From positions 55,614,001 to 55,678,000 of the forward strand of contig NC_087246.1 of the NCBI RefSeq assembly GCF_037042905.1: a stretch of 64,000 bases of DNA, read 5' to 3'. The notes beneath the pieces were generated by a model. The model worked only from the letters and a program-made list of their open reading frames with translations. It made no database searches and was not told where the DNA came from. This DNA is from Lytechinus pictus. Lineage: Eukaryota. This document shows, in pieces, positions 1-64,000 of this stretch; position 1 is the first letter of the stretch; each line of letters starts with the position of its first letter. The translations under genes and the position numbers were made by a program.

Positions 1-2159
1 TCATTATATTGCTCATCCACTATCCAATATATTTAATCTCTCTCTTTCAACAGGCAAATGCCCGGATTCCCTGAAACTCGCAAAAGTAATACCAATTTAT
101 AAAAAAGAAGATTCCTCCTTAATCAGCAATTACAGGCCCATATCTTTACTACCATCAATATCTAAAATTATTGAAAAAATTATTTATAAACGACTCTTTA
201 CTTTTCTGAAAAACAATGATATTTTTATTCCTAATCAGTTCGGTTTTAGAGAAGGACACTCAACAGATTATGCCTTATTATATATGTACGACAAAATTAT
301 TGAAGCTTTCACCAGAAAGGAACATGCGATTGGAATTTACATGGATCTTTCGAAAGCTTTCGATACAATCGACCACAAAATATTAATTCATAAATTAAAG
401 TCATATGGAATAAGGGGACAAGCACTATCCTGGTTTGAAGACTATTTACATAATCGACAACAATACGTACATTTCCAATCTCAAAACTCACAAAAACAAA
501 ATATCAAGTGCGGCGTACCACAGGGATCAATTCTGGGACCCCTACTTTTTATTATCTATATTAATGATATCATAAATTCATCCCCAATTCTAAATTTCAT
601 AATTTTTGCCGACGATACCAGTATTTTCTATTCCCATGCTAATTTAGATACTCTAACACATATTCTTAATTCAGAACTCTCTAAAATATCCCAATGGTTT
701 AAAACAAACAAACTTTCACTTAACATAAGCAAAACCAATTTTATACACTTTCGAGAAGCTAATCCACATTTACCAGCTCCCAATTTATCAATTGACGGTT
801 TACCTCTTACTGAAAAACACTCTACCAAATTCTTGGGAGTAACAATTGACTCCAATCTAACGTGGAATGAACACATACACAATGTACATACATCTATATC
901 AAGAAACATAGGAATAATTTACAAATTAAAAGACTTTCTTTCTGAAAAATCATTATTGGTTCTATACAACTCCCTAGTACTTTCACATATGATGTATTGC
1001 AATATTGTATGGGGTAACTGTAGTATAACGAAAATAAACTCTCTTCTACTTCTCCAAAAACGAGCAATTCGTAACGTTACTCATTCGCATTATATTTCCC
1101 ACACAGAACCTCTATTTCAGCGTTTAAATGCACTTAAAATACAGGATATTCACACTCTACAAACAGGTATATTTATGTTTAGATACACTTACAATAATCT
1201 TCCATCATTATTCCAAAATCTATTCAATTTAAATTCAAATATACATGCATATCCAACTCGCCACTCTTCTGATTATCATCTACACAACCCCAAACTTATT
1301 CTTGCTCAAAAATCAGTTCGCCATCATGGACCAGATACCTGGAATTCCTTACCACAATACTTAAAACAATGTCCCTCTCTTAACTCATTCAAATCATCCT
1401 TTAAAAAATTTATGACACGCAAATACAATTCTGAATAATTTATGCATATATATAAAAAGAGTTCTACGGGTCTTGGTCAATTTTCAATTTTCTTGGTAAA
1501 TTTTTAATTTCTATCTGATCTCACAAACTGTTACATCAGAAAATGAAAAAAAGTTAAGTATCAAACTTTTCTATCATTTCAAGCTGTATCCTGGAACCAT
1601 TCAATAATTCCTAATTAATACTACCCCCACACCCTCATATACCGACACACATACACGCACACCCACTCTCAACACACACACACACATAACATACACATAC
1701 AATTTTAAATATACATTTGCACACGCGCACACGTTTGCACTTGCACAAACACATGCAAATACGTCAAATGTGCACATAATATCAGGCATACAAGGTTCTT
1801 GCATGTAAATATCGTATTAATAATATCTGTTTATAATTAATTTAAGTCAATGCTTGATTTGTACTTCGTTCTTTTTTGTCTATTTCGCTAATACGTTTTG
1901 AGGCCGCTACCCTAGTCAAGCACTGCTTATGGTAGCGGTCTCCAGCATTTTTTTTTTTTGTCTACTCAACAAAGTACAACTTATAATATTGCAAAATAAT
2001 ACTATCTATATACATTTTTGCAAATGAATGATTATTTGTATTTTTTTTTGTAAAAAGAAATGTATCACTATTTTTTTCTTTATGTTGTACATTATGTTTG
2101 TTAATTATTTCTGTTGGAAAAATGCTGAAATAAAATCAAATCAAATCAAATCAAATCAA
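1..2159 (+). mobile_element. Non-LTR retrotransposon of the CR1/L2 group (Crack/Daphne-like), 3' part; 5' end lies outside the window
   Basis: Open RT ORF 2..1438; long 3' UTR with a CA-rich tract and a stem-loop at 1900-1942; AATAAA followed by an (AAATC)n tail at 2133-2159. Confidence 0.9.
2..1438 (+). CDS. LINE ORF2 reverse transcriptase and C-terminal region (partial, uninterrupted)
   Basis: Frame is open from base 2: KVIPIYKK, NYRPISLL, QFGFR, DLSKAFDTIDH, GVPQGSILGPLLFIIYIND, FADD, KFLGVTID. Confidence 0.93.
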   Translation, partial: HYIAHPLSNIFNLSLSTGKCPDSLKLAKVIPIYKKEDSSLISNYRPISLLPSISKIIEKIIYKRLFTFLKNNDIFIPNQFGFREGHSTDYALLYMYDKIIEAFTRKEHAIGIYMDLSKAFDTIDHKILIHKLKSYGIRGQALSWFEDYLHNRQQYVHFQSQNSQKQNIKCGVPQGSILGPLLFIIYINDIINSSPILNFIIFADDTSIFYSHANLDTLTHILNSELSKISQWFKTNKLSLNISKTNFIHFREANPHLPAPNLSIDGLPLTEKHSTKFLGVTIDSNLTWNEHIHNVHTSISRNIGIIYKLKDFLSEKSLLVLYNSLVLSHMMYCNIVWGNCSITKINSLLLLQKRAIRNVTHSHYISHTEPLFQRLNALKIQDIHTLQTGIFMFRYTYNNLPSLFQNLFNLNSNIHAYPTRHSSDYHLHNPKLILAQKSVRHHGPDTWNSLPQYLKQCPSLNSFKSSFKKFMTRKYNSE

Positions 2160-3460
2160 TTATCACGAATACCTAACATTTTTTGCCAATCATATCCGAT
2201 ACAAACGATTTCATTTTAACATGGTCGGCTAGTTATTGTATCGAAATAAATGTCGACATTTCAGGTGTGCGTCTTGATCTACACATTGGCAGCTACTGGG
2301 TTTAAGATCTTTTATTGTATTTCAAATTTACATCATTTTAAGATCAAGATTATGAGTTGAACTTGAATAAATACACTGGTGCATAAATTTGTCTGCAAGA
2401 AATGGTCGTCTCGTCAAGAAGACTGACTTGCCAAATGGACACGACTAGTTTGGACTTTTATGTATAATCGATAACATTCATTGAATGAATGAAAAAAATG
2501 AATGAAAAAAAAAAATGTATGAAAAAAAAAATGAATGAAAAAAAAAATAGTATTATAGGCCGGGATCAAAGAGAGGAAAAGAAATTGGCAACCCAGAGGG
2601 GGACTCTGACAATCCATTTCTCTAAATGGGAAACCAAGTTATCATGGTTATAGGATCTCAGAGCCAGTCGTCCAATGGATAAGGGATAGGGAGTGTCGGG
2701 GGGGGGGCATGGCACTGGGAAGCGGGGGTGCTGGGGGTGCTAGGGCACCCCAACATTTTCCTTGGGGGTGCTGCTTGTATTATTTTCCATAGGCAGCACC
2801 CCCATAAATTCTGGACGGTGTGACAAAATTGAGAAATGTAACAAAAATTACCTACACTTTTTTTAAACCTTTCTTTTTTTGTCAAATTTCTCGGGACGAA
2901 AAATGACCTTCACTATGTTGTTAGGATATTAAATATCTGAATAAACAGGCCGAAGTGATGGGGTTTTATAAAAATATTTGTTATTGGCTTCAATTCGACT
3001 AGGTTTTATTAATGATTTATTTTTGTTTATTTGGAAAATCTCTTTTTATGATGTGAATATTTGACACTCAAACAAAGATTGAGTATATTGAGTTCATCAG
3101 GTGTATTGTAACACTCAAGGAAAAAAGGAGAAAATGTAAAGTGTTAAAAATATGAGTTTTCAATGTATCTATTAATTTGTAAAGAGATGATATGTATTCA
3201 TTTAGTATATGAATTGAAGTTGTTGACAAATAAAAACTTCTAAATACAAAAAAAAATCCCGCCCTACAATAATATACAAAAACAATCACTTACCTTCCAT
3301 TAGACTTGACTCCAATAATGGGCTACTGTCTGCCAGGGGCGTCGATCGATTTTTCAGATGGGGGGGGGGGCAAAATCATGAATCAACGTTCAGGCGGTCG
3401 ATCACACAAAACGAACAAACTCACCCACACACACCCACACACATAGGCCTATATTATATA

Positions 3461-3499
<39 letters not shown>

Positions 3500-3500
<1 letters not shown>

Positions 3501-3867
3501 AATGTGTAAAGTAACACATGTACAACAGCATTTGGCAACTCTTTTTTATTTAAACATTGTAAAGAAATGGATGAAGAGAACAAAGGTAGGCGTAGCTTAA
3601 ATCAAGGTTCCCCAGAGCTATCTACCCTTTGGAAAAATTGGTGATGCCGAAAAAATGTCTCTGCCGGGAATCGAACCCGGGCCCCCAGCTTTGAACGCCG
3701 GTGCCTTAACCACTAGACCACAGAGACGGGTTAGTGGCTAGGGCGACCAAGATCCGATTGACCGTCAGATAGACAGATTTTCGACACCATGCCAATTATA
3801 ATTTCCTTTGTCGGGTGAAGGTGGGTTTTGAACAATGACAAGCCGCCATGCCTCAGCTGGATCAAAG

Positions 3868-3868
<1 letters not shown>
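3500..3868 (-). mobile_element. Cassette inserted in a (TA)n microsatellite, carrying an internal tRNA-like gene
   Basis: Bounded by (TA)n at about 3450-3499 and 3869-3941; the tRNA lies mid-element rather than at the 5' head. Confidence 0.6.
3656..3727 (-). tRNA. tRNA-like gene, full cloverleaf, anticodon TCA (opal suppressor-like; Glu-like body, not tRNA-Sec)
   Basis: GTCTCTG TG GTCT AGTGGTTA AGGC A CCGGC GTTCAAA GCTGG GGGC CCGGG TTCGATT CCCGG CAGAGAC A followed by TTTTTT; all four stems pair; A and B boxes intact; atypical G32. Confidence 0.6.

Positions 3869-3941
<73 letters not shown>
3869..3941. repeat. (TA)n microsatellite
   Basis: Pure TA run. Confidence 0.95.
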
Positions 3942-3943
<2 letters not shown>

Positions 3944-4818
3944 CTCATGAGAAAGAGACATATATCTCACCCTCACCAACAAATTAATGCGAGCGCGAAG
4001 CGCGAGCTGAAATTTTTTAGTATACTGACATGAAAACAGGAAAAAGGTAACTGTTTAGGACTGTATGTAGAAACTCATGAGGGGGATAGATACATGTATC
4101 TCACTTCACAGATAATGTGAGTGCCGAGAGCGAGCTGAAATTTCTTTATATTCTGACCTGAAAGCTTGTTATTCTAAGTATTTTTTGGTACCAATCATTA
4201 AGATGGGTATTTAGAAGAACAATAGATGCGAGCGCGAAGCGCGAACTGAAAATTTTGATATTTCGATCTGAAAAAATGACAGTGTAATGGACGATTTTTA
4301 ATAAAGAACAAGATATATATTTAACAAAAGATTATTGCAAATCGAAGCGGAAGTTCCTTTGCGGTTTAGAACTTAAAACGGGACATTCTATTCACCTATT
4401 TAATCATGAAAAGTATGGGTTTTTGCTACAGAAATGGTGCGAGCGCAAAGCGCGAGCTGAACATTTTTATATTCCAATCTGAAAAACGGACATTTTGAGC
4501 ACGATTTTAAATAAAGAACTAGTTGGTATCTCGATCTCACTTGCTTATTTTCGTGTAACATTACAATCTTATTTTATTTTTAGTTGCACATGCGGAATTA
4601 TTGGGGGGCAAAATTATATGTTTGCCCCCCCCCCCCAATATTTTCATTGGTGGGGCGATCGCCCCTCTGCCCCCCAGGATCGACGCCTCTGCTGTCTGCT
4701 ATTGCAATATATCATATGAAATTTACGACAAACATTATAACTTTTAATGACTATATAAAATCCGTGTATTAAGCAACGAGCAATCGTTACTTCTTCATAT
4801 AGTCCTATTTGCAGAGCA

Positions 4819-4978
4819 GGGGAAGTTTTCATGAAAGGACTTGTCAGATGTTTTATCCGACAAGTCTTGTTTTATCCGACAATAACCATAGGAACTGAGA
4901 TTCTCAGCCAATCAAAGTTGAGAAAAGTTGTGTGACCTAACACCTTTTCAGATGAAAATTGCAGATGAAACATTCCCC
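4819..4978. mobile_element. Short MITE (Harbinger-like termini), related copy at 36361-36467
   Basis: Imperfect TIRs GGGGAAGTTTTCAT / ATGAAACATTCCCC; shared CAGCCAATCA core. Confidence 0.55.
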
Positions 4979-5759
4979 ATGTCTCCATCTGGTGTATGGT
5001 ATAGATGAAATGCAATGTACAAGTTTATGAAATAAATGGTCTGACAAAAGATGCAGTATACTCTTCATCCGTTCCAAAGCTTAGCAAAATAATCAGCGAG
5101 ACTTTATAAAAAGATTATTTTTTCCTCGTATTGCCTCGGCCTGCGGGCGATAGTGCATCGAATTGATATTAGGCCTACCATACTCGAGAGCATTCTCGTT
5201 CGCTTGGTCCCTTGGTATGGTATGATGGCAATTCTGTGATTCCACATTTCGAAATGAATTATCCTTGAGTTTTACTTTCATGTATCGTGATGGGTGTTAA
5301 TGTAATAATATGCATTCAATGGTTGAATGAAAACCAATAAAATTTAATTGCGAGCAGACTCAGTAGATAGTGAGTATAAATTCATAGTTCTGCCTGAAGA
5401 ATATATTCAAAGTTTTGGTCAGTTGAGACTTCATTCATAAAATCGCTAAATATATCCTTGAATAATCTTGGAAATTGTGTATTTTTGTTTATCCTATAGA
5501 ACATTAAAAACTCCTTTATCTAAAAAGTAGGGTAAGGGCTAGGGTTTGTGCTTGGATTAGGCCAGATTATTATAAGGTTAGGGTTAGGGTTGGCTGTCTC
5601 CAAAGGAACTCTTTCCCTTTTCTCTTATTTATGCAAATCCAATTTTGTTAAATTGAGCGTTTCTGCAGCGCAGGCATAAATTTTTCCTTTTTTATTTGCC
5701 CCATCTTTTATAAATTATACCGTAACCAGTCATAAAGTAATGTGTAAACTTTCTTGATT

Positions 5760-5849
5760 ATGCCGCGCCAAGATTTCCTGATTTACTTGAAAAGGAGCTT
5801 CTCAAAAATAGCAAGGTTTCCAAGAAACAAACACAATAGAAGAAAAATC
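5760..5849 (+). CDS. FTO: Candidate FTO exon 1 (MPRQDFLIYLKRSFSKIARFPRNKHNRRKI)
   Basis: ATG-initiated 30-codon open frame ending at a consensus phase-0 GTAAGT donor; joins in frame to the acceptor at 14318; next to a CpG-rich region. No homology support. Confidence 0.5.
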
Positions 5850-6062
5850 GTAAGTACACGCAAAATTGTAATTAGTGTTCGTAAATCTAATGATGACTGA
5901 CTCCTTTTTCGATTGAGTCAGTTGTACTAGTAGTGGGTACGCTCCGGTACGGCACCGGGGCCGGACCGGGGTATGGTACCGGTGCCGCGCCGTTTCGTAC
6001 CCGGCAAAAGGCGGCGGAGCTCAACTCGTAGTGTAATACTACTATTATTATGACTACACGAC

Positions 6063-6167
6063 TTCTTAAATTCGCGCAATCACATGCAAGTGTCGCATGT
6101 GCCGTGCCTGCTATTTTCCTGTGCACGGCGCATGCGGCACTTGCATGTGATTGCGCAAATTTAAGAA
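6063..6167. repeat. Long inverted repeat (45-bp arms, 42/45 match, 15-nt loop)
   Basis: TTCTTAAATTCGCGCAATCACATGCAAGTG... pairs with ...CACTTGCATGTGATTGCGCAAATTTAAGAA. Confidence 0.85.
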
Positions 6168-7154
6168 CAAAAAGTGAATTGAAATTTCAATGAAAGACAT
6201 CTATCAATAAAAAAACTATTAAAGTAATGTAACCGATTTTTATTTCAATTCCCGATCCGATTTCTCCCTTTTTCCTACATTTTTCAGATTTCCGATTTTG
6301 ATGCTTGAGAATAAAAATCGGAAAGATCGGATTGAAAATTAAAAACAAATACATTCAAGAATTTCAAGCATGGAGGCGACGAAACAGCATCGAGCTAGTC
6401 AAAGCGTGAACCAAGTTTCATGCCTGCGCTTGCCAAGCATCGCGAGCCACACACCATATTATAACCTCGTTCGTAGGATGAGTGACACCACCCTACAGCC
6501 AAGTCAAAACACACACACACAGTCGATCACCGTTGTGATGTGATGAATGAATTAACGGCCTGCATAGACATGATAGACACGCGAGTACAATTAACATAAA
6601 TCATATTATTACCATCACAATTGCAGAGTGTAGCAAAGTTTTTCAACAAAATAATCTCTCTAAAGATAAGATGTCGGCAAGCATGCCTTTATGATCTTCC
6701 CAGTTCCCACCTCTCCCATCAATCTCGCCCTGATATCCTGACCTTCTGGATCTGGATGTATACCAAGCAGGGCCCTCCGGGGCATAAACGCATCGGGTTC
6801 TTGACCTGGATTTTGCCGGGACCGGCAGGTGCAATACACCGGGTGAACTAGTCTTGAGGACTCCCATGATGATGTTTTATCAATCTGACATATACTTCTT
6901 ATCATGGGAGTCTTGAACAGGGTTTCATATACACGTAAGCGAAGGAAGTACACAAAGATGGATTTCCCCAGGAAATCCATCTTTGTGCACTAGAATCGCA
7001 CGAAATAGGTTTATTTTATTAATTTCTACACCTTCCCACGCGTAATGCGTAGGAAGGTTTTACAAATGGTCACTTAAAAAGTATAAAAAATAGGGTTTCT
7101 TACCAGACTGATGTCGCGAAGACCCCCTCGTTCCACATGTAAACAACGCAAATA

Positions 7155-7439
7155 CAATGGCTACGACCCTTGAACTGCTTATGTATTACGTAGGTATTAC
7201 GTACTTTTGATGCACGATGCCGTTTTGAAAAACAATTCATAGAAAAAAAAAAATTTTTATGAATATTAAAACTTATTACGTGATTATAAATAATTATTAT
7301 CTTACTACTAATTATTTATAATCACGTAATAAGTTTTAATATTCATAAAATATTTTTTTTATCTATGAATTGTTTTTCAAAACGGCATCGCGCATCGAAA
7401 GTACGTAATACATAAGCAGTTCAAGGGTCGTAGCCATTG
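7155..7439. mobile_element. Fully palindromic MITE with TA TSD (Tc1/mariner-type)
   Basis: CAATGGCTACGACCCTTGAACTGC...GCAGTTCAAGGGTCGTAGCCATTG, arms of about 135 bp, flanked by TA. Confidence 0.85.
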
Positions 7440-7616
7440 TATATATATTTTGAAAGATTTAGCATTAATAAATGGAACTTGATGCTCTATGTGTATACCA
7501 GTGCCGTGTTCTGTGTCGTTCTTTATTTCTCACCAGTCAAGAAATTAAATAGTTGAGAGAAATCATGCCTCAACAGGATGGAATATTCTCTTTGGAAATA
7601 CTCAACTACTTTTACT

Positions 7617-9877
7617 GGCCTAACCTTCCATTTTTGGTGTTACCACCGTTACATGGACATCATGTCTCTGTAACGGAGATATTATTTGGAGCATTATAAG
7701 TTAAGGTCCATTAATGGTCATTACATACCAAATTACACTTTCTGCCTAAGAATATTGCACAAGACCAATTCATTTTACTAGAAGAAAAACATTTTGCATG
7801 TCAAATTCTTTGCAAATAAAAGCAATTTAAATTAGAGTTTAAACAAGGAGAATGTACAAAATTATTGACAAATAATATTGAAAATCATACTAATCCTGAA
7901 GGTTCCACTTCAGTCTGTCTCTGGAAACATTTATGTTTCTGTCTAAAGGAAAAAAAAACAGTGCTATCTTATGATCTCCAAATCTTTTATTACCTTAAAA
8001 TGTGAATATCTCCTTCAAGATATGACTTTGAAATGTACATACCTCTGTTACACGGACATCATGTCCTTGTAACATGGTAATATTGAATAGTATTACTTGG
8101 ATATTTGACTTTTTTTCCTAGTATCAACACACTAAATGCAAGTTTACTCATCTTATTCAAGTGTAGAAATACAACATCTACAGGCAAGCTTCTGAAAGAC
8201 ATATCAATGAACAGGTAAATTTTTTTTTTATTCATACACAATTATAATTTTGATACCTTTGATACATTACCCAAGTGAAAACGATGTATGGAAAAGGTAC
8301 TAGTTTAGTTCTTCTAAGCTATGGTTTTTCAAGACAAAACAAGACAAAGTTGGCAATGCAAGACATGGACAACGCATTAATACCTTACAAATAAAACTTG
8401 TTCAATTTGATTACTCTAATTTGTTTTACCTCAGTTACATGGACATCATGTCCTCGAAATGGTAGTGTAGAAGTGACATTAATTTAAAAATAATCTTGTC
8501 ATCACTGGAACTTATATACATTGGATAAAACATTAAGTTCCAGCATGCAAAAAGGACAAAAATTACCACCTTTATACAAGTTGTAAGCGAGAAAATACAA
8601 TCTACTTAGCTATTCTAATAAATGTTTAAGAATAAAACCACAAAACTAGTAAACTACAATCCTTTCCTTTGGTTAAAAACTCTTTGGTAAACTTCTTTGA
8701 CTTTACATTAAACCTGACTTAGAAATAACATGCAATATTTCTCTCTGCATTCAGGTTAAAACTATTAGAGTTTATGGAACTTCAAGAAGACCAGTGACCC
8801 AATGACAACTGTTTCAGTTTGGAAGAGGATTCTGTTAATGTCACAAAGTAGATGAAGGTAGAATTGTGCCTCGCCATCAGGCCAGGAGTACAGGTCACCA
8901 GATTGACACTTCATGTACTGAAGAAACACATTTTCACCTTCAACAGAGGCTACCTGTAGTTATTTGAGAAAAATAATATTTGGAAGTTTGACTATTTTTT
9001 TAAACAAATCAAATTAATACATTATTAATAAATTCATTAATGAACAAAGCTTGCTTGATTGTCTTCATGATATTTTGTATTAAATCATTTACTTCTTTAC
9101 ATATCTTGACATTTTCTCATTTTTAAAGGGGAGCCGGGGAATACTTGGGCAATGACAATGCATCTGATCTGTTCTTGCACAATTCACAGGAACTCTCACT
9201 TTGTATTTTTTCATAGCAAATAGAATTTGTCATTTCATAGTTCATAAATTAAATATAAAGTTATGTTTTATACAAGGGTTTTGTATTTGTTTTGTTGTGC
9301 TCTACTTTGTTTTCACAATAAAATTACTTGCCCATTACCTTTTCATAAATTGTCTTTACTTAAATTTGATTTATCAATGATTGAATTTAATCTAATTTTA
9401 TTCCGTATTATAATAAAGGGTGGTTATCTAGACAATTCCATTTAGTTTTTTTATGACCACCCTATTTAATTTTCATCACTGAAGTTTAACTGTTCAAGCA
9501 ATTACATAATATATGTATGTTTTATTAGATTAAATGAATTAATGAAATTCAAATCTGCAATTTACCTTCTGATACAGCAAATAAACGCCTGTGAAACAAA
9601 CTTGACTGTGTCACATTTTCTTCTGTTCACTTGTACATGTTTTTAAAATCTAATTATATTGCAATAAAAAAATCCATTGAAAACAATCACACATAGTTTT
9701 GCTTTCTGATAAAACAAACACCCACCCCCTCTCCCAACAATTAAATATATAGAAATTAAAATACAATAAAAACAGAAGAAAGAAATGAGGGGAAAAATAT
9801 TGAGAGAGAAAAAAAGAATAAGTGCTGAAAAGTATATCAACATTCAACTGGAGGAAAAGTTTTGGGAAGGTTAGGCC
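7617..9877. mobile_element. Degenerate DNA transposon with a repeated ACCGTTACATGGACAT motif (superfamily uncertain, possibly Sola)
   Basis: Inverted termini GGCCTAACCTTCC / GGAAGGTTAGGCC; motif at about 7644, 8046 and 8433, and again at 10622-11020; no clear TSD. Confidence 0.45.
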
Positions 9878-11264
9878 TACAGCTAATAGAAGTACTAGTA
9901 ATTAGATTATGGCCATGCCTCATCATAAACTAAGCACACCTACTATGTATAAGGGGTAGTAACAGAAACATTATTTTGCCCCACCCCCCCTCTCCTTCGG
10001 GCCGGGAGCAGCTGACGAGCAACAACAAAAAAGGGGGGGGGGCCCTGCCAGCCCTGCCTCCCCCGTGGCGCTGCCACTGGTTCTAAATTCTCAGTTTATA
10101 TTGCAAATTTAAATTTGATCAGATGTTTGATACCCATATTACCTAGAATCAGTAGGAGCCAATTTAAAAAAGGATAAGTTTTGTGCCAAATTTGAGATGT
10201 CATCGTGATCATCAGTGATAGAGCAGTTCCTGAGTATCCATAGGCCTATTGAATTAACATATTTTGGTGTAAAAAATAACTAAATTGCGATTGAATCATG
10301 TTAGCTAACATTCAAATTATCTTTGCACTGAATCACAGTAATAAAAAAGTTACTGTATTTTCTTTGAGGCCGTTAAGCAAATCTGGAACAAAAACGGCAA
10401 TGTCTCAATCACATATTTCACTTACATGAAAAGCTACATGTGGGACTGTAGTAAAAGATCATGGAAAATTCGCGAGTTTTTTAAAACTTAAAAACACTTT
10501 CTGCATGATAATATAGTTCCACATTTTAATGATAAGGTTCAACTGATTTCACAATACGAGTATCGGCATAAATATCCGTACTTACGTCGCTTTGAAAGGG
10601 AAAACTTCGCAGAGATCCAATCCACCGTTACATGGACATTGGGGGAAGATTCCCAATTGCAAGGCTTCAAAACGCCCGATATCATAGCGGTTCATGTGCA
10701 CGTGGATTTCAGCTAACATCCCGTCCGTCTGATACAACAATGGTCTCTTCTCTGGTCTCTCCTTTTTACATACGCGATGAAATTTGAACCACCGTTACAA
10801 ATTTGGCCCGGACATCGCAAAAAAAATCGGCGACCTTCGAATAATTTACATGACATTATGATAGGTTTTCAAAGCTAATCTTTTGATGAAAAGTTGCTTA
10901 CCGCCTGCCCTTTATTTTTGACACATAACTTTGGAAAGAATGATTTCTGACTTTTAGTTATTCACCACTTAACCACCATTACAGAAAAAAATAAACATGG
11001 ACATTGCATGTAACGGTGGTATGCTGAGGTGTAGGAATGATTTATGATATGAAGCCTCTTTTCATTTGCTATCCCATTACTGTTTTGTTATTTAACACAT
11101 GTTGCTTTATCAATCATGGCCATTTGATTGTGACTAAGTTTATCTTTTAATTAGATATCTTCAACTGAAAATGACCATTTTGGATGTCACACTTGGTACC
11201 CAAAAAAAGAGTCTGGACATCATCATTTAAAGTCTCACCATCAAAAATACTTGCGGTTTGACTT

Positions 11265-11632
11265 TTTTTATTTCTGCATCAAGTAATTACATACACAACT
11301 GCCTTCCAACAAAACCACATTGCAACATCAAAACACCACACACATTTTCAGGATAAAGCTCACAATTCATAAGGAACACAAAAAAGTGCTGTTGCCCCAA
11401 TCCCGTGGAATGACCCGGGACCAACATTAGTGTCCTTTCCGATGGACGGAGTGTTTTTCCAACTGTATTCACACCTGCACTGAATACAGTGGTGAGGCAC
11501 GCTAACACACAACGCTATAGCATCAGACTTTTTTGTTAGACGCGTTTCGGCATGAGCGGGACTCGAACCCCTCACGTTGAGATCTACGATCTTATCCGAG
11601 CCATGCGCTCTAACCGACTGAGCTATGCTGCC
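11265..11632 (-). mobile_element. tRNA-derived SINE
   Basis: Head GGCAGCATAGCTCAGTCGGTTAGAGC...GGTTCGAGTCC; central GGAAAGGACACTAATGTTGGTCCC motif shared with the SINE at 35798; A-rich tail. Confidence 0.75.
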
Positions 11633-12299
11633 TCCCCTTCATCACTCTCGATCTCTGACCTTCGTCGGCCGCCCAAAACAAACAAAGCTTTAGGGGATCA
11701 GCTAGCTGACCGCATGCAATGAACAATTTTTTTTTTTAAATTGCATAACAAAGATCAAAGTTCTCCCCCTCAGGCCTAACCCTGCTCGAACCATGCTGGA
11801 GGAAGAGATGTTGTACTCTCACCACAGAAAGTGCTAAGATTGATGAAAGTGTAATTATTGTCAGATATTATTAAGTGTGAGATAAATGTGTCTTGGGGGT
11901 CAAAGTTCAAACTAATGAACAAAATCATCTACATGTACATGGACTAACATTTTAAATAAACATTAAAATTGTAACAATTCGATTGTGCTTATATCTTTCC
12001 CAATTATTATTGATATAATTATCTGTAAATTTGTATTGTTAATCATCAAAATATTATGAAACAACGATTGATTTATTTACTCATCTGAAGTATTTCTGTC
12101 ATGTTTTATTATTGTTTTGTATAGTATGTGCGATATTTTGCTATGTTCAGTATTAAAAAAAATTAAAATTGAGGTAGGGGAATGGAGAGAGAGAGGGGGG
12201 GGGGGGGGGTTGAGGCCATGAGGGAGAGTGGGAGGAAGTACTGGTTTGACAAGAAACCAGCTTACCCAGAATTATCAAGAACGGCGATGTCTTAATATT

Positions 12300-12440
12300 C
12301 TCATGCTCGATGTCAAGCTAACTTCTGAGAGAATGTTTTCTCTTGCTGGAAACGATTTAACAAAGAAAAGGTTTGCGATGAAACCCAACAACCTCCACAA
12401 GTTGGCTATTATTAAGGTAAACTGGCAATTTCTTCAATAA
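12300..12440 (+). pseudogene. hAT transposase C-terminal dimerisation-domain remnant
   Basis: SERMFSLAGNDLTKKRFAMKPNNLHKLAIIKVN matches the hAT SERxFSxAG...R..L motif. Confidence 0.75.
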
Positions 12441-14317
12441 TAGGTTATATTTTGTTCGTCTTCCTCTTCTTCAACCTCTACTTCTTTTTTCTTCTTCTTC
12501 CCCTTCTACTTCATCTTCCCTTCTTCTTCCAAATTCTTCTTCTCGGTTTTCATGTACTTCTCATTTTGCGTTATTTAAAATCAGTCTATTTAGGTACCTT
12601 TATCGCCATTGTATTTCCCTGTTCACTCTATCTACCTTGCCTTAATTTACTCACATATTCTATACAATATGGTAATCGCCTTCGGCATATTGATCCTTTT
12701 CTATTAATTACATGAACTTGTTTTCAATAAATTTTGATTATATTGATCCCTAAATATTTTATTTTATTTATTAGAGGTTAATTGCAATGGTTTGGAATGC
12801 TACACTACACTTTGTGGTAATTATGGATGTTACGTCCTGTTATACAATCGAAAGATGTGTTGTCTTATTGATCTATGTATATTTCATTTACTGAATTAAG
12901 TTACTATTTCATTTACTGACTTAAGTTACTAATATTGCATTATATACGGCCCGATCAAACTATTTAGACTCATAAATCATTTTAATTGATTTTTTAAAGA
13001 TAATGCTGCTATGAAATTATACAAATCATTTGATAATTTACTATATTCATTCCAAATATGGAGTGTAATAAAATTCTTAATTTCTCATTAATTACAACAT
13101 CTTTATTGATTCCTCTTTTAATGCATAGAATTTTAGGGCACATTCTATACAAAAAACGAATGTCCCTAAACGTAAGTTGAGCTGTTTCTGTTTAATATCA
13201 TACCCCAATTCTCCATATAATTAAATAACATGTATGAACAATAATATTGCTCTTGACAAGAATTGGGTCAGTGTTTGGGAATTTAGTTTGATACTGAATG
13301 GACAGCGGAAATGCTAATATGAATTGAATTCGATTACAAACATTTTTTTTTTTGGGGGGGTACAAAATCTTACAAATTTAGAATCAAGTAACTTGAATCA
13401 TATTTGATTGCATCATGTACATGTATCTCGTACATGTCATAACATCGAAGATCATGTGTGTAAAAGTTTCATAATGTTCAAAGTGTGAAGAAAATGATAT
13501 CCACTCGTATGTGAAGAAAAGGTTATTAAAATGTTTTTTTTTTGTTATGTTGAACTACATGTAGTTGTGTGTTTTCTTAGAATTAATAAAGGGAGTTTTC
13601 ATTTCCCCCATGCACCCACGACACGTCTCAAGAACATAGAGCATCTATTGTCAAAAGCCCTTCTGTCAAAAACTGGTAAATCAAAACATCAGTTTTCGTC
13701 TTTGACTCCAGACAAAATTTTGAATTTGCCTGTCCTGTGTGCACATGATATATGCACAATCCCTGGCTCCGTGGAGAGTAAGCACACATTGGTGAATGAT
13801 TCTTACTATCTAGGAGCCTCCTAGCTACCCGCCAGTGATGCAGTTGATTGCACAATTCAATCAAAAGTTTGGGGGAAGCAAGTACCAAGGCCAAGTAAAT
13901 GTATATGTTGGGAAAATTAGCTAATAAGATTTGACTAGGTAAGATACTGTTCCTGGAAGTGAGCCAGCTACATGTACACTGTATCTTGAAGAGGAAAACC
14001 TGGAACTGAATATAGAGGCATACTATGCTTGCATTCAAAATCTTTTCTACGTATCCCAAGGTGTTACAAATCATTGTGTAATGTGCATGTGTGTGATCTC
14101 AACAACTATCTCGCCATTTTCAATCTAACAATGCAGGGTTTGACATTCTCTAATTTCATGGGAAAGAACTTGGAATCACAGCATCCAGCTTTTTTATAGT
14201 ATTAGAACTTTAATTTTCTAAAGATGTCACCAATTTTATCTTGGGATGATGGAATTTTGTTTTTTGTTGCTTGGTGAAAGGAAGGCAAATATTATGAACT
14301 CTATTTTTTTTTTACAG

Positions 14318-14398
14318 AGGAAAATGGATAATTGGTCATCAGGAAAGCAGAAGTTTCTACCCTACCTTATGCCACCTGATGCAGGTTTTGAGCCTTTA
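14318..14398 (+). CDS. FTO: FTO exon 2 ([27 protein letters not shown])
   Basis: tttacag acceptor, GTAAGT donor; LPYLMPPD matches human LPYLTPKD; internal ATG at 14324. Confidence 0.88.
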
Positions 14399-17300
14399 GT
14401 AAGTAAATGTTTATTGGTTATTTCATGAACTTGTTTTAACATGATATTTGATTTGATTCCATGTTTTGTCATATCACTGTCAAAATATTTTTGTGAAACA
14501 AATATTACCAAGTTTTTTAATAGAAATGCTAGAAACTGGAGAGCACAATATAGGGAGCCATTGCCAGATAGCCACTGAATGAGTAAGCTTCCAATTAATA
14601 AAATATTTGTAACAATCCTCTTCATCTCCATCCCTTTTTACTGCAAAGTTGAAAACACTGAGGACAATAATTGTTTCCTCTGAAATCAACTTATCTTGAA
14701 ATGATTAGCTTAAGGTTATGATGGGTTGTGATACCTTTGGATAATTGGCATAAAATTAATGAAAATATTCCTGTGTTATGTGAATTCCTTGAGAATTATG
14801 CTAGATATCCCCTGATATTCCACTCATAATTTCTGGTTAATTTTTTATAACATTCCAATGATTGCATACCAATTCACACTGCATTTTTTCCTTTACATGG
14901 GAAATATTATTTTTGTATGCAGAGAGAAGAAAAATATCCTGACTTTGTTCACCAACCAAGCTCGGAGATTTCTGAAGACCTTGCCCATGATGTAGCATGG
15001 GCTTTCAACAAGTTGGAGTCAGAGGGATTCTTCTATCGCCATTGGGTGGTTGTTCAGGGCAAGCATGTACTGACTCCTGTTTCCAGGACCCTAGTGGGTA
15101 ACCCAGGCATGACTTACAGGTATCTAGGACTCCGAATATTTGCCCTTCCCTGGACCTTCGAGGATAGAAAGGAGCTTAGTGAGGTAGAGAAAGCATGTAG
15201 TATCATTGGCAGATTGAATCAGTACTTGAAAGCAACATCCTGTGCGATATTGAAGGAAAGACAGGTAGATGTCCCAATCCAAAATACAAAAATGGCAAAG
15301 AGGACAGATGAAGGAACCGGAAGTACTTTGGAAAGCAAAGATACAAATGTGGAGGACATTGAGGAAAGGTCAACTGAAAGATTAAGAGATCATTCTGAAA
15401 ATAATGTGAGAACTGGTGAAGATTCTGAACAAGGCAACGGTCCTAGAGGCGAAGTACAAGGCTCGGGAGACAGTATCAATGCTCCAGGAGATTCTTCAAT
15501 GATAAGCAGTGGGAGTGGTTCAGGTGATGCACCTAAGGAGGATATTTACAGAAACAAACGAAAGAGGCAAGAAACAAGAGCCAAGACAATGGACGAAGGA
15601 ACAGATTTCAACGTGGCCCTGATCAATTACATGGACCCACTGAATCCAGAGCTGAGTCTTAAACCAGAACCCTACTATGACCTAGGCCCACTAGCTGTTC
15701 CTTGGCACATGGATGGCAACCTTGTCCGAGGGTCTACTGTAGCGGTCTACAGCTATATCTGTGAGTCTGCATATGGGGCAGGTAGGTGTTGATAGAGTCA
15801 CCATGGAGCAATTCAGCTTGCATGAAAAGAGAAAAATGAAAGAATAATATCAATGAAAGTTTGAGTAAAATTGGACAAACGATGAGAAAGTTAAGAGCAT
15901 TGAATGTTGAGATCCCCCTATTGACGGAAGCTTGATCCGCCCCTGACCAAGGCTATGTATTTGAAATGGACCTATTTCATTAATCTTAGACAGAAAGTAT
16001 TACTAATCATCATGAGTTGCAGGTCACATGATCAAGGCCAAGGGTCATTTAGTATTTTATTTCCCCCCCTCTATTTGAAATATAAATTACTAGTAATCTG
16101 AATTCTTCTCAAAGTGAGCACTGCTGCTATTTTGAACTGTGTAATGCAGGTGAGACTTCCAGAGGCTTTCCACCTGTTTGATTAGGTGCATCAATGAAAT
16201 CTTATCCAAAGTAAAGTTTTTGAAATGTCATAACTTTGAAAGTATATCGTACTTTTTTATGAAAACTTTGACATAACGTTGTCAAGTATTACTGATCATC
16301 TTGCATGAGTTGCAGGGTACATGACCAATATCAAAGGTCATAGTGTCAATTAACTTAGTTTTTTATCATCATATGAATGGTGTTTTTATTTTTCAAGTCA
16401 GCGCTGCTGCTATATCAAATTGCATAATGCAGGCGAGACTGCCAGAGGCATTCCACTTGTTCTCTTTTATGTGTATTCAACAATAACCAGAAAAATTTAT
16501 TGACAAGACAGGAAATTCAAACAAACAAAATTATATGTACAAAACTTTGGTTTTAATGTTACATAATAAAGTTTGTTTCATTGAATAAAATATTATATGC
16601 ACTTTTAATCTTATATGTTCAGTTTACTTTCTGTAAGACTTCAAGTTCAAGTTTTATTAAACCAATCAAACAAGAGACATATTATACAGTTTAACAAAAA
16701 ATGAGAATACATGATAGGTTTGGGACCCCATAGAAGCAGAGCTTGTGAGAGGGGCCCCTTATATCGAACGTAACAACAAGAATGTGATGTAAGATATATA
16801 CAATGATAATCTAGAGAGTAAATAAGAAAAATACAGACAAAAGTCCCCCCCCCCACACACACACGCCCAAATATATTGTTTATCAAGATTCAATTTAAGA
16901 TATTTTGTAATCTTTCAAATATATCTTTATTCTTATATTTTCAGAGAAGAGTAGAAATTGGATGATAGGTATCAACAAACCATGGGATGAGGTCACTCCT
17001 GCTTTAGCTGCCCCCCTAGCCTCTGGTGATGCATACTTCATGCTTGCAGATCTCAATGATACTCACAGGCATTGTGTCATAGCTGGGGATCAGCCAAGAT
17101 TTGCCTCAACCCATAGGGTAGTAGATGTAAGTAATGAATAATTATGTGAAATAGCAGTTATGTTGGATATTGAAAATTTGATGGCCTCATATTGCATGCA
17201 AGAATATATTTCATAAGACATAAGTTGAGTGTATTCTTAAGCTCGTAATTCTCGCTACCCCAAATAGGACAAAAATCTCATAATGCGCGAGACGAGATAA

Positions 17301-20300
17301 TTTTCACTTCGTCGGGTCGTCATCACCACTTCCGGTTCAGAGTTATGCTCGCGCGAGGTTCGCGATACTGAGTTTTCCACCACGCTGAAATCGATGCCAA
17401 TCAGCGTAATATGTACAGATTATAATACGTTTTATCTAATTTGGTCAGTTTTTATTCCATTTGAATTATAAATAGAAATAAAAAATATATTTCACGTGAA
17501 AATGTGAAAGAGAGGGTTGTGATCACGAACTTTCCGAGCGAAAGCGACGTTGTGTTGTTGTGCATGACGGCACTGTTGATCTGAATGGCAAAACAGTGCA
17601 TTGGACTTCCGATCAGGAAGTTGTAATACCGAAAAGCTATCCCATAATGCAATGCGCGTTACAGGGATTTTCCCGGATCTCGGCGAAATCGCTATTTGGG
17701 GTAGCGAGAATTGGTACATGTATGTATGCCAAAATAATACAAATGGGCTTCGAGCTTAATACAAGCTATTTTAATAAATTGCATTTTAGTCTTGTGTAAG
17801 TAATTTTTTTTCTTTTGGTATGGAAACATCAAGTTCATGTGACCATTGCAGACATTTTTTGGCGGTTCCTCGGCCCCCAAACACCAAATCACTCTCTTCT
17901 TTGCGTGTATGTTTGAAACACCCCTCCTTAATCTGTTGGGATTTGATCTTCTGAACAGAGTGGCCATGGGACCCTAGCTTACATCCAAGCACGATGTCAG
18001 TCAGCACTGGAGAATATCATCTATGAATCGGTTGAAGGAGGAGAACAGGGGTCTGATGGGAAACCAGCACTGAGAAGCCTAGATTCTGCGGCTCTCCAAC
18101 TTGCTGAGGAAGTACACAATGAGGTAATTGGTCACATTGCGCCTAGTTAAAGGTCAAGTCTACCCCAGAAGAATGTTGATGTGAATGAATAGAGAAAAAT
18201 CATACTAGCGTAATGCTGAAAATTTCATCAAAATCGGATGTAAAATAAGAAAGTTATGACATTTTAAAGTTTTGCTTATTTTTCACAAAACATTGATATG
18301 CACAACTGAGTGACATGCACATGAGACAGTCAATGATGACCCTCACTCACTATTTCTTTTGTTTTTTATTGTTTGAATTATACCATATTTCATTTTTTAA
18401 AGATTTGGTAAGTAGGACCAACTTGACTGAACCATATACTATTAAACAATACTAATTCCACATGTTCGGAGAGGAATTAATCGTTGTTTCACTTAAAAAT
18501 GAGGAGAAATTAGAATATTTCATGTAATAAAATACAAAAGAAATAGTGAGTGGATGATGTCATCAGTCTCCTCATTTGCATACCGACCAGGATGTGCATA
18601 TAACTGTTTTATGAAATCAAGGGTAAATCTGGTCAACTAAGTATCTCCAAAGCAGAGCTTGAGGAGCACTTGTCCAATACTTACTCGGATAATAAGAAGA
18701 CCATCCCGATGCCTCCAATTTCTGGCCTGGCCAGGCCTACTGAGCCGGGAGAACCCTTTGACCTTGCTGAGCCAAGGCTCTCAGAGGTTGTTAGCTTTTT
18801 GGAAAAGACAAGGACAGGTTCAGCACCAGGGCCTAATGGTGTCCCTTACAAGGTGTATAAGAAGTGTGGGAGATTGAGGAAGTTCTTATGGCGTCTTCTC
18901 AAGGTAGTTTGGAGGCAAGGTGTTGTCCCAGATTCCTGGTGTAAAGCTGATGGTGTTTATATTCCTAAAGAGGAGAACTCCACTTCACTAGGTCAGTTTC
19001 GGCCTATCTCCTTGCTTAATGTTGAAGGGAAGGTCATGTTTGGTATTTTGGCGAAGAGGATTTCTTCCTTTGTCGTTGATCATGGTCTAGTTAATACCTC
19101 TGTGCAGAAGGCCGGGATCCCAGGTTTCCATGGGTGCCTAGAGCACACCAGTATGATATGGCAGACCATACAGCAGTCAAAGAAACTGCGACGGAACCTT
19201 GCAGTTGTGTGGCTTGATTTTGCCAACGCATATGGCTCAGTTCCGCATGCATTGATAGAGTTTGCGATGGATTTCTTGTGGATTCCCCCTCGGGTAACCA
19301 GGTATGTGATGCAGTATTTCCAAGGTTTTAAGATGAGGTTCTCTACTCAGCAGTATACCACAGACTGGCAGAGCCTGGAAGTTGGTATTCCAATGGGATG
19401 TGCGATTTCTCCCATTTTGTTTGTGCTTATGGACGTCCTTGTTAGGTCTGCTGGAGGATTCGGATGTGGTGTGACATTCCCTGGTGCAGAGGAACTACCT
19501 CCAATTCGTGCATTTATGGACGATCTCACTATTCTCTGTCCAAGTACGAAGGCTACTAAGGAAATTATGACTAGGCCCGAGGAATTAATGGATTGGGGAA
19601 GGATGAAATTCAAGACGAGGAAGTCGAGGAGCCTTGTGTTGAAACGAGGTAGGCTAAGTGATTTTCACTTCCTGTTGTGTAGGGAGGAGATCCCATCTAT
19701 ATCCAGGATGAGCCGGTTAAGAGTTTAGGCCGTTGGTATACCGAAGACCTGAAAGATGTAGGAAGAATTAAGGACACTGAGGAACAGATCAGGAAAGGTC
19801 TGGAGTCAATTGATAAATGTGGCCTCCCAGGCAAACTTAAACTGTGGTGTCTTCAGTTTGGGCTGATGCCACGCATCATGTGGCCATTAACTGTCTATGA
19901 GATAGGTTTGTCGTATGTCGAAGCCATGGAGCGTAAGATCAATGTCTATGTTAAGAGGTGGCTGGGTGTTCCAAATTCTCTGACCAACATTGCTCTCCAT
20001 AGTACTGAGACAAAGTTGAACATCCCCGTCAAGTCATTGGTCGAAGAAGTCAAGGTGACGAAAGCAAGATCTTTTATGATGCTTCGTGATTCTAGCGATC
20101 CTGTCATTAGAGATTACCAGCCTGATGTGAAATCGGGAAGGAAGTGGCATGCTGATAAGGCAGTGGAAGAGGCTGAGTCGAGACTGAGGCACAAGGAGAT
20201 GGTTGGTGCTGCCCAAACCGGTCGTTTGGGCCTGCGCTGGACTTCTACCAAGAGGTGGTCAGCAGCTTCAGCCCGGGAGCGGCGCGACCTCATTGTGCAG

Positions 20301-23300
20301 GAGATCAGAGAGGTTGAGGAGGAGAAGAGATGGGCCACAGCAGTTGGCCAGGCCCAGCAGGGCTCATGGACGAAGTGGGAGGGGGCGGAAGCCAGAAGGT
20401 TGACATGGTCTGTACTTTGGCAGATGGAGCCACTTCGTATCTCCTTTGTTGTTCGCTCGACCTACGATCTTTTGCCTACGCCTGTTAACCTCAGCAAGTG
20501 GTATAACGAGCCTGATAAGTGTAGTGCTTGTGGAGGGAGAGGTACCCTTCAGCACATACTTAGTGCCTGCGAGGTTAGCCTGTGTTGTGGGATGTATACT
20601 TGGAGGCATAACCAGGTCTTGAAGGTTGTTGAAGAGGCGGTTACAAAAAGGGTGACATCTCATGATTCTGGGAAGGGTGTTGCAAATGGGGGTATGCCCC
20701 ATATTGATTTTGTGAAGGAGGGGGCTAGGCCAAGATTAAAGGCAAGGTCTACGAGGCCCAGTATCTTGTCCTCAGCTCGTGATTGGCAGGTGAGAGTCGA
20801 CCTGGACGGAAAAGGGAGTTTCCCACAGCATGTGATGTTTACAAATCTCCGCCCCGATATTGTTTTGTGGACTGACTCTGCAAAGGTAATAGTTTTAGGA
20901 GAGTTGACCGTCCCTTGGGAGGATAATTTTGACTATGCCTTTGAGCGCAAGCTCACAAGATATTCTGAACTTGTGGCAGAGTGTACAGGCAAAGGCTGGA
21001 AGGTGTTTTGCTTCCCCTTTGAGGTTGGTTGTCGTGGGTTCATAGCAAAATCATTGTCTAGGTGGTTTCGGGAGTTGGGTTTCTCAAATAGAGAGAATAA
21101 GCATGCTTGTAGGGCTGCTTCTGAGGCAGCAGAGAAGGGTTCTGCTTGGATTTGGACCAAGTATGTCCAAAGGAAGAGGGTGACCAGCAATTAAGCAACT
21201 TCTTTTTGTCGTTTATTTCTTTCTTTCTTCCCCCTTTTTTTTCCTTTTCTTTCCCTTTTTTTCCTGTTACCAGCGGGGAAGGTGGTGCTTTGCATTGCTG
21301 GCCCACCACCAAGAGGGAGTATTGTTTCTAACGGGCCGAAACTCCCAGTGACTGGTGGAAAACAACTGAGGATTCCCCCTGGTAATGCATGAGGCAGCGT
21401 TCTCATGTTTGTTTAACTTTTATGAAATCAAGGAAACTTTAAAATGTCATAACTTTCTTATTTTACATCTGATTTTGTTGAAATTTTCAGTGTTTTGCTT
21501 GTTGCATTTTTTTATTTTTATTCAAATCAACTTTTTGTTGGGGTGGACTTGTCCTTTATGAAATTAATTTTTGTAGTATACAATCGATGTTCAATTGTCT
21601 GCTCCCACAAACAATCCTTCACATGGCTTACCCATACAATGAGATAAAGGTCTCTTGCAGAAAGAGTTGTATTTATTTCCATCTCTGAAAATCAGACGCA
21701 AGTCCCAAATGAGTTCTGATTGGTTGACAATCAAGGTGCTTTTGAATATTCATATTGATTTCAGCTCTTGTTATTACATGCCCCATATTAATAAAGTGCA
21801 CTTTATTCAGAAAAGGCACGACAAAACTCGGCAAAATATCATGTACTGTCTATACGTGATTAGACTAAAAGCCCCATACACTTCCAAGAGACTTCTAAAT
21901 CCTCTATAGGTTTAATCCAGAGTGATTGTGTTATCGTCCGTCAGAACTCACCTATTTCAGCAGATGTGTAGTAATTAGCATCATTGATTGAGCCTGTGCC
22001 TATGAAAGTTTTTAACAGAAATATGGCACAATATTCATGCTGTAGATCATCACTATCATGAGATAAAGTGCCTCATTTATGTTATATTATTTACGTCAAA
22101 TCTCTAGTTCTAGAACCAAATTTGTATTGACAAACTTGTGAGTGAAAACACAAATCAATGTCATATTAGTATCATTTTGGCAAAGCAGAGTCATAAATAA
22201 TGTTGCAAGAGTTTGTATGTACTCATCTTTTGATCTCCCCCCCCCCAAAAAAGAAAACTTTGCATTGAACTTCGTGATGTCTCTACATGTCTTTGTAGCA
22301 AGGATACCCCCAAAATGTTGGATCCAGTAACCATCACCGTCACTAAATTTCACTGAGCTTTGATGTGCCATTGTTGCACCATCACTTAGCAATACTTTTG
22401 TCATGGAGAGCTCAAGAAATTATCCATTGTTCTTTGAAAGATGTTGTAATATAAAAAGAAATAATTTAGATATGTATTTTTTTCCCGTTTTATGTATGTT
22501 TTATGCTAAAAGAAATTGTCATGTTTTGAAGAAAAATCTGGACATTCATTCACAGTAATGTATTTTTTTTTATAAATTAAATTTTAAATTGAAAAGTTTT
22601 CCCTATCCAAATCATTGTGTTTTGATTAACACGCTTATAAAGTACATTTACATAGATTATATAGAATAGGCCTACCTTGGAATAAGCTCTACCTCATTAT
22701 ACCTGTGGTTGTACTTCACATGTTATTAGGTTGAATTTGAATGGCTGAGACAGTTTTGGATGCAAGGTTCTCATCATGCTACGGAGAGATCATTCTGGAT
22801 CAAACCTATGGAGGATTTAGAACACTCTTGGGAATGTATGGAGCATATGGTAAGTCTACATATTTAACAAACTATTGCAAAAAATTAATCAATTGTAGAT
22901 CCCTCCCCAAAAAAATTATATTATTAATCATAAATATTCTGCTTTGATGTAGCAATTGATACATCAGAATGATGCTTCATGTCTTTTAAGCATTTTAAAT
23001 GATTACCCCGGTCATTGCATTTTGACTTGCCCATACACAATGTTTACTATTTCTCCATTCCTTGGGGAGCATGAGTTTTCAATTGCTAGGCTTACTAAAT
23101 TGACTTTCGCTTCCCCCCTGTTACCCATTTAACACCTGGGTGACGAGTGGCAAAGTGTGGAGTGATGCTTTCCTGAAGGGTACAAACTTGCATTTGATTG
23201 CTGATCTTGTTCTTGTAATAAAATGTTCCAATATAATTGCTTTAGAGTGACTAGTAGTTGATCAATTAATTCCAGTTTTAATTTGATATTTACAAGTTGA

Positions 23301-24411
23301 TTTTTGTTGTAAATAAGATTCTTGCATTACCCTTAGGACAAAACAAAAATGCCTAGTAAATGGATTTCAAGTGCCTAGGGACTCTCTCTTTTAGGAAGTT
23401 ACAGAATATTTAAGTTGCAACTTTTTCTTATGAAATTTTGTAGACCAAGCTTGCTATTGAAGCATCTATGAATGTAGAATCATGTCAAGAAGCAGCACGT
23501 ATCATCAGAGACATCTTGCCTTTCATCGAGAACAGAGAGAGACAAAGATGTATTTGTCTTAATAGGTAATTGACAATGCTCACAATTTTTGTACAAGCAA
23601 GGTCGTTGAACTTGTTACATTAACAAAATTATATTAATGACATTAACATTTATTTCTCATACTAGTGAAATTGTTACTTTTGATTGACTAATTGCAGATT
23701 TTCTTTATAAATTTGTGTATTTGTTATTTATAATAAATTTTGAGAAATTGAAAATTCAAATTTTGGGCTTGCACCCAGTAAATAAGATACATTTGCACTG
23801 ATGGACAAGTCAGAACAAATATTGGAACCAGTGGGATTTGAACTTCTCATCTACTGATTGCCGGTCAGCGACTCTGTCACCAGGCCATCACTGGTCCATG
23901 GCACAGTCATGATGATATAAGAACAAGTACATCAGTGCCTTTGAATTTTAAGCTGACTTGAATTTATACATGTAGTCCACTTTTTAGAAATTTGAAATTT
24001 TGTTCACCATGAAAGTATAAATATATATTTTGATAAACAATCAAAATGAGTCAACAAAGTATTGAAGAGAATGCATCCACGGAGGAATAGAGTTTGTTGA
24101 TAGGTGTCAACATAATACGTCAAGAGTTAAACAATACCTGGGACCTAGAGCTCTCATAGTCAACGACTCTTATCCAACAGTAAATTTTCTCCACTTTGCA
24201 AATATGCCCAATATCAATGTATTCTTGAATGAGAGGGAAGGTTATCCCAGGACTGTCTTGAATTGACATCTCATTTATTTTCACCATTTCCAGGTATAGT
24301 GGAGATGCTCTCCTCAGTATCAAACCAGACCGCCTTCCACTCTATAGACCGACCTGGGATGACAGTGACCTTTCACGACCTTTGCCCTTTACCCTTACCA
24401 AGGTCATCTAG
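14318..24411 (+). CDS. FTO: FTO alpha-ketoglutarate-dependent dioxygenase (RNA demethylase) gene; 7 homology-supported coding exons, about 548 aa (578 aa with candidate exon 1)
   Basis: join(14318..14398,14923..15781,16945..17126,17959..18123,22730..22849,23444..23565,24294..24411) is one open frame with GT-AG introns and aligns across both the catalytic and C-terminal domains of human FTO. Confidence 0.96.
14923..15781 (+). CDS. FTO: FTO exon 3 (catalytic domain, HxD motif)
   Basis: [65 protein letters not shown]; donor G|GTAGGT, phase 1. Confidence 0.95.
15990..16462 (+). repeat. Two tandem fragments of a Helentron/DINE-like repeat
   Basis: Repeated GGTCACATGA-CAAGGTCA motifs; ends GCAGG(C/T)GAGACT.CCAGAGGC.TTCCAC.TGT at about 16146-16177 and 16429-16460. 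Confidence 0.4.
16945..17126 (+). CDS. FTO: FTO exon 4 (equivalent to human exons 4+5 without the intervening intron)
   Basis: [56 protein letters not shown]; contains the H307, R316 and R322 equivalents. Confidence 0.95.
17247..17712. mobile_element. MITE
   Basis: 21-bp perfect TIRs AATTCTCGCTACCCCAAATAG / CTATTTGGGGTAGCGAGAATT. Confidence 0.75.
17959..18123 (+). CDS. FTO: FTO exon 5
   Basis: [20 protein letters not shown]...EEVHNE matches human GTLDYILQRCQLALQNV...EEIHNE. Confidence 0.93.
18623..21417 (+). mobile_element. HERO-type (R2-group, REL endonuclease) non-LTR retrotransposon, 5'-truncated
   Basis: 16-bp TSD TTTTATGAAATCAAGG at 18607-18622 and 21418-21433; RT, CCHC and PD-(D/E)xK domains; 3' UTR stem GGGAGT...ACTCCC at 21315-21346. 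Confidence 0.9.
18625..21194 (+). pseudogene. HERO RT/REL-endonuclease ORF with one frameshift near 19700
   Basis: [47 protein letters not shown]; after the shift [12 protein letters not shown]...LPGKLKLW; [29 protein letters not shown]...ELTVPWE...RK. Confidence 0.9.
22730..22849 (+). CDS. FTO: FTO exon 6
   Basis: [13 protein letters not shown]...[18 protein letters not shown]; 120 nt, phase 0/0, as for the corresponding human exon. Confidence 0.95.
23010..23180 (-). mobile_element. SINE fragment (Deu/CORE-like central domain)
   Basis: Minus strand reads TTTGCCACTCGTCACCCAGGTGTTAAATGGGTAAC. Confidence 0.5.
23444..23565 (+). CDS. FTO: FTO exon 7
   Basis: tttgtag acceptor, TKLAIEAS...[12 protein letters not shown]...NR, phase-2 GTAATT donor as in human. 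Confidence 0.88.
24294..24411 (+). CDS. FTO: FTO last coding exon
   Basis: [38 protein letters not shown] matches human ...[21 protein letters not shown]. Confidence 0.9.
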
Positions 24412-24984
24412 AGGTTGAAAGTGAGGCTGATTGAAGTGTAGTAGGAATCATCGTGTACCTGACCTGTCTTAAACCAGACCACCTTCCACTCTACGTCAAT
24501 CGTTGACAGTTGTAAGTTATTTTTTCATTTAAATTCTCACTATTTCCAAGAAACAATTTGAAGTGGTGCATCAGATGCTTTAATCATTAAGACCAATCAG
24601 AAAAAAGAGGCGGGGGTGAAGCACCTGGCACAAGCGCAAATTTGCACCCTTTAAAAATATGATGCATGGGATGAAAAGTAAACATCCCATGCCCCCTCTC
24701 CCCTTCTCTCTCAGAAGTGGTGCCTGAGGCAGTTTCATCAGCCGTCACTTCAAGGAGATAGTCAACTTTTCATAAGTTGGCCTTCTAAAGTCAAAGCAAT
24801 TTTTAGACCAGATTATGTGAGACGTGTTATTTACCTTCTGTAAGTCGAATTTAAGTGGAACAGATTTGTATGGTCCAAGGAGATTGACATAAGCAGGGTT
24901 ATCTGTACTGTCATAATTTTTGTTTACCTGAATTTAAATTTGATTTGAATATTGTATGTTAACCATCCCACATATATGGCTTTG

Positions 24985-25228
24985 AAAACAGGAGACAAAG
25001 ATGTATTTGCCTTAATAGGCATTTGTCAATGCTCGCAATTTTTGTATTAGCAAGGTCGTTGAACTTGTTACAATAAAAAAAAATGATATTAACATTTACT
25101 AGTGAAATTAATTATTTTGATTGACTAGTCGCAAATTTTTATTTTTTTTTATTTTTGTATTTGTTATTTACAATAAATTTTAAGGAATTGAAAATTCAAA
25201 TTTCTGGCTTGCACCCAGTAAATAAGAT
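24985..25228 (+). repeat. Local duplicate of the FTO exon 7 3' end and following intron (source about 23530-23788)
   Basis: GAGACAAAGATGTATTTG.CTTAATAGG...TTGCACCCAGTAAATAAGAT occurs twice; the donor is GC in the copy. Confidence 0.9.
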
Positions 25229-27182
25229 TGTATTATCTATGCACTTGTCACAGAGGATACATTGTACAATAATTCAATCTTTTGTAAATTATTTTTTAAA
25301 TAAATGCATTCCAGGTTGACGGAGAAGATGACACTCAGGGTCCCTCTCATTCTTTCTCCATAGATGAGTCTACTTTCTGGTCTTATTCAAAGCAGTCAAT
25401 TATGTAACAACACTACTGATGCCAGAATGGTAAGTTATTATTTTCACTATAAAATAAAAAGTAACTAGATTACTGGATATTCTTCAATAGATGCTTAATA
25501 AATCATATTGCCAAACTCACACAATATACATATTTTTTGATGGATGGTCTGAGCTGGGTGCATAATACATGAATGATATATATTTGTCTTGAGCAGAAGG
25601 TAGATTGTCAACCATCACGAAAAGCTCATGAGATATAAATTATGTCTCTCCAACTTCATTCAGGATAAAATTGAAATTGTCATGCTATCATTTTTAATAA
25701 GCCATGTTAGTAACGATGCAATCTGATACACCGGTAGCATTAATGACTGGCACATATGTCCTACCGAATCTGATTAGATGATGTGATATCTGGTGAATTA
25801 GGATTTCATTTGTAACTCAAAGTTCATTTACATCAAATAGGCTCTTTTCAGAAGGAAACATTTTTTGAGACATTGTTTTGTCCCAGATTGCATTTGTCCC
25901 AATGCACAATTTACCTCATTTACTATGTACATGTGCTGTGTAGTATGACAATTATTTTTAAGGAAATAGTATTAGAATATTTTGCTCTCTCACTTTATAC
26001 TTGCAGTACAACATGGATACACCCCTATCTTGTGTTAACCTTCTTCCAAGCATAACTGAGAGAGATAGTCTACCAGAGACAAGGACATGATGCCCAAATA
26101 GAAATCTTCATCTACACAGAGTGACTGGTGTGTGAACAGTTATTGATATTTACTCTTGGGTATGATCCATTAGAGATGATGAATTTGATACCAAACTCTT
26201 CATATACACCCTTCATCTGGTATTAATAATCTGTCTTGTGTATACGAAAGTGATGGTTGCCAGGCATTTGTTCTTGATACCAGTCTTTATCTAGACAATC
26301 TGTCTGGTGTTAACCATATTCTATATATACATAGCCGGATACTTAACTGTCTCGAAGTGATTGAGAAAGGCTGTTTATATTGCATCTAAGAACTGGTGTT
26401 TGCTGTAAAGCAATGGAATCACCAAAAGGATAAATTCTCCTGAAGACCATGTGCTCTCCACATGACCTTGGAATACACCCAAATTGTCGGTCCAACAGTT
26501 TCTACCATTTTTTGTTGTTGTATTTTAATGTGAGGGCAAACCTTCCAAGGGATAATTATCATTTTTATTCATGATATTCTAATTAAACATCATGAAAAGA
26601 AGAAAATTTGATCTTGTCGAGACTTGAAACTGAGAGCAATCATTCTACAACGTTCACTAACACCCACAATCATCAGACAAGTCATTGGGGCTGCTGGAAG
26701 GCTACATAATGCATGGATGATAGGATTTCCACAAAGGGCAATTCCATGCTAGAAAAATCAGCAATTTTCACATCATTTTCAACCTGCTGTCCAAACGAAC
26801 AAAGAACTTCAATTTGCTTTATGGTAATATTAAAGTACTACTGGGTAGACATGCAAAAAACTGACAACCAACAAAAAATATAGATGAATGTAAGCTTAAA
26901 ATGTTGCATTTTTGCCTATAATTTAAACATAATCATTTTTTTTTGTGTTGGTTATTAGTTTTTCACATGACTACCCACTATAGCTTTATCATTGACAAAA
27001 AGGATATTTTATTGCTCAAGCATTCAGCTAGGATACGAGAAATTGTCAAAATGTCCTGTACGACACGTATGGAATCGCCCCAAAATGACTGCCTCGTCTT
27101 TTTCTGCAGCACCATGATCTTGTCTATGGTGTGAGATTCAAACCTGACCAGTGAGTCTTAATAAATACAGACAAAGCATCCT

Positions 27183-27188
27183 TTTATT
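27183..27188 (-). promoter_or_regulatory. Candidate polyadenylation signal for Sowah
   Basis: AATAAA on the minus strand about 2.5 kb past the stop; other AATAAA sites also exist. Confidence 0.25.
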
Positions 27189-28083
27189 AATTTGTACATA
27201 TTGAATTTAATGGCAATATCTCTTTACAAATACCTGGAAGATCATCGATCTTAACAAGAGTAAGATGGAACCCTGATCAACCAATGTTTAAAATGTTTAA
27301 TCTATTCATATAAATTGTATTATTTACTGTTATTTTTAAGCACTAAATAGCTACATGTACCATACAGGAAATTTTTGGCAGTTCAACATGTATGTCAAGT
27401 TGACTTTAGTATGACCTACAATGTCTTACAGAGGATTAAAGAGGATCATCAATCAGCTTGTATGGAAGCTTAAACATGCAAATTTCTTACCATTTCCAAT
27501 GTACTGTCCCAAATGTACCATTGCATGGCCATGTATGTCTGTGCATTTAGCTTTGCGAGCTAACTGCGCCTATGATTACTTGTTTCTTTATTGGTTCCTT
27601 TGACATTAATATCTCGGTATTCAAGGTGTTGTTCAACCCCAAAAAGCAAATATTCTAATTCATGCAATTTTACAGAATTTAAAAAATGTGACATCACACA
27701 CTAGTGTCTATTCGTAATATTACAGCATGCTTGAACAGACATGTTATATCATATCAGTTTATGAGTTTGATTGATATCAGTAAGGACTGGTGATTTGGGT
27801 GTCTATGTAAAGCAATGTCTATGTAGATAACTATATTACAATAGAAAACCCATCAATTTATATATTCATCGCTCAATCACATGTTCTTTTAAAAAATACA
27901 CAAGATTTGGTTAACATGCCAACGCATTAAATAAATAAGGTTTCATTTAAAAACGTTGCTCACAATCTCTGACCTTCTTCCTTACAAAATATTTAAGGTT
28001 TAATGTTCTTTCCCTTTATCAGACTCATGTAGTCTTGAATACTTGGAGCCTTTTTCATATTTCACCAAAATGAATTCACTTGA

Positions 28084-28504
28084 AGGGGAAGTAGGTCCTA
28101 GGGATAAATCGGTTTTGATGAAGGAGACAAATTAGAGAAAAATATTGAAGGTTTGATGAAAATCCATTAAAGAATAAGAAAGTTATAAATGGTTGAATTG
28201 GACGTCATATGCAAGCAGCTTCCCCATATATCATGTAAGATGACTTCTATTTTTCATTTAATGAACAAGAATGAAAATAATTTTCTTATAGAAGGGGGTA
28301 TGAAATGATGTATCTGGATATATATCAGCCCCACGAATAAAATCACTTTCTATTTTATTTTTTGGTGGGGGAGAAAATAGCATTTAAAGGATGAGATACA
28401 AGTACACGCCATCACAAAATAAAACTTTTATTATCAAACCTTCACTAATATTTTTCTCTATTTTTTTTCCGCATTGCAGGTAATCATCAGGGTAAACTTC
28501 CCCT
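28084..28504. mobile_element. Old TTAA-type (Kolobok-like) MITE
   Basis: AGGGGAAGT...ACTTCCCCT|TTAA termini; internal motifs resemble the 33693 family. Confidence 0.55.
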
Positions 28505-29345
28505 TTAAGCAGAACTGCTCAAATCATTTGTTTAAGATACCTAAAGAACAAGAGAGCTGTGTAAATTACAAATTCAAATGGATGTATAATCAAACCATGG
28601 CATTATTATGAAATAGGTGTCTTCTTCTTGTTCACTTTGTACAGTTACAGATTCATATATTAAATCTATTGACTTCACATGGAAGTGTGTGTGTACTTAC
28701 GTCAAAGGTTTCTCATGCCCACATTAAACAAGCTGAAAACTTTTTTTAATTTTTAAATTTAATGGAATGTAATATCAATCACCTTTAGATAAATACAAAA
28801 ATATTTAAGATAATGATTCGCCACTATATCTAAAATAATGTACAGGGGATGGGGAAAATATATTCACTGTAATATACATATAAGATATCTATTACTAATT
28901 ATAAATATTAAGTAGTATATGCTTGTATTTCAGCCTGTCTAGTGATAAGCTTTTAAATATTCCCTGATGATAAGCTCAGGGCACACTACACGATCAATTG
29001 TGATCCAGTTTTCAAAGAAATTGTAATAGCATTTGATATGAACATTCCAACCCATAAAACTTTCACGATCAAAGTTCCAAATAGTGATACAAGTACTGTA
29101 ATCAGAATTCCAGTCCAATTCTAGCCTCCCTGGAGGAATAAAAGCAAATTCAATTCCAAAATGTAATGAAGACATCATTGGCTGCGACTGGAAGCTGAAT
29201 TGAACTTTACTCTGACCAGAAGGCTTGCAGCAAAAACAACAGAATTCTGGTCGAAGATTTCCTAGCATTATACCGAACTTCAAATAAAATAATATCACTT
29301 CTTGGAACTTTCACATTTAATGAAATAAGCTTTTAAATTCGTTCA

Positions 29346-29605
29346 CCGGTGTGTTGGTTCAGTTGGTAGAGCGTCCGTCTCACAACCGGGAGGTCGGGGG
29401 TTCAAACCCTGGCCGCGTCAGACCAAAAGACATTAAAAGATGGGAGTTGCTGCTACCCTGATTGGCGTTCAACGATTAAAGGGATGAAGCCTCGTAGATC
29501 TGGTGCTGCACAGCGGCTGCCGGGCCCAAGATCAATTGGGCAAAGCAAATTTTTGGAGTATTTCATTTCATGTCTATTTCGAACAATAAAATATGGATTT
29601 TAATA
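29346..29605 (+). mobile_element. tRNA-derived SINE in the Sowah 3' UTR
   Basis: A box TGGTTCAGTTGG, B box GGTTCAAACCC, AATAAA-containing tail, imperfect flanking repeat AATT(C/TT)GTTCA. Confidence 0.8.
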
Positions 29606-29662
29606 ATTTTGTTCAACATTGTTTAAAGTGTGCACCGGGCCTTTGTTATTCTGATAACCAGC

Positions 29663-29735
29663 TCAGACGTAGGTAGTAGGTGTGGTCTCCACAATCATAT
29701 CGGGATCAGATTCACTTTTTCTCATCGTCTCAGAT
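29663..29735 (-). CDS. Sowah: Sowah last exon (SETMRKSESDPDMIVETTPTTYV*)
   Basis: tcttacag acceptor, phase 2; ends in the class I PDZ-binding-like T-Y-V. Confidence 0.75.
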
Positions 29736-32700
29736 CTGTAAGACAGAGAAATGTGAAAAAAAAATCAATCTAGGGAGAAAAGCAACAGTTTAAACTGGTA
29801 TCTGGTAAGGTCAGGTTATGTTTTTAATAGAAATAAGCAGTTTTATGGCCTAATTTCAGAGTAATAGAAATGTGTTTTTCAATAATATTTGGTAAATCAT
29901 GTACTGCACTATTCTACTTTAGATGTATTGAAGGGACATAGTAATTTAATTGAATATTATTAACAACTGTTTTATTGAATTCTGCATTTTTATTGCACCA
30001 ATGATGTTATTTGGGAATTATGGTCATTGGTACATTTCTTGTGTATTAAGGTAGTGGAACAAAAATAAATTACAATTCTAATGGACAAACATGCAACCCT
30101 GTCACGTTTTTTTTTTCAAGAACAAGTCTTTATTTTTATTGTATTGGTAAGTTCAATGACAGCTGCCCTTGTTGATTTTATTGGATTATGTAATAATATA
30201 AGTTGCCTACCTCCCCCACAAAAAAAGAATTAAAAATTGGTAAAATTAACCTTGTCCCCCCCAAAAAAATATTATTTGGTTATTATATTCAAACTACATT
30301 TTCATGATTGGAGCACAGGCGTAAATCCATGATGTCATGCCATTTAAGTGGGGGGATAGAACAATAGATCATCCCTCCCTGAAGTTAGGTGTGATGCAAT
30401 GATTTACGCCAATGGAATGGAGCCTGTCCCGTAGTGATGATCTGATTGTAAAAATAATGTCTTATAATGTTAACAATTGATTACCTGTCTTTATCTGATG
30501 AACTCCTTAATTTTCTACTCCTGTTTGGTACAGTGTAACCTGAGGGAGGGGGCATCAACTGTCAGAAAAATAGATACATAAAAGTCAATAACATGATGGT
30601 CCTTTTTCCACATGATGCATTACAAACTTTGCCCTTGAGATAAACGTTGTAAAACAAAAGCATAGTACTGATTCAGTGTTTTGGGTAAGAAGTATAGTGA
30701 GTGATTGTATTACCGACCGGCCTTGTATTACCGAACGCGTGCATCGTACGCGTCAGAAAATAATTTCATACGCTCAAAACTTTGCAACATCCTTCCAAAG
30801 GGAACTTGAATAGAAAGATGATAAAAATTGTCAAAAACACATTTTCAAAGTCTTAATATTCTAAAAATAATAAAAATATGTTCAAAATAGCTCATCGGTG
30901 ATTTTGTTTTCTCAATTTTTCCCATAGAAAACACACGTTCGGTAAAACGATACCTTTTTCAAGTGACCAAAATATTTCACATGCGAAGAGGGGTCAGATT
31001 GGAAGCTAATATCGTTTAAAAAAAAAATGATTTCGGCAAAATGTTTACATATTTATATTTTGAAGGTAATTGTGTATTTATGGTGAAAGTTTGATGAATT
31101 TTATGAGAATAATGTGTTTGATATGATTGAATTCATGAAAATTGTTCGGTAATACGATCCACTACCATACTTCATCACATTCACATCTTAACAAATTTGA
31201 AAGTCCCATAATCATTCTTGAGATGGGGATATACAGCAAATTCTTTATTTTTCTTTGTTGCCCTGGCAACATCAAATAATAATTGTGACATTCCAACAAA
31301 TTCTAGAGAACTGTACTTGATACTTGATTATGTTACATCAACAAAATTGACTTCAGAACCGACTAATGGTATGTCATTGTAAATAACGTAATAGATCTGG
31401 TCAGTCTGGGGTTAGTTTGCCAGTGCAGTGGTACGAAGTAAGTAATGACTACATTGGGTGATTTCAAGTCCGGTGTTGAAAATTGGATTGCTTCCCCTAG
31501 CTCCAAAACTTATTCAGAGTTTGTAAAACTGATCCAGGTCACATTATTGACATCTCAACAACTAATGAGTGACTTTTCAGGACCATCTTCATTTTATGTT
31601 TGGTGTTATACTCGAGTAAAAATTGACCTAACACCAACACCAAAAGGTCAATACTGAACTTGAAATCACCCTATCTCTTTTTCATTACCAATTCATGATG
31701 CATAACTTTGGTTGAAATATCACTCCAATCAAAAAATTGTTAGGAAGGAGCTGTAACTCTTCTAATGTATGCATACATCAATACATTGATGGATTCTAAA
31801 GCGTAACAAAGGGATTCACAACATGCCACTTGGCTTTGAGCCTCCAATCCATGCAGTACACCGTTCTTCAGTTTATTTCCAATTCGTCTAATGCCAACTC
31901 GTCTACTATCTGGTCTACCATCGGTTCGTCCACTATCCACATGGTTTAATTGCCAATTTGTCCACTCACCATTTCATCCAATAACCAGTTGGTTCAATAG
32001 CCATTTAGTCAATATACCATTTGGTCCAATTGGACTAAGTGTTAGTGTGCAAAATAAATGAAAATGAAATGGATATTAGACCAACTGGTTGTGAGACGAC
32101 ATGGTCAAAGACGAAATAGTGATTAGATGAAGTGATGATTGGACCAAATGGTTGTTGGACGAAAAGTTGATGGACAGAATGGCATTAGACTAAATGAAAG
32201 TAGACCATGTGGTGAGTGGATGAGTTGGCAGTTGACAAATTGGCAATTTACCTGTTCTTCTGCTGAGGTGATTTTTGGAACCCCAGTACCAGTTCCAAAT
32301 TCATAAAAGTATTGGTTAAATTACAACATAAATTTTCAAGCTCATGAATGGTTTGTGTTGGAAATAGGACTCCAAACAAGTCCTCAAATTTAGCACTATG
32401 CCCATCTCTTCATTTGTGTACCAGATTCGATCAAAGGAAAATCATATTTAGAATTGAGTATGTCCCCATCATTCGCGCAAGTTTTAGTATCCATGATTTA
32501 CAATCTTAGATCTAAAGTACTTTGTTTCTGCATGTTTTTTATGTTTCGGTTGTTGAAAATATATGAAGTTACAAAAATTTGTGTTTGCTCATGAAAGGCA
32601 TTACACATTTGACCATTAAGAAATAATTAAAAGGGACAGTGAACAGTTGCCGAGATACAATGTCAGATGCGTGAGTTTTGAACACTTATAATTCATCCTG

Positions 32701-35700
32701 CTACTGACTAATTTTCTTGTAACAGTTTTCCACTGTGAGTTTAAGAGAAACGCTGACTACAAATAAATCAGAAATCTTACCAAAGACTGGCTATAATTGA
32801 CACTATTCTTTGGTCTGCTCTTGGGTGAAGGGGGCGGGGTCACAGGGGGCGTCCTATCCCTCTTGTGATCTTTGTCTTCTAGATTCTCCGCTGATCCCCA
32901 AAGTCTGAAGGAATGCCTGAAGGAAGAGCGTAGGAGGGAGCCTATCTTGGAATGACGCTTCTCTTCTTGCTTTGGTTCAGCCAGTGACGCGAGGGTGTGG
33001 GGTTGGATTACTTCCGCTGTACAAAACAAAAACCATAAAATTTACGATCAACATAACTCACTATCAGAAATAGGGTAGTTGTTATGATTGAAATTCAATT
33101 CTCATTTGATAATTGTGAACAGCTAAGATATACCAAAGGCCCATTGCAGAAATAGTGATTTTAAACAAATCAAAAGTGCATATTACTGATATGTGCTGGT
33201 GTGCTTGAATTTCATTTGAGCATAACTATTTCTATAATGGACCCTTGATCAAACATTTATAATTCAATGGATATCACACCTGTAAACACTTTTAGATTGC
33301 TGTTTTGGTCTTAAACAAGATATTAAGCTATGAGCGGATAGGCACAAAAGAATATAGGGTCTCTAATGTTAGTAAATTGGACATCATGTTGTAAAATCTT
33401 GATTGGTATACCATCTAAACGATTCTAATTCACCCCCACATCCATCTAATGATATCAATTAACCACCCCCCTCAACAGGTTAATTTGTTCATGTTTTCAT
33501 TACCACTCAGTACTCCAGAGCAATCGTTGATGATCAAGAAAGTTCAAAAGTTCATATATTTTAATATTACAGTACACAGTTACACATGTGCATCAGATGA
33601 AATCTTTATTTGATCTTCTCATTTTCTTAAAGACATAAATATATATGCAAATATATTATGATACATTATAAAAAATATCTGTTATTGCTTAAAGGTCAAG
33701 TCCACCCCAGGAAAATGCTGACTTGAATAAATAGAGAAAACTCAAACTAGCATAGTTCTGAAAATTTCATCAAAATCGGATGTAAAATAAGAAAGTTATG
33801 ACATTTTAAAGTTTCGCTTTATTTTTCACAAAACATGTGATAATGCACAATTAGGTGAGTCAGTCGATGATGTCCATCACTCACTATTTCTTTTGTTTTT
33901 TATTGTTTGAATTATACAATATTTTATTTTTTACAGATTTGACAATAAGGACCAACTTGACTGAACCATATAGTATTAAACAATGCTAATTCCACATGTT
34001 CAGAGAGGAATTAAAGAATATAAGAATATTTCATATAATAAAATACAAAAGAAATAGTGAGTGGCTGACGTCATAGTCTCCTCATTTGCATACCAGCCAG
34101 GATGTGCATATAACTGTTTTGTGAAATGAAGCGAAACTTTAAAATGTCATAACTTTCTTATTTTACATCCGATTTTGATGAAATTTTCAGTGTTATGCTT
34201 GTTGGATTTTTCTCTTTTTATTCAAATCAACTTTTTGTTGGGGTGGACTTGTCCTTTAAAAACACACCAACAAATACTAATTTTGGCCAAATCAGTCATA
34301 AAGGGCTGGGAGACATTATTCTGATATATTAATTGCAATATAAAAAGTAATAGAATCATTAATATGAAATCCCATTTCATAGTAACCCCAGCTCCCCCAC
34401 ATCCATCAGTCAGCTGGATCATTCGTAGGTATATCTCAATTTACATCTGTGTGCCCTCTTTGAGTGAAATGTAAACTATGGAAAGCCAATGTCATAATTC
34501 ATTATACACAGGCTATAGGATGATGAGTTCCTTTGGCGCTAGCTTTCCATAGTTGATTAATATCCCTTTTAGACTGGGTCAAAGATGATACAGTTTCAAC
34601 GTTTAAATAAAATATAGCAAAATCAAAAATTTTCATACTTTTCATTTTTATTTTATTTTTTTGCTTGTTTTACAAACATTGACCTTATAACTTACTATTC
34701 CCATGTACTCTTACCTGTGGACTGTCCAAACATCATTTCTGTAAATAGAAAAGGAAAAAGTTAAAAATTATCCCAGATGATGTGACATATTCCCTGTATG
34801 TTCAATCATTCATTTAACTTGCTTGTTAAAACAGTAAAGAAATAAAGAATATGTATTTAAGTATGAACCAGTGAAATAACTATTTCTGTATTCTGGAAAA
34901 ATCTAAAATAATGTAATTTTCAAATTGTAATTTCTTCATTCAACATAAAAAACATCTTTAAGAGCTTTTTATATCATAGACCTGCATTTTTTTTTTCTGG
35001 TCTTGCTTGAATAATGTTTTCAAGTATCTAAAATCACTTCAAGATAATTGCACATAAATGATGCCAAAGAATAAGAAGCAAAGCTGTATGTGTGTTGATT
35101 GTTAGATAGCATCAAGCAAATCTTGGAATAAAAAATAACAAATGAATTTGCAGAATGAAATGTTGATCTCATTTGTGTGTGATATATAGCAAATGATAAT
35201 CAAAGGATTCAAACAATTTGAAGTTCACCTAATAAAAAAAAAATAATAATAATCTTTCACTCCATGCTGTAGTCATGAAAGATGAAACTTACTGATTGAC
35301 TTAAAATTTGATTCTTTTTTCAAAGGAATGACCATATGGTAGATGTGAATTCAGCATTCAAAGAAAAAAAACATGACCCAAAATCAACCAAGAGAAATGC
35401 AGTTAGACTAAAACTGAAACATTGCAAAGGCAAGAAAAACTATTTTGATTCAAGTAAGTGTGTAAACGCATTGAAATGTGTATCAAGGAGTTGAGACAGA
35501 AATAAGTGGTCGAAGGGGGGAGGTACATGTAAATAGAAACATTTATGAATCATAAAACATAGTTCACAGATGTTTGAAAAACATAAAGAGTGTAAGATTG
35601 TCTAACCTGCATAAATGTGGGCCAAATAAATGTTTCAATTCATCCACAAAATGTGATTAATAAAATGTGAAAATAAATGCTCTTTAGAGCTGAATAGGAG

Positions 35701-38700
35701 ATGTTCATCCTAGCCAGTCTGGAAAATGTGAATAACTTTATATACTAGAAGGACTTATAAAACCTCCCATCACGAGGGATTTAAACCATTCAGAGGAGGC
35801 GCGATAGCTCAGTCGGTAGAGCGGGGGTTTCGGATTCCGGTGACCCGGGTTTGATTCCCAAGTGGTGCGCTAGTGCCCTTTGGTAAGGCATTTATCCTCA
35901 TTACAAGGTCCCTCGGAGAGGACCTTAAGCCGTTGGTCCCCTGGTTGCTTGCTCACAGGCATTCGTGCTTTCTTAGCAGTCAGGTAAAAAACCTAGGTAT
36001 AAATTACTCTCTGCTATATCAAAAAAGCAATAGAAGATAATTTACATTCAGAGCCCCCATACAATCACAGCTAGTAAATAATAATAAATCGTCATGTATT
36101 TCTAACAAACACCTGAAATCATAAACTTGTGAAATCGATGTGCTCTATATTATATGTAGAACTAAACACTGTATGTTCATCTGTCGCTATAAAAGGCAAT
36201 GAGAGTGCTCTGTAAAATGAGATAAAGTGATTGAATCTGCCGGCTAACAGCAAGTGAAGGGTGGGTGTGGCGGATTAGGGTGACTGCGTGAAACTACACC
36301 GTTATTGAAAAAATGGGAAGAATGACATGGATGAGAGACATGCATGTTAGTAAGAAGTCTGGGGCGTGTTTCATGAAGCAATCTTGCTTACAGCCAATCA
36401 GATGCAAGGATTTCAGTAGCTTATAACAGAACAGTGAAAATTGCCATATGTTTCATGAAACACCCCCTTGGTTTGAGAGTAAGGGAAGGAAAGATATATA
36501 TATATAATGGTTACTCACCTGTGTACATGGGTGAAAGAAGGATAATACTGAAAGGAACATTTGCGTTTAGGTTGTCCACATTCATCATATCCAAAACATA
36601 TATATACCCCACAAACAACAATATTTCAAACAGTTTCCGACGGTGTGCAGGAGCAATAAGGAATTATGCAGTAAAAAATGACCTCTTTTAAATATCAAAA
36701 TGTCTTTATAAACTGATTTTTCTTTTCTTTTTTGCTTGTGAGCAATTTTAAAATCAAGCTCATGCCACCAGTCAACTGCACTTTATACCAACCATCGCAT
36801 TGGCAAAAGAAAAGAAAATTGATTTGGAATTATCTTCAAATGAGTAGGCAAGAAAACTGAGAAAACCAAAGAATACATATACATTTACCTCCAATCAGCT
36901 TTTTGGTTTAAGAATGGTTGAAGTTATTGTGAGAGTTAGATTTCCCCAAGAAAACAATTGGATAACCAAAGAATGTCTGGTCAGTGTGTGTTCTGAAAAC
37001 GAAACGTGCCATAAGAAGTCTCAAACTCTTTGCATTTCAGTCTTTTCAAAATCAGAGTGGGCCATTCTATCTCCTGATGAACCTTGTGGTATTTTTCATC
37101 GTTTTTCTTTGTCTCTCAAATTTGCAGATGAAACTTTCAATCTATACCACAAATCACACCAACAGTCACACATGTTCAAAAATACCCAAACAGGATTAGA
37201 TTCCAATACAACATAGAGAAACAAATTGTTAGTAAATCAATGAAAACACTAAATACAATATTTCTTCTTTTTACATTTTGCTTGGCCCAAGCCCGGTGAA
37301 TATGTATTTGATTAATCAAATGGTTCAGTAAAATACAACCAATATATAATTCTTTCTCCAGCTCTTAAGCACTTTTAGTGGATGAAATTAGTAAAATATG
37401 TAACATAACATGGATTAATACAAAACGCATCTTCTTTGACCCGTTTCCTACATGATCTGAGTGATCCCTGTACAAAATTAATAGGAGTTGCCGTGGCCGA
37501 GTGGTCTAAAGGCTACCGCACACCTTACGAATGTTTGCGATCCGATTTTGGAACAAATCGCATTTTGCTCATTTTCTGAAAATGTGAATGGAACATATCA
37601 TTTTATTTGAGGTTAAAACTAATTGAAAGAATACTAATGTAACCATTTTGAAAGATTGCAAGCCTTTATTTTGGAGTAAAGGCCAAATTAGTTTCAAATC
37701 GTAGCCAATCCTACGACTGCTATGACGTCATTACGACTAGATATTAAATTCGCTTTTATTCTAAGAAGGATGATAGCATAGTCACAGATTTGAACATAGG
37801 TATTCGTACGATGATTTAGAACATTACACAGTAAGATATTCCAAGTCTCAATCTTAGCATCAAATTCTACTACATTTTATTCTGAAATTGGGTCGCAGAC
37901 CAATCGTAAGGTGTGCGGTTGCCTAACGCACCTGACTCGATGCACCATAGTCTAGGTTTGGTTCCCACCCTGGCCACGGCACCTGTGCTCTTGAGCAAGA
38001 TATTTTAATCAACAGTACTCTTTTATCCTATATTCAAATAAATGGAAATGCTACATGCATTCTTTTTAGCCATGTGTGCACTTATTTTTATTTTTTAAGA
38101 GGAATAAGATATTTCTTTATTCAGCAGGTTAATATCAAGAAGTGTTATTGAGGGTTAGTAATCCTTTTTTTACACTGTTTCAGCATGTTTTTACCACAAT
38201 TCATGTTCTAGAGAGTAGAGGCCTAATGATACACCATAAGACTGTTTCCTTTAAAAAAAAATGTGCAACCTTTCAGTACACTTTTTCTTCCTGTCTTTTG
38301 TTGAACGTTGTTAATCAAAGGTTGCGTTTAAACTAAACTAATCTAAAACAAGTCCCGTATATGCAATCGTTTAAAATCAAGCTGTATTTGATTTTAAGAG
38401 TTGCGTTTGATTATAACTCTGTTTGAAATTGGCAACTAGAAAGTATGTTGAGTAAGTTCTTTTCAAGACCATTCTTCTTTTATAACCATGGTGTATAATA
38501 AAGCCTCTACTACAATCTCTCTTTAGCCTTTTAAACCTTGAAAGAATATATCTTTCACATTTTTAAATGACAGGAGGGCATTTCACAAGAATGCATGTAA
38601 GTACAGATTCATCAATTTCCCATTGAAACGTGCGGTATATACATACCATATCATACCATTTTGTGAAATAATTAATTTCCAGATATATATGATGAACAAA

Positions 38701-41700
38701 TGCTTGAAATTACTCAGTGGCAAGAATTCCATGTACATGTCCATATACAAGAATCAGAAATACATAAACATGGTCTACGTACATACACTACATTCTAAAT
38801 TTACAAAACAATTTACCAGGTGTTCTAACAATCTAGAAACAAATAAAAACTACAAACAAATATTATTTGAATTAAAAAACAAACCAAAAACTAATGTCCT
38901 TCCTTTTTGTCATCAGTACTGTGCAAGTACTGCTTAAGAAAATTTGAAGAAATATCTATCACCTTCCATCATTTTAATTTTTTTGTACAATTCCAAATCA
39001 TTGAGGTAAAAGTGCACCAAACAAGTATCAAGACTAGATTATGTAATCGACATTTACATCCAAAATTAAAAATAACTCCCAAGTTCATTTTAAAAAAGGA
39101 AGAAATACCTATCACCTTCCAATATTATGGTTCTTTCTAAACTATCAAACAAGAGGGGCACAAAATTAGCATCAAGACAAAATCATGTCATCAATTCACA
39201 TCCCGATTGAAAAAAAACTTCAAGTTCATTAACGAGATTAGGGAACGTGCTTCTGACTCTCATGACCCCTCGCTGACCTCCAGGGGTGAGTGACAGCTTG
39301 ATTTTGACACAAATCTGTTCCCTTCATCAGGCTGGGAGACACAAGGCCAAAATTATGACATCAATTGTTAGATTGGGAGTGGTACAGCTCGGGCTAATTG
39401 AGAGACACAACGAGGGGTTTTCATACTCCCCTGATTGCCAAGGAGCAGATGGTTTGAGAGGGGCGAGGGAAAAGTGCATAACCTATCTGGTAGAGTGGAA
39501 TCGGGGTTCAAGGTCCTTGCTGATGCTGCGCTGGAGGACACGCCCGTGAGGATGGGATGATGGTGGTGGTGATGGATAAATCTTAGACCGGTGTTCAGAT
39601 TCACAAAATAATCATATTTTAAGCTCCTAAAAACTTTAGGATGATTTACATATCTACCCTCTGATCAAAAGCTGCTAATACCTGCTTATAGCTGAAAAGC
39701 CATCAGTCACAATGTAAAATACAATACTACTAACACCTGGTATATCAATACTATTGATAATGGAAACTTGATTCAAACAGAGGTGTAATACAAACATATG
39801 CCAGCTTACTACTATACAAAAAAAAAAACATTAAAACAATTATCCATCTTCAAATTATTATCTTAATGTCAAAAATAGAAAAAAATTCTCTAAAACAAGC
39901 GACCACACAGCCCAAATGTAGTATAAAAACTAATTAATTCCCAATGTAATTACACTTTATCTAATTTTATATCCCTCCTCCAAGATAAGAAGGAAAAGCA
40001 TTTCTCCCATGTTTTGAAGCATACTAACAGACTAGTGTGAACAGGGTCACTGCTCATGTCATTGTAGCCTTATCAAGGTCATGTTGATGACAGTGAAATT
40101 TAGCTCTAGTGTGAAGGGATGGCATAATTACAATATTTTTAACCACAGGAAGAATATTAAAATACAGACAAAAAGAGATGTGTTATTTGTCGCAATACCC
40201 CAAATCAGCACTCAAGCACTCTAATAACATTAGAGAGGGGGGGGGGGTGCTCCAAAAGAATGCTTGACTAGTATTTCTAACTAAAATTGAAATTCATTCT
40301 TTGTAAGTAAAAGATTAAACAAGATTACTTCATTTTCAAACCAACGAAGGCTTCAGGTAAATAGCAATGACAATATTTTTCATTCTTCAAAATAAACTAA
40401 TAGCCTACAGTAGTTTTGAGGTCCAACACAAGATGACAAAAAGTTATATTGCAGGTACTACATTCAAATTGGGTTTTAATCCACTAAAAAAAGATAGAGA
40501 AATAAAAATACAGTTAAGCTGACAAGTGAAAACTCACAATAATCCTGCCCCCAAAATTGTATAAACCAATTTCTGAACCAAAGCAAGAAATGTTTCTAAT
40601 GACCCCAAGAATTTTCAAAATAACCCAAACCATTATAGAAGATACTCTTAATATTACACAATGAGATGGTGATGAAATAAACGCCTCCATTTTGAGGTAT
40701 TAGATATATATCTCTATGCTACAAATGTACATTTTTATTATTTACAATTTCTATTTAACAATTAAGTACGCATACATTGCAGTGACCGTTTATGAAAGTA
40801 ATGAGGAGTGTACAGAGTGAAGTTTATTTGTAGCAACATGTAATCATTCCCACACATGAAGAATATTAGCTGTATCACACCACCTCATTAGGTCATTTTA
40901 AAAAATGTGTTTTTCAAGTTAAATAAATAAAACAAAAACTGGGAATTTTAAAAGTAGAAAACACTGCTCTTATTGAGCCAGCTCAGACTGTATGAGTGTT
41001 CAAATCGTGTGTTCAGGCGGTGGCGCTCTTCCACCAGCTCAAATTTCTCCTCTTCACGCTGCTCCTCCTTTTCCTCCTCCTCCACTGCGGGATAAAATGA
41101 TAAAAGTTCCTCATCAGACTGAGAGATGGGCACGTTAGTCTGTGATTGGCTGATTCAAACGTGTGTGTGTGTGAGATCAGGTTAAAGGTCACAGAAGACT
41201 CGGGTTCAGATGCATCAGTCGGTTTACAACAGATCATTCCAAGCACATTGATGTTCATGCAGGAGGAGGCAGGCAACGTGAAGCAAGGTAATGTAATAGT
41301 GACACAACACAACAATATACTGTGTAACACAACATTAACAAGCCAGAACTACATCTACAATTACTAAAAAATGTCTACAACAATCATTTAAAAAATGTAA
41401 ATCATAATCATATGAAAACAATACAATATATAATCGCTAGAGGGTATTCATTTGTCTCGCAATCTACTATGGTCAACAAGGAAATTTGTGATCACTCTCG
41501 CAAAAAGTGTTCACTAGCTTTCGAGTGCCGCTGCAACTCTTTATCAAGTGACGAAAATTATCTGATACAGTAGTCAATTTATACCAATCCCCAGGACCGT
41601 ACGCACGAACGCGGGAACAATAGGTGGACACTGATCCGTTATGTGATTGGTCGGGCGTATATGGTATTGGTATAAATTGACTACCGTATCAGATAATTTT

Positions 41701-44700
41701 CGTCACTTGATAAAGAGTTGCAGCGGCACTCGAAAGCTCGTGAACTTGTAAGCTAGTGAACACTTTTTGCGAGAGTGATCACGAATTTCCTAGAAAGCTA
41801 GTGAACACTTTTTGCGAGAGTGATCACGAATTTCCTTGTTGACCATAGTAGATTGCGAGACAAATGAATACCCTCTAGCGATTATTTCATTCTGCACTAA
41901 TGAACCTATTTAGTAATACAATATATGTTGAACAGTACACTTACATGTCAAACATTTTGAAGAAATGGGGTGCTAACTTAAATAACATATATTTTTATAT
42001 ATTTTCATTTAACGCCCTTCTAATTCTAAAATACATATTTGAATCAACAATGTGAAACTGAAAGAAAGAATATTTTCATGTTGAAAATAGTGAGTTTTCG
42101 TAATCGCGACAGGGACAGATCCTACAACATAGAAACCCTATTGAAAATGCTCATCAACTCACAATGAATAGCTCAGAGGGCTATGTTGAAAATTGGTGGA
42201 CCCAAAAAGCTGATCGTCGTAAGATTCTGAGATGATGAAAAATTGCAAATATGTCGTTTGTCCAGAGTCCAGGACGAAACTGCTGTTTTGATTCACCGAT
42301 TGTTGACTGTGACGGGTATGTTATGTATAAAATGTAAAGTCTGGAGGCCAGACTCTGGTGGTTTCCAGAGTACGATAACAATGGATGGCGAAGCTTTGTA
42401 AATAAATCATGTTTAGTGCACCTAAAGGCAATGGAAGCTGGTTTGTTTCTCGAGTACTAGTGCTACAATTTACAAGGGTAAACCTCGGGAAACAAAGTCC
42501 ATCATTTTGGTAACAGCAAGGGAGCTGGATCAACGACAAAGACTGCTTTGTCATGAAGGGCTTAAAATGACAATAGATTTTCTATGTTGTAAAATACGTC
42601 CCATCGCGACTGCCAAAATTCCCTCATACACAGTACTTCAAACCAGGCAATATTTCTCGGACGATATTATACACCTTTAAAAAACATATGTTCCTTAATA
42701 TTATGATCAATGAATTTATTTAAAAATTATTTATACTAGAATCTATCATGTCTTTCATATCTTTTGATTTTCTAGCTACGATCAATATTGTCCCCTGAAT
42801 GCCCATTGAATTTTCACTGAATATCTCTTGAATTACGTTGAATAATTTTTGCATGACAATTAATCATATAGTCCATCATATTTCCTGAATATATTCAAAT
42901 ACATATTAAAATCTGAAATTTCCTATCTAAAATATTTTTTTACTCACATGTATTTATATAGGTACTCACATTATTTTGGTACATTTGTATCTCCTACAGA
43001 AATAACATATTCATAATTTTTCAAAAATAAAACCATCCGACATAAATTCTGAAAATAGGCATTTTCTGCTGTTCATAGTACCTTTCAAATTTGAGATGAA
43101 ATATACAATATAAAAATTCTAAAAATTATAAGGCACTTTCCGAAAACTGTTCATTACTTTTCTTTAGCATAAGCTGCCCCAAAAGTACTTTCTATATAAT
43201 TGAGTAATGAATTACAGATCACTGTCAATACACAAATTGATTCCTTAGCACACTTATATCCAATATCATGGCATAATTAATATACACACTGTTTTGGCAA
43301 TATAATTATTTTTTCAATGGCAGCAAACTAGTGGGCAAAAAATTCTTTTTCTACCATTTTTTTTAATTGTATAATTATATCATAACTTTGATTGTCAATT
43401 ATCACAAAATCCACCATATTCCATCCTTGTAAAAAGAAAACTTTCCATGGATTAATAATTTAACAGTGCAATTTATCTATTTAAAAGTATTCCAACAAAA
43501 CTGCGTCTCCATATTGAATCTACCATATGAAGTCCAGAAAACATTAACTCTGCACAAAATACATTCTTGCCCGAAAGAGATTTGTTTCTTTTTAAGTACT
43601 TATCCATGACAAACAAAGAAATACTTACAATTTACAATACATAACTTATTTTTTGCTTCAGCTTACTCAATAAAACATGTGTTTAAAAAAAAAGGAATAT
43701 GCACTCTTACCAGATGCGACAACTTAATCATTTTACTACAACACCACTTTCACAAGTACAGCCAGTAAGCTTCATGGAAAGACAAAGAAACATCTTTAAG
43801 ATTAGAAGAAAATCACTGAAATGATGAGTTCTAAAGCAAACACAGCAAATCATAAACAAGATATTTTTAGGCATATTGATCAGTGAGAACCATGCTTGTT
43901 AAAGGAAATATCAATTTTGAATGAAATTAATCTTCAAAATAATATTTCATCCATCAAATCTGTCTGGATCTCTTCATTTTTTCATGCCTAGTGTAATAAT
44001 ATTCAGCTGGCATTGCACAGAGAAGGGCTTATTGAGTATTCAACATATGAAAAAAACTGAATTATTGAAATTAGAAAGTACAAATTAATATAAAGTAACA
44101 TATTCAACAAAAGACCATTGCAAAACAAGCCTTAAACAGAAATTATCAAACTATGAATCTACAAATACAATGATATAAACTTGAATTACACAGACTAATT
44201 TTCATGCACGAGACAACTGTTATGCAATCTGAACTGTAATGCAATTAGTCAAAGCACACAGGGGTTAATAGAGCAAACATAAAACAGATTTGTGTTAATC
44301 AATTAGTCAATTAGCAATGAAAAGAAGTAGTGCAAGTGAATGACAGGATAATAATGGATATTGCTTTTGAAATGTTGGGATCTGTTCTATCTAAATGTTG
44401 GAAATGTAAAGAAAGTCATGACAGGAATTTGTAGATGGATATTGGACTATCAATAAAAAAAACTCTGAAAACTACAGATACTACTATGGGGGAAGACTGT
44501 GTACAGTAGTTATCATGAAAATCATTAACTTGTGATTGCGCTTCATGTTTCATTAAACATTAGAAAATATTTATTATTAATAGCCTAGTTATTTTGAGAA
44601 AAAAATCTGTTGAGCCAACATTCTGCAATCATTGTTTTAGAAATAAAGAAAAAGCTCGGTTGCCTTTTGTGCATAACAACAAAAAAGGGAACTTACTTAA

Positions 44701-47700
44701 CTTTTTGACAGCAGTAACATATTTATCTTTTGAAGATAAAATATGTTTTAAAATAATATAATACTTTCAGTTGCCAATTATACAATTTAATAACAGTATC
44801 TTTTTAGATCACTATTGTATCTGTACAGATAAAAACACAAAAAATATATTACTATAAGATAGCTTTGTCCATAATGTGATAACTATTGCACACACAAAAA
44901 TTCACTTGGGGGAGGAGGGAATTGTTTTTTTTTTTCAATTAATACTTCAGATAGAAGACAATCGGATAGTCTCTAGAATAGACATAAAGTGATAAGAATG
45001 ATTATAATTTGTATGATATGGGTAAATAATTTTCCTATACAGTACATGTTCTAGAGTAATGGAATGCAATAAATGTAAGAACTTCTGGACATAATGCAAA
45101 GATATAGTACTTCGTAAAAGTCCCAAGTTTTGCATTTTCTAAAAAGCAAATTCTGTGTTACTTGGTGTTCTAAGATAATAATTCTATTTTCTTTGGTTAT
45201 ATGTAAAGAACACATTACAATGCACTTTCAAATAGCCAGATTTGTGTAGAAAAAACCTCCTTAACATTTGCAGACTGTAGTACTGTTGCTTAGTGAACTT
45301 TGGCTAAGCACTGCAATTCGGTTTGATGTAGATTTTCTGTGGATGCAGTTTTATTTTTACTGGATTTTGCTTTGTTTATCAAAATTTTTCTGGTACTCAG
45401 GCTATCACTTTTATTGCCCTAAATTGTGTTTTGCAAGAGATTATATTTTGTATATATTTTTTTCTTCCAGATTGCATATGATTGTTAACATTTTCCATAT
45501 CATGGGAAACTGGGGACTTAATATTTCATCATGAAAGTTCTACACGGTATCGGTTAACATTGGAATCTAACTATACTCCATGGTATCTGTGATGCTATCC
45601 AATCTAGGAGTCACTGACGACCGCCTTGGTCCTACCACCTTGGGAGGGGCGGGCTTACGGAACGAGAACCGCCCGAAGACCCTTGTGAAAGTCTTCCCTC
45701 CCTGATTAGCATCCCCCTCCCCATGGTCCCCCTCCCCCTCTGTCTCCCTGGGGTGGGGGGCATCATCATCCTCCATCCCTATGATATCACTGGGAAGACG
45801 CAGCTTACGTTTGATGTAGTTGGAGGAAGAACTCTGGAGGTAGTGCCGGGGCTTGCGGCCGCTGAAGTCTCGCTTGTTGATGTCCGCATCTGGAATGGTA
45901 CAAATGATTATTGAAAAGCTGATGTCACATTAAATAATACACAGTGTTTTGAGTACTATTGAGACAATTATAATCATTACTCTCTAATATAAATTAAACT
46001 TAATGTTCTAGAATCTGTTCTTAGTATAATACATGTCATTCATTCCACACAAGCCAGATGCCAAATAAAGAAAAGGATTACCCGGTTGTTGGAGAACAAA
46101 TCATCAACGGATTTCAAAAAGTATACACTGAAACCCAACACTTAATCAGAAGATCAATTTGGAAGGTGGCCTGGCAGAATAGATGGACTTGCTATGACAG
46201 TAGACCTGCAAGTAGGAATATTTGTTATCTGAAAGAACACCAACAGTCCTCTTTATGACTACATGGTGGTGCCTCAATTACAGCCGAAATTAAATTTTCC
46301 ACATCATTTTTTTCTGAAGTCAAACTTAGTATCTACCTTCAGTTGCATTTTCATACTGATTCAATTTCTCCTAATTCCTCATAGGAAAATCGAATAAAGA
46401 ATTAAAGGCTACATTCTGAAATAACAAGTTAATTATTGATAGTGTGTTATTTTCATCAGTACATTGTAAATGTCTTTGACCCCGTTCTCATAACCGTCTG
46501 TAAACTAGTTTACTGGAAACTAATTTAGTGGAAAACTAGTTTAACGTGTAATGAGAATGGTCAAAGCTGTCTTGGAAGCAAACTCCTAAACCGGTTCAGA
46601 AAACTTTCTCGCGATGTAGTTTTCAAGATCACTTTGCCTCGTTAAACTGGTTTTAGCGTGAGGACACAACCAATCTTCAGGAAGCCATCTTCGCACATTT
46701 TGAGCACGCTACTCCACACACTGTGTGTAGAATTTCTACACTGCAGTTTCAAATTTGGTGCGAAACATGTCACCCCACTGAAAGCATTCCTGAAGCAATA
46801 AGACTGCTTACGTGAAGTGGTTTTGAAAACCCCTTTCATGTGGCCAAATGGGAACGCTACCAAAGCAATCTTCCAAACTATTTTCCTGAACTGGTTTCCA
46901 GTAAACTAGTTTCAGAAAGTATATTGAGACAGGGTCTAGGTTATGTGCCTTAGGTTCTGGGCCCCATCTTACAAAGAGTTAGGATTGATCCGATCAACCA
47001 CAACTATGGAAAGCCAGCAATGTCCACATCTAAACTGTTCAAAATATTTTCTAGATATGATGCATATTCAGATATTCATCGTTTCCTTGAAAATTTCAGT
47101 GTGCTTCTCTTTGTTTACAAAGGAAATTTTGCAAACTTCCTGTAGAAAAATGATGATGTTGATGGATTTCCATATAGTTGAGGTCAATCCGATCAATCAT
47201 AACTATGGAAAGCCAGCAAAGTCAACATACGAAATGCATGTTTGTTCAAAAAAAATTCTAGATATGAATGCATATCCATAAATTCATTGATTTCTTGAGA
47301 ATTAGGGGTGTTCTCCTTTGTTTACAAAGAAAATTTTGCAAACTTCCTGTAGAAAGAAGGATGATGTTGATGGATTTCCATCTAGTTGAGGTCGATCTGA
47401 TCAATCGTAAATCTTTGTAAAGCGGGGGCCCTGTTGTACTTACGGTACTCTGATACAAGGAACTGCATGATGGCTTCCTTGTTGTGCATCGCTGCAACAT
47501 GAAGAGGTGTGTATCCCTGAGTGGAGAAGAACACAAAGAAATACACAAGAATAAACATGAATAAAAGAGAGTGAACGAACCTGAAAATGATAAGAAATGG
47601 TTTATAAGTAACAGCTGCCTGAAATAAATGAAGCAAAATGCCATTGATTCAAAAAGTTTAAGAATAACAATCAGACTGACAGGCAAAATTAATGCATGCC

Positions 47701-50700
47701 ACTGTGAAAGAGAGTAGAGATTTTTAAGTTGAAAAAAGCATGTAGCTACCGAAAATGGGGGAGAATGCAGGAAAAAATTTGGGGAGAGGTAAACGAGGCA
47801 AGTGAATAAATTGATTCAAGTCATCAAACACAATATATGAAACAGACAAAGACATATGGTTTAACATGGAAGACATCAGAAAAATCAAACACCATGACAG
47901 AACCCCCCCCCCCTCCCCCCTGGAGATAGTCAGAAGATCACCCAAAACCTCAAAGTCATTTCCCTGTTGACCGTGATTTTAGATCACTCAAACAGACATC
48001 AATCCTCAACAATTAAAAATCAAATTTTCTGCCAATAAACCAAGATATCCCGCTCATTTACACTTCAATCATATTTCCCTTGAAGGAAGAACCCGGAATC
48101 CAATCTATCTGGCAATAACCCCAAGCCACTTGGTTGAGAATCCCAAGGCTACAGCCTCAGGGTTCAAGCAGACAGCGCAATTCTGGTCTTGTCACCATCA
48201 AACTGACAATCTAACATGTGTCTTGACACATTGGTGATGTCCAATTAAAACACAGAAATTGATCAGAACATGATGACTCATTTGATGTCTTGTTTTTGGT
48301 CAATCCTCAAGGTGGGGTGATTTGAGATTCTGACCAAGGTAGGTCCCCATTTGATGGTAAATAGATATGTCTTGAATTAATACAGCCTTTTTCAATACAC
48401 ATAAAGAGAAAGAGAAAATTTAAACAATGATAAAAAATGAGCATTTTGCAGGTTATCAGACAAATACAGTTACATGTAGGCCTACATCTCCACATCTATT
48501 AAAAGCTCATACAGTGCAGCATCTTGAAAGGTAATTTACAATTGAAAAATAATGAATCTGTAATGATTATTTGAACAATTTTATTAAGAATATTGTATAA
48601 CCTAAAGAAAACGTCCACTTGTATTAAATGCCAAGTGAATGAATTTATTTTAATATGTTAGTTTCAAACTGAAAAAAATTCAGTGTAAAAAAAAGGAATA
48701 TAATGTCAAAACTACTTACCCCTTGCTAAAAAGACCAGTATCAGTTGCAGATAATTGATGTTCATGATCCAGGTAGCATAAGGTGGGGGGGGGGAGGGAA
48801 AATAAGAAACGATGTAAAAATACAATAATGTAAGAGACTTCACTGTGCTTACAAATATCACCAAACATCCAGAGTGAATTGTAATTCATTATCCTGATTA
48901 GCTCCAGAAATGAAGCCTACAAAGAAATCTAAAAAAAAGATTTACTGAAAATCTAATTAATGAAAATCTTATTCATGGACCTAAATAACAAATTCTTTAA
49001 AAACTTTGAATACCTAGTGGATTTTTTTGTCCTTCCTAATTTTGATATAATTCATTTCCTAAATGACTTGGAATCTGTGTATCAGAGTTAGGCAAGATCC
49101 TTGTAGAGTTTGGCAAATGATCTTACCACTATTAGATTGAAGGTTGCCCAAGGACGTAAGGATCCTTCATGGTTCCCCTTCCACTACTTACCCAATATTG
49201 TACATTTAGTGGGCAGTCAAGAAAACTCAAGCATAAAAGTTTTCATTTCTGAAATGTTTTATAAAAAAACAGATGCGCTTATACATAGCCCACTTAAAGT
49301 GTTATTTCTACATACTATACAAAATTATAACCATTTCCTACAAGAAATTCTATTGAACTGTCAAATCCATAATGATTATGTTTTCTAATTGCATTAACAT
49401 AAATTGCCCCGAAAAGGCCACTTTTGCACCAGATCCACAGCATATTTGTTTTACACTTCCTTTATGTCATTATATTGATTTTTTTCATGTATTGATTGTT
49501 CTTTAAATAAAATATTTTATATTGCATCCATTCTTGTTATTTTGATTGTGATTAAAAGTGAATTTGAATTTCAAGATTTTCATCTATACATGTAGGTCCA
49601 TATAATTTTGTAATAAATTACTGTACCAGAAGAAAATAAATGAAGGAATAATGTGATGGAGTTTGTATGATAAGCCGGTGAAGACTGGATGAAAATGCCA
49701 TTTTCTTTACATCCCAGCCAGCAGACCTCGTCTCCAATGGGGCTTAGGAAAAGCACCCCCCTTTTAAATTGATCAAACTATATTCCTCCTTTCCTGTAAT
49801 AAATCACATCATATATACCTTCTAACATTACACTAACATTGCTTGTCCAAGCACCCCACTGACAAGGTCACTAAAATTTAGATTAAGTTTTCCTTACAAG
49901 TCTAAAGTGAACTAACACTTGCAATAAATCATATATCAGTACTCCTACATCATCGTGTTCACACAAGGCCAAAATTTTACGCTTTACTCAGTTACTTAAA
50001 CTTAATCTAATTCATTAACCTCCATAATAAATAGTCATGTACTAGAAGATCACTGGTGTTGGTACAGCAAAGCAACAGATAGCATGTTTTTCCTACTATA
50101 ACAGAGCAAATGTCTATTTGTAGAATCACAACATTCAAATTCATATACTGTTTTTGGCAATAAAGCGAAATATTGATTTTCAAATATTTGGTGCATGTAT
50201 AAAATATAATGGTAAATCAATTATCCTTATATACAAGACTGTTTTGTAACAAGTTTCACTATCTTAAATACGTACTATAACAAAGTTTTTCCAAATCTAC
50301 TTATTACATTTTATTCCAATGTGTGCCCAATGTGAACAGAATGATTGAACTACCAATGTATACACCTGTGGTGGGGGAATAAAACCCCAAGAACATGGGT
50401 GTGTTTTGTGTGGGATGTTTAATATGGAGATAGTTAGACATGATTGGTGGACATGAATCAAATACTTAATTGCTTGCTTGCCTCCACTACAAGGATGTCT
50501 GTAAGCTATAATGTCTGCTGCTAACATGCTCCTAAACTCTTCCACAAACATTTTCCCTCTTTTGATCCCCTCATCAATTCACTTCAATTTCAAAACGACA
50601 ACAAAATTTATGTATCTTTTGCACAAATGCGATTCCAACCACTTTGGAGCTCTGTTCGGCATGAAGTAAACCAATTACAGGTATATAAATCTCTAATCTA

Positions 50701-53550
50701 GTTTGCAAAATTCCACTGAAAAATGAACCACATTTCAGAGTATTTGGTTAATACATTTTAAGAGTACTTTCTGTAAATTAAAGATGATATATATATAAAA
50801 AGGAAAGTCAAGTAGGGCTGTAGCCCCTAATCCTCAATCAAAAAGTAGTTTGGAGCAATCATTCCCACCTGTTCCAAAAAGGTTGTTGCGTCTTTGCTCT
50901 TTCCGATTTTTTAATGATATTTCATATCATTCTTAAATCAATTTACCCTGATACACATTGCTTGGCATTTTTTTTGCTTATATCATTTATTTAAAGACAT
51001 TTGAACGTTAGTATTTGGGCAAGAGGTGAAGAGTGCAATTAATAATCTGATTGGTGATCACTTGAAGATAAATGCCAGTTGTGGTTACGATCTCAAAATG
51101 AGTTTGAACATAATCCAATAATGACCGCCCAAGTATTTGTATGTATAAATGAAAAATATGTGTCAAATAACTATGGGAAAAAATGTGTAATTGCTGAGAA
51201 ATGAGCAAAATAAGCACTGAATTTCATAAAATGTCGGGAATTTTTCCATTCAATATTGATACTGTCCCACATATGCCTTTTTGTGTTAGTGATCATCAGA
51301 ACTTTCAACTTTCAGCTAAGATTTCATGATTTAACAAATATAAGATTATTTCAATGTGCCAGAACTAGATCAATAATATGGTGGCATTTAACCTTGAATT
51401 TAAAGACTTTCTCATGAAATAATGGTTTGCTACAACTACTTTCTTTTACCTTTAATTGAAGAAGTGTGTGTGTCGGGGGGGGGGGGGGGGGGAGGCTATA
51501 TTAATGCCTAATTTTATTCACAAGTGCATGCAGGAGACCAAATCAAATCATATTTCACATCATTTGGTGGGATAACTTTACCCAGTATTTCAAGAGTTAA
51601 GTGGAGGTTTGTAACAGCTGGATCTGAATGCTATCATTGTTTGGGTTATGTTATTTCTGGTATGTGTAATTGCTCTATGTTGCACTTGTGTTCTCTCTTC
51701 TACTACGCAGTTACCAGTCTCATTTCTCGAGACCCTAAACTCTAAACTTGGGCTTTATCGATTCAAAGGGGAAAACAGAATATGGAGAGAAATCAATTTT
51801 CTTATAATGGACCCATTCATTTATCTGATGGAATTGTCTAGGCCATTTCTTTATCTTACTTTTTTAAACTAAAAAACTATTATTTCTTCATCTACATTGA
51901 CTTTGGGAGGTTTCCTGGTACCACTTTGTGACTGTTTAACCAATTCTTTAACAATGTGATAGTAACTTAATATAACATCACAGAGAATCCATGCATTTAT
52001 TTAACATTTCAATTCATTTTTGCTTGACTAACTAGGGATTAGAATAATTAACATTATTTCTAAGAATGTCTACATTCATATATATCATTTTGATTCAGTT
52101 GTTTGACTTGAAGAAGGGCTGCTTGTATATGACATTATAGTTAAAACAAAACCATGATCCATAATAACATCTACCTTTTTAGCCAACTATCACCATGGTT
52201 TTAACCAAATATCTCTTCTGGCTTGCAGAAACAGACTAGGCTATGAGTGCCACCTAATGATGATTTGATTTAGCAATCTTAAGAATGGATAACACAGCCC
52301 CCAGACCCGGTTCATAAATCAACCCCGCTACAAGGTACCAGCCAGCCCATGATTCTATCTCCCTTCACCAATACTACATGACATTATTGTCATTCCATAC
52401 AAACATCTTGTAGTAATTAATAACCCTTACTTAAAATTAAAGCCAAGACCTTTGCTTGTCATCTTTCAATGGCTTATTTTCCTCGCCCCCCCCCCTCTCT
52501 CTCAGCCAACTCAGCCTTCCCCCTCCAATCTATGCTATGCTATCTTACCGTTTTCTTATCCCTCAACCTTTCTTCCCACCCCCCCCATCTCTCTCTTTCT
52601 CTGTTGCCTCCACTTCAAACCTTCTAAACCCATCTAAGAACCAGTTCTTATTTATTTTTCCCTGTTCAATCTTTTCTACTTTTTCTTTCTTTCTTTTCTT
52701 TTCTTTTCTACGATTTCCCTCTTTTTCCTCTCTCATCTTTATCACTTGTATTGTCCCCTTTACCCTCCTGCTCTGTATTTCACACAATATATATAAAAAA
52801 TAGTTGTCAAACTCATAATTATGTATATATTCGCCTTGCCTCTATTTTATACAAGTTTTGGAGATAAAGGGAGATAGAATCATGTTGCCATAAAATGATT
52901 CTATATTGCTTATAAAATCAAGACTGAGAGAAAATAAGCTTAGCCTTGCATAAGGACCAATATGCAATGCCAGAGATTTAGTAAAATACCCCTGTACAAC
53001 TTGGCACGTAACCAACCACTTCAAGCAGCAAACTTCAAGTTTTTCACAGGCTTTCCCCTATTGCATAGCATTCATCATTATAGCATCTTTGCCATCCAAT
53101 GGTAACTTTCATGGAATCCTTGATTTTGATATCTGTTGAGCAGTGTTACCATGGTTGTTATCATTGGATAATAGAGTACCGAAGTGTGACGTCAGTTGCC
53201 ATGGTGTCATGGCAGGCTGGTTCTAAACAGAGTCGCAGCTGACGATCGTCTGTACACATTTGTATGACTTTGGCTCGTCTGAAAAATAGGTTGCAAGCGA
53301 TCAAATTCCGATAGCAGCCATTTTCTCCTATGAGAAACACACGCTTTCATTTGGCAGGTTAAAAAATTGTTTTAACCAGGCCGCTGTGACACCATGGCAA
53401 CTGACGTCATCGCTTCGGTACTCTATGGTGTTACCACTAACAGGATGGGTTTTTTTTTCTTACCGATCTAATGTTGACATCAAGACCTTTATCCACTGCC
53501 ATTCTGATCATTTCTTTCTTTCCATGCTTGGCTCCCCAGTGTAAAGCAGA
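29663..53550 (-). CDS. Sowah: Sowah (sosondowah) ankyrin-repeat protein gene, 3' half; 5' exons not found in the window
   Basis: complement(join(53464..53550,48720..48725,47444..47516,45809..45889,34715..34738,32781..33016,30485..30558,29663..29735)) is phase-consistent: SALHWGAKHG...DVNIRSQGGYTPLHVAAMH...ADINKRDFSGRKPRHYL...WGSAENL...LMPPP...TTYV*. Confidence 0.88.
30485..30558 (-). CDS. Sowah: Sowah exon (LMPPPSGYTVPNRSRKLRSSSDKDR)
   Basis: ttctgacag acceptor and GTAATC donor; phases fit the neighbouring exons. Confidence 0.8.
30693..31169. mobile_element. MITE with TA termini (Tc1/pogo-like)
   Basis: TATAGTGAGTGATTGTATTACCGA / TCGGTAATACGATCCACTACCATA; repeated GTATTACCGA subterminal motif. 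Confidence 0.7.
31456..31671. mobile_element. MITE
   Basis: TIRs GGGTGATTTCAAGT / ACTTGAAATCACCC. Confidence 0.65.
31870..32252. mobile_element. Foldback-like element with roughly 16-bp internal tandem subrepeats
   Basis: Left arm CCAA.TCGTC.A units mirrored by right arm T.GACGA.TTGG units; 8-bp TSD CGTTCTTC / TGTTCTTC. Confidence 0.7.
32781..33016 (-). CDS. Sowah: Sowah exon containing the WGSAENL motif
   Basis: ttttgtacag acceptor, GTAAGA donor; WGSA(D/E)N motif recalled from invertebrate Sowah proteins. Confidence 0.85.
33693..34255. mobile_element. TTAA-targeting (Kolobok/piggyBac-like) MITE, intact
   Basis: TTAA|AGGTCAAGTCCACCCC...GGGGTGGACTTGTCCT|TTAA with long inverted arms. Confidence 0.92.
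34715..34738 (-). CDS. Sowah: Sowah 24-nt exon (Q-MMFGQST)
   Basis: tctatttacag acceptor, CAG|GTAAGA donor, symmetric phase 1. Confidence 0.65.
35798..35993 (+). mobile_element. tRNA-derived SINE
   Basis: TAGCTCAGTCGGTAGAGC A box, GGTTTGATTCC B box, CORE-like GTGCCCTTTGGTAAGGCATTTATCC, then GGACCTTAAGCCGTTGGTCCC. Confidence 0.8.
36361..36467. mobile_element. Short MITE
   Basis: GGGGCGTGTTTCATGAA / TTCATGAAACACCCCC. Confidence 0.65.
37490..38090 (+). mobile_element. tRNA-derived SINE interrupted in its D-arm by a MITE
   Basis: GCCGTGGCCGAGTGGTCTAA [insert] CGCACCTGAC...CCACGGC (7-bp acceptor stem), then CORE-like GTGCTCTTGAGCAAG. Confidence 0.7.
37511..37923. mobile_element. PIF/Harbinger-type MITE
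   Basis: TIRs GGCTACCGCACACCTTACGA / TCGTAAGGTGTGCGGTTGCC; TAA target. Confidence 0.85.
38215..38510. mobile_element. MITE
   Basis: Imperfect TIRs GTAGAGGCCTAATGATACACCAT / ATGGTGTATAATAAAGCCTCTAC. Confidence 0.6.
41430..41914 (+). mobile_element. Penelope-like element remnant: inverted pseudo-LTR pair with 3' tail and TSD
   Basis: About 160-bp near-perfect inverted arms; unpaired 29-nt tail at 41886-41914; direct repeat AATACAATAT(AT) at 41420 and 41915; hammerhead-like TTGATAAA-GAGTTGC-agcg-GCACTC-GAAA. Confidence 0.75.
42100..42613. mobile_element. Old MITE
   Basis: Imperfect TIRs GTAATCGCGACAGGGAC...TACAACATAGAAA / TTTCTATGTTGTA...GTCCCATCGCGACTGC. Confidence 0.55.
45567..45808 (-). 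CDS. Sowah: Sowah alternative terminal extension (read-through of the 45808 donor)
   Basis: In-frame GC-rich continuation RKLRLPSDIIGMEDDDAPHP...TMEYS*. Confidence 0.6.
45809..45889 (-). CDS. Sowah: Sowah exon (H-ADINKRDFSGRKPRHYLQSSSSNYIK)
   Basis: RD(Y/F)SG(R/K)KP..YL is the Sowah post-ankyrin motif; canonical splice sites. Confidence 0.9.
46478..46936. mobile_element. MITE (Harbinger-like)
   Basis: GACCCCGTTCTCA...AAACTAGTTTACTGGAAAC mirrored by GTTTCCAGTAAACTAGTTT...TGAGACAGGGTC. Confidence 0.7.
46960..47430. mobile_element. Harbinger-type MITE with internal duplication; sister copy at 59061-59347
   Basis: GGCCCCATCTTACAAAGAGTT / ATCTTTGTAAAGCGGGGGCC; 3-bp TSD CTG. Confidence 0.8.
47444..47516 (-). 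CDS. Sowah: Sowah ankyrin exon (GYTPLHVAAMHNKEAIMQFLVSEY)
   Basis: Ankyrin GxTPLHxAA; ctccactcag acceptor, GTAAGT donor. Confidence 0.92.
48720..48725 (-). CDS. Sowah: Sowah 6-nt microexon (CAA GGG = QG)
   Basis: tctttttag|CAAGGG|gtaagtag; restores the family pattern DVNxRS-xG-GYTPLH. Confidence 0.75.
52470..52775. repeat. Polypyrimidine/polypurine low-complexity tract
   Basis: CT-rich on the + strand. Confidence 0.7.
53171..53426. mobile_element. MITE with roughly 50-bp TIRs
   Basis: ATAGAGTACCGAAGTGTGACGTCAGTTGCCATGGTGTCA / TGACACCATGGCAACTGACGTCATCGCTTCGGTACTCTAT. Confidence 0.85.
53464..53550 (-). CDS. Sowah: Sowah ankyrin exon (SALHWGAKHGKKEMIRMAVDKGLDVNIRS)
   Basis: Matches Sowah TALHWAAKHG...DVNARS; ttacag acceptor, GTAAGA donor. 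Confidence 0.92.
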
Positions 53551-56500
53551 CTGTAATGATACCATAAAAAAGAATAACATTCAAGATTACATGACTGGAG
53601 ATGAATATTCAAATAAATATATCTGTGTGTTTTCCTAGTTGCTCCGTTCAAATCATTTTGTAAACGTGATGACCACCAAGCTGGTTGCAGGGCTCTAACA
53701 ATGAGTAATTAATATCTATTGGTAAACCTTTAAACATTTGAGAGACTGTGTTTCGATTGTCAAAAGACAAAAAACAATGTAGCATATGTGCAGGCAAGGG
53801 CATTCTCAGAAAAAAAAAGGTATAATTTAAGACAAGGGATGAATCGCTGCAAAGTAATAAATATAAAATCATTTGAAAATGAAAGTTGTTTTCAGAGGGA
53901 AAAGAAAAAAAAAGGATAAGCAGACAGTAGAAAGTTTAAATACAAGCCTCAAAATAAGAAAGTTATGAATTTTAAGAGTTGTAAAAAAATTGTAATCACT
54001 AAATAATTATGGAGACTTGGAATTGGCTAAAGATGTAGGCTAGTCTTCCATTTGCTCCAATATGCAAAAAAAGGCAAAAATATTTTATTCAAAAGTTTTA
54101 CTTTCAAGAACACAGCCTATGGGAAAGTTGTCCCTACTACTTTTCAAACATTACCAATTAGAAATTGATAATCTTTAGTGCCTATCAGATTTCTTGAAAA
54201 CTTTCAACATTCTTTTTATTTTTTTTCTCTTTCACACACCTCTTTTATGACCAAGGTCAGATTCCCATTTAAATGTGTTATGTTTGTCCCATACTCTTCA
54301 ATAACTTTCTAAAATGTAGGCCGGCACAAATACCTTTAAACACAGTAGGCCTTTAATCGACTTTGTTAACAAAAAAAGTCTAGAATTTTGGAAAGGATGT
54401 CATAAAAAGTGCAAGTACCTTTATGAGGTCATAATAAACATACTTAAGGTGTTTTTAAAGAAAATGGTCAAGAAAAAAAAGCTCAGACCTCCAAACAAAC
54501 AGTGACATAAACCTAGCACCATGATAGGTCCTACACTTGAGGTCATATAACAACGATTATGAGGCGTTAATTGTGTGATTAAAATGTAGCAGGATGTATT
54601 TGGCCTTCATGTTGCACATTAAGGTTCATGAGGGATAGATTTATGAAAGGGGTCCTTACAAAATGGCATTGGATACAGTATAAAATACCCTCAAAAAGCA
54701 GGCCAAGTATATAATTTCCACTGACATGCAAAAGGCTGCAAGTTCAATTCTTATATAAGAGACAGAAGGTCCCTGTGCATACAATGTGGTGAAATAGTGA
54801 GCAATAATATTAATATTTCTTTTTTTTTAATTGCCTTTAGGCCAATCTAAAATCTAAACCGATATTCAAGGAGATAACTAAATTAAAAGCAAGCAATCAA
54901 ATTGTTTCACATATAGTAATTACTCATACAAGGGCTTTGATGAAGTACTAATCTATGTTTAAAAAAAATGAAACTTTAAATTGCTGTTGGCTTAAATGAA
55001 ATAAATGTATAATTAAAATTCTACCAGGTAAAACACCTTTACCAGATAGCCACAGAATTACAGATGAAAATATTTGACAGTGAAATGGAATTTTTAATGG
55101 CAGTTTAGAGATTTCAAGTTAACCTTTATCAGGATCTGCTGAACTGAAACAAGTTACTAGCCTCTTGACGAGGCCCTGGCGACTGTTCTTTGTCGATTAT
55201 GATAATGATCCCGAGCGAAGAGAGGGATACCATAACTTGCGCAAAAGTAGAGCCCCCATTAACCCAAACTTGATCACAAGGGGGTAAATTATATAAAAAA
55301 AAGCATCTTTCCCTTTCCCTTCTTTTGATGATTTTTCACTACATTGGCAAATTCCACATCTAACAAAGATATCGCAATGAATACTTCATCAACACTTCAA
55401 TGACCTTTCAAAATCTATCTCTCAATGCTTGTCCTGGAAAGAAACTAACAATCCATAACATATTCCATCATCAGTCAGTTCCAATGGGATAACTCATCAT
55501 TGCACAATATTCAAGAAATCTTGATAAACAATAGCGTAAACCTGCCAGCACGTAACTTCAGGCAGAGAAAGGCCGGTGTATGAATTATAGGCGTTTAATG
55601 CACTCGTTAAAAGTAGCGATATTCTGTTATCCTTCATAGTGCACTTAAACGGTTGACATAAAATGCTATACTTGAACTAAAGCTATCAACCCTTACTGAA
55701 GGACTTTCACTGTTTTTACAGCTATCTCCAACAGATTATACTATCTTTTTGCCACATTTTATTGGTTTTGATGTGTCCCCTGTTTCAGTTTCTTCAAAGG
55801 AAAACATAATAGAAAACATTTTATGTATGCATTTGAGTTCCCGACTGAATGAGAAGCCATGGATCATAACACTTTTGAAAACATCCTCCTGCCTTCTATA
55901 AAGGCACTTACAAAATGTGAGGATAAAGGTTCAAAACTCAGCCTATTAATACCAACTTCGCCATCCAGGCAGGCAGTAATTTAGGAAACGGCAGGCCTAT
56001 GCAGGGCAAACAGAAGAAGAGTTTAATTCCTGAAATGAGTAACTAAACTGTAGTTCTAACAGCACCTACTCCAATCCCCTAATAATAGCATCAACAAAAA
56101 ATACATGCAAGTTATGGTTGCTTATCATACTAAACATTTAATTTGAGAATACAGAATGCACTGATATTCAACACCGTGGTCATGCATCCTATTAATATTT
56201 GACCCATTGTCTACTTGAAATTGTAAATTCATGTACAAAGCTTATGGGAATGAGAGACGTCAGAAAGTAAAGTGTTAACAATAGAATGATGATTATCTAC
56301 CGAAGTGAATATGAATTTACAATAACCTCCATTGCCTGGGCTGCTGTTTCCGCTTCATAAATGATTTGTAGAAGTTTTTATGGGGCATATTACTTGCAAT
56401 AAAGTTTTTAATGACAGATATGTGCTTTGGTATGCGGAGGGGCCTTCTAACATTCAACAACATGTCAGTCTATATCATGTGCGCTTGTATTTTTTCTTAT

Positions 56501-58927
56501 TTGCAATCATTGAGATGGAATTTGGCTCCATACAAATTGAAAATATACAGCTATGAGTATGCAGATTAATTTTTTCATGATCAACGCGAGGTTTATTTGT
56601 TGAAAAATCAAAGTTACAGACCGGTGCTTTTGGTGTTCAACTTCAACCAAACTGTCCTATCAGTCTACTTTGCATCAAAATAGTCTGTTTTGGTTTAACA
56701 TGTAAATTTTTATACTTTTGCAGCAAATGACAGTGGAAGTCCTATTCTAAATTAATGCAACAAAACTTTACTATTGTAATTTTGTCTTGGTTTCCAGGAC
56801 ATCAAAAGCTTGTGTACTGTAGCAAAGGGATACAATGTCTGAATGCGTTTATTTTCAGGTATTAAATATCATAGGAATCAGCTTTTACTGTATTGTATAG
56901 TTTAACAAAAAAAGTTAACTGACCATTTCAAGTTGGATCAAAGAGTTGGATGTCTGTCAATCATCAGACATGAAGTGGTCAATTCAAGGGTTATTAGTTG
57001 ATCCCATACAAAAGAAAATGAAACTGTAAATGCTAGAGGGGAGGGGCATTACAGTGGGGTTGACACCCCCCCCCCCCCTACCTTAAACAAGCTGCAAAAT
57101 GCTACAGCTCTAGGTGGTCATAAACTTGTCCTCCACTTCTGGCTCTTAAAAACATGTCGACAGGTGTGAATTTGACTCTGGAGAACTGGGATCAAACTTC
57201 AGTCTTGCCCCCCTAAGCCAGCTCAAACACATGTACAATCGGTTTAACAACCCCACTCGGCACCCTGCCGAAATTTCCTCAGTCCCTGTGGCCCCGCTCC
57301 CCAGCAAGCCCAAACTCCGCCCAAGTTATCTTTCTTTTGATACCAAAGGGTCTCGCTGGAGTTCAGGAGAGAGAGTTACAATGCCATAAATAATTCCTTC
57401 TCCTTGACTGTACTTTTATCTTGAGGTTTTGGAGACATAAATGATGGGGGACAGACACAGAATGTACAGCCATTTCCCTTGAAACTTCAGCTGTAACAAC
57501 TTCCTTCATTTGTTACAAGCTACTATCCATGGGGGACACAGGGAGTACTGCTGAGTGAGAAGGGGTGGGGAGAGGAGTGGGTTTCTCCAGGATAACAAGG
57601 TCCTAGTTTTCTTCTGGTCTTTGAAATGCACACTACTCTATGCAATTCTTCCTAAAAATTTAGGATCTGTAGCTAGTTGTTTTCCTTTACACAGTAGGGT
57701 CCATGCTTTTAATAAGGTACTTACAATCATAGCGATTGCATGTCAGAAAACAACAAACAATATACCCAGACATTTTAAGCCTAAATTCATACTTGATACA
57801 TGGTTATCATTCAACCACAAAAAAATGAAGAGGACCTCAACTAAAATAGATTTTCATGTATAATCACATAATACATACTCTAAAACATATTTTAATTTCA
57901 TATCATATTCAAAACATCATAGTTTCAGGACTTACAAAAACCATATAATGGAACTGGAATAGGGACCAACATTTTTTATATAGATTTACCAAAACTTAAT
58001 CCCTTGGAGACTGAGACGGTGTATATTTGGGCTGGAATCTATGGAAAATGTGAGATATAGCAAAATTATGCAGTGTCCAATGGGTTAAGAGAGGCTTACA
58101 GTCTATGATGAAAATACTGAGACAGCACAAGCGTATAATGATAATAATACTCTCATCAGTGCTTCCGCTCTTCCCGAAATCCAGGAAATACCGGGAACTT
58201 TTGCTATTTTCCAAGATCATTTCGGGAAGTGAGAAATTCCGGGAAGTTATCATTTCCAAGAATGATATTATTTTCTGAATATTATGTCAAAACCTATCTC
58301 AAAATTGGATCTTTGTAATGAAAATGTCAACAATTTTGCTCGCTCGCAATTCTGTAGCCTGATATACGTCTTTGGTCATATTTCGCCCCTCAAAATGTTT
58401 GGCTCATTACGGCACTGGGCCCTATATTTCATCTTTTTTGTGTGTAGAAGAGAAGTATAACATCTTATGAAAGACTGGAGAACATTTGTAAAATTCTGAG
58501 ATATTTTGTAAAATTCCAGTAACTTTCAGGGTAAATTACAGGAGGTTTCGTTTTGAAAAGTGGAAGCACTGACTCTCATTCACAAGTGCATGCAAACAAT
58601 GGATGCAACACCAAGGAAAAACTAAAGCATGTGGAAGATTCATTGCAGCAGGTTCCTGGTGATTTTGTTTTGATGAAGTATTTAGAAAAAAATATTTGAC
58701 CAATGAAATCTGACAGAAAACAAACAGAAACAAATGAAACAAACTCATGAACTGTAAACAATGGAAAGCCAGACAGCTCGAGATTGTAATTCATCTCAAC
58801 AAGTTCTAATCAATATTTTGAAGGTTTAAGGAGTTGGGGGTACTTTGGGGAATGGTTTGTGGTTCATTGGTCCTGGTAGAAGAGGTCAAGTTTAATGAGA
58901 TGGATGATTTAAGAGGACCTGGTCCAG

Positions 58928-59057
58928 GGGCCCCGTGACACAAAGCTTAGCAATGATCGTAGAACATTTTTCTACGATTGATTCCATTGACTACAATGTA
59001 TAATCAATCATGAAAATCAAGCGTACGATTAATTGCTAACCTTTGTGTCACTGGGCC
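58928..59057. mobile_element. Short Harbinger-type MITE
   Basis: GGGCCCCGTGACACAAAGCTTAGCAAT / ATTGCTAACCTTTGTGTCACTGGGCC; TSD CAG. Confidence 0.8.
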
Positions 59058-59060
59058 CAG

Positions 59061-59347
59061 GGGCCTGTCTTACAAAGAGTTGCGATTGATCGGATCGAAC
59101 GCAACTATGGAAAGCCAGCAAAGTCAACATATAAAATGCATGTTTTAAAAAAAAAATTATAGATATGAATGTATATCCATAATTTATTGATTTCTTGACA
59201 ATTTGGTGTGATCTCCTTTGTTTATAAAGGACATATTGCAAATTTCCTGTAGAAAATATTATGACACTGATGGATTTCCATAGTAAGAATTGATTGGATC
59301 AATCATAACTCTTTGCAAGACGGGGGGGGGGGGGGGGGGGGGGGGCC
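59061..59347. mobile_element. Harbinger-type MITE (same family as 46960-47430)
   Basis: GGGCCTGTCTTACAAAGAGTT / AACTCTTTGCAAGACGGG..GCC; shared body AACTATGGAAAGCCAGCAAAGTCAACAT. Confidence 0.8.
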
Positions 59348-62300
59348 AAGGTCTCATAACCTGGTCCTTCACCCTCCAGTATTACACCTTGGGGGTGTTT
59401 CACAAAAAATTAATTCATGCTTATGTGCCAGTGCGCACATGATATATGCTATATATCACACACAACTGGAAATTTAAAAGCAATGTTCAATCATATTTAA
59501 GTCCTTGTGAATCACCTTCCTTGCTTGATGTGTGATACTCATGATTTAGCATCAGGTAAAATTGATCTTGGTGTAACTTAGTAAAGTGTAAGTCTACCAA
59601 CAACACATTCATTGGAATAAATGGAGACAAAAAAATAATCAAACACTGAAAATGTCATTCATCCGGTCAGATGGGAATAAAGGAGATATTGGTGTTTTAA
59701 AGTTATTGGTGATAATTTCAGTGAATGCTTGTTTGTTTTCCTCTTTTTGTTGAAATCAACTTGTTGTTGGATGTGGACTTTGAATTAGATCTGGGCAAGG
59801 TGGTTAAAAAAAGGTATCTAGGACCATCTAACTCACTTCCTTTAAAGCCAAGTTTGATGCTGCAGGGATAAAATATGTCAGGTTTATGTTTCATTAGATT
59901 TTTCTTGCAGATTGTAGACAAGAGATTCCTGGCTATCTACGGACTTACTGACCACTTGCAAAAGCAAATAAGCTTTTATGATAAAAATTACTTTTTGCTG
60001 CCTCTGGCATATCTGGACAAATAATATGAGCTGACACTTTTCTAACTTTTACAGGGAGAGCAAAAATAAATGTTTCAATTTTTCTTGAAATATGATTTGA
60101 AATGTCTTGACTGCCCACATGTTCCACCGCTGTCACATAACATCACACAAAGATATATTCCTACAAACCAAACTTAATTTTTTGTAATGTGGAAATTCAT
60201 AAAATTTTCATCTAAAAATTGTCAAATTCTGAGGGTTTTATACATTTTGAAAATGTTATCATACAACATTTTGCCCAATTTCAAGGCCAAATAATGCTGT
60301 GAGATATATTTTCATGTAATTAATATTCATGTTGTGCAATCAAATAAAAATGGAAATATTCCCACTTGAATCACTTTTCAGTTTTCCCATGAAACTTGAG
60401 GCTTCACAGGTTGCCACCAAAGGCTAGAGTGCACCTGTGCATTTTTTGTTGTACTTCTTTTGAAATTGGAAGATCCATGAATTTGCAGTTCGTTGTCACT
60501 CCATCCTTTTTACGTCTATGATTTGATCTGAAGTGTTGGGCTGGTATATACAAAGAGAATGAATATCCAAAGTACATGCAAAGATTTTGGTTGATGGTAG
60601 GATATGGTATTTTAAGATAAATTTAAATTTGTCTTCCAATCTTCATGATCTAGATAGAGATTCAAAGAATCCCGTCATTTCTCTGATTCCTATTTTGTAT
60701 ATTCTTCTCCAATTCTCTTTATCCTATTGCTTTGAATTATATGGGCCGGCCTCAATATTTTTTCCTCACTTTTCTTTCCATCTCACAATCAATTATTGTC
60801 TTTGTTTCATCCAGTCTCCCTATTTTTTTCTATCTTTCTCTTACATTGTCCATCTGCACCGACACTGCTACCAGCACCCATACAAAGAAACGTCACTTTC
60901 TATTTGCACATTTGCTCGAGTAGTGCTAAAACAGAGAAGTTGAAGTTCAAGGGTTATGATGGTGGTATTTTTATGAGGGGTCAGTTATTTCTGTTTGGTA
61001 TTTCAGTAATAGCTATTTACATTCAATGGGAGAGTATAACGGGAGTATAGTAGTTGTGACAGTAACGAGCTATGAAACATTAGAAACGGCACCCTCCTTC
61101 GGGAGCTTGTAACCAGCTGGTAAGGACAGGGGAGGGGTTACGAGCTTTTTCATTTTCCTTTTATCTTGGTTTCAGAAAGCATTTAGTAGATGTTGAGTGA
61201 TTCTTTCCATGAGTTTAGAGCTGACAACGATATTGAATGGCAATCTGTGATTATAACGACCTTTGTTTATCTCATTTCAAATATACAGATATTGAAACCT
61301 TGAAGCATATTATTTTAAAAGGGATAGTTGCACCCTTTCCCTTATGCAAGTATTTATTACTTTATAATACTAATTGAAGACAGTTAGAGTTTGATGACAA
61401 TTTCAAATAAAAGGAACTCATATTACACATAGATTTACTGTTATCTGTTATTCATACAGCCAATCAGAGCTCTCTCTATACATGTAGGCCTATACATATA
61501 TTTAAACACAATTTGTTTCTTTCAGCTTTCATTTTCCCTTATTTGATTTTGTCTTCTGTGTATTCTTGTATATAGGAATTCAATCATTACAACCAAATCA
61601 TGAAGAAAATAACACCTCTATCTTTTCTTTAGCTTTAAAATACTAAACTATCAAAAAATATCGGTGAATAAAATGAGAGATATTACTGTACTGGTAAAAT
61701 CTGTAAACCTCAAACAGGGGACTGTGAATTTTGAAATGGGAAAATAATACTTCAAGGAAACAGCCTCAAGCCAGAGACAAATTTTAAGGAAATACGCTGT
61801 CAAAGAACCTCCGAACACCCAAGAAGACAAAACATTTGTCCGTCAGAAATTCCTTTTCCCCGACACGCAGGTAGCCAGCCGTGCATACATCTAATCTCAT
61901 AACTCTATAACAGCCGTGCACCGTTGTTGATTCATACACTGCTCAAATCATCTCTTTGATCGGCCGTCATCTTTTTAAATTTCGACATAAAATGGAGGCT
62001 GAGTCAGGTACGTTTGCGAGACATTTCTGGCGCAGCTGTACGTCGGTTAATCCCTTGTATGCAAGCTGACCCGTCATTCAAACGCCATGTTAACATGACA
62101 CAGAACATGTTATGACTTAAAAAAGGGGCTCTGACATCGGGATGATTATCTAGGGGGATAAAAAGAGTATGTATGACAAGATATATGTATGTCTTTTAAA
62201 AGCAGCAAACCTGCAAGAAGATGCTGTGAGAAGCTTAGTCATCATTAAGGACGTTTAACCCATAAAAGAGCCAACATCTTATCATTTACTAAACTGCATT

Positions 62301-64000
62301 TAGAAATTGAAAAACGGTACTACTTTTGAAGTGATGTGGATTGGAATTTGATTTTTTTCTCAGGAGCTACAACGAAACATACAGAAAAAAGGTGTCACAT
62401 TCAAACAAGATGTCATTTATTTAATTGATTACATTAAAATCATTCAAGATTTTTAAAGTATAATGGAGTAAGAAAAGAAAAACATTCATTGTTTGCTTTC
62501 TAAAATAAAGTAAAAGAATATAGAAAGCTATGCAATGCAATATATTTTTTTCTTATTTTTAATGGTGCTGTTTCCTCAAAGCAATAAATAGAAATCATGG
62601 AGTCTTTTACAAACCTAGATGGTATTTTTTTTTAGAAACTACCTCATTTAAAATTTTTCCTACAGAAATCTGCAAACATGATTCGAGAGACTCACTAAAA
62701 AAAAATTCCTGGCAGAAACCGGCAAAGTTCTCTTGACGCCGAAACTTTCAATATATAAAAAAAACACTTGATAGATCATATAAAGTGGGTTGGTAATAAA
62801 GAGGCAGTGAACAAAAACAGGCCAAACCAAAGTACTTACAGTTTTAGCAATAAATATATTGTAGTTAATGTTAGGTGATGGAATTAAAATGGTCACTCTT
62901 TCCTTTTCTGGATCTTAAAAAAATTAATGATGCGAAATCTGGTATATTCCTACTCCATCCCCCCCCATATCTTCATTTCTATCATATTTTCAATTTACCT
63001 TTCCCTCTCAGGATTCTTCTGTTTCTTATTCTCATGCTGAATGATTTTGTGCAATGGGTAAAATGTTCCATATTATCCTTCATTGATTTCCCCCTCTGCC
63101 CGATTACTTTTACCCCCCCCCTCGTCTTTTCTTTCCATCCATTCAATTATTCTATCAATCCATCTTTTCCCCTTGATTCATCCACCCTCAACCCTCTCCC
63201 GTCCATTCTCTTCATCCAATGCTTCCTCGTTGAATAAATATTTTTATACAATGTTGGGTTAGAGAATGGCAAGCACGCCATAAATAAAGCCGGTTCTCCC
63301 TTGATTCTTGCCTAAAGTGTCTGGCGCTATGACAGTGATCGATACATCATTAGCTGTGAGAAACACCGAGAGTGAAAGCACAAACAGAGTGTCTCTTTCC
63401 CTTTGAGGGGTGCTGATACCGCTCTAACAACCAAGGCAAACCAACAACAGGGTAGGCCATTTGTTTTGGTAGAAGCAGCACCTTGTGGTCATTTTTATGA
63501 GCATCTCGTTGTCTCTAGAGGGCGGCTGTGGGTGAGAGTAGTAACGGGGTTGGTGACCAAGCTGGGTAAAGTTCAGTGCCAAGGTGAGGGTATAGAGACC
63601 CTTATTCTCGTGAACTCGAGATAGACAAATACAGATAGATGAGTGAAAGATAGAAAGACAGAAAAGAAAAAGAAAATTGAGATCAAAACATAGTAGGTAA
63701 AAAGAAATGCAGATAGAAATCCTATTTCTGAAGAAAACTGAAACTCACACAGATAGAGAGTACACTTCTGATTTTCAATATCAAGTATTTTTTCAACAAC
63801 AAAACATAGCAAACATCTCCCTATAGAATATGACACCTCCACCCTGCTTCTTTCTCCCTCTCTTATTTCTCTCACCATTTCCATTGCACGAACAGGATTT
63901 ACTCAATATGACTATCAATTCCTTTCATTACAGTTGCAGGGTTTTTTCCAAACATAAACAAAAAATCCAAGTTCTTCAATCTCCCTCTCTGCGGCAGTGC

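Follow-up and report, generated by a model that had tools for sequence, protein, structure and literature searches.

A candidate ancestral FTO–Sowah–Iroquois gene order in the sea urchin Lytechinus pictus

The stretch of Lytechinus pictus DNA analysed here (the window, 64,000 nucleotides) carries an FTO gene on the plus strand that converges on the 3' part of a Sowah gene on the minus strand. We located the FTO exons by tblastn with the annotated FTO-like protein P0062 (identity about 90–100%), the last match being followed by a TAG stop codon. The coding region spans ~19 kb (5760–24411) and comprises the following features.

5760..5849, plus strand: first annotated FTO coding exon, amino acids 1–30 of P0062 (P0062 tblastn alone, 100% identity)
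14318..14398, plus strand: FTO exon 2, with the conserved N-terminal motif LPYL.P.D..F (P0062 match)
~14923..15781, plus strand: FTO exon 3, bulk of the catalytic FTO_NTD, in which WHMDGN holds the HxD iron ligands (Pfam FTO_NTD and tblastn)
~16945..17126, plus strand: FTO exon 4, where the NTD ends, with the second His and the 2-oxoglutarate Arg residues (protein matches)
17959..18123, plus strand: FTO exon 5, where the C-terminal helical domain begins (protein matches)
18670..21194, plus strand: retroelement within an FTO intron, with two long ORFs of 352 aa (carrying RVT_1) and 442 aa
22730..22849, plus strand: FTO exon 6, carrying the FTO_CTD motif (protein matches)
23444..about 23566, plus strand: FTO exon 7 (protein matches)
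~24277..24411, plus strand: last FTO coding exon and stop TAG (protein matches)

The first-pass annotation had placed the FTO stop at 24411, which is exact to the base (TAG 24409–24411). Its left edge at 14318 has to be moved, as this is the second annotated coding exon and the first lies at 5760. FTO is a single-copy gene, PF12933 (FTO_NTD) being found at one locus in the genome scan. The catalytic domain is recognised on exon 3 with E=6.5e-53, exons 5–8 align with the C-terminal domain of FTO from shark, frog and fish, and P0062 carries PF12934 in a precomputed Pfam listing. At the DNA level, exon 6 is conserved with sea star, Diadema and both acorn worms studied below (blastn). In an alignment with shark FTO, the motifs WHMDGN, THRHCV and RFASTHRV correspond to WHHDEN, THQHCV and RFSSTHRV, and we take these residues, after human FTO, to be the HxD…H iron ligands and the 2-oxoglutarate-binding arginines. 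FTO belongs to the AlkB-type Fe(II)/2-oxoglutarate dioxygenases, and the urchin gene is a complete and probably active orthologue, for which m6A/m6Am RNA demethylase activity would be expected. The retroelement in its intron differs in composition from the surroundings, with a G+C content of 0.43–0.45 vs ~0.35.

Past the FTO stop, the right part of the window holds the convergent gap and the 3' sixth of Sowah, that is, only its last six exons.

24412..29662, no strand: intergenic region and UTRs between the converging 3' ends (Pfam, Rfam, sequencing-run contigs)
~29224-29621, no strand: tRNA-derived repeat inside the FTO–Sowah gap
29663..29735, minus strand: last Sowah coding exon with its stop codon (Sowah protein match)
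30485..30558, minus strand: Sowah exon (LMPPPSGYTVPNRSRKLRSSSDK; Sowah protein match)
32802..33016, minus strand: Sowah exon with the family-specific C-terminal motif WGSAEN…TPPVTPP (Sowah protein match)
40951..41154, minus strand: alternative 3' terminal Sowah exon, with the ending found in P0048
45809..45889, minus strand: Sowah exon, third ankyrin repeat (ADINKRDFSGRKPRHYL; Sowah protein match)
47444..47516, minus strand: Sowah exon, second ankyrin repeat (GYTPLHVAAMHNKEAIMQFLVSEY; Pfam Ank E=4e-5)
53464..~53550, minus strand: Sowah exon, first ankyrin repeat (ALHWGAKHGKKEMIR…; Pfam Ank_3 E=5e-4)
53551..64000, minus strand: first 10 kb of a Sowah intron 83 kb long, with the adjoining upstream exon at 136413-136529 (window numbering continued)

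The two genes lie tail-to-tail with a stop-to-stop spacing of 5,251 bp. That no recognisable gene separates them, as had been noted from the letters, was borne out: the longest ORF in 24412–29662 had no match in a Pfam search, and Rfam returned nothing in the gap but a weak tRNA-like repeat (29348-29420). Contigs of one sequencing run, which may be of RNA, suggest that ~2.4 kb of the gap (about 27274–29662) is Sowah 3'UTR. RNA reads across 24–30 kb were few and came mostly from one repeat, speaking neither for nor against the gene models.

The identification of the ankyrin gene as Sowah was confirmed, its exons being up to 100% identical to Sowah proteins of L. variegatus, S. purpuratus and Diadema. 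The matched urchin proteins, named SOWAHB-like by NCBI, carry PF25877 (WHD_SOWAH) and Ank and have homologues under the names SOWAHA/B/C or sosondowah. The stop codon, predicted at 29663, is likewise correct to the base (TGA 29665–29663). Sowah is a single-copy gene of ~16 coding exons and 178 kb, with all genomic matches at one locus; in continued window numbering its exons span 29,663 to 207,650 on the minus strand, with the start codon at 207650. Exon 1 (207650-207522) shares 98% identity with L. variegatus P0174, and exon 2 (~197498-197436) has the RQKFKDFINEVATVK motif of that protein. We assign the SOWAH winged-helix domain indirectly, via P0174, which carries PF25877 in the precomputed Pfam listing. 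A short ankyrin-repeat block occupies the C-terminal half (Ank and Ank_3 matches in the exons at 47.5 and 53.5 kb), and the splice order of the ankyrin exons agrees with P0048 and P0052.

The WGS[AV]E motif of multi-exon, parental-type Sowah is present at 32.9 kb. In its WGS.E form it is found in 28 of the 121 top-scoring proteins of the Sowah search (urchin, clam, sharks, teleosts and caecilians) and in 0 of 106 FTO controls, and we propose it as diagnostic of multi-exon Sowah. When representative proteins were searched with a 120-aa Sowah exon, the matches were fragments from urchins and generic ankyrin proteins, with no full-length Sowah; the cluster members of the urchin fragments led to P0169. 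Protein clusters matched by Sowah and Irx were named only 'Ank' or 'Homeobox_KN'.

An Irx gene had been predicted to the right of position 64000, and an Irx-type TALE homeobox indeed lies on the same contig, at C2:55889151-55889306 (+). This exon is at 275,151 in continued window numbering, 211 kb right of the window end, and is oriented head-to-head with Sowah. PF05920 (Homeobox_KN) scores 42.9 bits at C2:55889214, against a cut-off of 24 (E=5.7e-11), and the homeodomain is divided between two exons, followed by an acidic tract. The genome contains one strong Irx-type homeodomain match, the next best being 51% and 43% identical. Against the solved homeodomains of TGIF, PKNOX, MEIS and PBX the similarity is weak (E 2.5e-7 or worse), with about half of the residues identical in TGIF1, the sole alignment shown. 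Homeodomain and acidic tract agree with the general Irx signature, the assignment to the Irx class as distinct from Meis, Pknox, Pbx, Tgif and Mkx being tentative. A PDB search yielded no solved Irx homeodomain, and a literature search with Irx peptide strings gave no match. From the Sowah ATG to the homeobox exon there are 67.5 kb, in which ten ORFs (106–145 aa) have no Pfam domain, the part read being all but C2:55878001-55887650 (9.65 kb immediately before the homeobox exon). Sowah and Irx are thus physically linked, with no recognisable gene between them in the part read.

This arrangement resembles the Iroquois–Sowah genomic regulatory block of Maeso et al. 2012 (Genome Res 22:642), as it is summarised in PMC5585340, PMC5803294, PMC8793726 and PMC12311624. 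Citing this work, PMC5585340, PMC5803294 and PMC12311624 describe Irx and Sowah as linked genes across bilaterians and place Irx enhancers in Sowah introns. As in that block, urchin Sowah has multiple exons and very large introns and adjoins Irx head-to-head with no gene recognised in between; in Drosophila, too, sowah has its 5' end towards ara, to judge from the deficiency map. Both genes are single-copy in the urchin. Unlike in the described block, the 3' end of Sowah abuts FTO in urchin and acorn worms, and our literature search found no report of FTO adjoining Sowah. The junction would add one gene to the conserved block in deuterostomes, and two if RPGRIP1L is included.

In the acorn worms Glandiceps and Saccoglossus, members of two families, FTO and Sowah are also tail-to-tail, 2–3 kb apart. 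The Glandiceps order is RPGRIP1L (-), FTO (+) and an ankyrin gene (-) that begins 2.9 kb past FTO, with an exon (KWGSAENVSQSKKDKTPPITPPESP) matching the urchin Sowah exon at E about 1e-4. In Saccoglossus the homologous exon lies 3.5 kb past FTO and on the other strand; it is colinear with Glandiceps, the DNA being 78% identical. The acorn-worm comparison covers the FTO side of the order, up to Sowah. The expectation of the first-pass annotation that the adjacency recurs in other ambulacrarians therefore held for both acorn worms, and thus across phyla. It failed for the sea star Asterias, where the junction is broken and an aquaporin and a GPCR directly follow FTO, and in Diadema and Amphiura the 10 kb around FTO yielded no Sowah exon. 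In Diadema setosum, FTO and a 257-kb Sowah lie on contigs of the same size in base pairs. Within the short flanks available, blastn recovered exons only and no conserved non-coding DNA. A 68-bp match between Asterias and a Sowah intron was rejected as conserved non-coding DNA, consisting of an AT-repeat and a SINE-like piece.

These comparisons bear on whether the adjacency in the window could stem from misassembly or from a recent rearrangement in Lytechinus alone. Retroelements are abundant in the window, RPGRIP1L is displaced by 18 Mb from FTO in the L. pictus genome, and no single read or contig among those examined bridges FTO to Sowah. Against this, contigs of other L. pictus runs cover 27.3–29.7 kb and the FTO 3' end with no conflict, and the identical junction recurs in two independently made acorn-worm assemblies, so that we consider an artefact or private rearrangement highly improbable.

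On its other side, FTO is head-to-head with RPGRIP1L in Asterias, Glandiceps and the catshark, as it is in human. When RPGRIP1L exons were sought by tblastx on the upstream side of FTO in Diadema, Amphiura and the window, none was found; the power was low because the query was only the poorly conserved RPGRIP1L 5' end. Since the convergent FTO–Sowah pair occurs in two acorn-worm families and the divergent RPGRIP1L–FTO pair in acorn worm, sea star and shark, the order appears to be inherited rather than a local accident.

In vertebrates the order is RPGRIP1L–FTO–IRX3/5/6, with no Sowah in between. The likeness is that the next developmental neighbour downstream of urchin FTO is an Irx gene and that RPGRIP1L and FTO form the same head-to-head pair; the differences are that the urchin has a 178-kb Sowah between FTO and Irx, one Irx gene instead of three, a distant RPGRIP1L and an FTO coding region of ~19 kb vs 550 kb in the catshark. 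Urchin Irx, moreover, points away from FTO, whereas human IRX3 points towards it, and an inversion or inverted duplication must be assumed. No vertebrate examined carries FTO and Sowah on one contig; catshark and pike retain a multi-exon Sowah, on a contig other than that of FTO. The statement that tetrapods replaced Sowah with intronless retrocopies does not hold universally, since a caecilian retains a multi-exon Sowah of 106 kb.

It is conceivable, given the differing orientation of IRX3 and the lack of direct chordate evidence of Sowah beside FTO, that the FTO–Sowah junction is ancestral to Ambulacraria only and that the vertebrate FTO–IRX3 adjacency arose independently. Moreover, the 120 best FTO matches are ambulacrarian and vertebrate only, with none from amphioxus or tunicates, so that chordate support comes from vertebrates alone. 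However, two independent juxtapositions of FTO with the Irx neighbourhood are very unlikely, by a rough estimate a few per thousand even when only a single chromosome is considered, and the common RPGRIP1L–FTO pair shows that the FTO side is homologous between ambulacrarians and vertebrates. We therefore regard separate origins as improbable. FTO has been reported from deuterostomes and marine microbes alone (Simakov et al. 2015, PMC4729200), which makes the block deuterostome-wide at most; that study dealt with the presence of the gene, the present analysis with its location.

Shared regulation might hold the genes together. Vertebrate FTO lies inside the IRX3/5/6 TAD and its introns regulate IRX3/5 (PMC5585340); that paper cites Ragvin 2010, Smemo 2014 and Claussnitzer 2015 for FTO intronic enhancers acting on IRX3/IRX5. 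In flies, amphioxus and fish, Irx enhancers lie within Sowah introns (PMC12311624, PMC5010895), and in echinoderms Irx belongs to the genes that have transphyletic conserved cis-elements (PMC13317027). The supplements of the echinoderm cis-regulatory paper mention none of Irx, SOWAH and FTO. These reports, and the retention of the junction in the urchin and acorn-worm lineages, would fit an explanation in which ambulacrarian FTO is a constrained bystander within the Irx regulatory domain and Irx enhancers in FTO or Sowah introns keep the genes together by selection. The broken Asterias junction, where RPGRIP1L–FTO nevertheless persists, speaks against such a constraint, as do the small FTO genes of acorn worms and Diadema (~5 kb, leaving little room for enhancers) and the available flanks with their lack of conserved non-coding DNA. 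On balance we think selection of this kind rather unlikely as the explanation.

Inheritance of the order, with FTO and Sowah convergent and Irx pointing away, from a deuterostome ancestor and with later loss of Sowah in vertebrates, appears to us the likely explanation as a whole. The first-pass annotation had proposed FTO–Sowah–Irx as the ancestral order; the urchin order and two acorn-worm junctions support it, and none of the outcomes named as refuting it (no Irx on this scaffold arm, an adjacency absent from other ambulacrarians and chordates, an ankyrin gene other than Sowah) occurred. RPGRIP1L–FTO–Sowah–Irx is the best reading of the ambulacrarian ancestral order and probably also that of the deuterostome ancestor. 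Because the urchin has FTO–Sowah–Irx and the acorn worms have FTO beside Sowah, the FTO–IRX neighbourhood is very probably older than vertebrates. In the deuterostome ancestor, FTO would have been placed between RPGRIP1L and an older Sowah–Irx regulatory block, where the Irx regulatory domain would end and FTO would be a bystander. Vertebrates would later have lost Sowah from the FTO-linked copy, echinoids would have relocated RPGRIP1L, and sea stars may have gained genes, or suffered a breakpoint, downstream of FTO. A bolder version, which we offer tentatively as possible rather than probable, is that FTO settled between RPGRIP1L and the Sowah 3' end in a stem deuterostome and stayed there for >500 million years, that the human obesity-linked enhancers of IRX3/IRX5 in FTO introns stand on pre-vertebrate Irx ground, and that the FTO–IRX3 interval is the remnant of the lost Sowah.

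The Iroquois–Sowah block is a textbook case of synteny held by enhancers, and the FTO obesity variants act on IRX3/IRX5 and not on FTO. If the proposed history is true, the two would share the history of one locus. Should FTO have stood beside the Irx landscape ever since the deuterostome ancestor, its role as a bystander in human would be inherited rather than a vertebrate accident. Urchins and acorn worms, with a small FTO and a single Irx, would then be tractable for locating the end of the Irx regulatory domain. The order would also give a dated genomic address to FTO, a gene thought to have come into deuterostomes from outside animals.

The window covers C2:55614001-55678000. We mapped FTO by tblastn with the annotated L. 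pictus FTO-like protein P0062 and with shark, frog and fish FTO proteins, which placed the following exons.

FTO exons in the window, located by tblastn
5760-5849, plus strand, FTO exon
14318-14398, plus strand, FTO exon
~14923-15781, plus strand, FTO exon
~16945-17126, plus strand, FTO exon
17959-18123, plus strand, FTO exon
22730-22849, plus strand, FTO exon
23444-~23565, plus strand, FTO exon
~24277-24408, plus strand, last coding exon of FTO, then TAG at 24409-24411

P0062 matched the window exons at ~90-100% identity, a 291-aa ORF at 14917-15792 carried the Pfam domain FTO_NTD (E=6.5e-53), and in an alignment with shark FTO the iron-binding and 2-oxoglutarate-binding motifs corresponded. 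A genome scan found the FTO family at this locus only. The long FTO intron hosts a retroelement with an RVT_1 ORF (18670-21194, plus strand), which may be young, given a pair of long open frames (352 and 442 aa) and its raised G+C content (~0.44 versus ~0.35 around it). Directly past it, in the same intron, sits a partial inverted copy of FTO exon 6 (21875-21928, minus strand, 72% protein identity), and a second RVT_1 retroelement ORF occupies 284-1438 (plus strand). One contig joins 24511 to 25315 over a plus-strand GT..AG interval; the join might reflect splicing within the FTO 3'UTR or use of an alternative final exon.

Minus-strand ORFs of the window encode ankyrin repeats, and the splicing of these exons was read from short database proteins. 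P0052 (Diadema antillarum), named SOWAHB-like, falls in a 90% cluster with P0169 of Diadema setosum (594 aa, from a 257-kb gene), which combines the domains PF25877 WHD_SOWAH and Ank and whose homologues in urchins, insects, crustaceans, fishes and others are named SOWAHA, SOWAHB, SOWAHC or sosondowah. Searching the window and the next 200 kb by tblastn with P0169 and the L. variegatus and S. purpuratus proteins, and then refining the splice junctions within the window, revealed a minus-strand gene of ~16 exons. It runs from a start codon at window-equivalent position 207650 (counted on past the window end) down to a TGA stop at 29665-29663, one of its introns being 83 kb long. As its exons match urchin proteins with both domains and SOWAH-named homologues, the ankyrin gene is indeed Sowah. 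All genomic matches to Sowah fell at this locus, indicating that the genome holds no Sowah retrocopy. The 3' ends of Sowah are apparently alternative, with a terminal exon at 40951-41154 (minus strand) as in database protein P0048. The short isoforms P0174 and P0176 end in 'KKVCSF' (locus L021, window-equivalent 136413-136529), ahead of the ankyrin exons, and would keep the winged-helix domain without the three ankyrin-repeat exons of the window. Sowah introns also contain a 1061-aa, non-LTR retrotransposon-like open frame (L021, window-equivalent 137705-140887, minus strand) and ~400 bp of triplet (GAT-type) repeats (locus L020, 126.7-127.2 kb).

The first-pass annotation had the FTO and Sowah stops facing each other with no recognisable gene between them. 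Mapping placed these stops at 24411 and 29663, 5,251 bp apart; the longest ORF of the gap had no Pfam match, and Rfam returned nothing there except a marginal tRNA-like element at 29348-29420. This element belongs to a repeat that dominates the RNA reads of the gap. Reads on the repeat (~29224-29621) showed 95-99% identity and mostly ran off into unlike sequence, and hence derive from many other copies. The tRNA-derived repeat sits in the probable Sowah 3'UTR. Contigs of one run, whose RNA status is a guess, cover 27274-29739 unbroken at ~10x the depth beyond, which fits a Sowah 3'UTR of ~2.4 kb. Elsewhere in the window, a 72-nt tRNA at 3656-3727 (minus strand; Rfam tRNA, 60.9 bits; anticodon UCA) was labelled SeC by ARAGORN, yet it falls short of the length of a selenocysteine tRNA. 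Searching the genome with its DNA missed even this copy, an outcome ascribed to very common words, and the tRNA probably belongs to a family of tRNA-derived repeats.

An Irx gene had been predicted to the right of position 64000, and an Irx-type homeobox exon does lie on the same contig, beginning 211,151 bp past the window end. It was detected by a Homeobox_KN genome scan (C2:55889214, plus strand), and the exon after it carries an acidic tract. Compared with the genome, the homeobox exon gave one strong match, the next best being 51% and 43% identical. Homeobox and acidic tract fit the Irx signature, and the putative assignment to the Irx class relies on this signature and on ruling out those TALE classes whose structures are solved. 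Sowah and this gene are arranged head-to-head, the homeobox exon lying 67.5 kb away from the start codon of Sowah; ten ORFs (106-145 aa) from the interval, the 9.65 kb beside the homeobox exon excepted, had no Pfam matches. Three TALE matches clustered on contig C7 are Six genes. Loci L003-L005 (C7:19591828-19968238) place three homeobox genes of SIX type inside a 380-kb stretch, the pattern expected of a Six1/2, Six3/6, Six4/5 cluster.

We compared the genomic context of FTO in other animals with 10 kb on each side; the best 120 FTO matches were ambulacrarian or vertebrate only.

Gene order around FTO (10 kb each side; strand in brackets)
Glandiceps talaboti (L044): RPGRIP1L-like (minus), FTO (plus), Ank gene (minus) from 2.9 kb past FTO
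Saccoglossus kowalevskii: FTO (plus), small minus-strand gene 2.1 kb on
Asterias amurensis (L041): RPGRIP1L-like (minus), FTO (plus), aquaporin (plus), GPCR (plus)
Catshark: RPGRIP1L (minus), 550-kb FTO (plus), nothing within 10 kb

In Diadema setosum and Amphiura filiformis, FTO had no called neighbour within 10 kb in either direction. The minus-strand gene downstream of FTO contains the Sowah exon '…FFNKPLKWGSAE…TPPESP' in both acorn worms, and DNA alignment shows the FTO exons and the Sowah exon to be colinear between the Glandiceps and Saccoglossus loci. The expected recurrence of the FTO-Sowah adjacency therefore held, in convergent orientation, for both acorn worms but not for Asterias, where aquaporin and GPCR genes follow FTO. 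FTO might be part of the Irx regulatory domain in ambulacrarians, but the gene is only ~5 kb long in the acorn worms and in Diadema, no conserved non-coding DNA was detected in the flanks available, and Asterias lacks the junction. Each gene borders just two others among thousands, so chance falls far short of explaining a convergent junction shared by an echinoid and acorn worms of two families; this dates the junction to the ambulacrarian ancestor.

RPGRIP1L and FTO are head-to-head in the sea star Asterias, the acorn worm Glandiceps and the catshark, just as they are in humans, implying a bidirectional pair older than vertebrates. In L. pictus, RPGRIP1L-type C2-C2_1 domain exons (C2:37540431-37541187) lie on FTO's chromosome, 18 Mb off.

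The WGS.E motif, from the C-terminal part of multi-exon Sowah proteins, occurred in 28 of the 121 best-scoring Sowah-search proteins versus none of 106 FTO control proteins, its carriers being an urchin, the clam Solemya, sharks, a chimaera, teleosts and caecilians. Caecilian Sowah (Rhinatrema bivittatum P0207; Geotrypetes seraphini P0180 and P0212) has several annotated isoforms and a WGSAEDL C-terminus of the fish/shark type, and the Rhinatrema gene spans 106 kb and encodes a WHD_SOWAH domain. The view that all tetrapods swapped multi-exon Sowah for intronless retrogenes may thus need a caecilian exception. The human FTO–IRX3 interval may be a former Sowah. In catshark and pike, multi-exon Sowah and FTO lie on contigs of different length; a Sowah that ever stood between FTO and IRX3 would have been lost from there before these lineages split.

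On the human map, IRX3 differs from urchin Irx in its orientation relative to FTO. Prior work has established FTO–IRX3 regulation. It has also established that Irx is linked to Sowah and that Sowah introns contain enhancers (Maeso 2012, cited in PMC5803294, PMC8793726 and PMC12311624). Within the literature searched, no paper connects FTO to either Sowah or invertebrate Irx, although Maeso 2012 may already mention such a link. The vertebrate IRX3/5/6 cluster is FTO's next developmental neighbour, in one shared TAD (PMC5585340). Given this neighbourhood and an RPGRIP1L-FTO pair common with vertebrates, the simplest order for the deuterostome ancestor is RPGRIP1L–FTO–Sowah–Irx. Starting from this order, sea stars would have had the arrangement interrupted past FTO, echinoids would have moved RPGRIP1L away from FTO, and vertebrates would later have lost Sowah from the FTO-linked copy.
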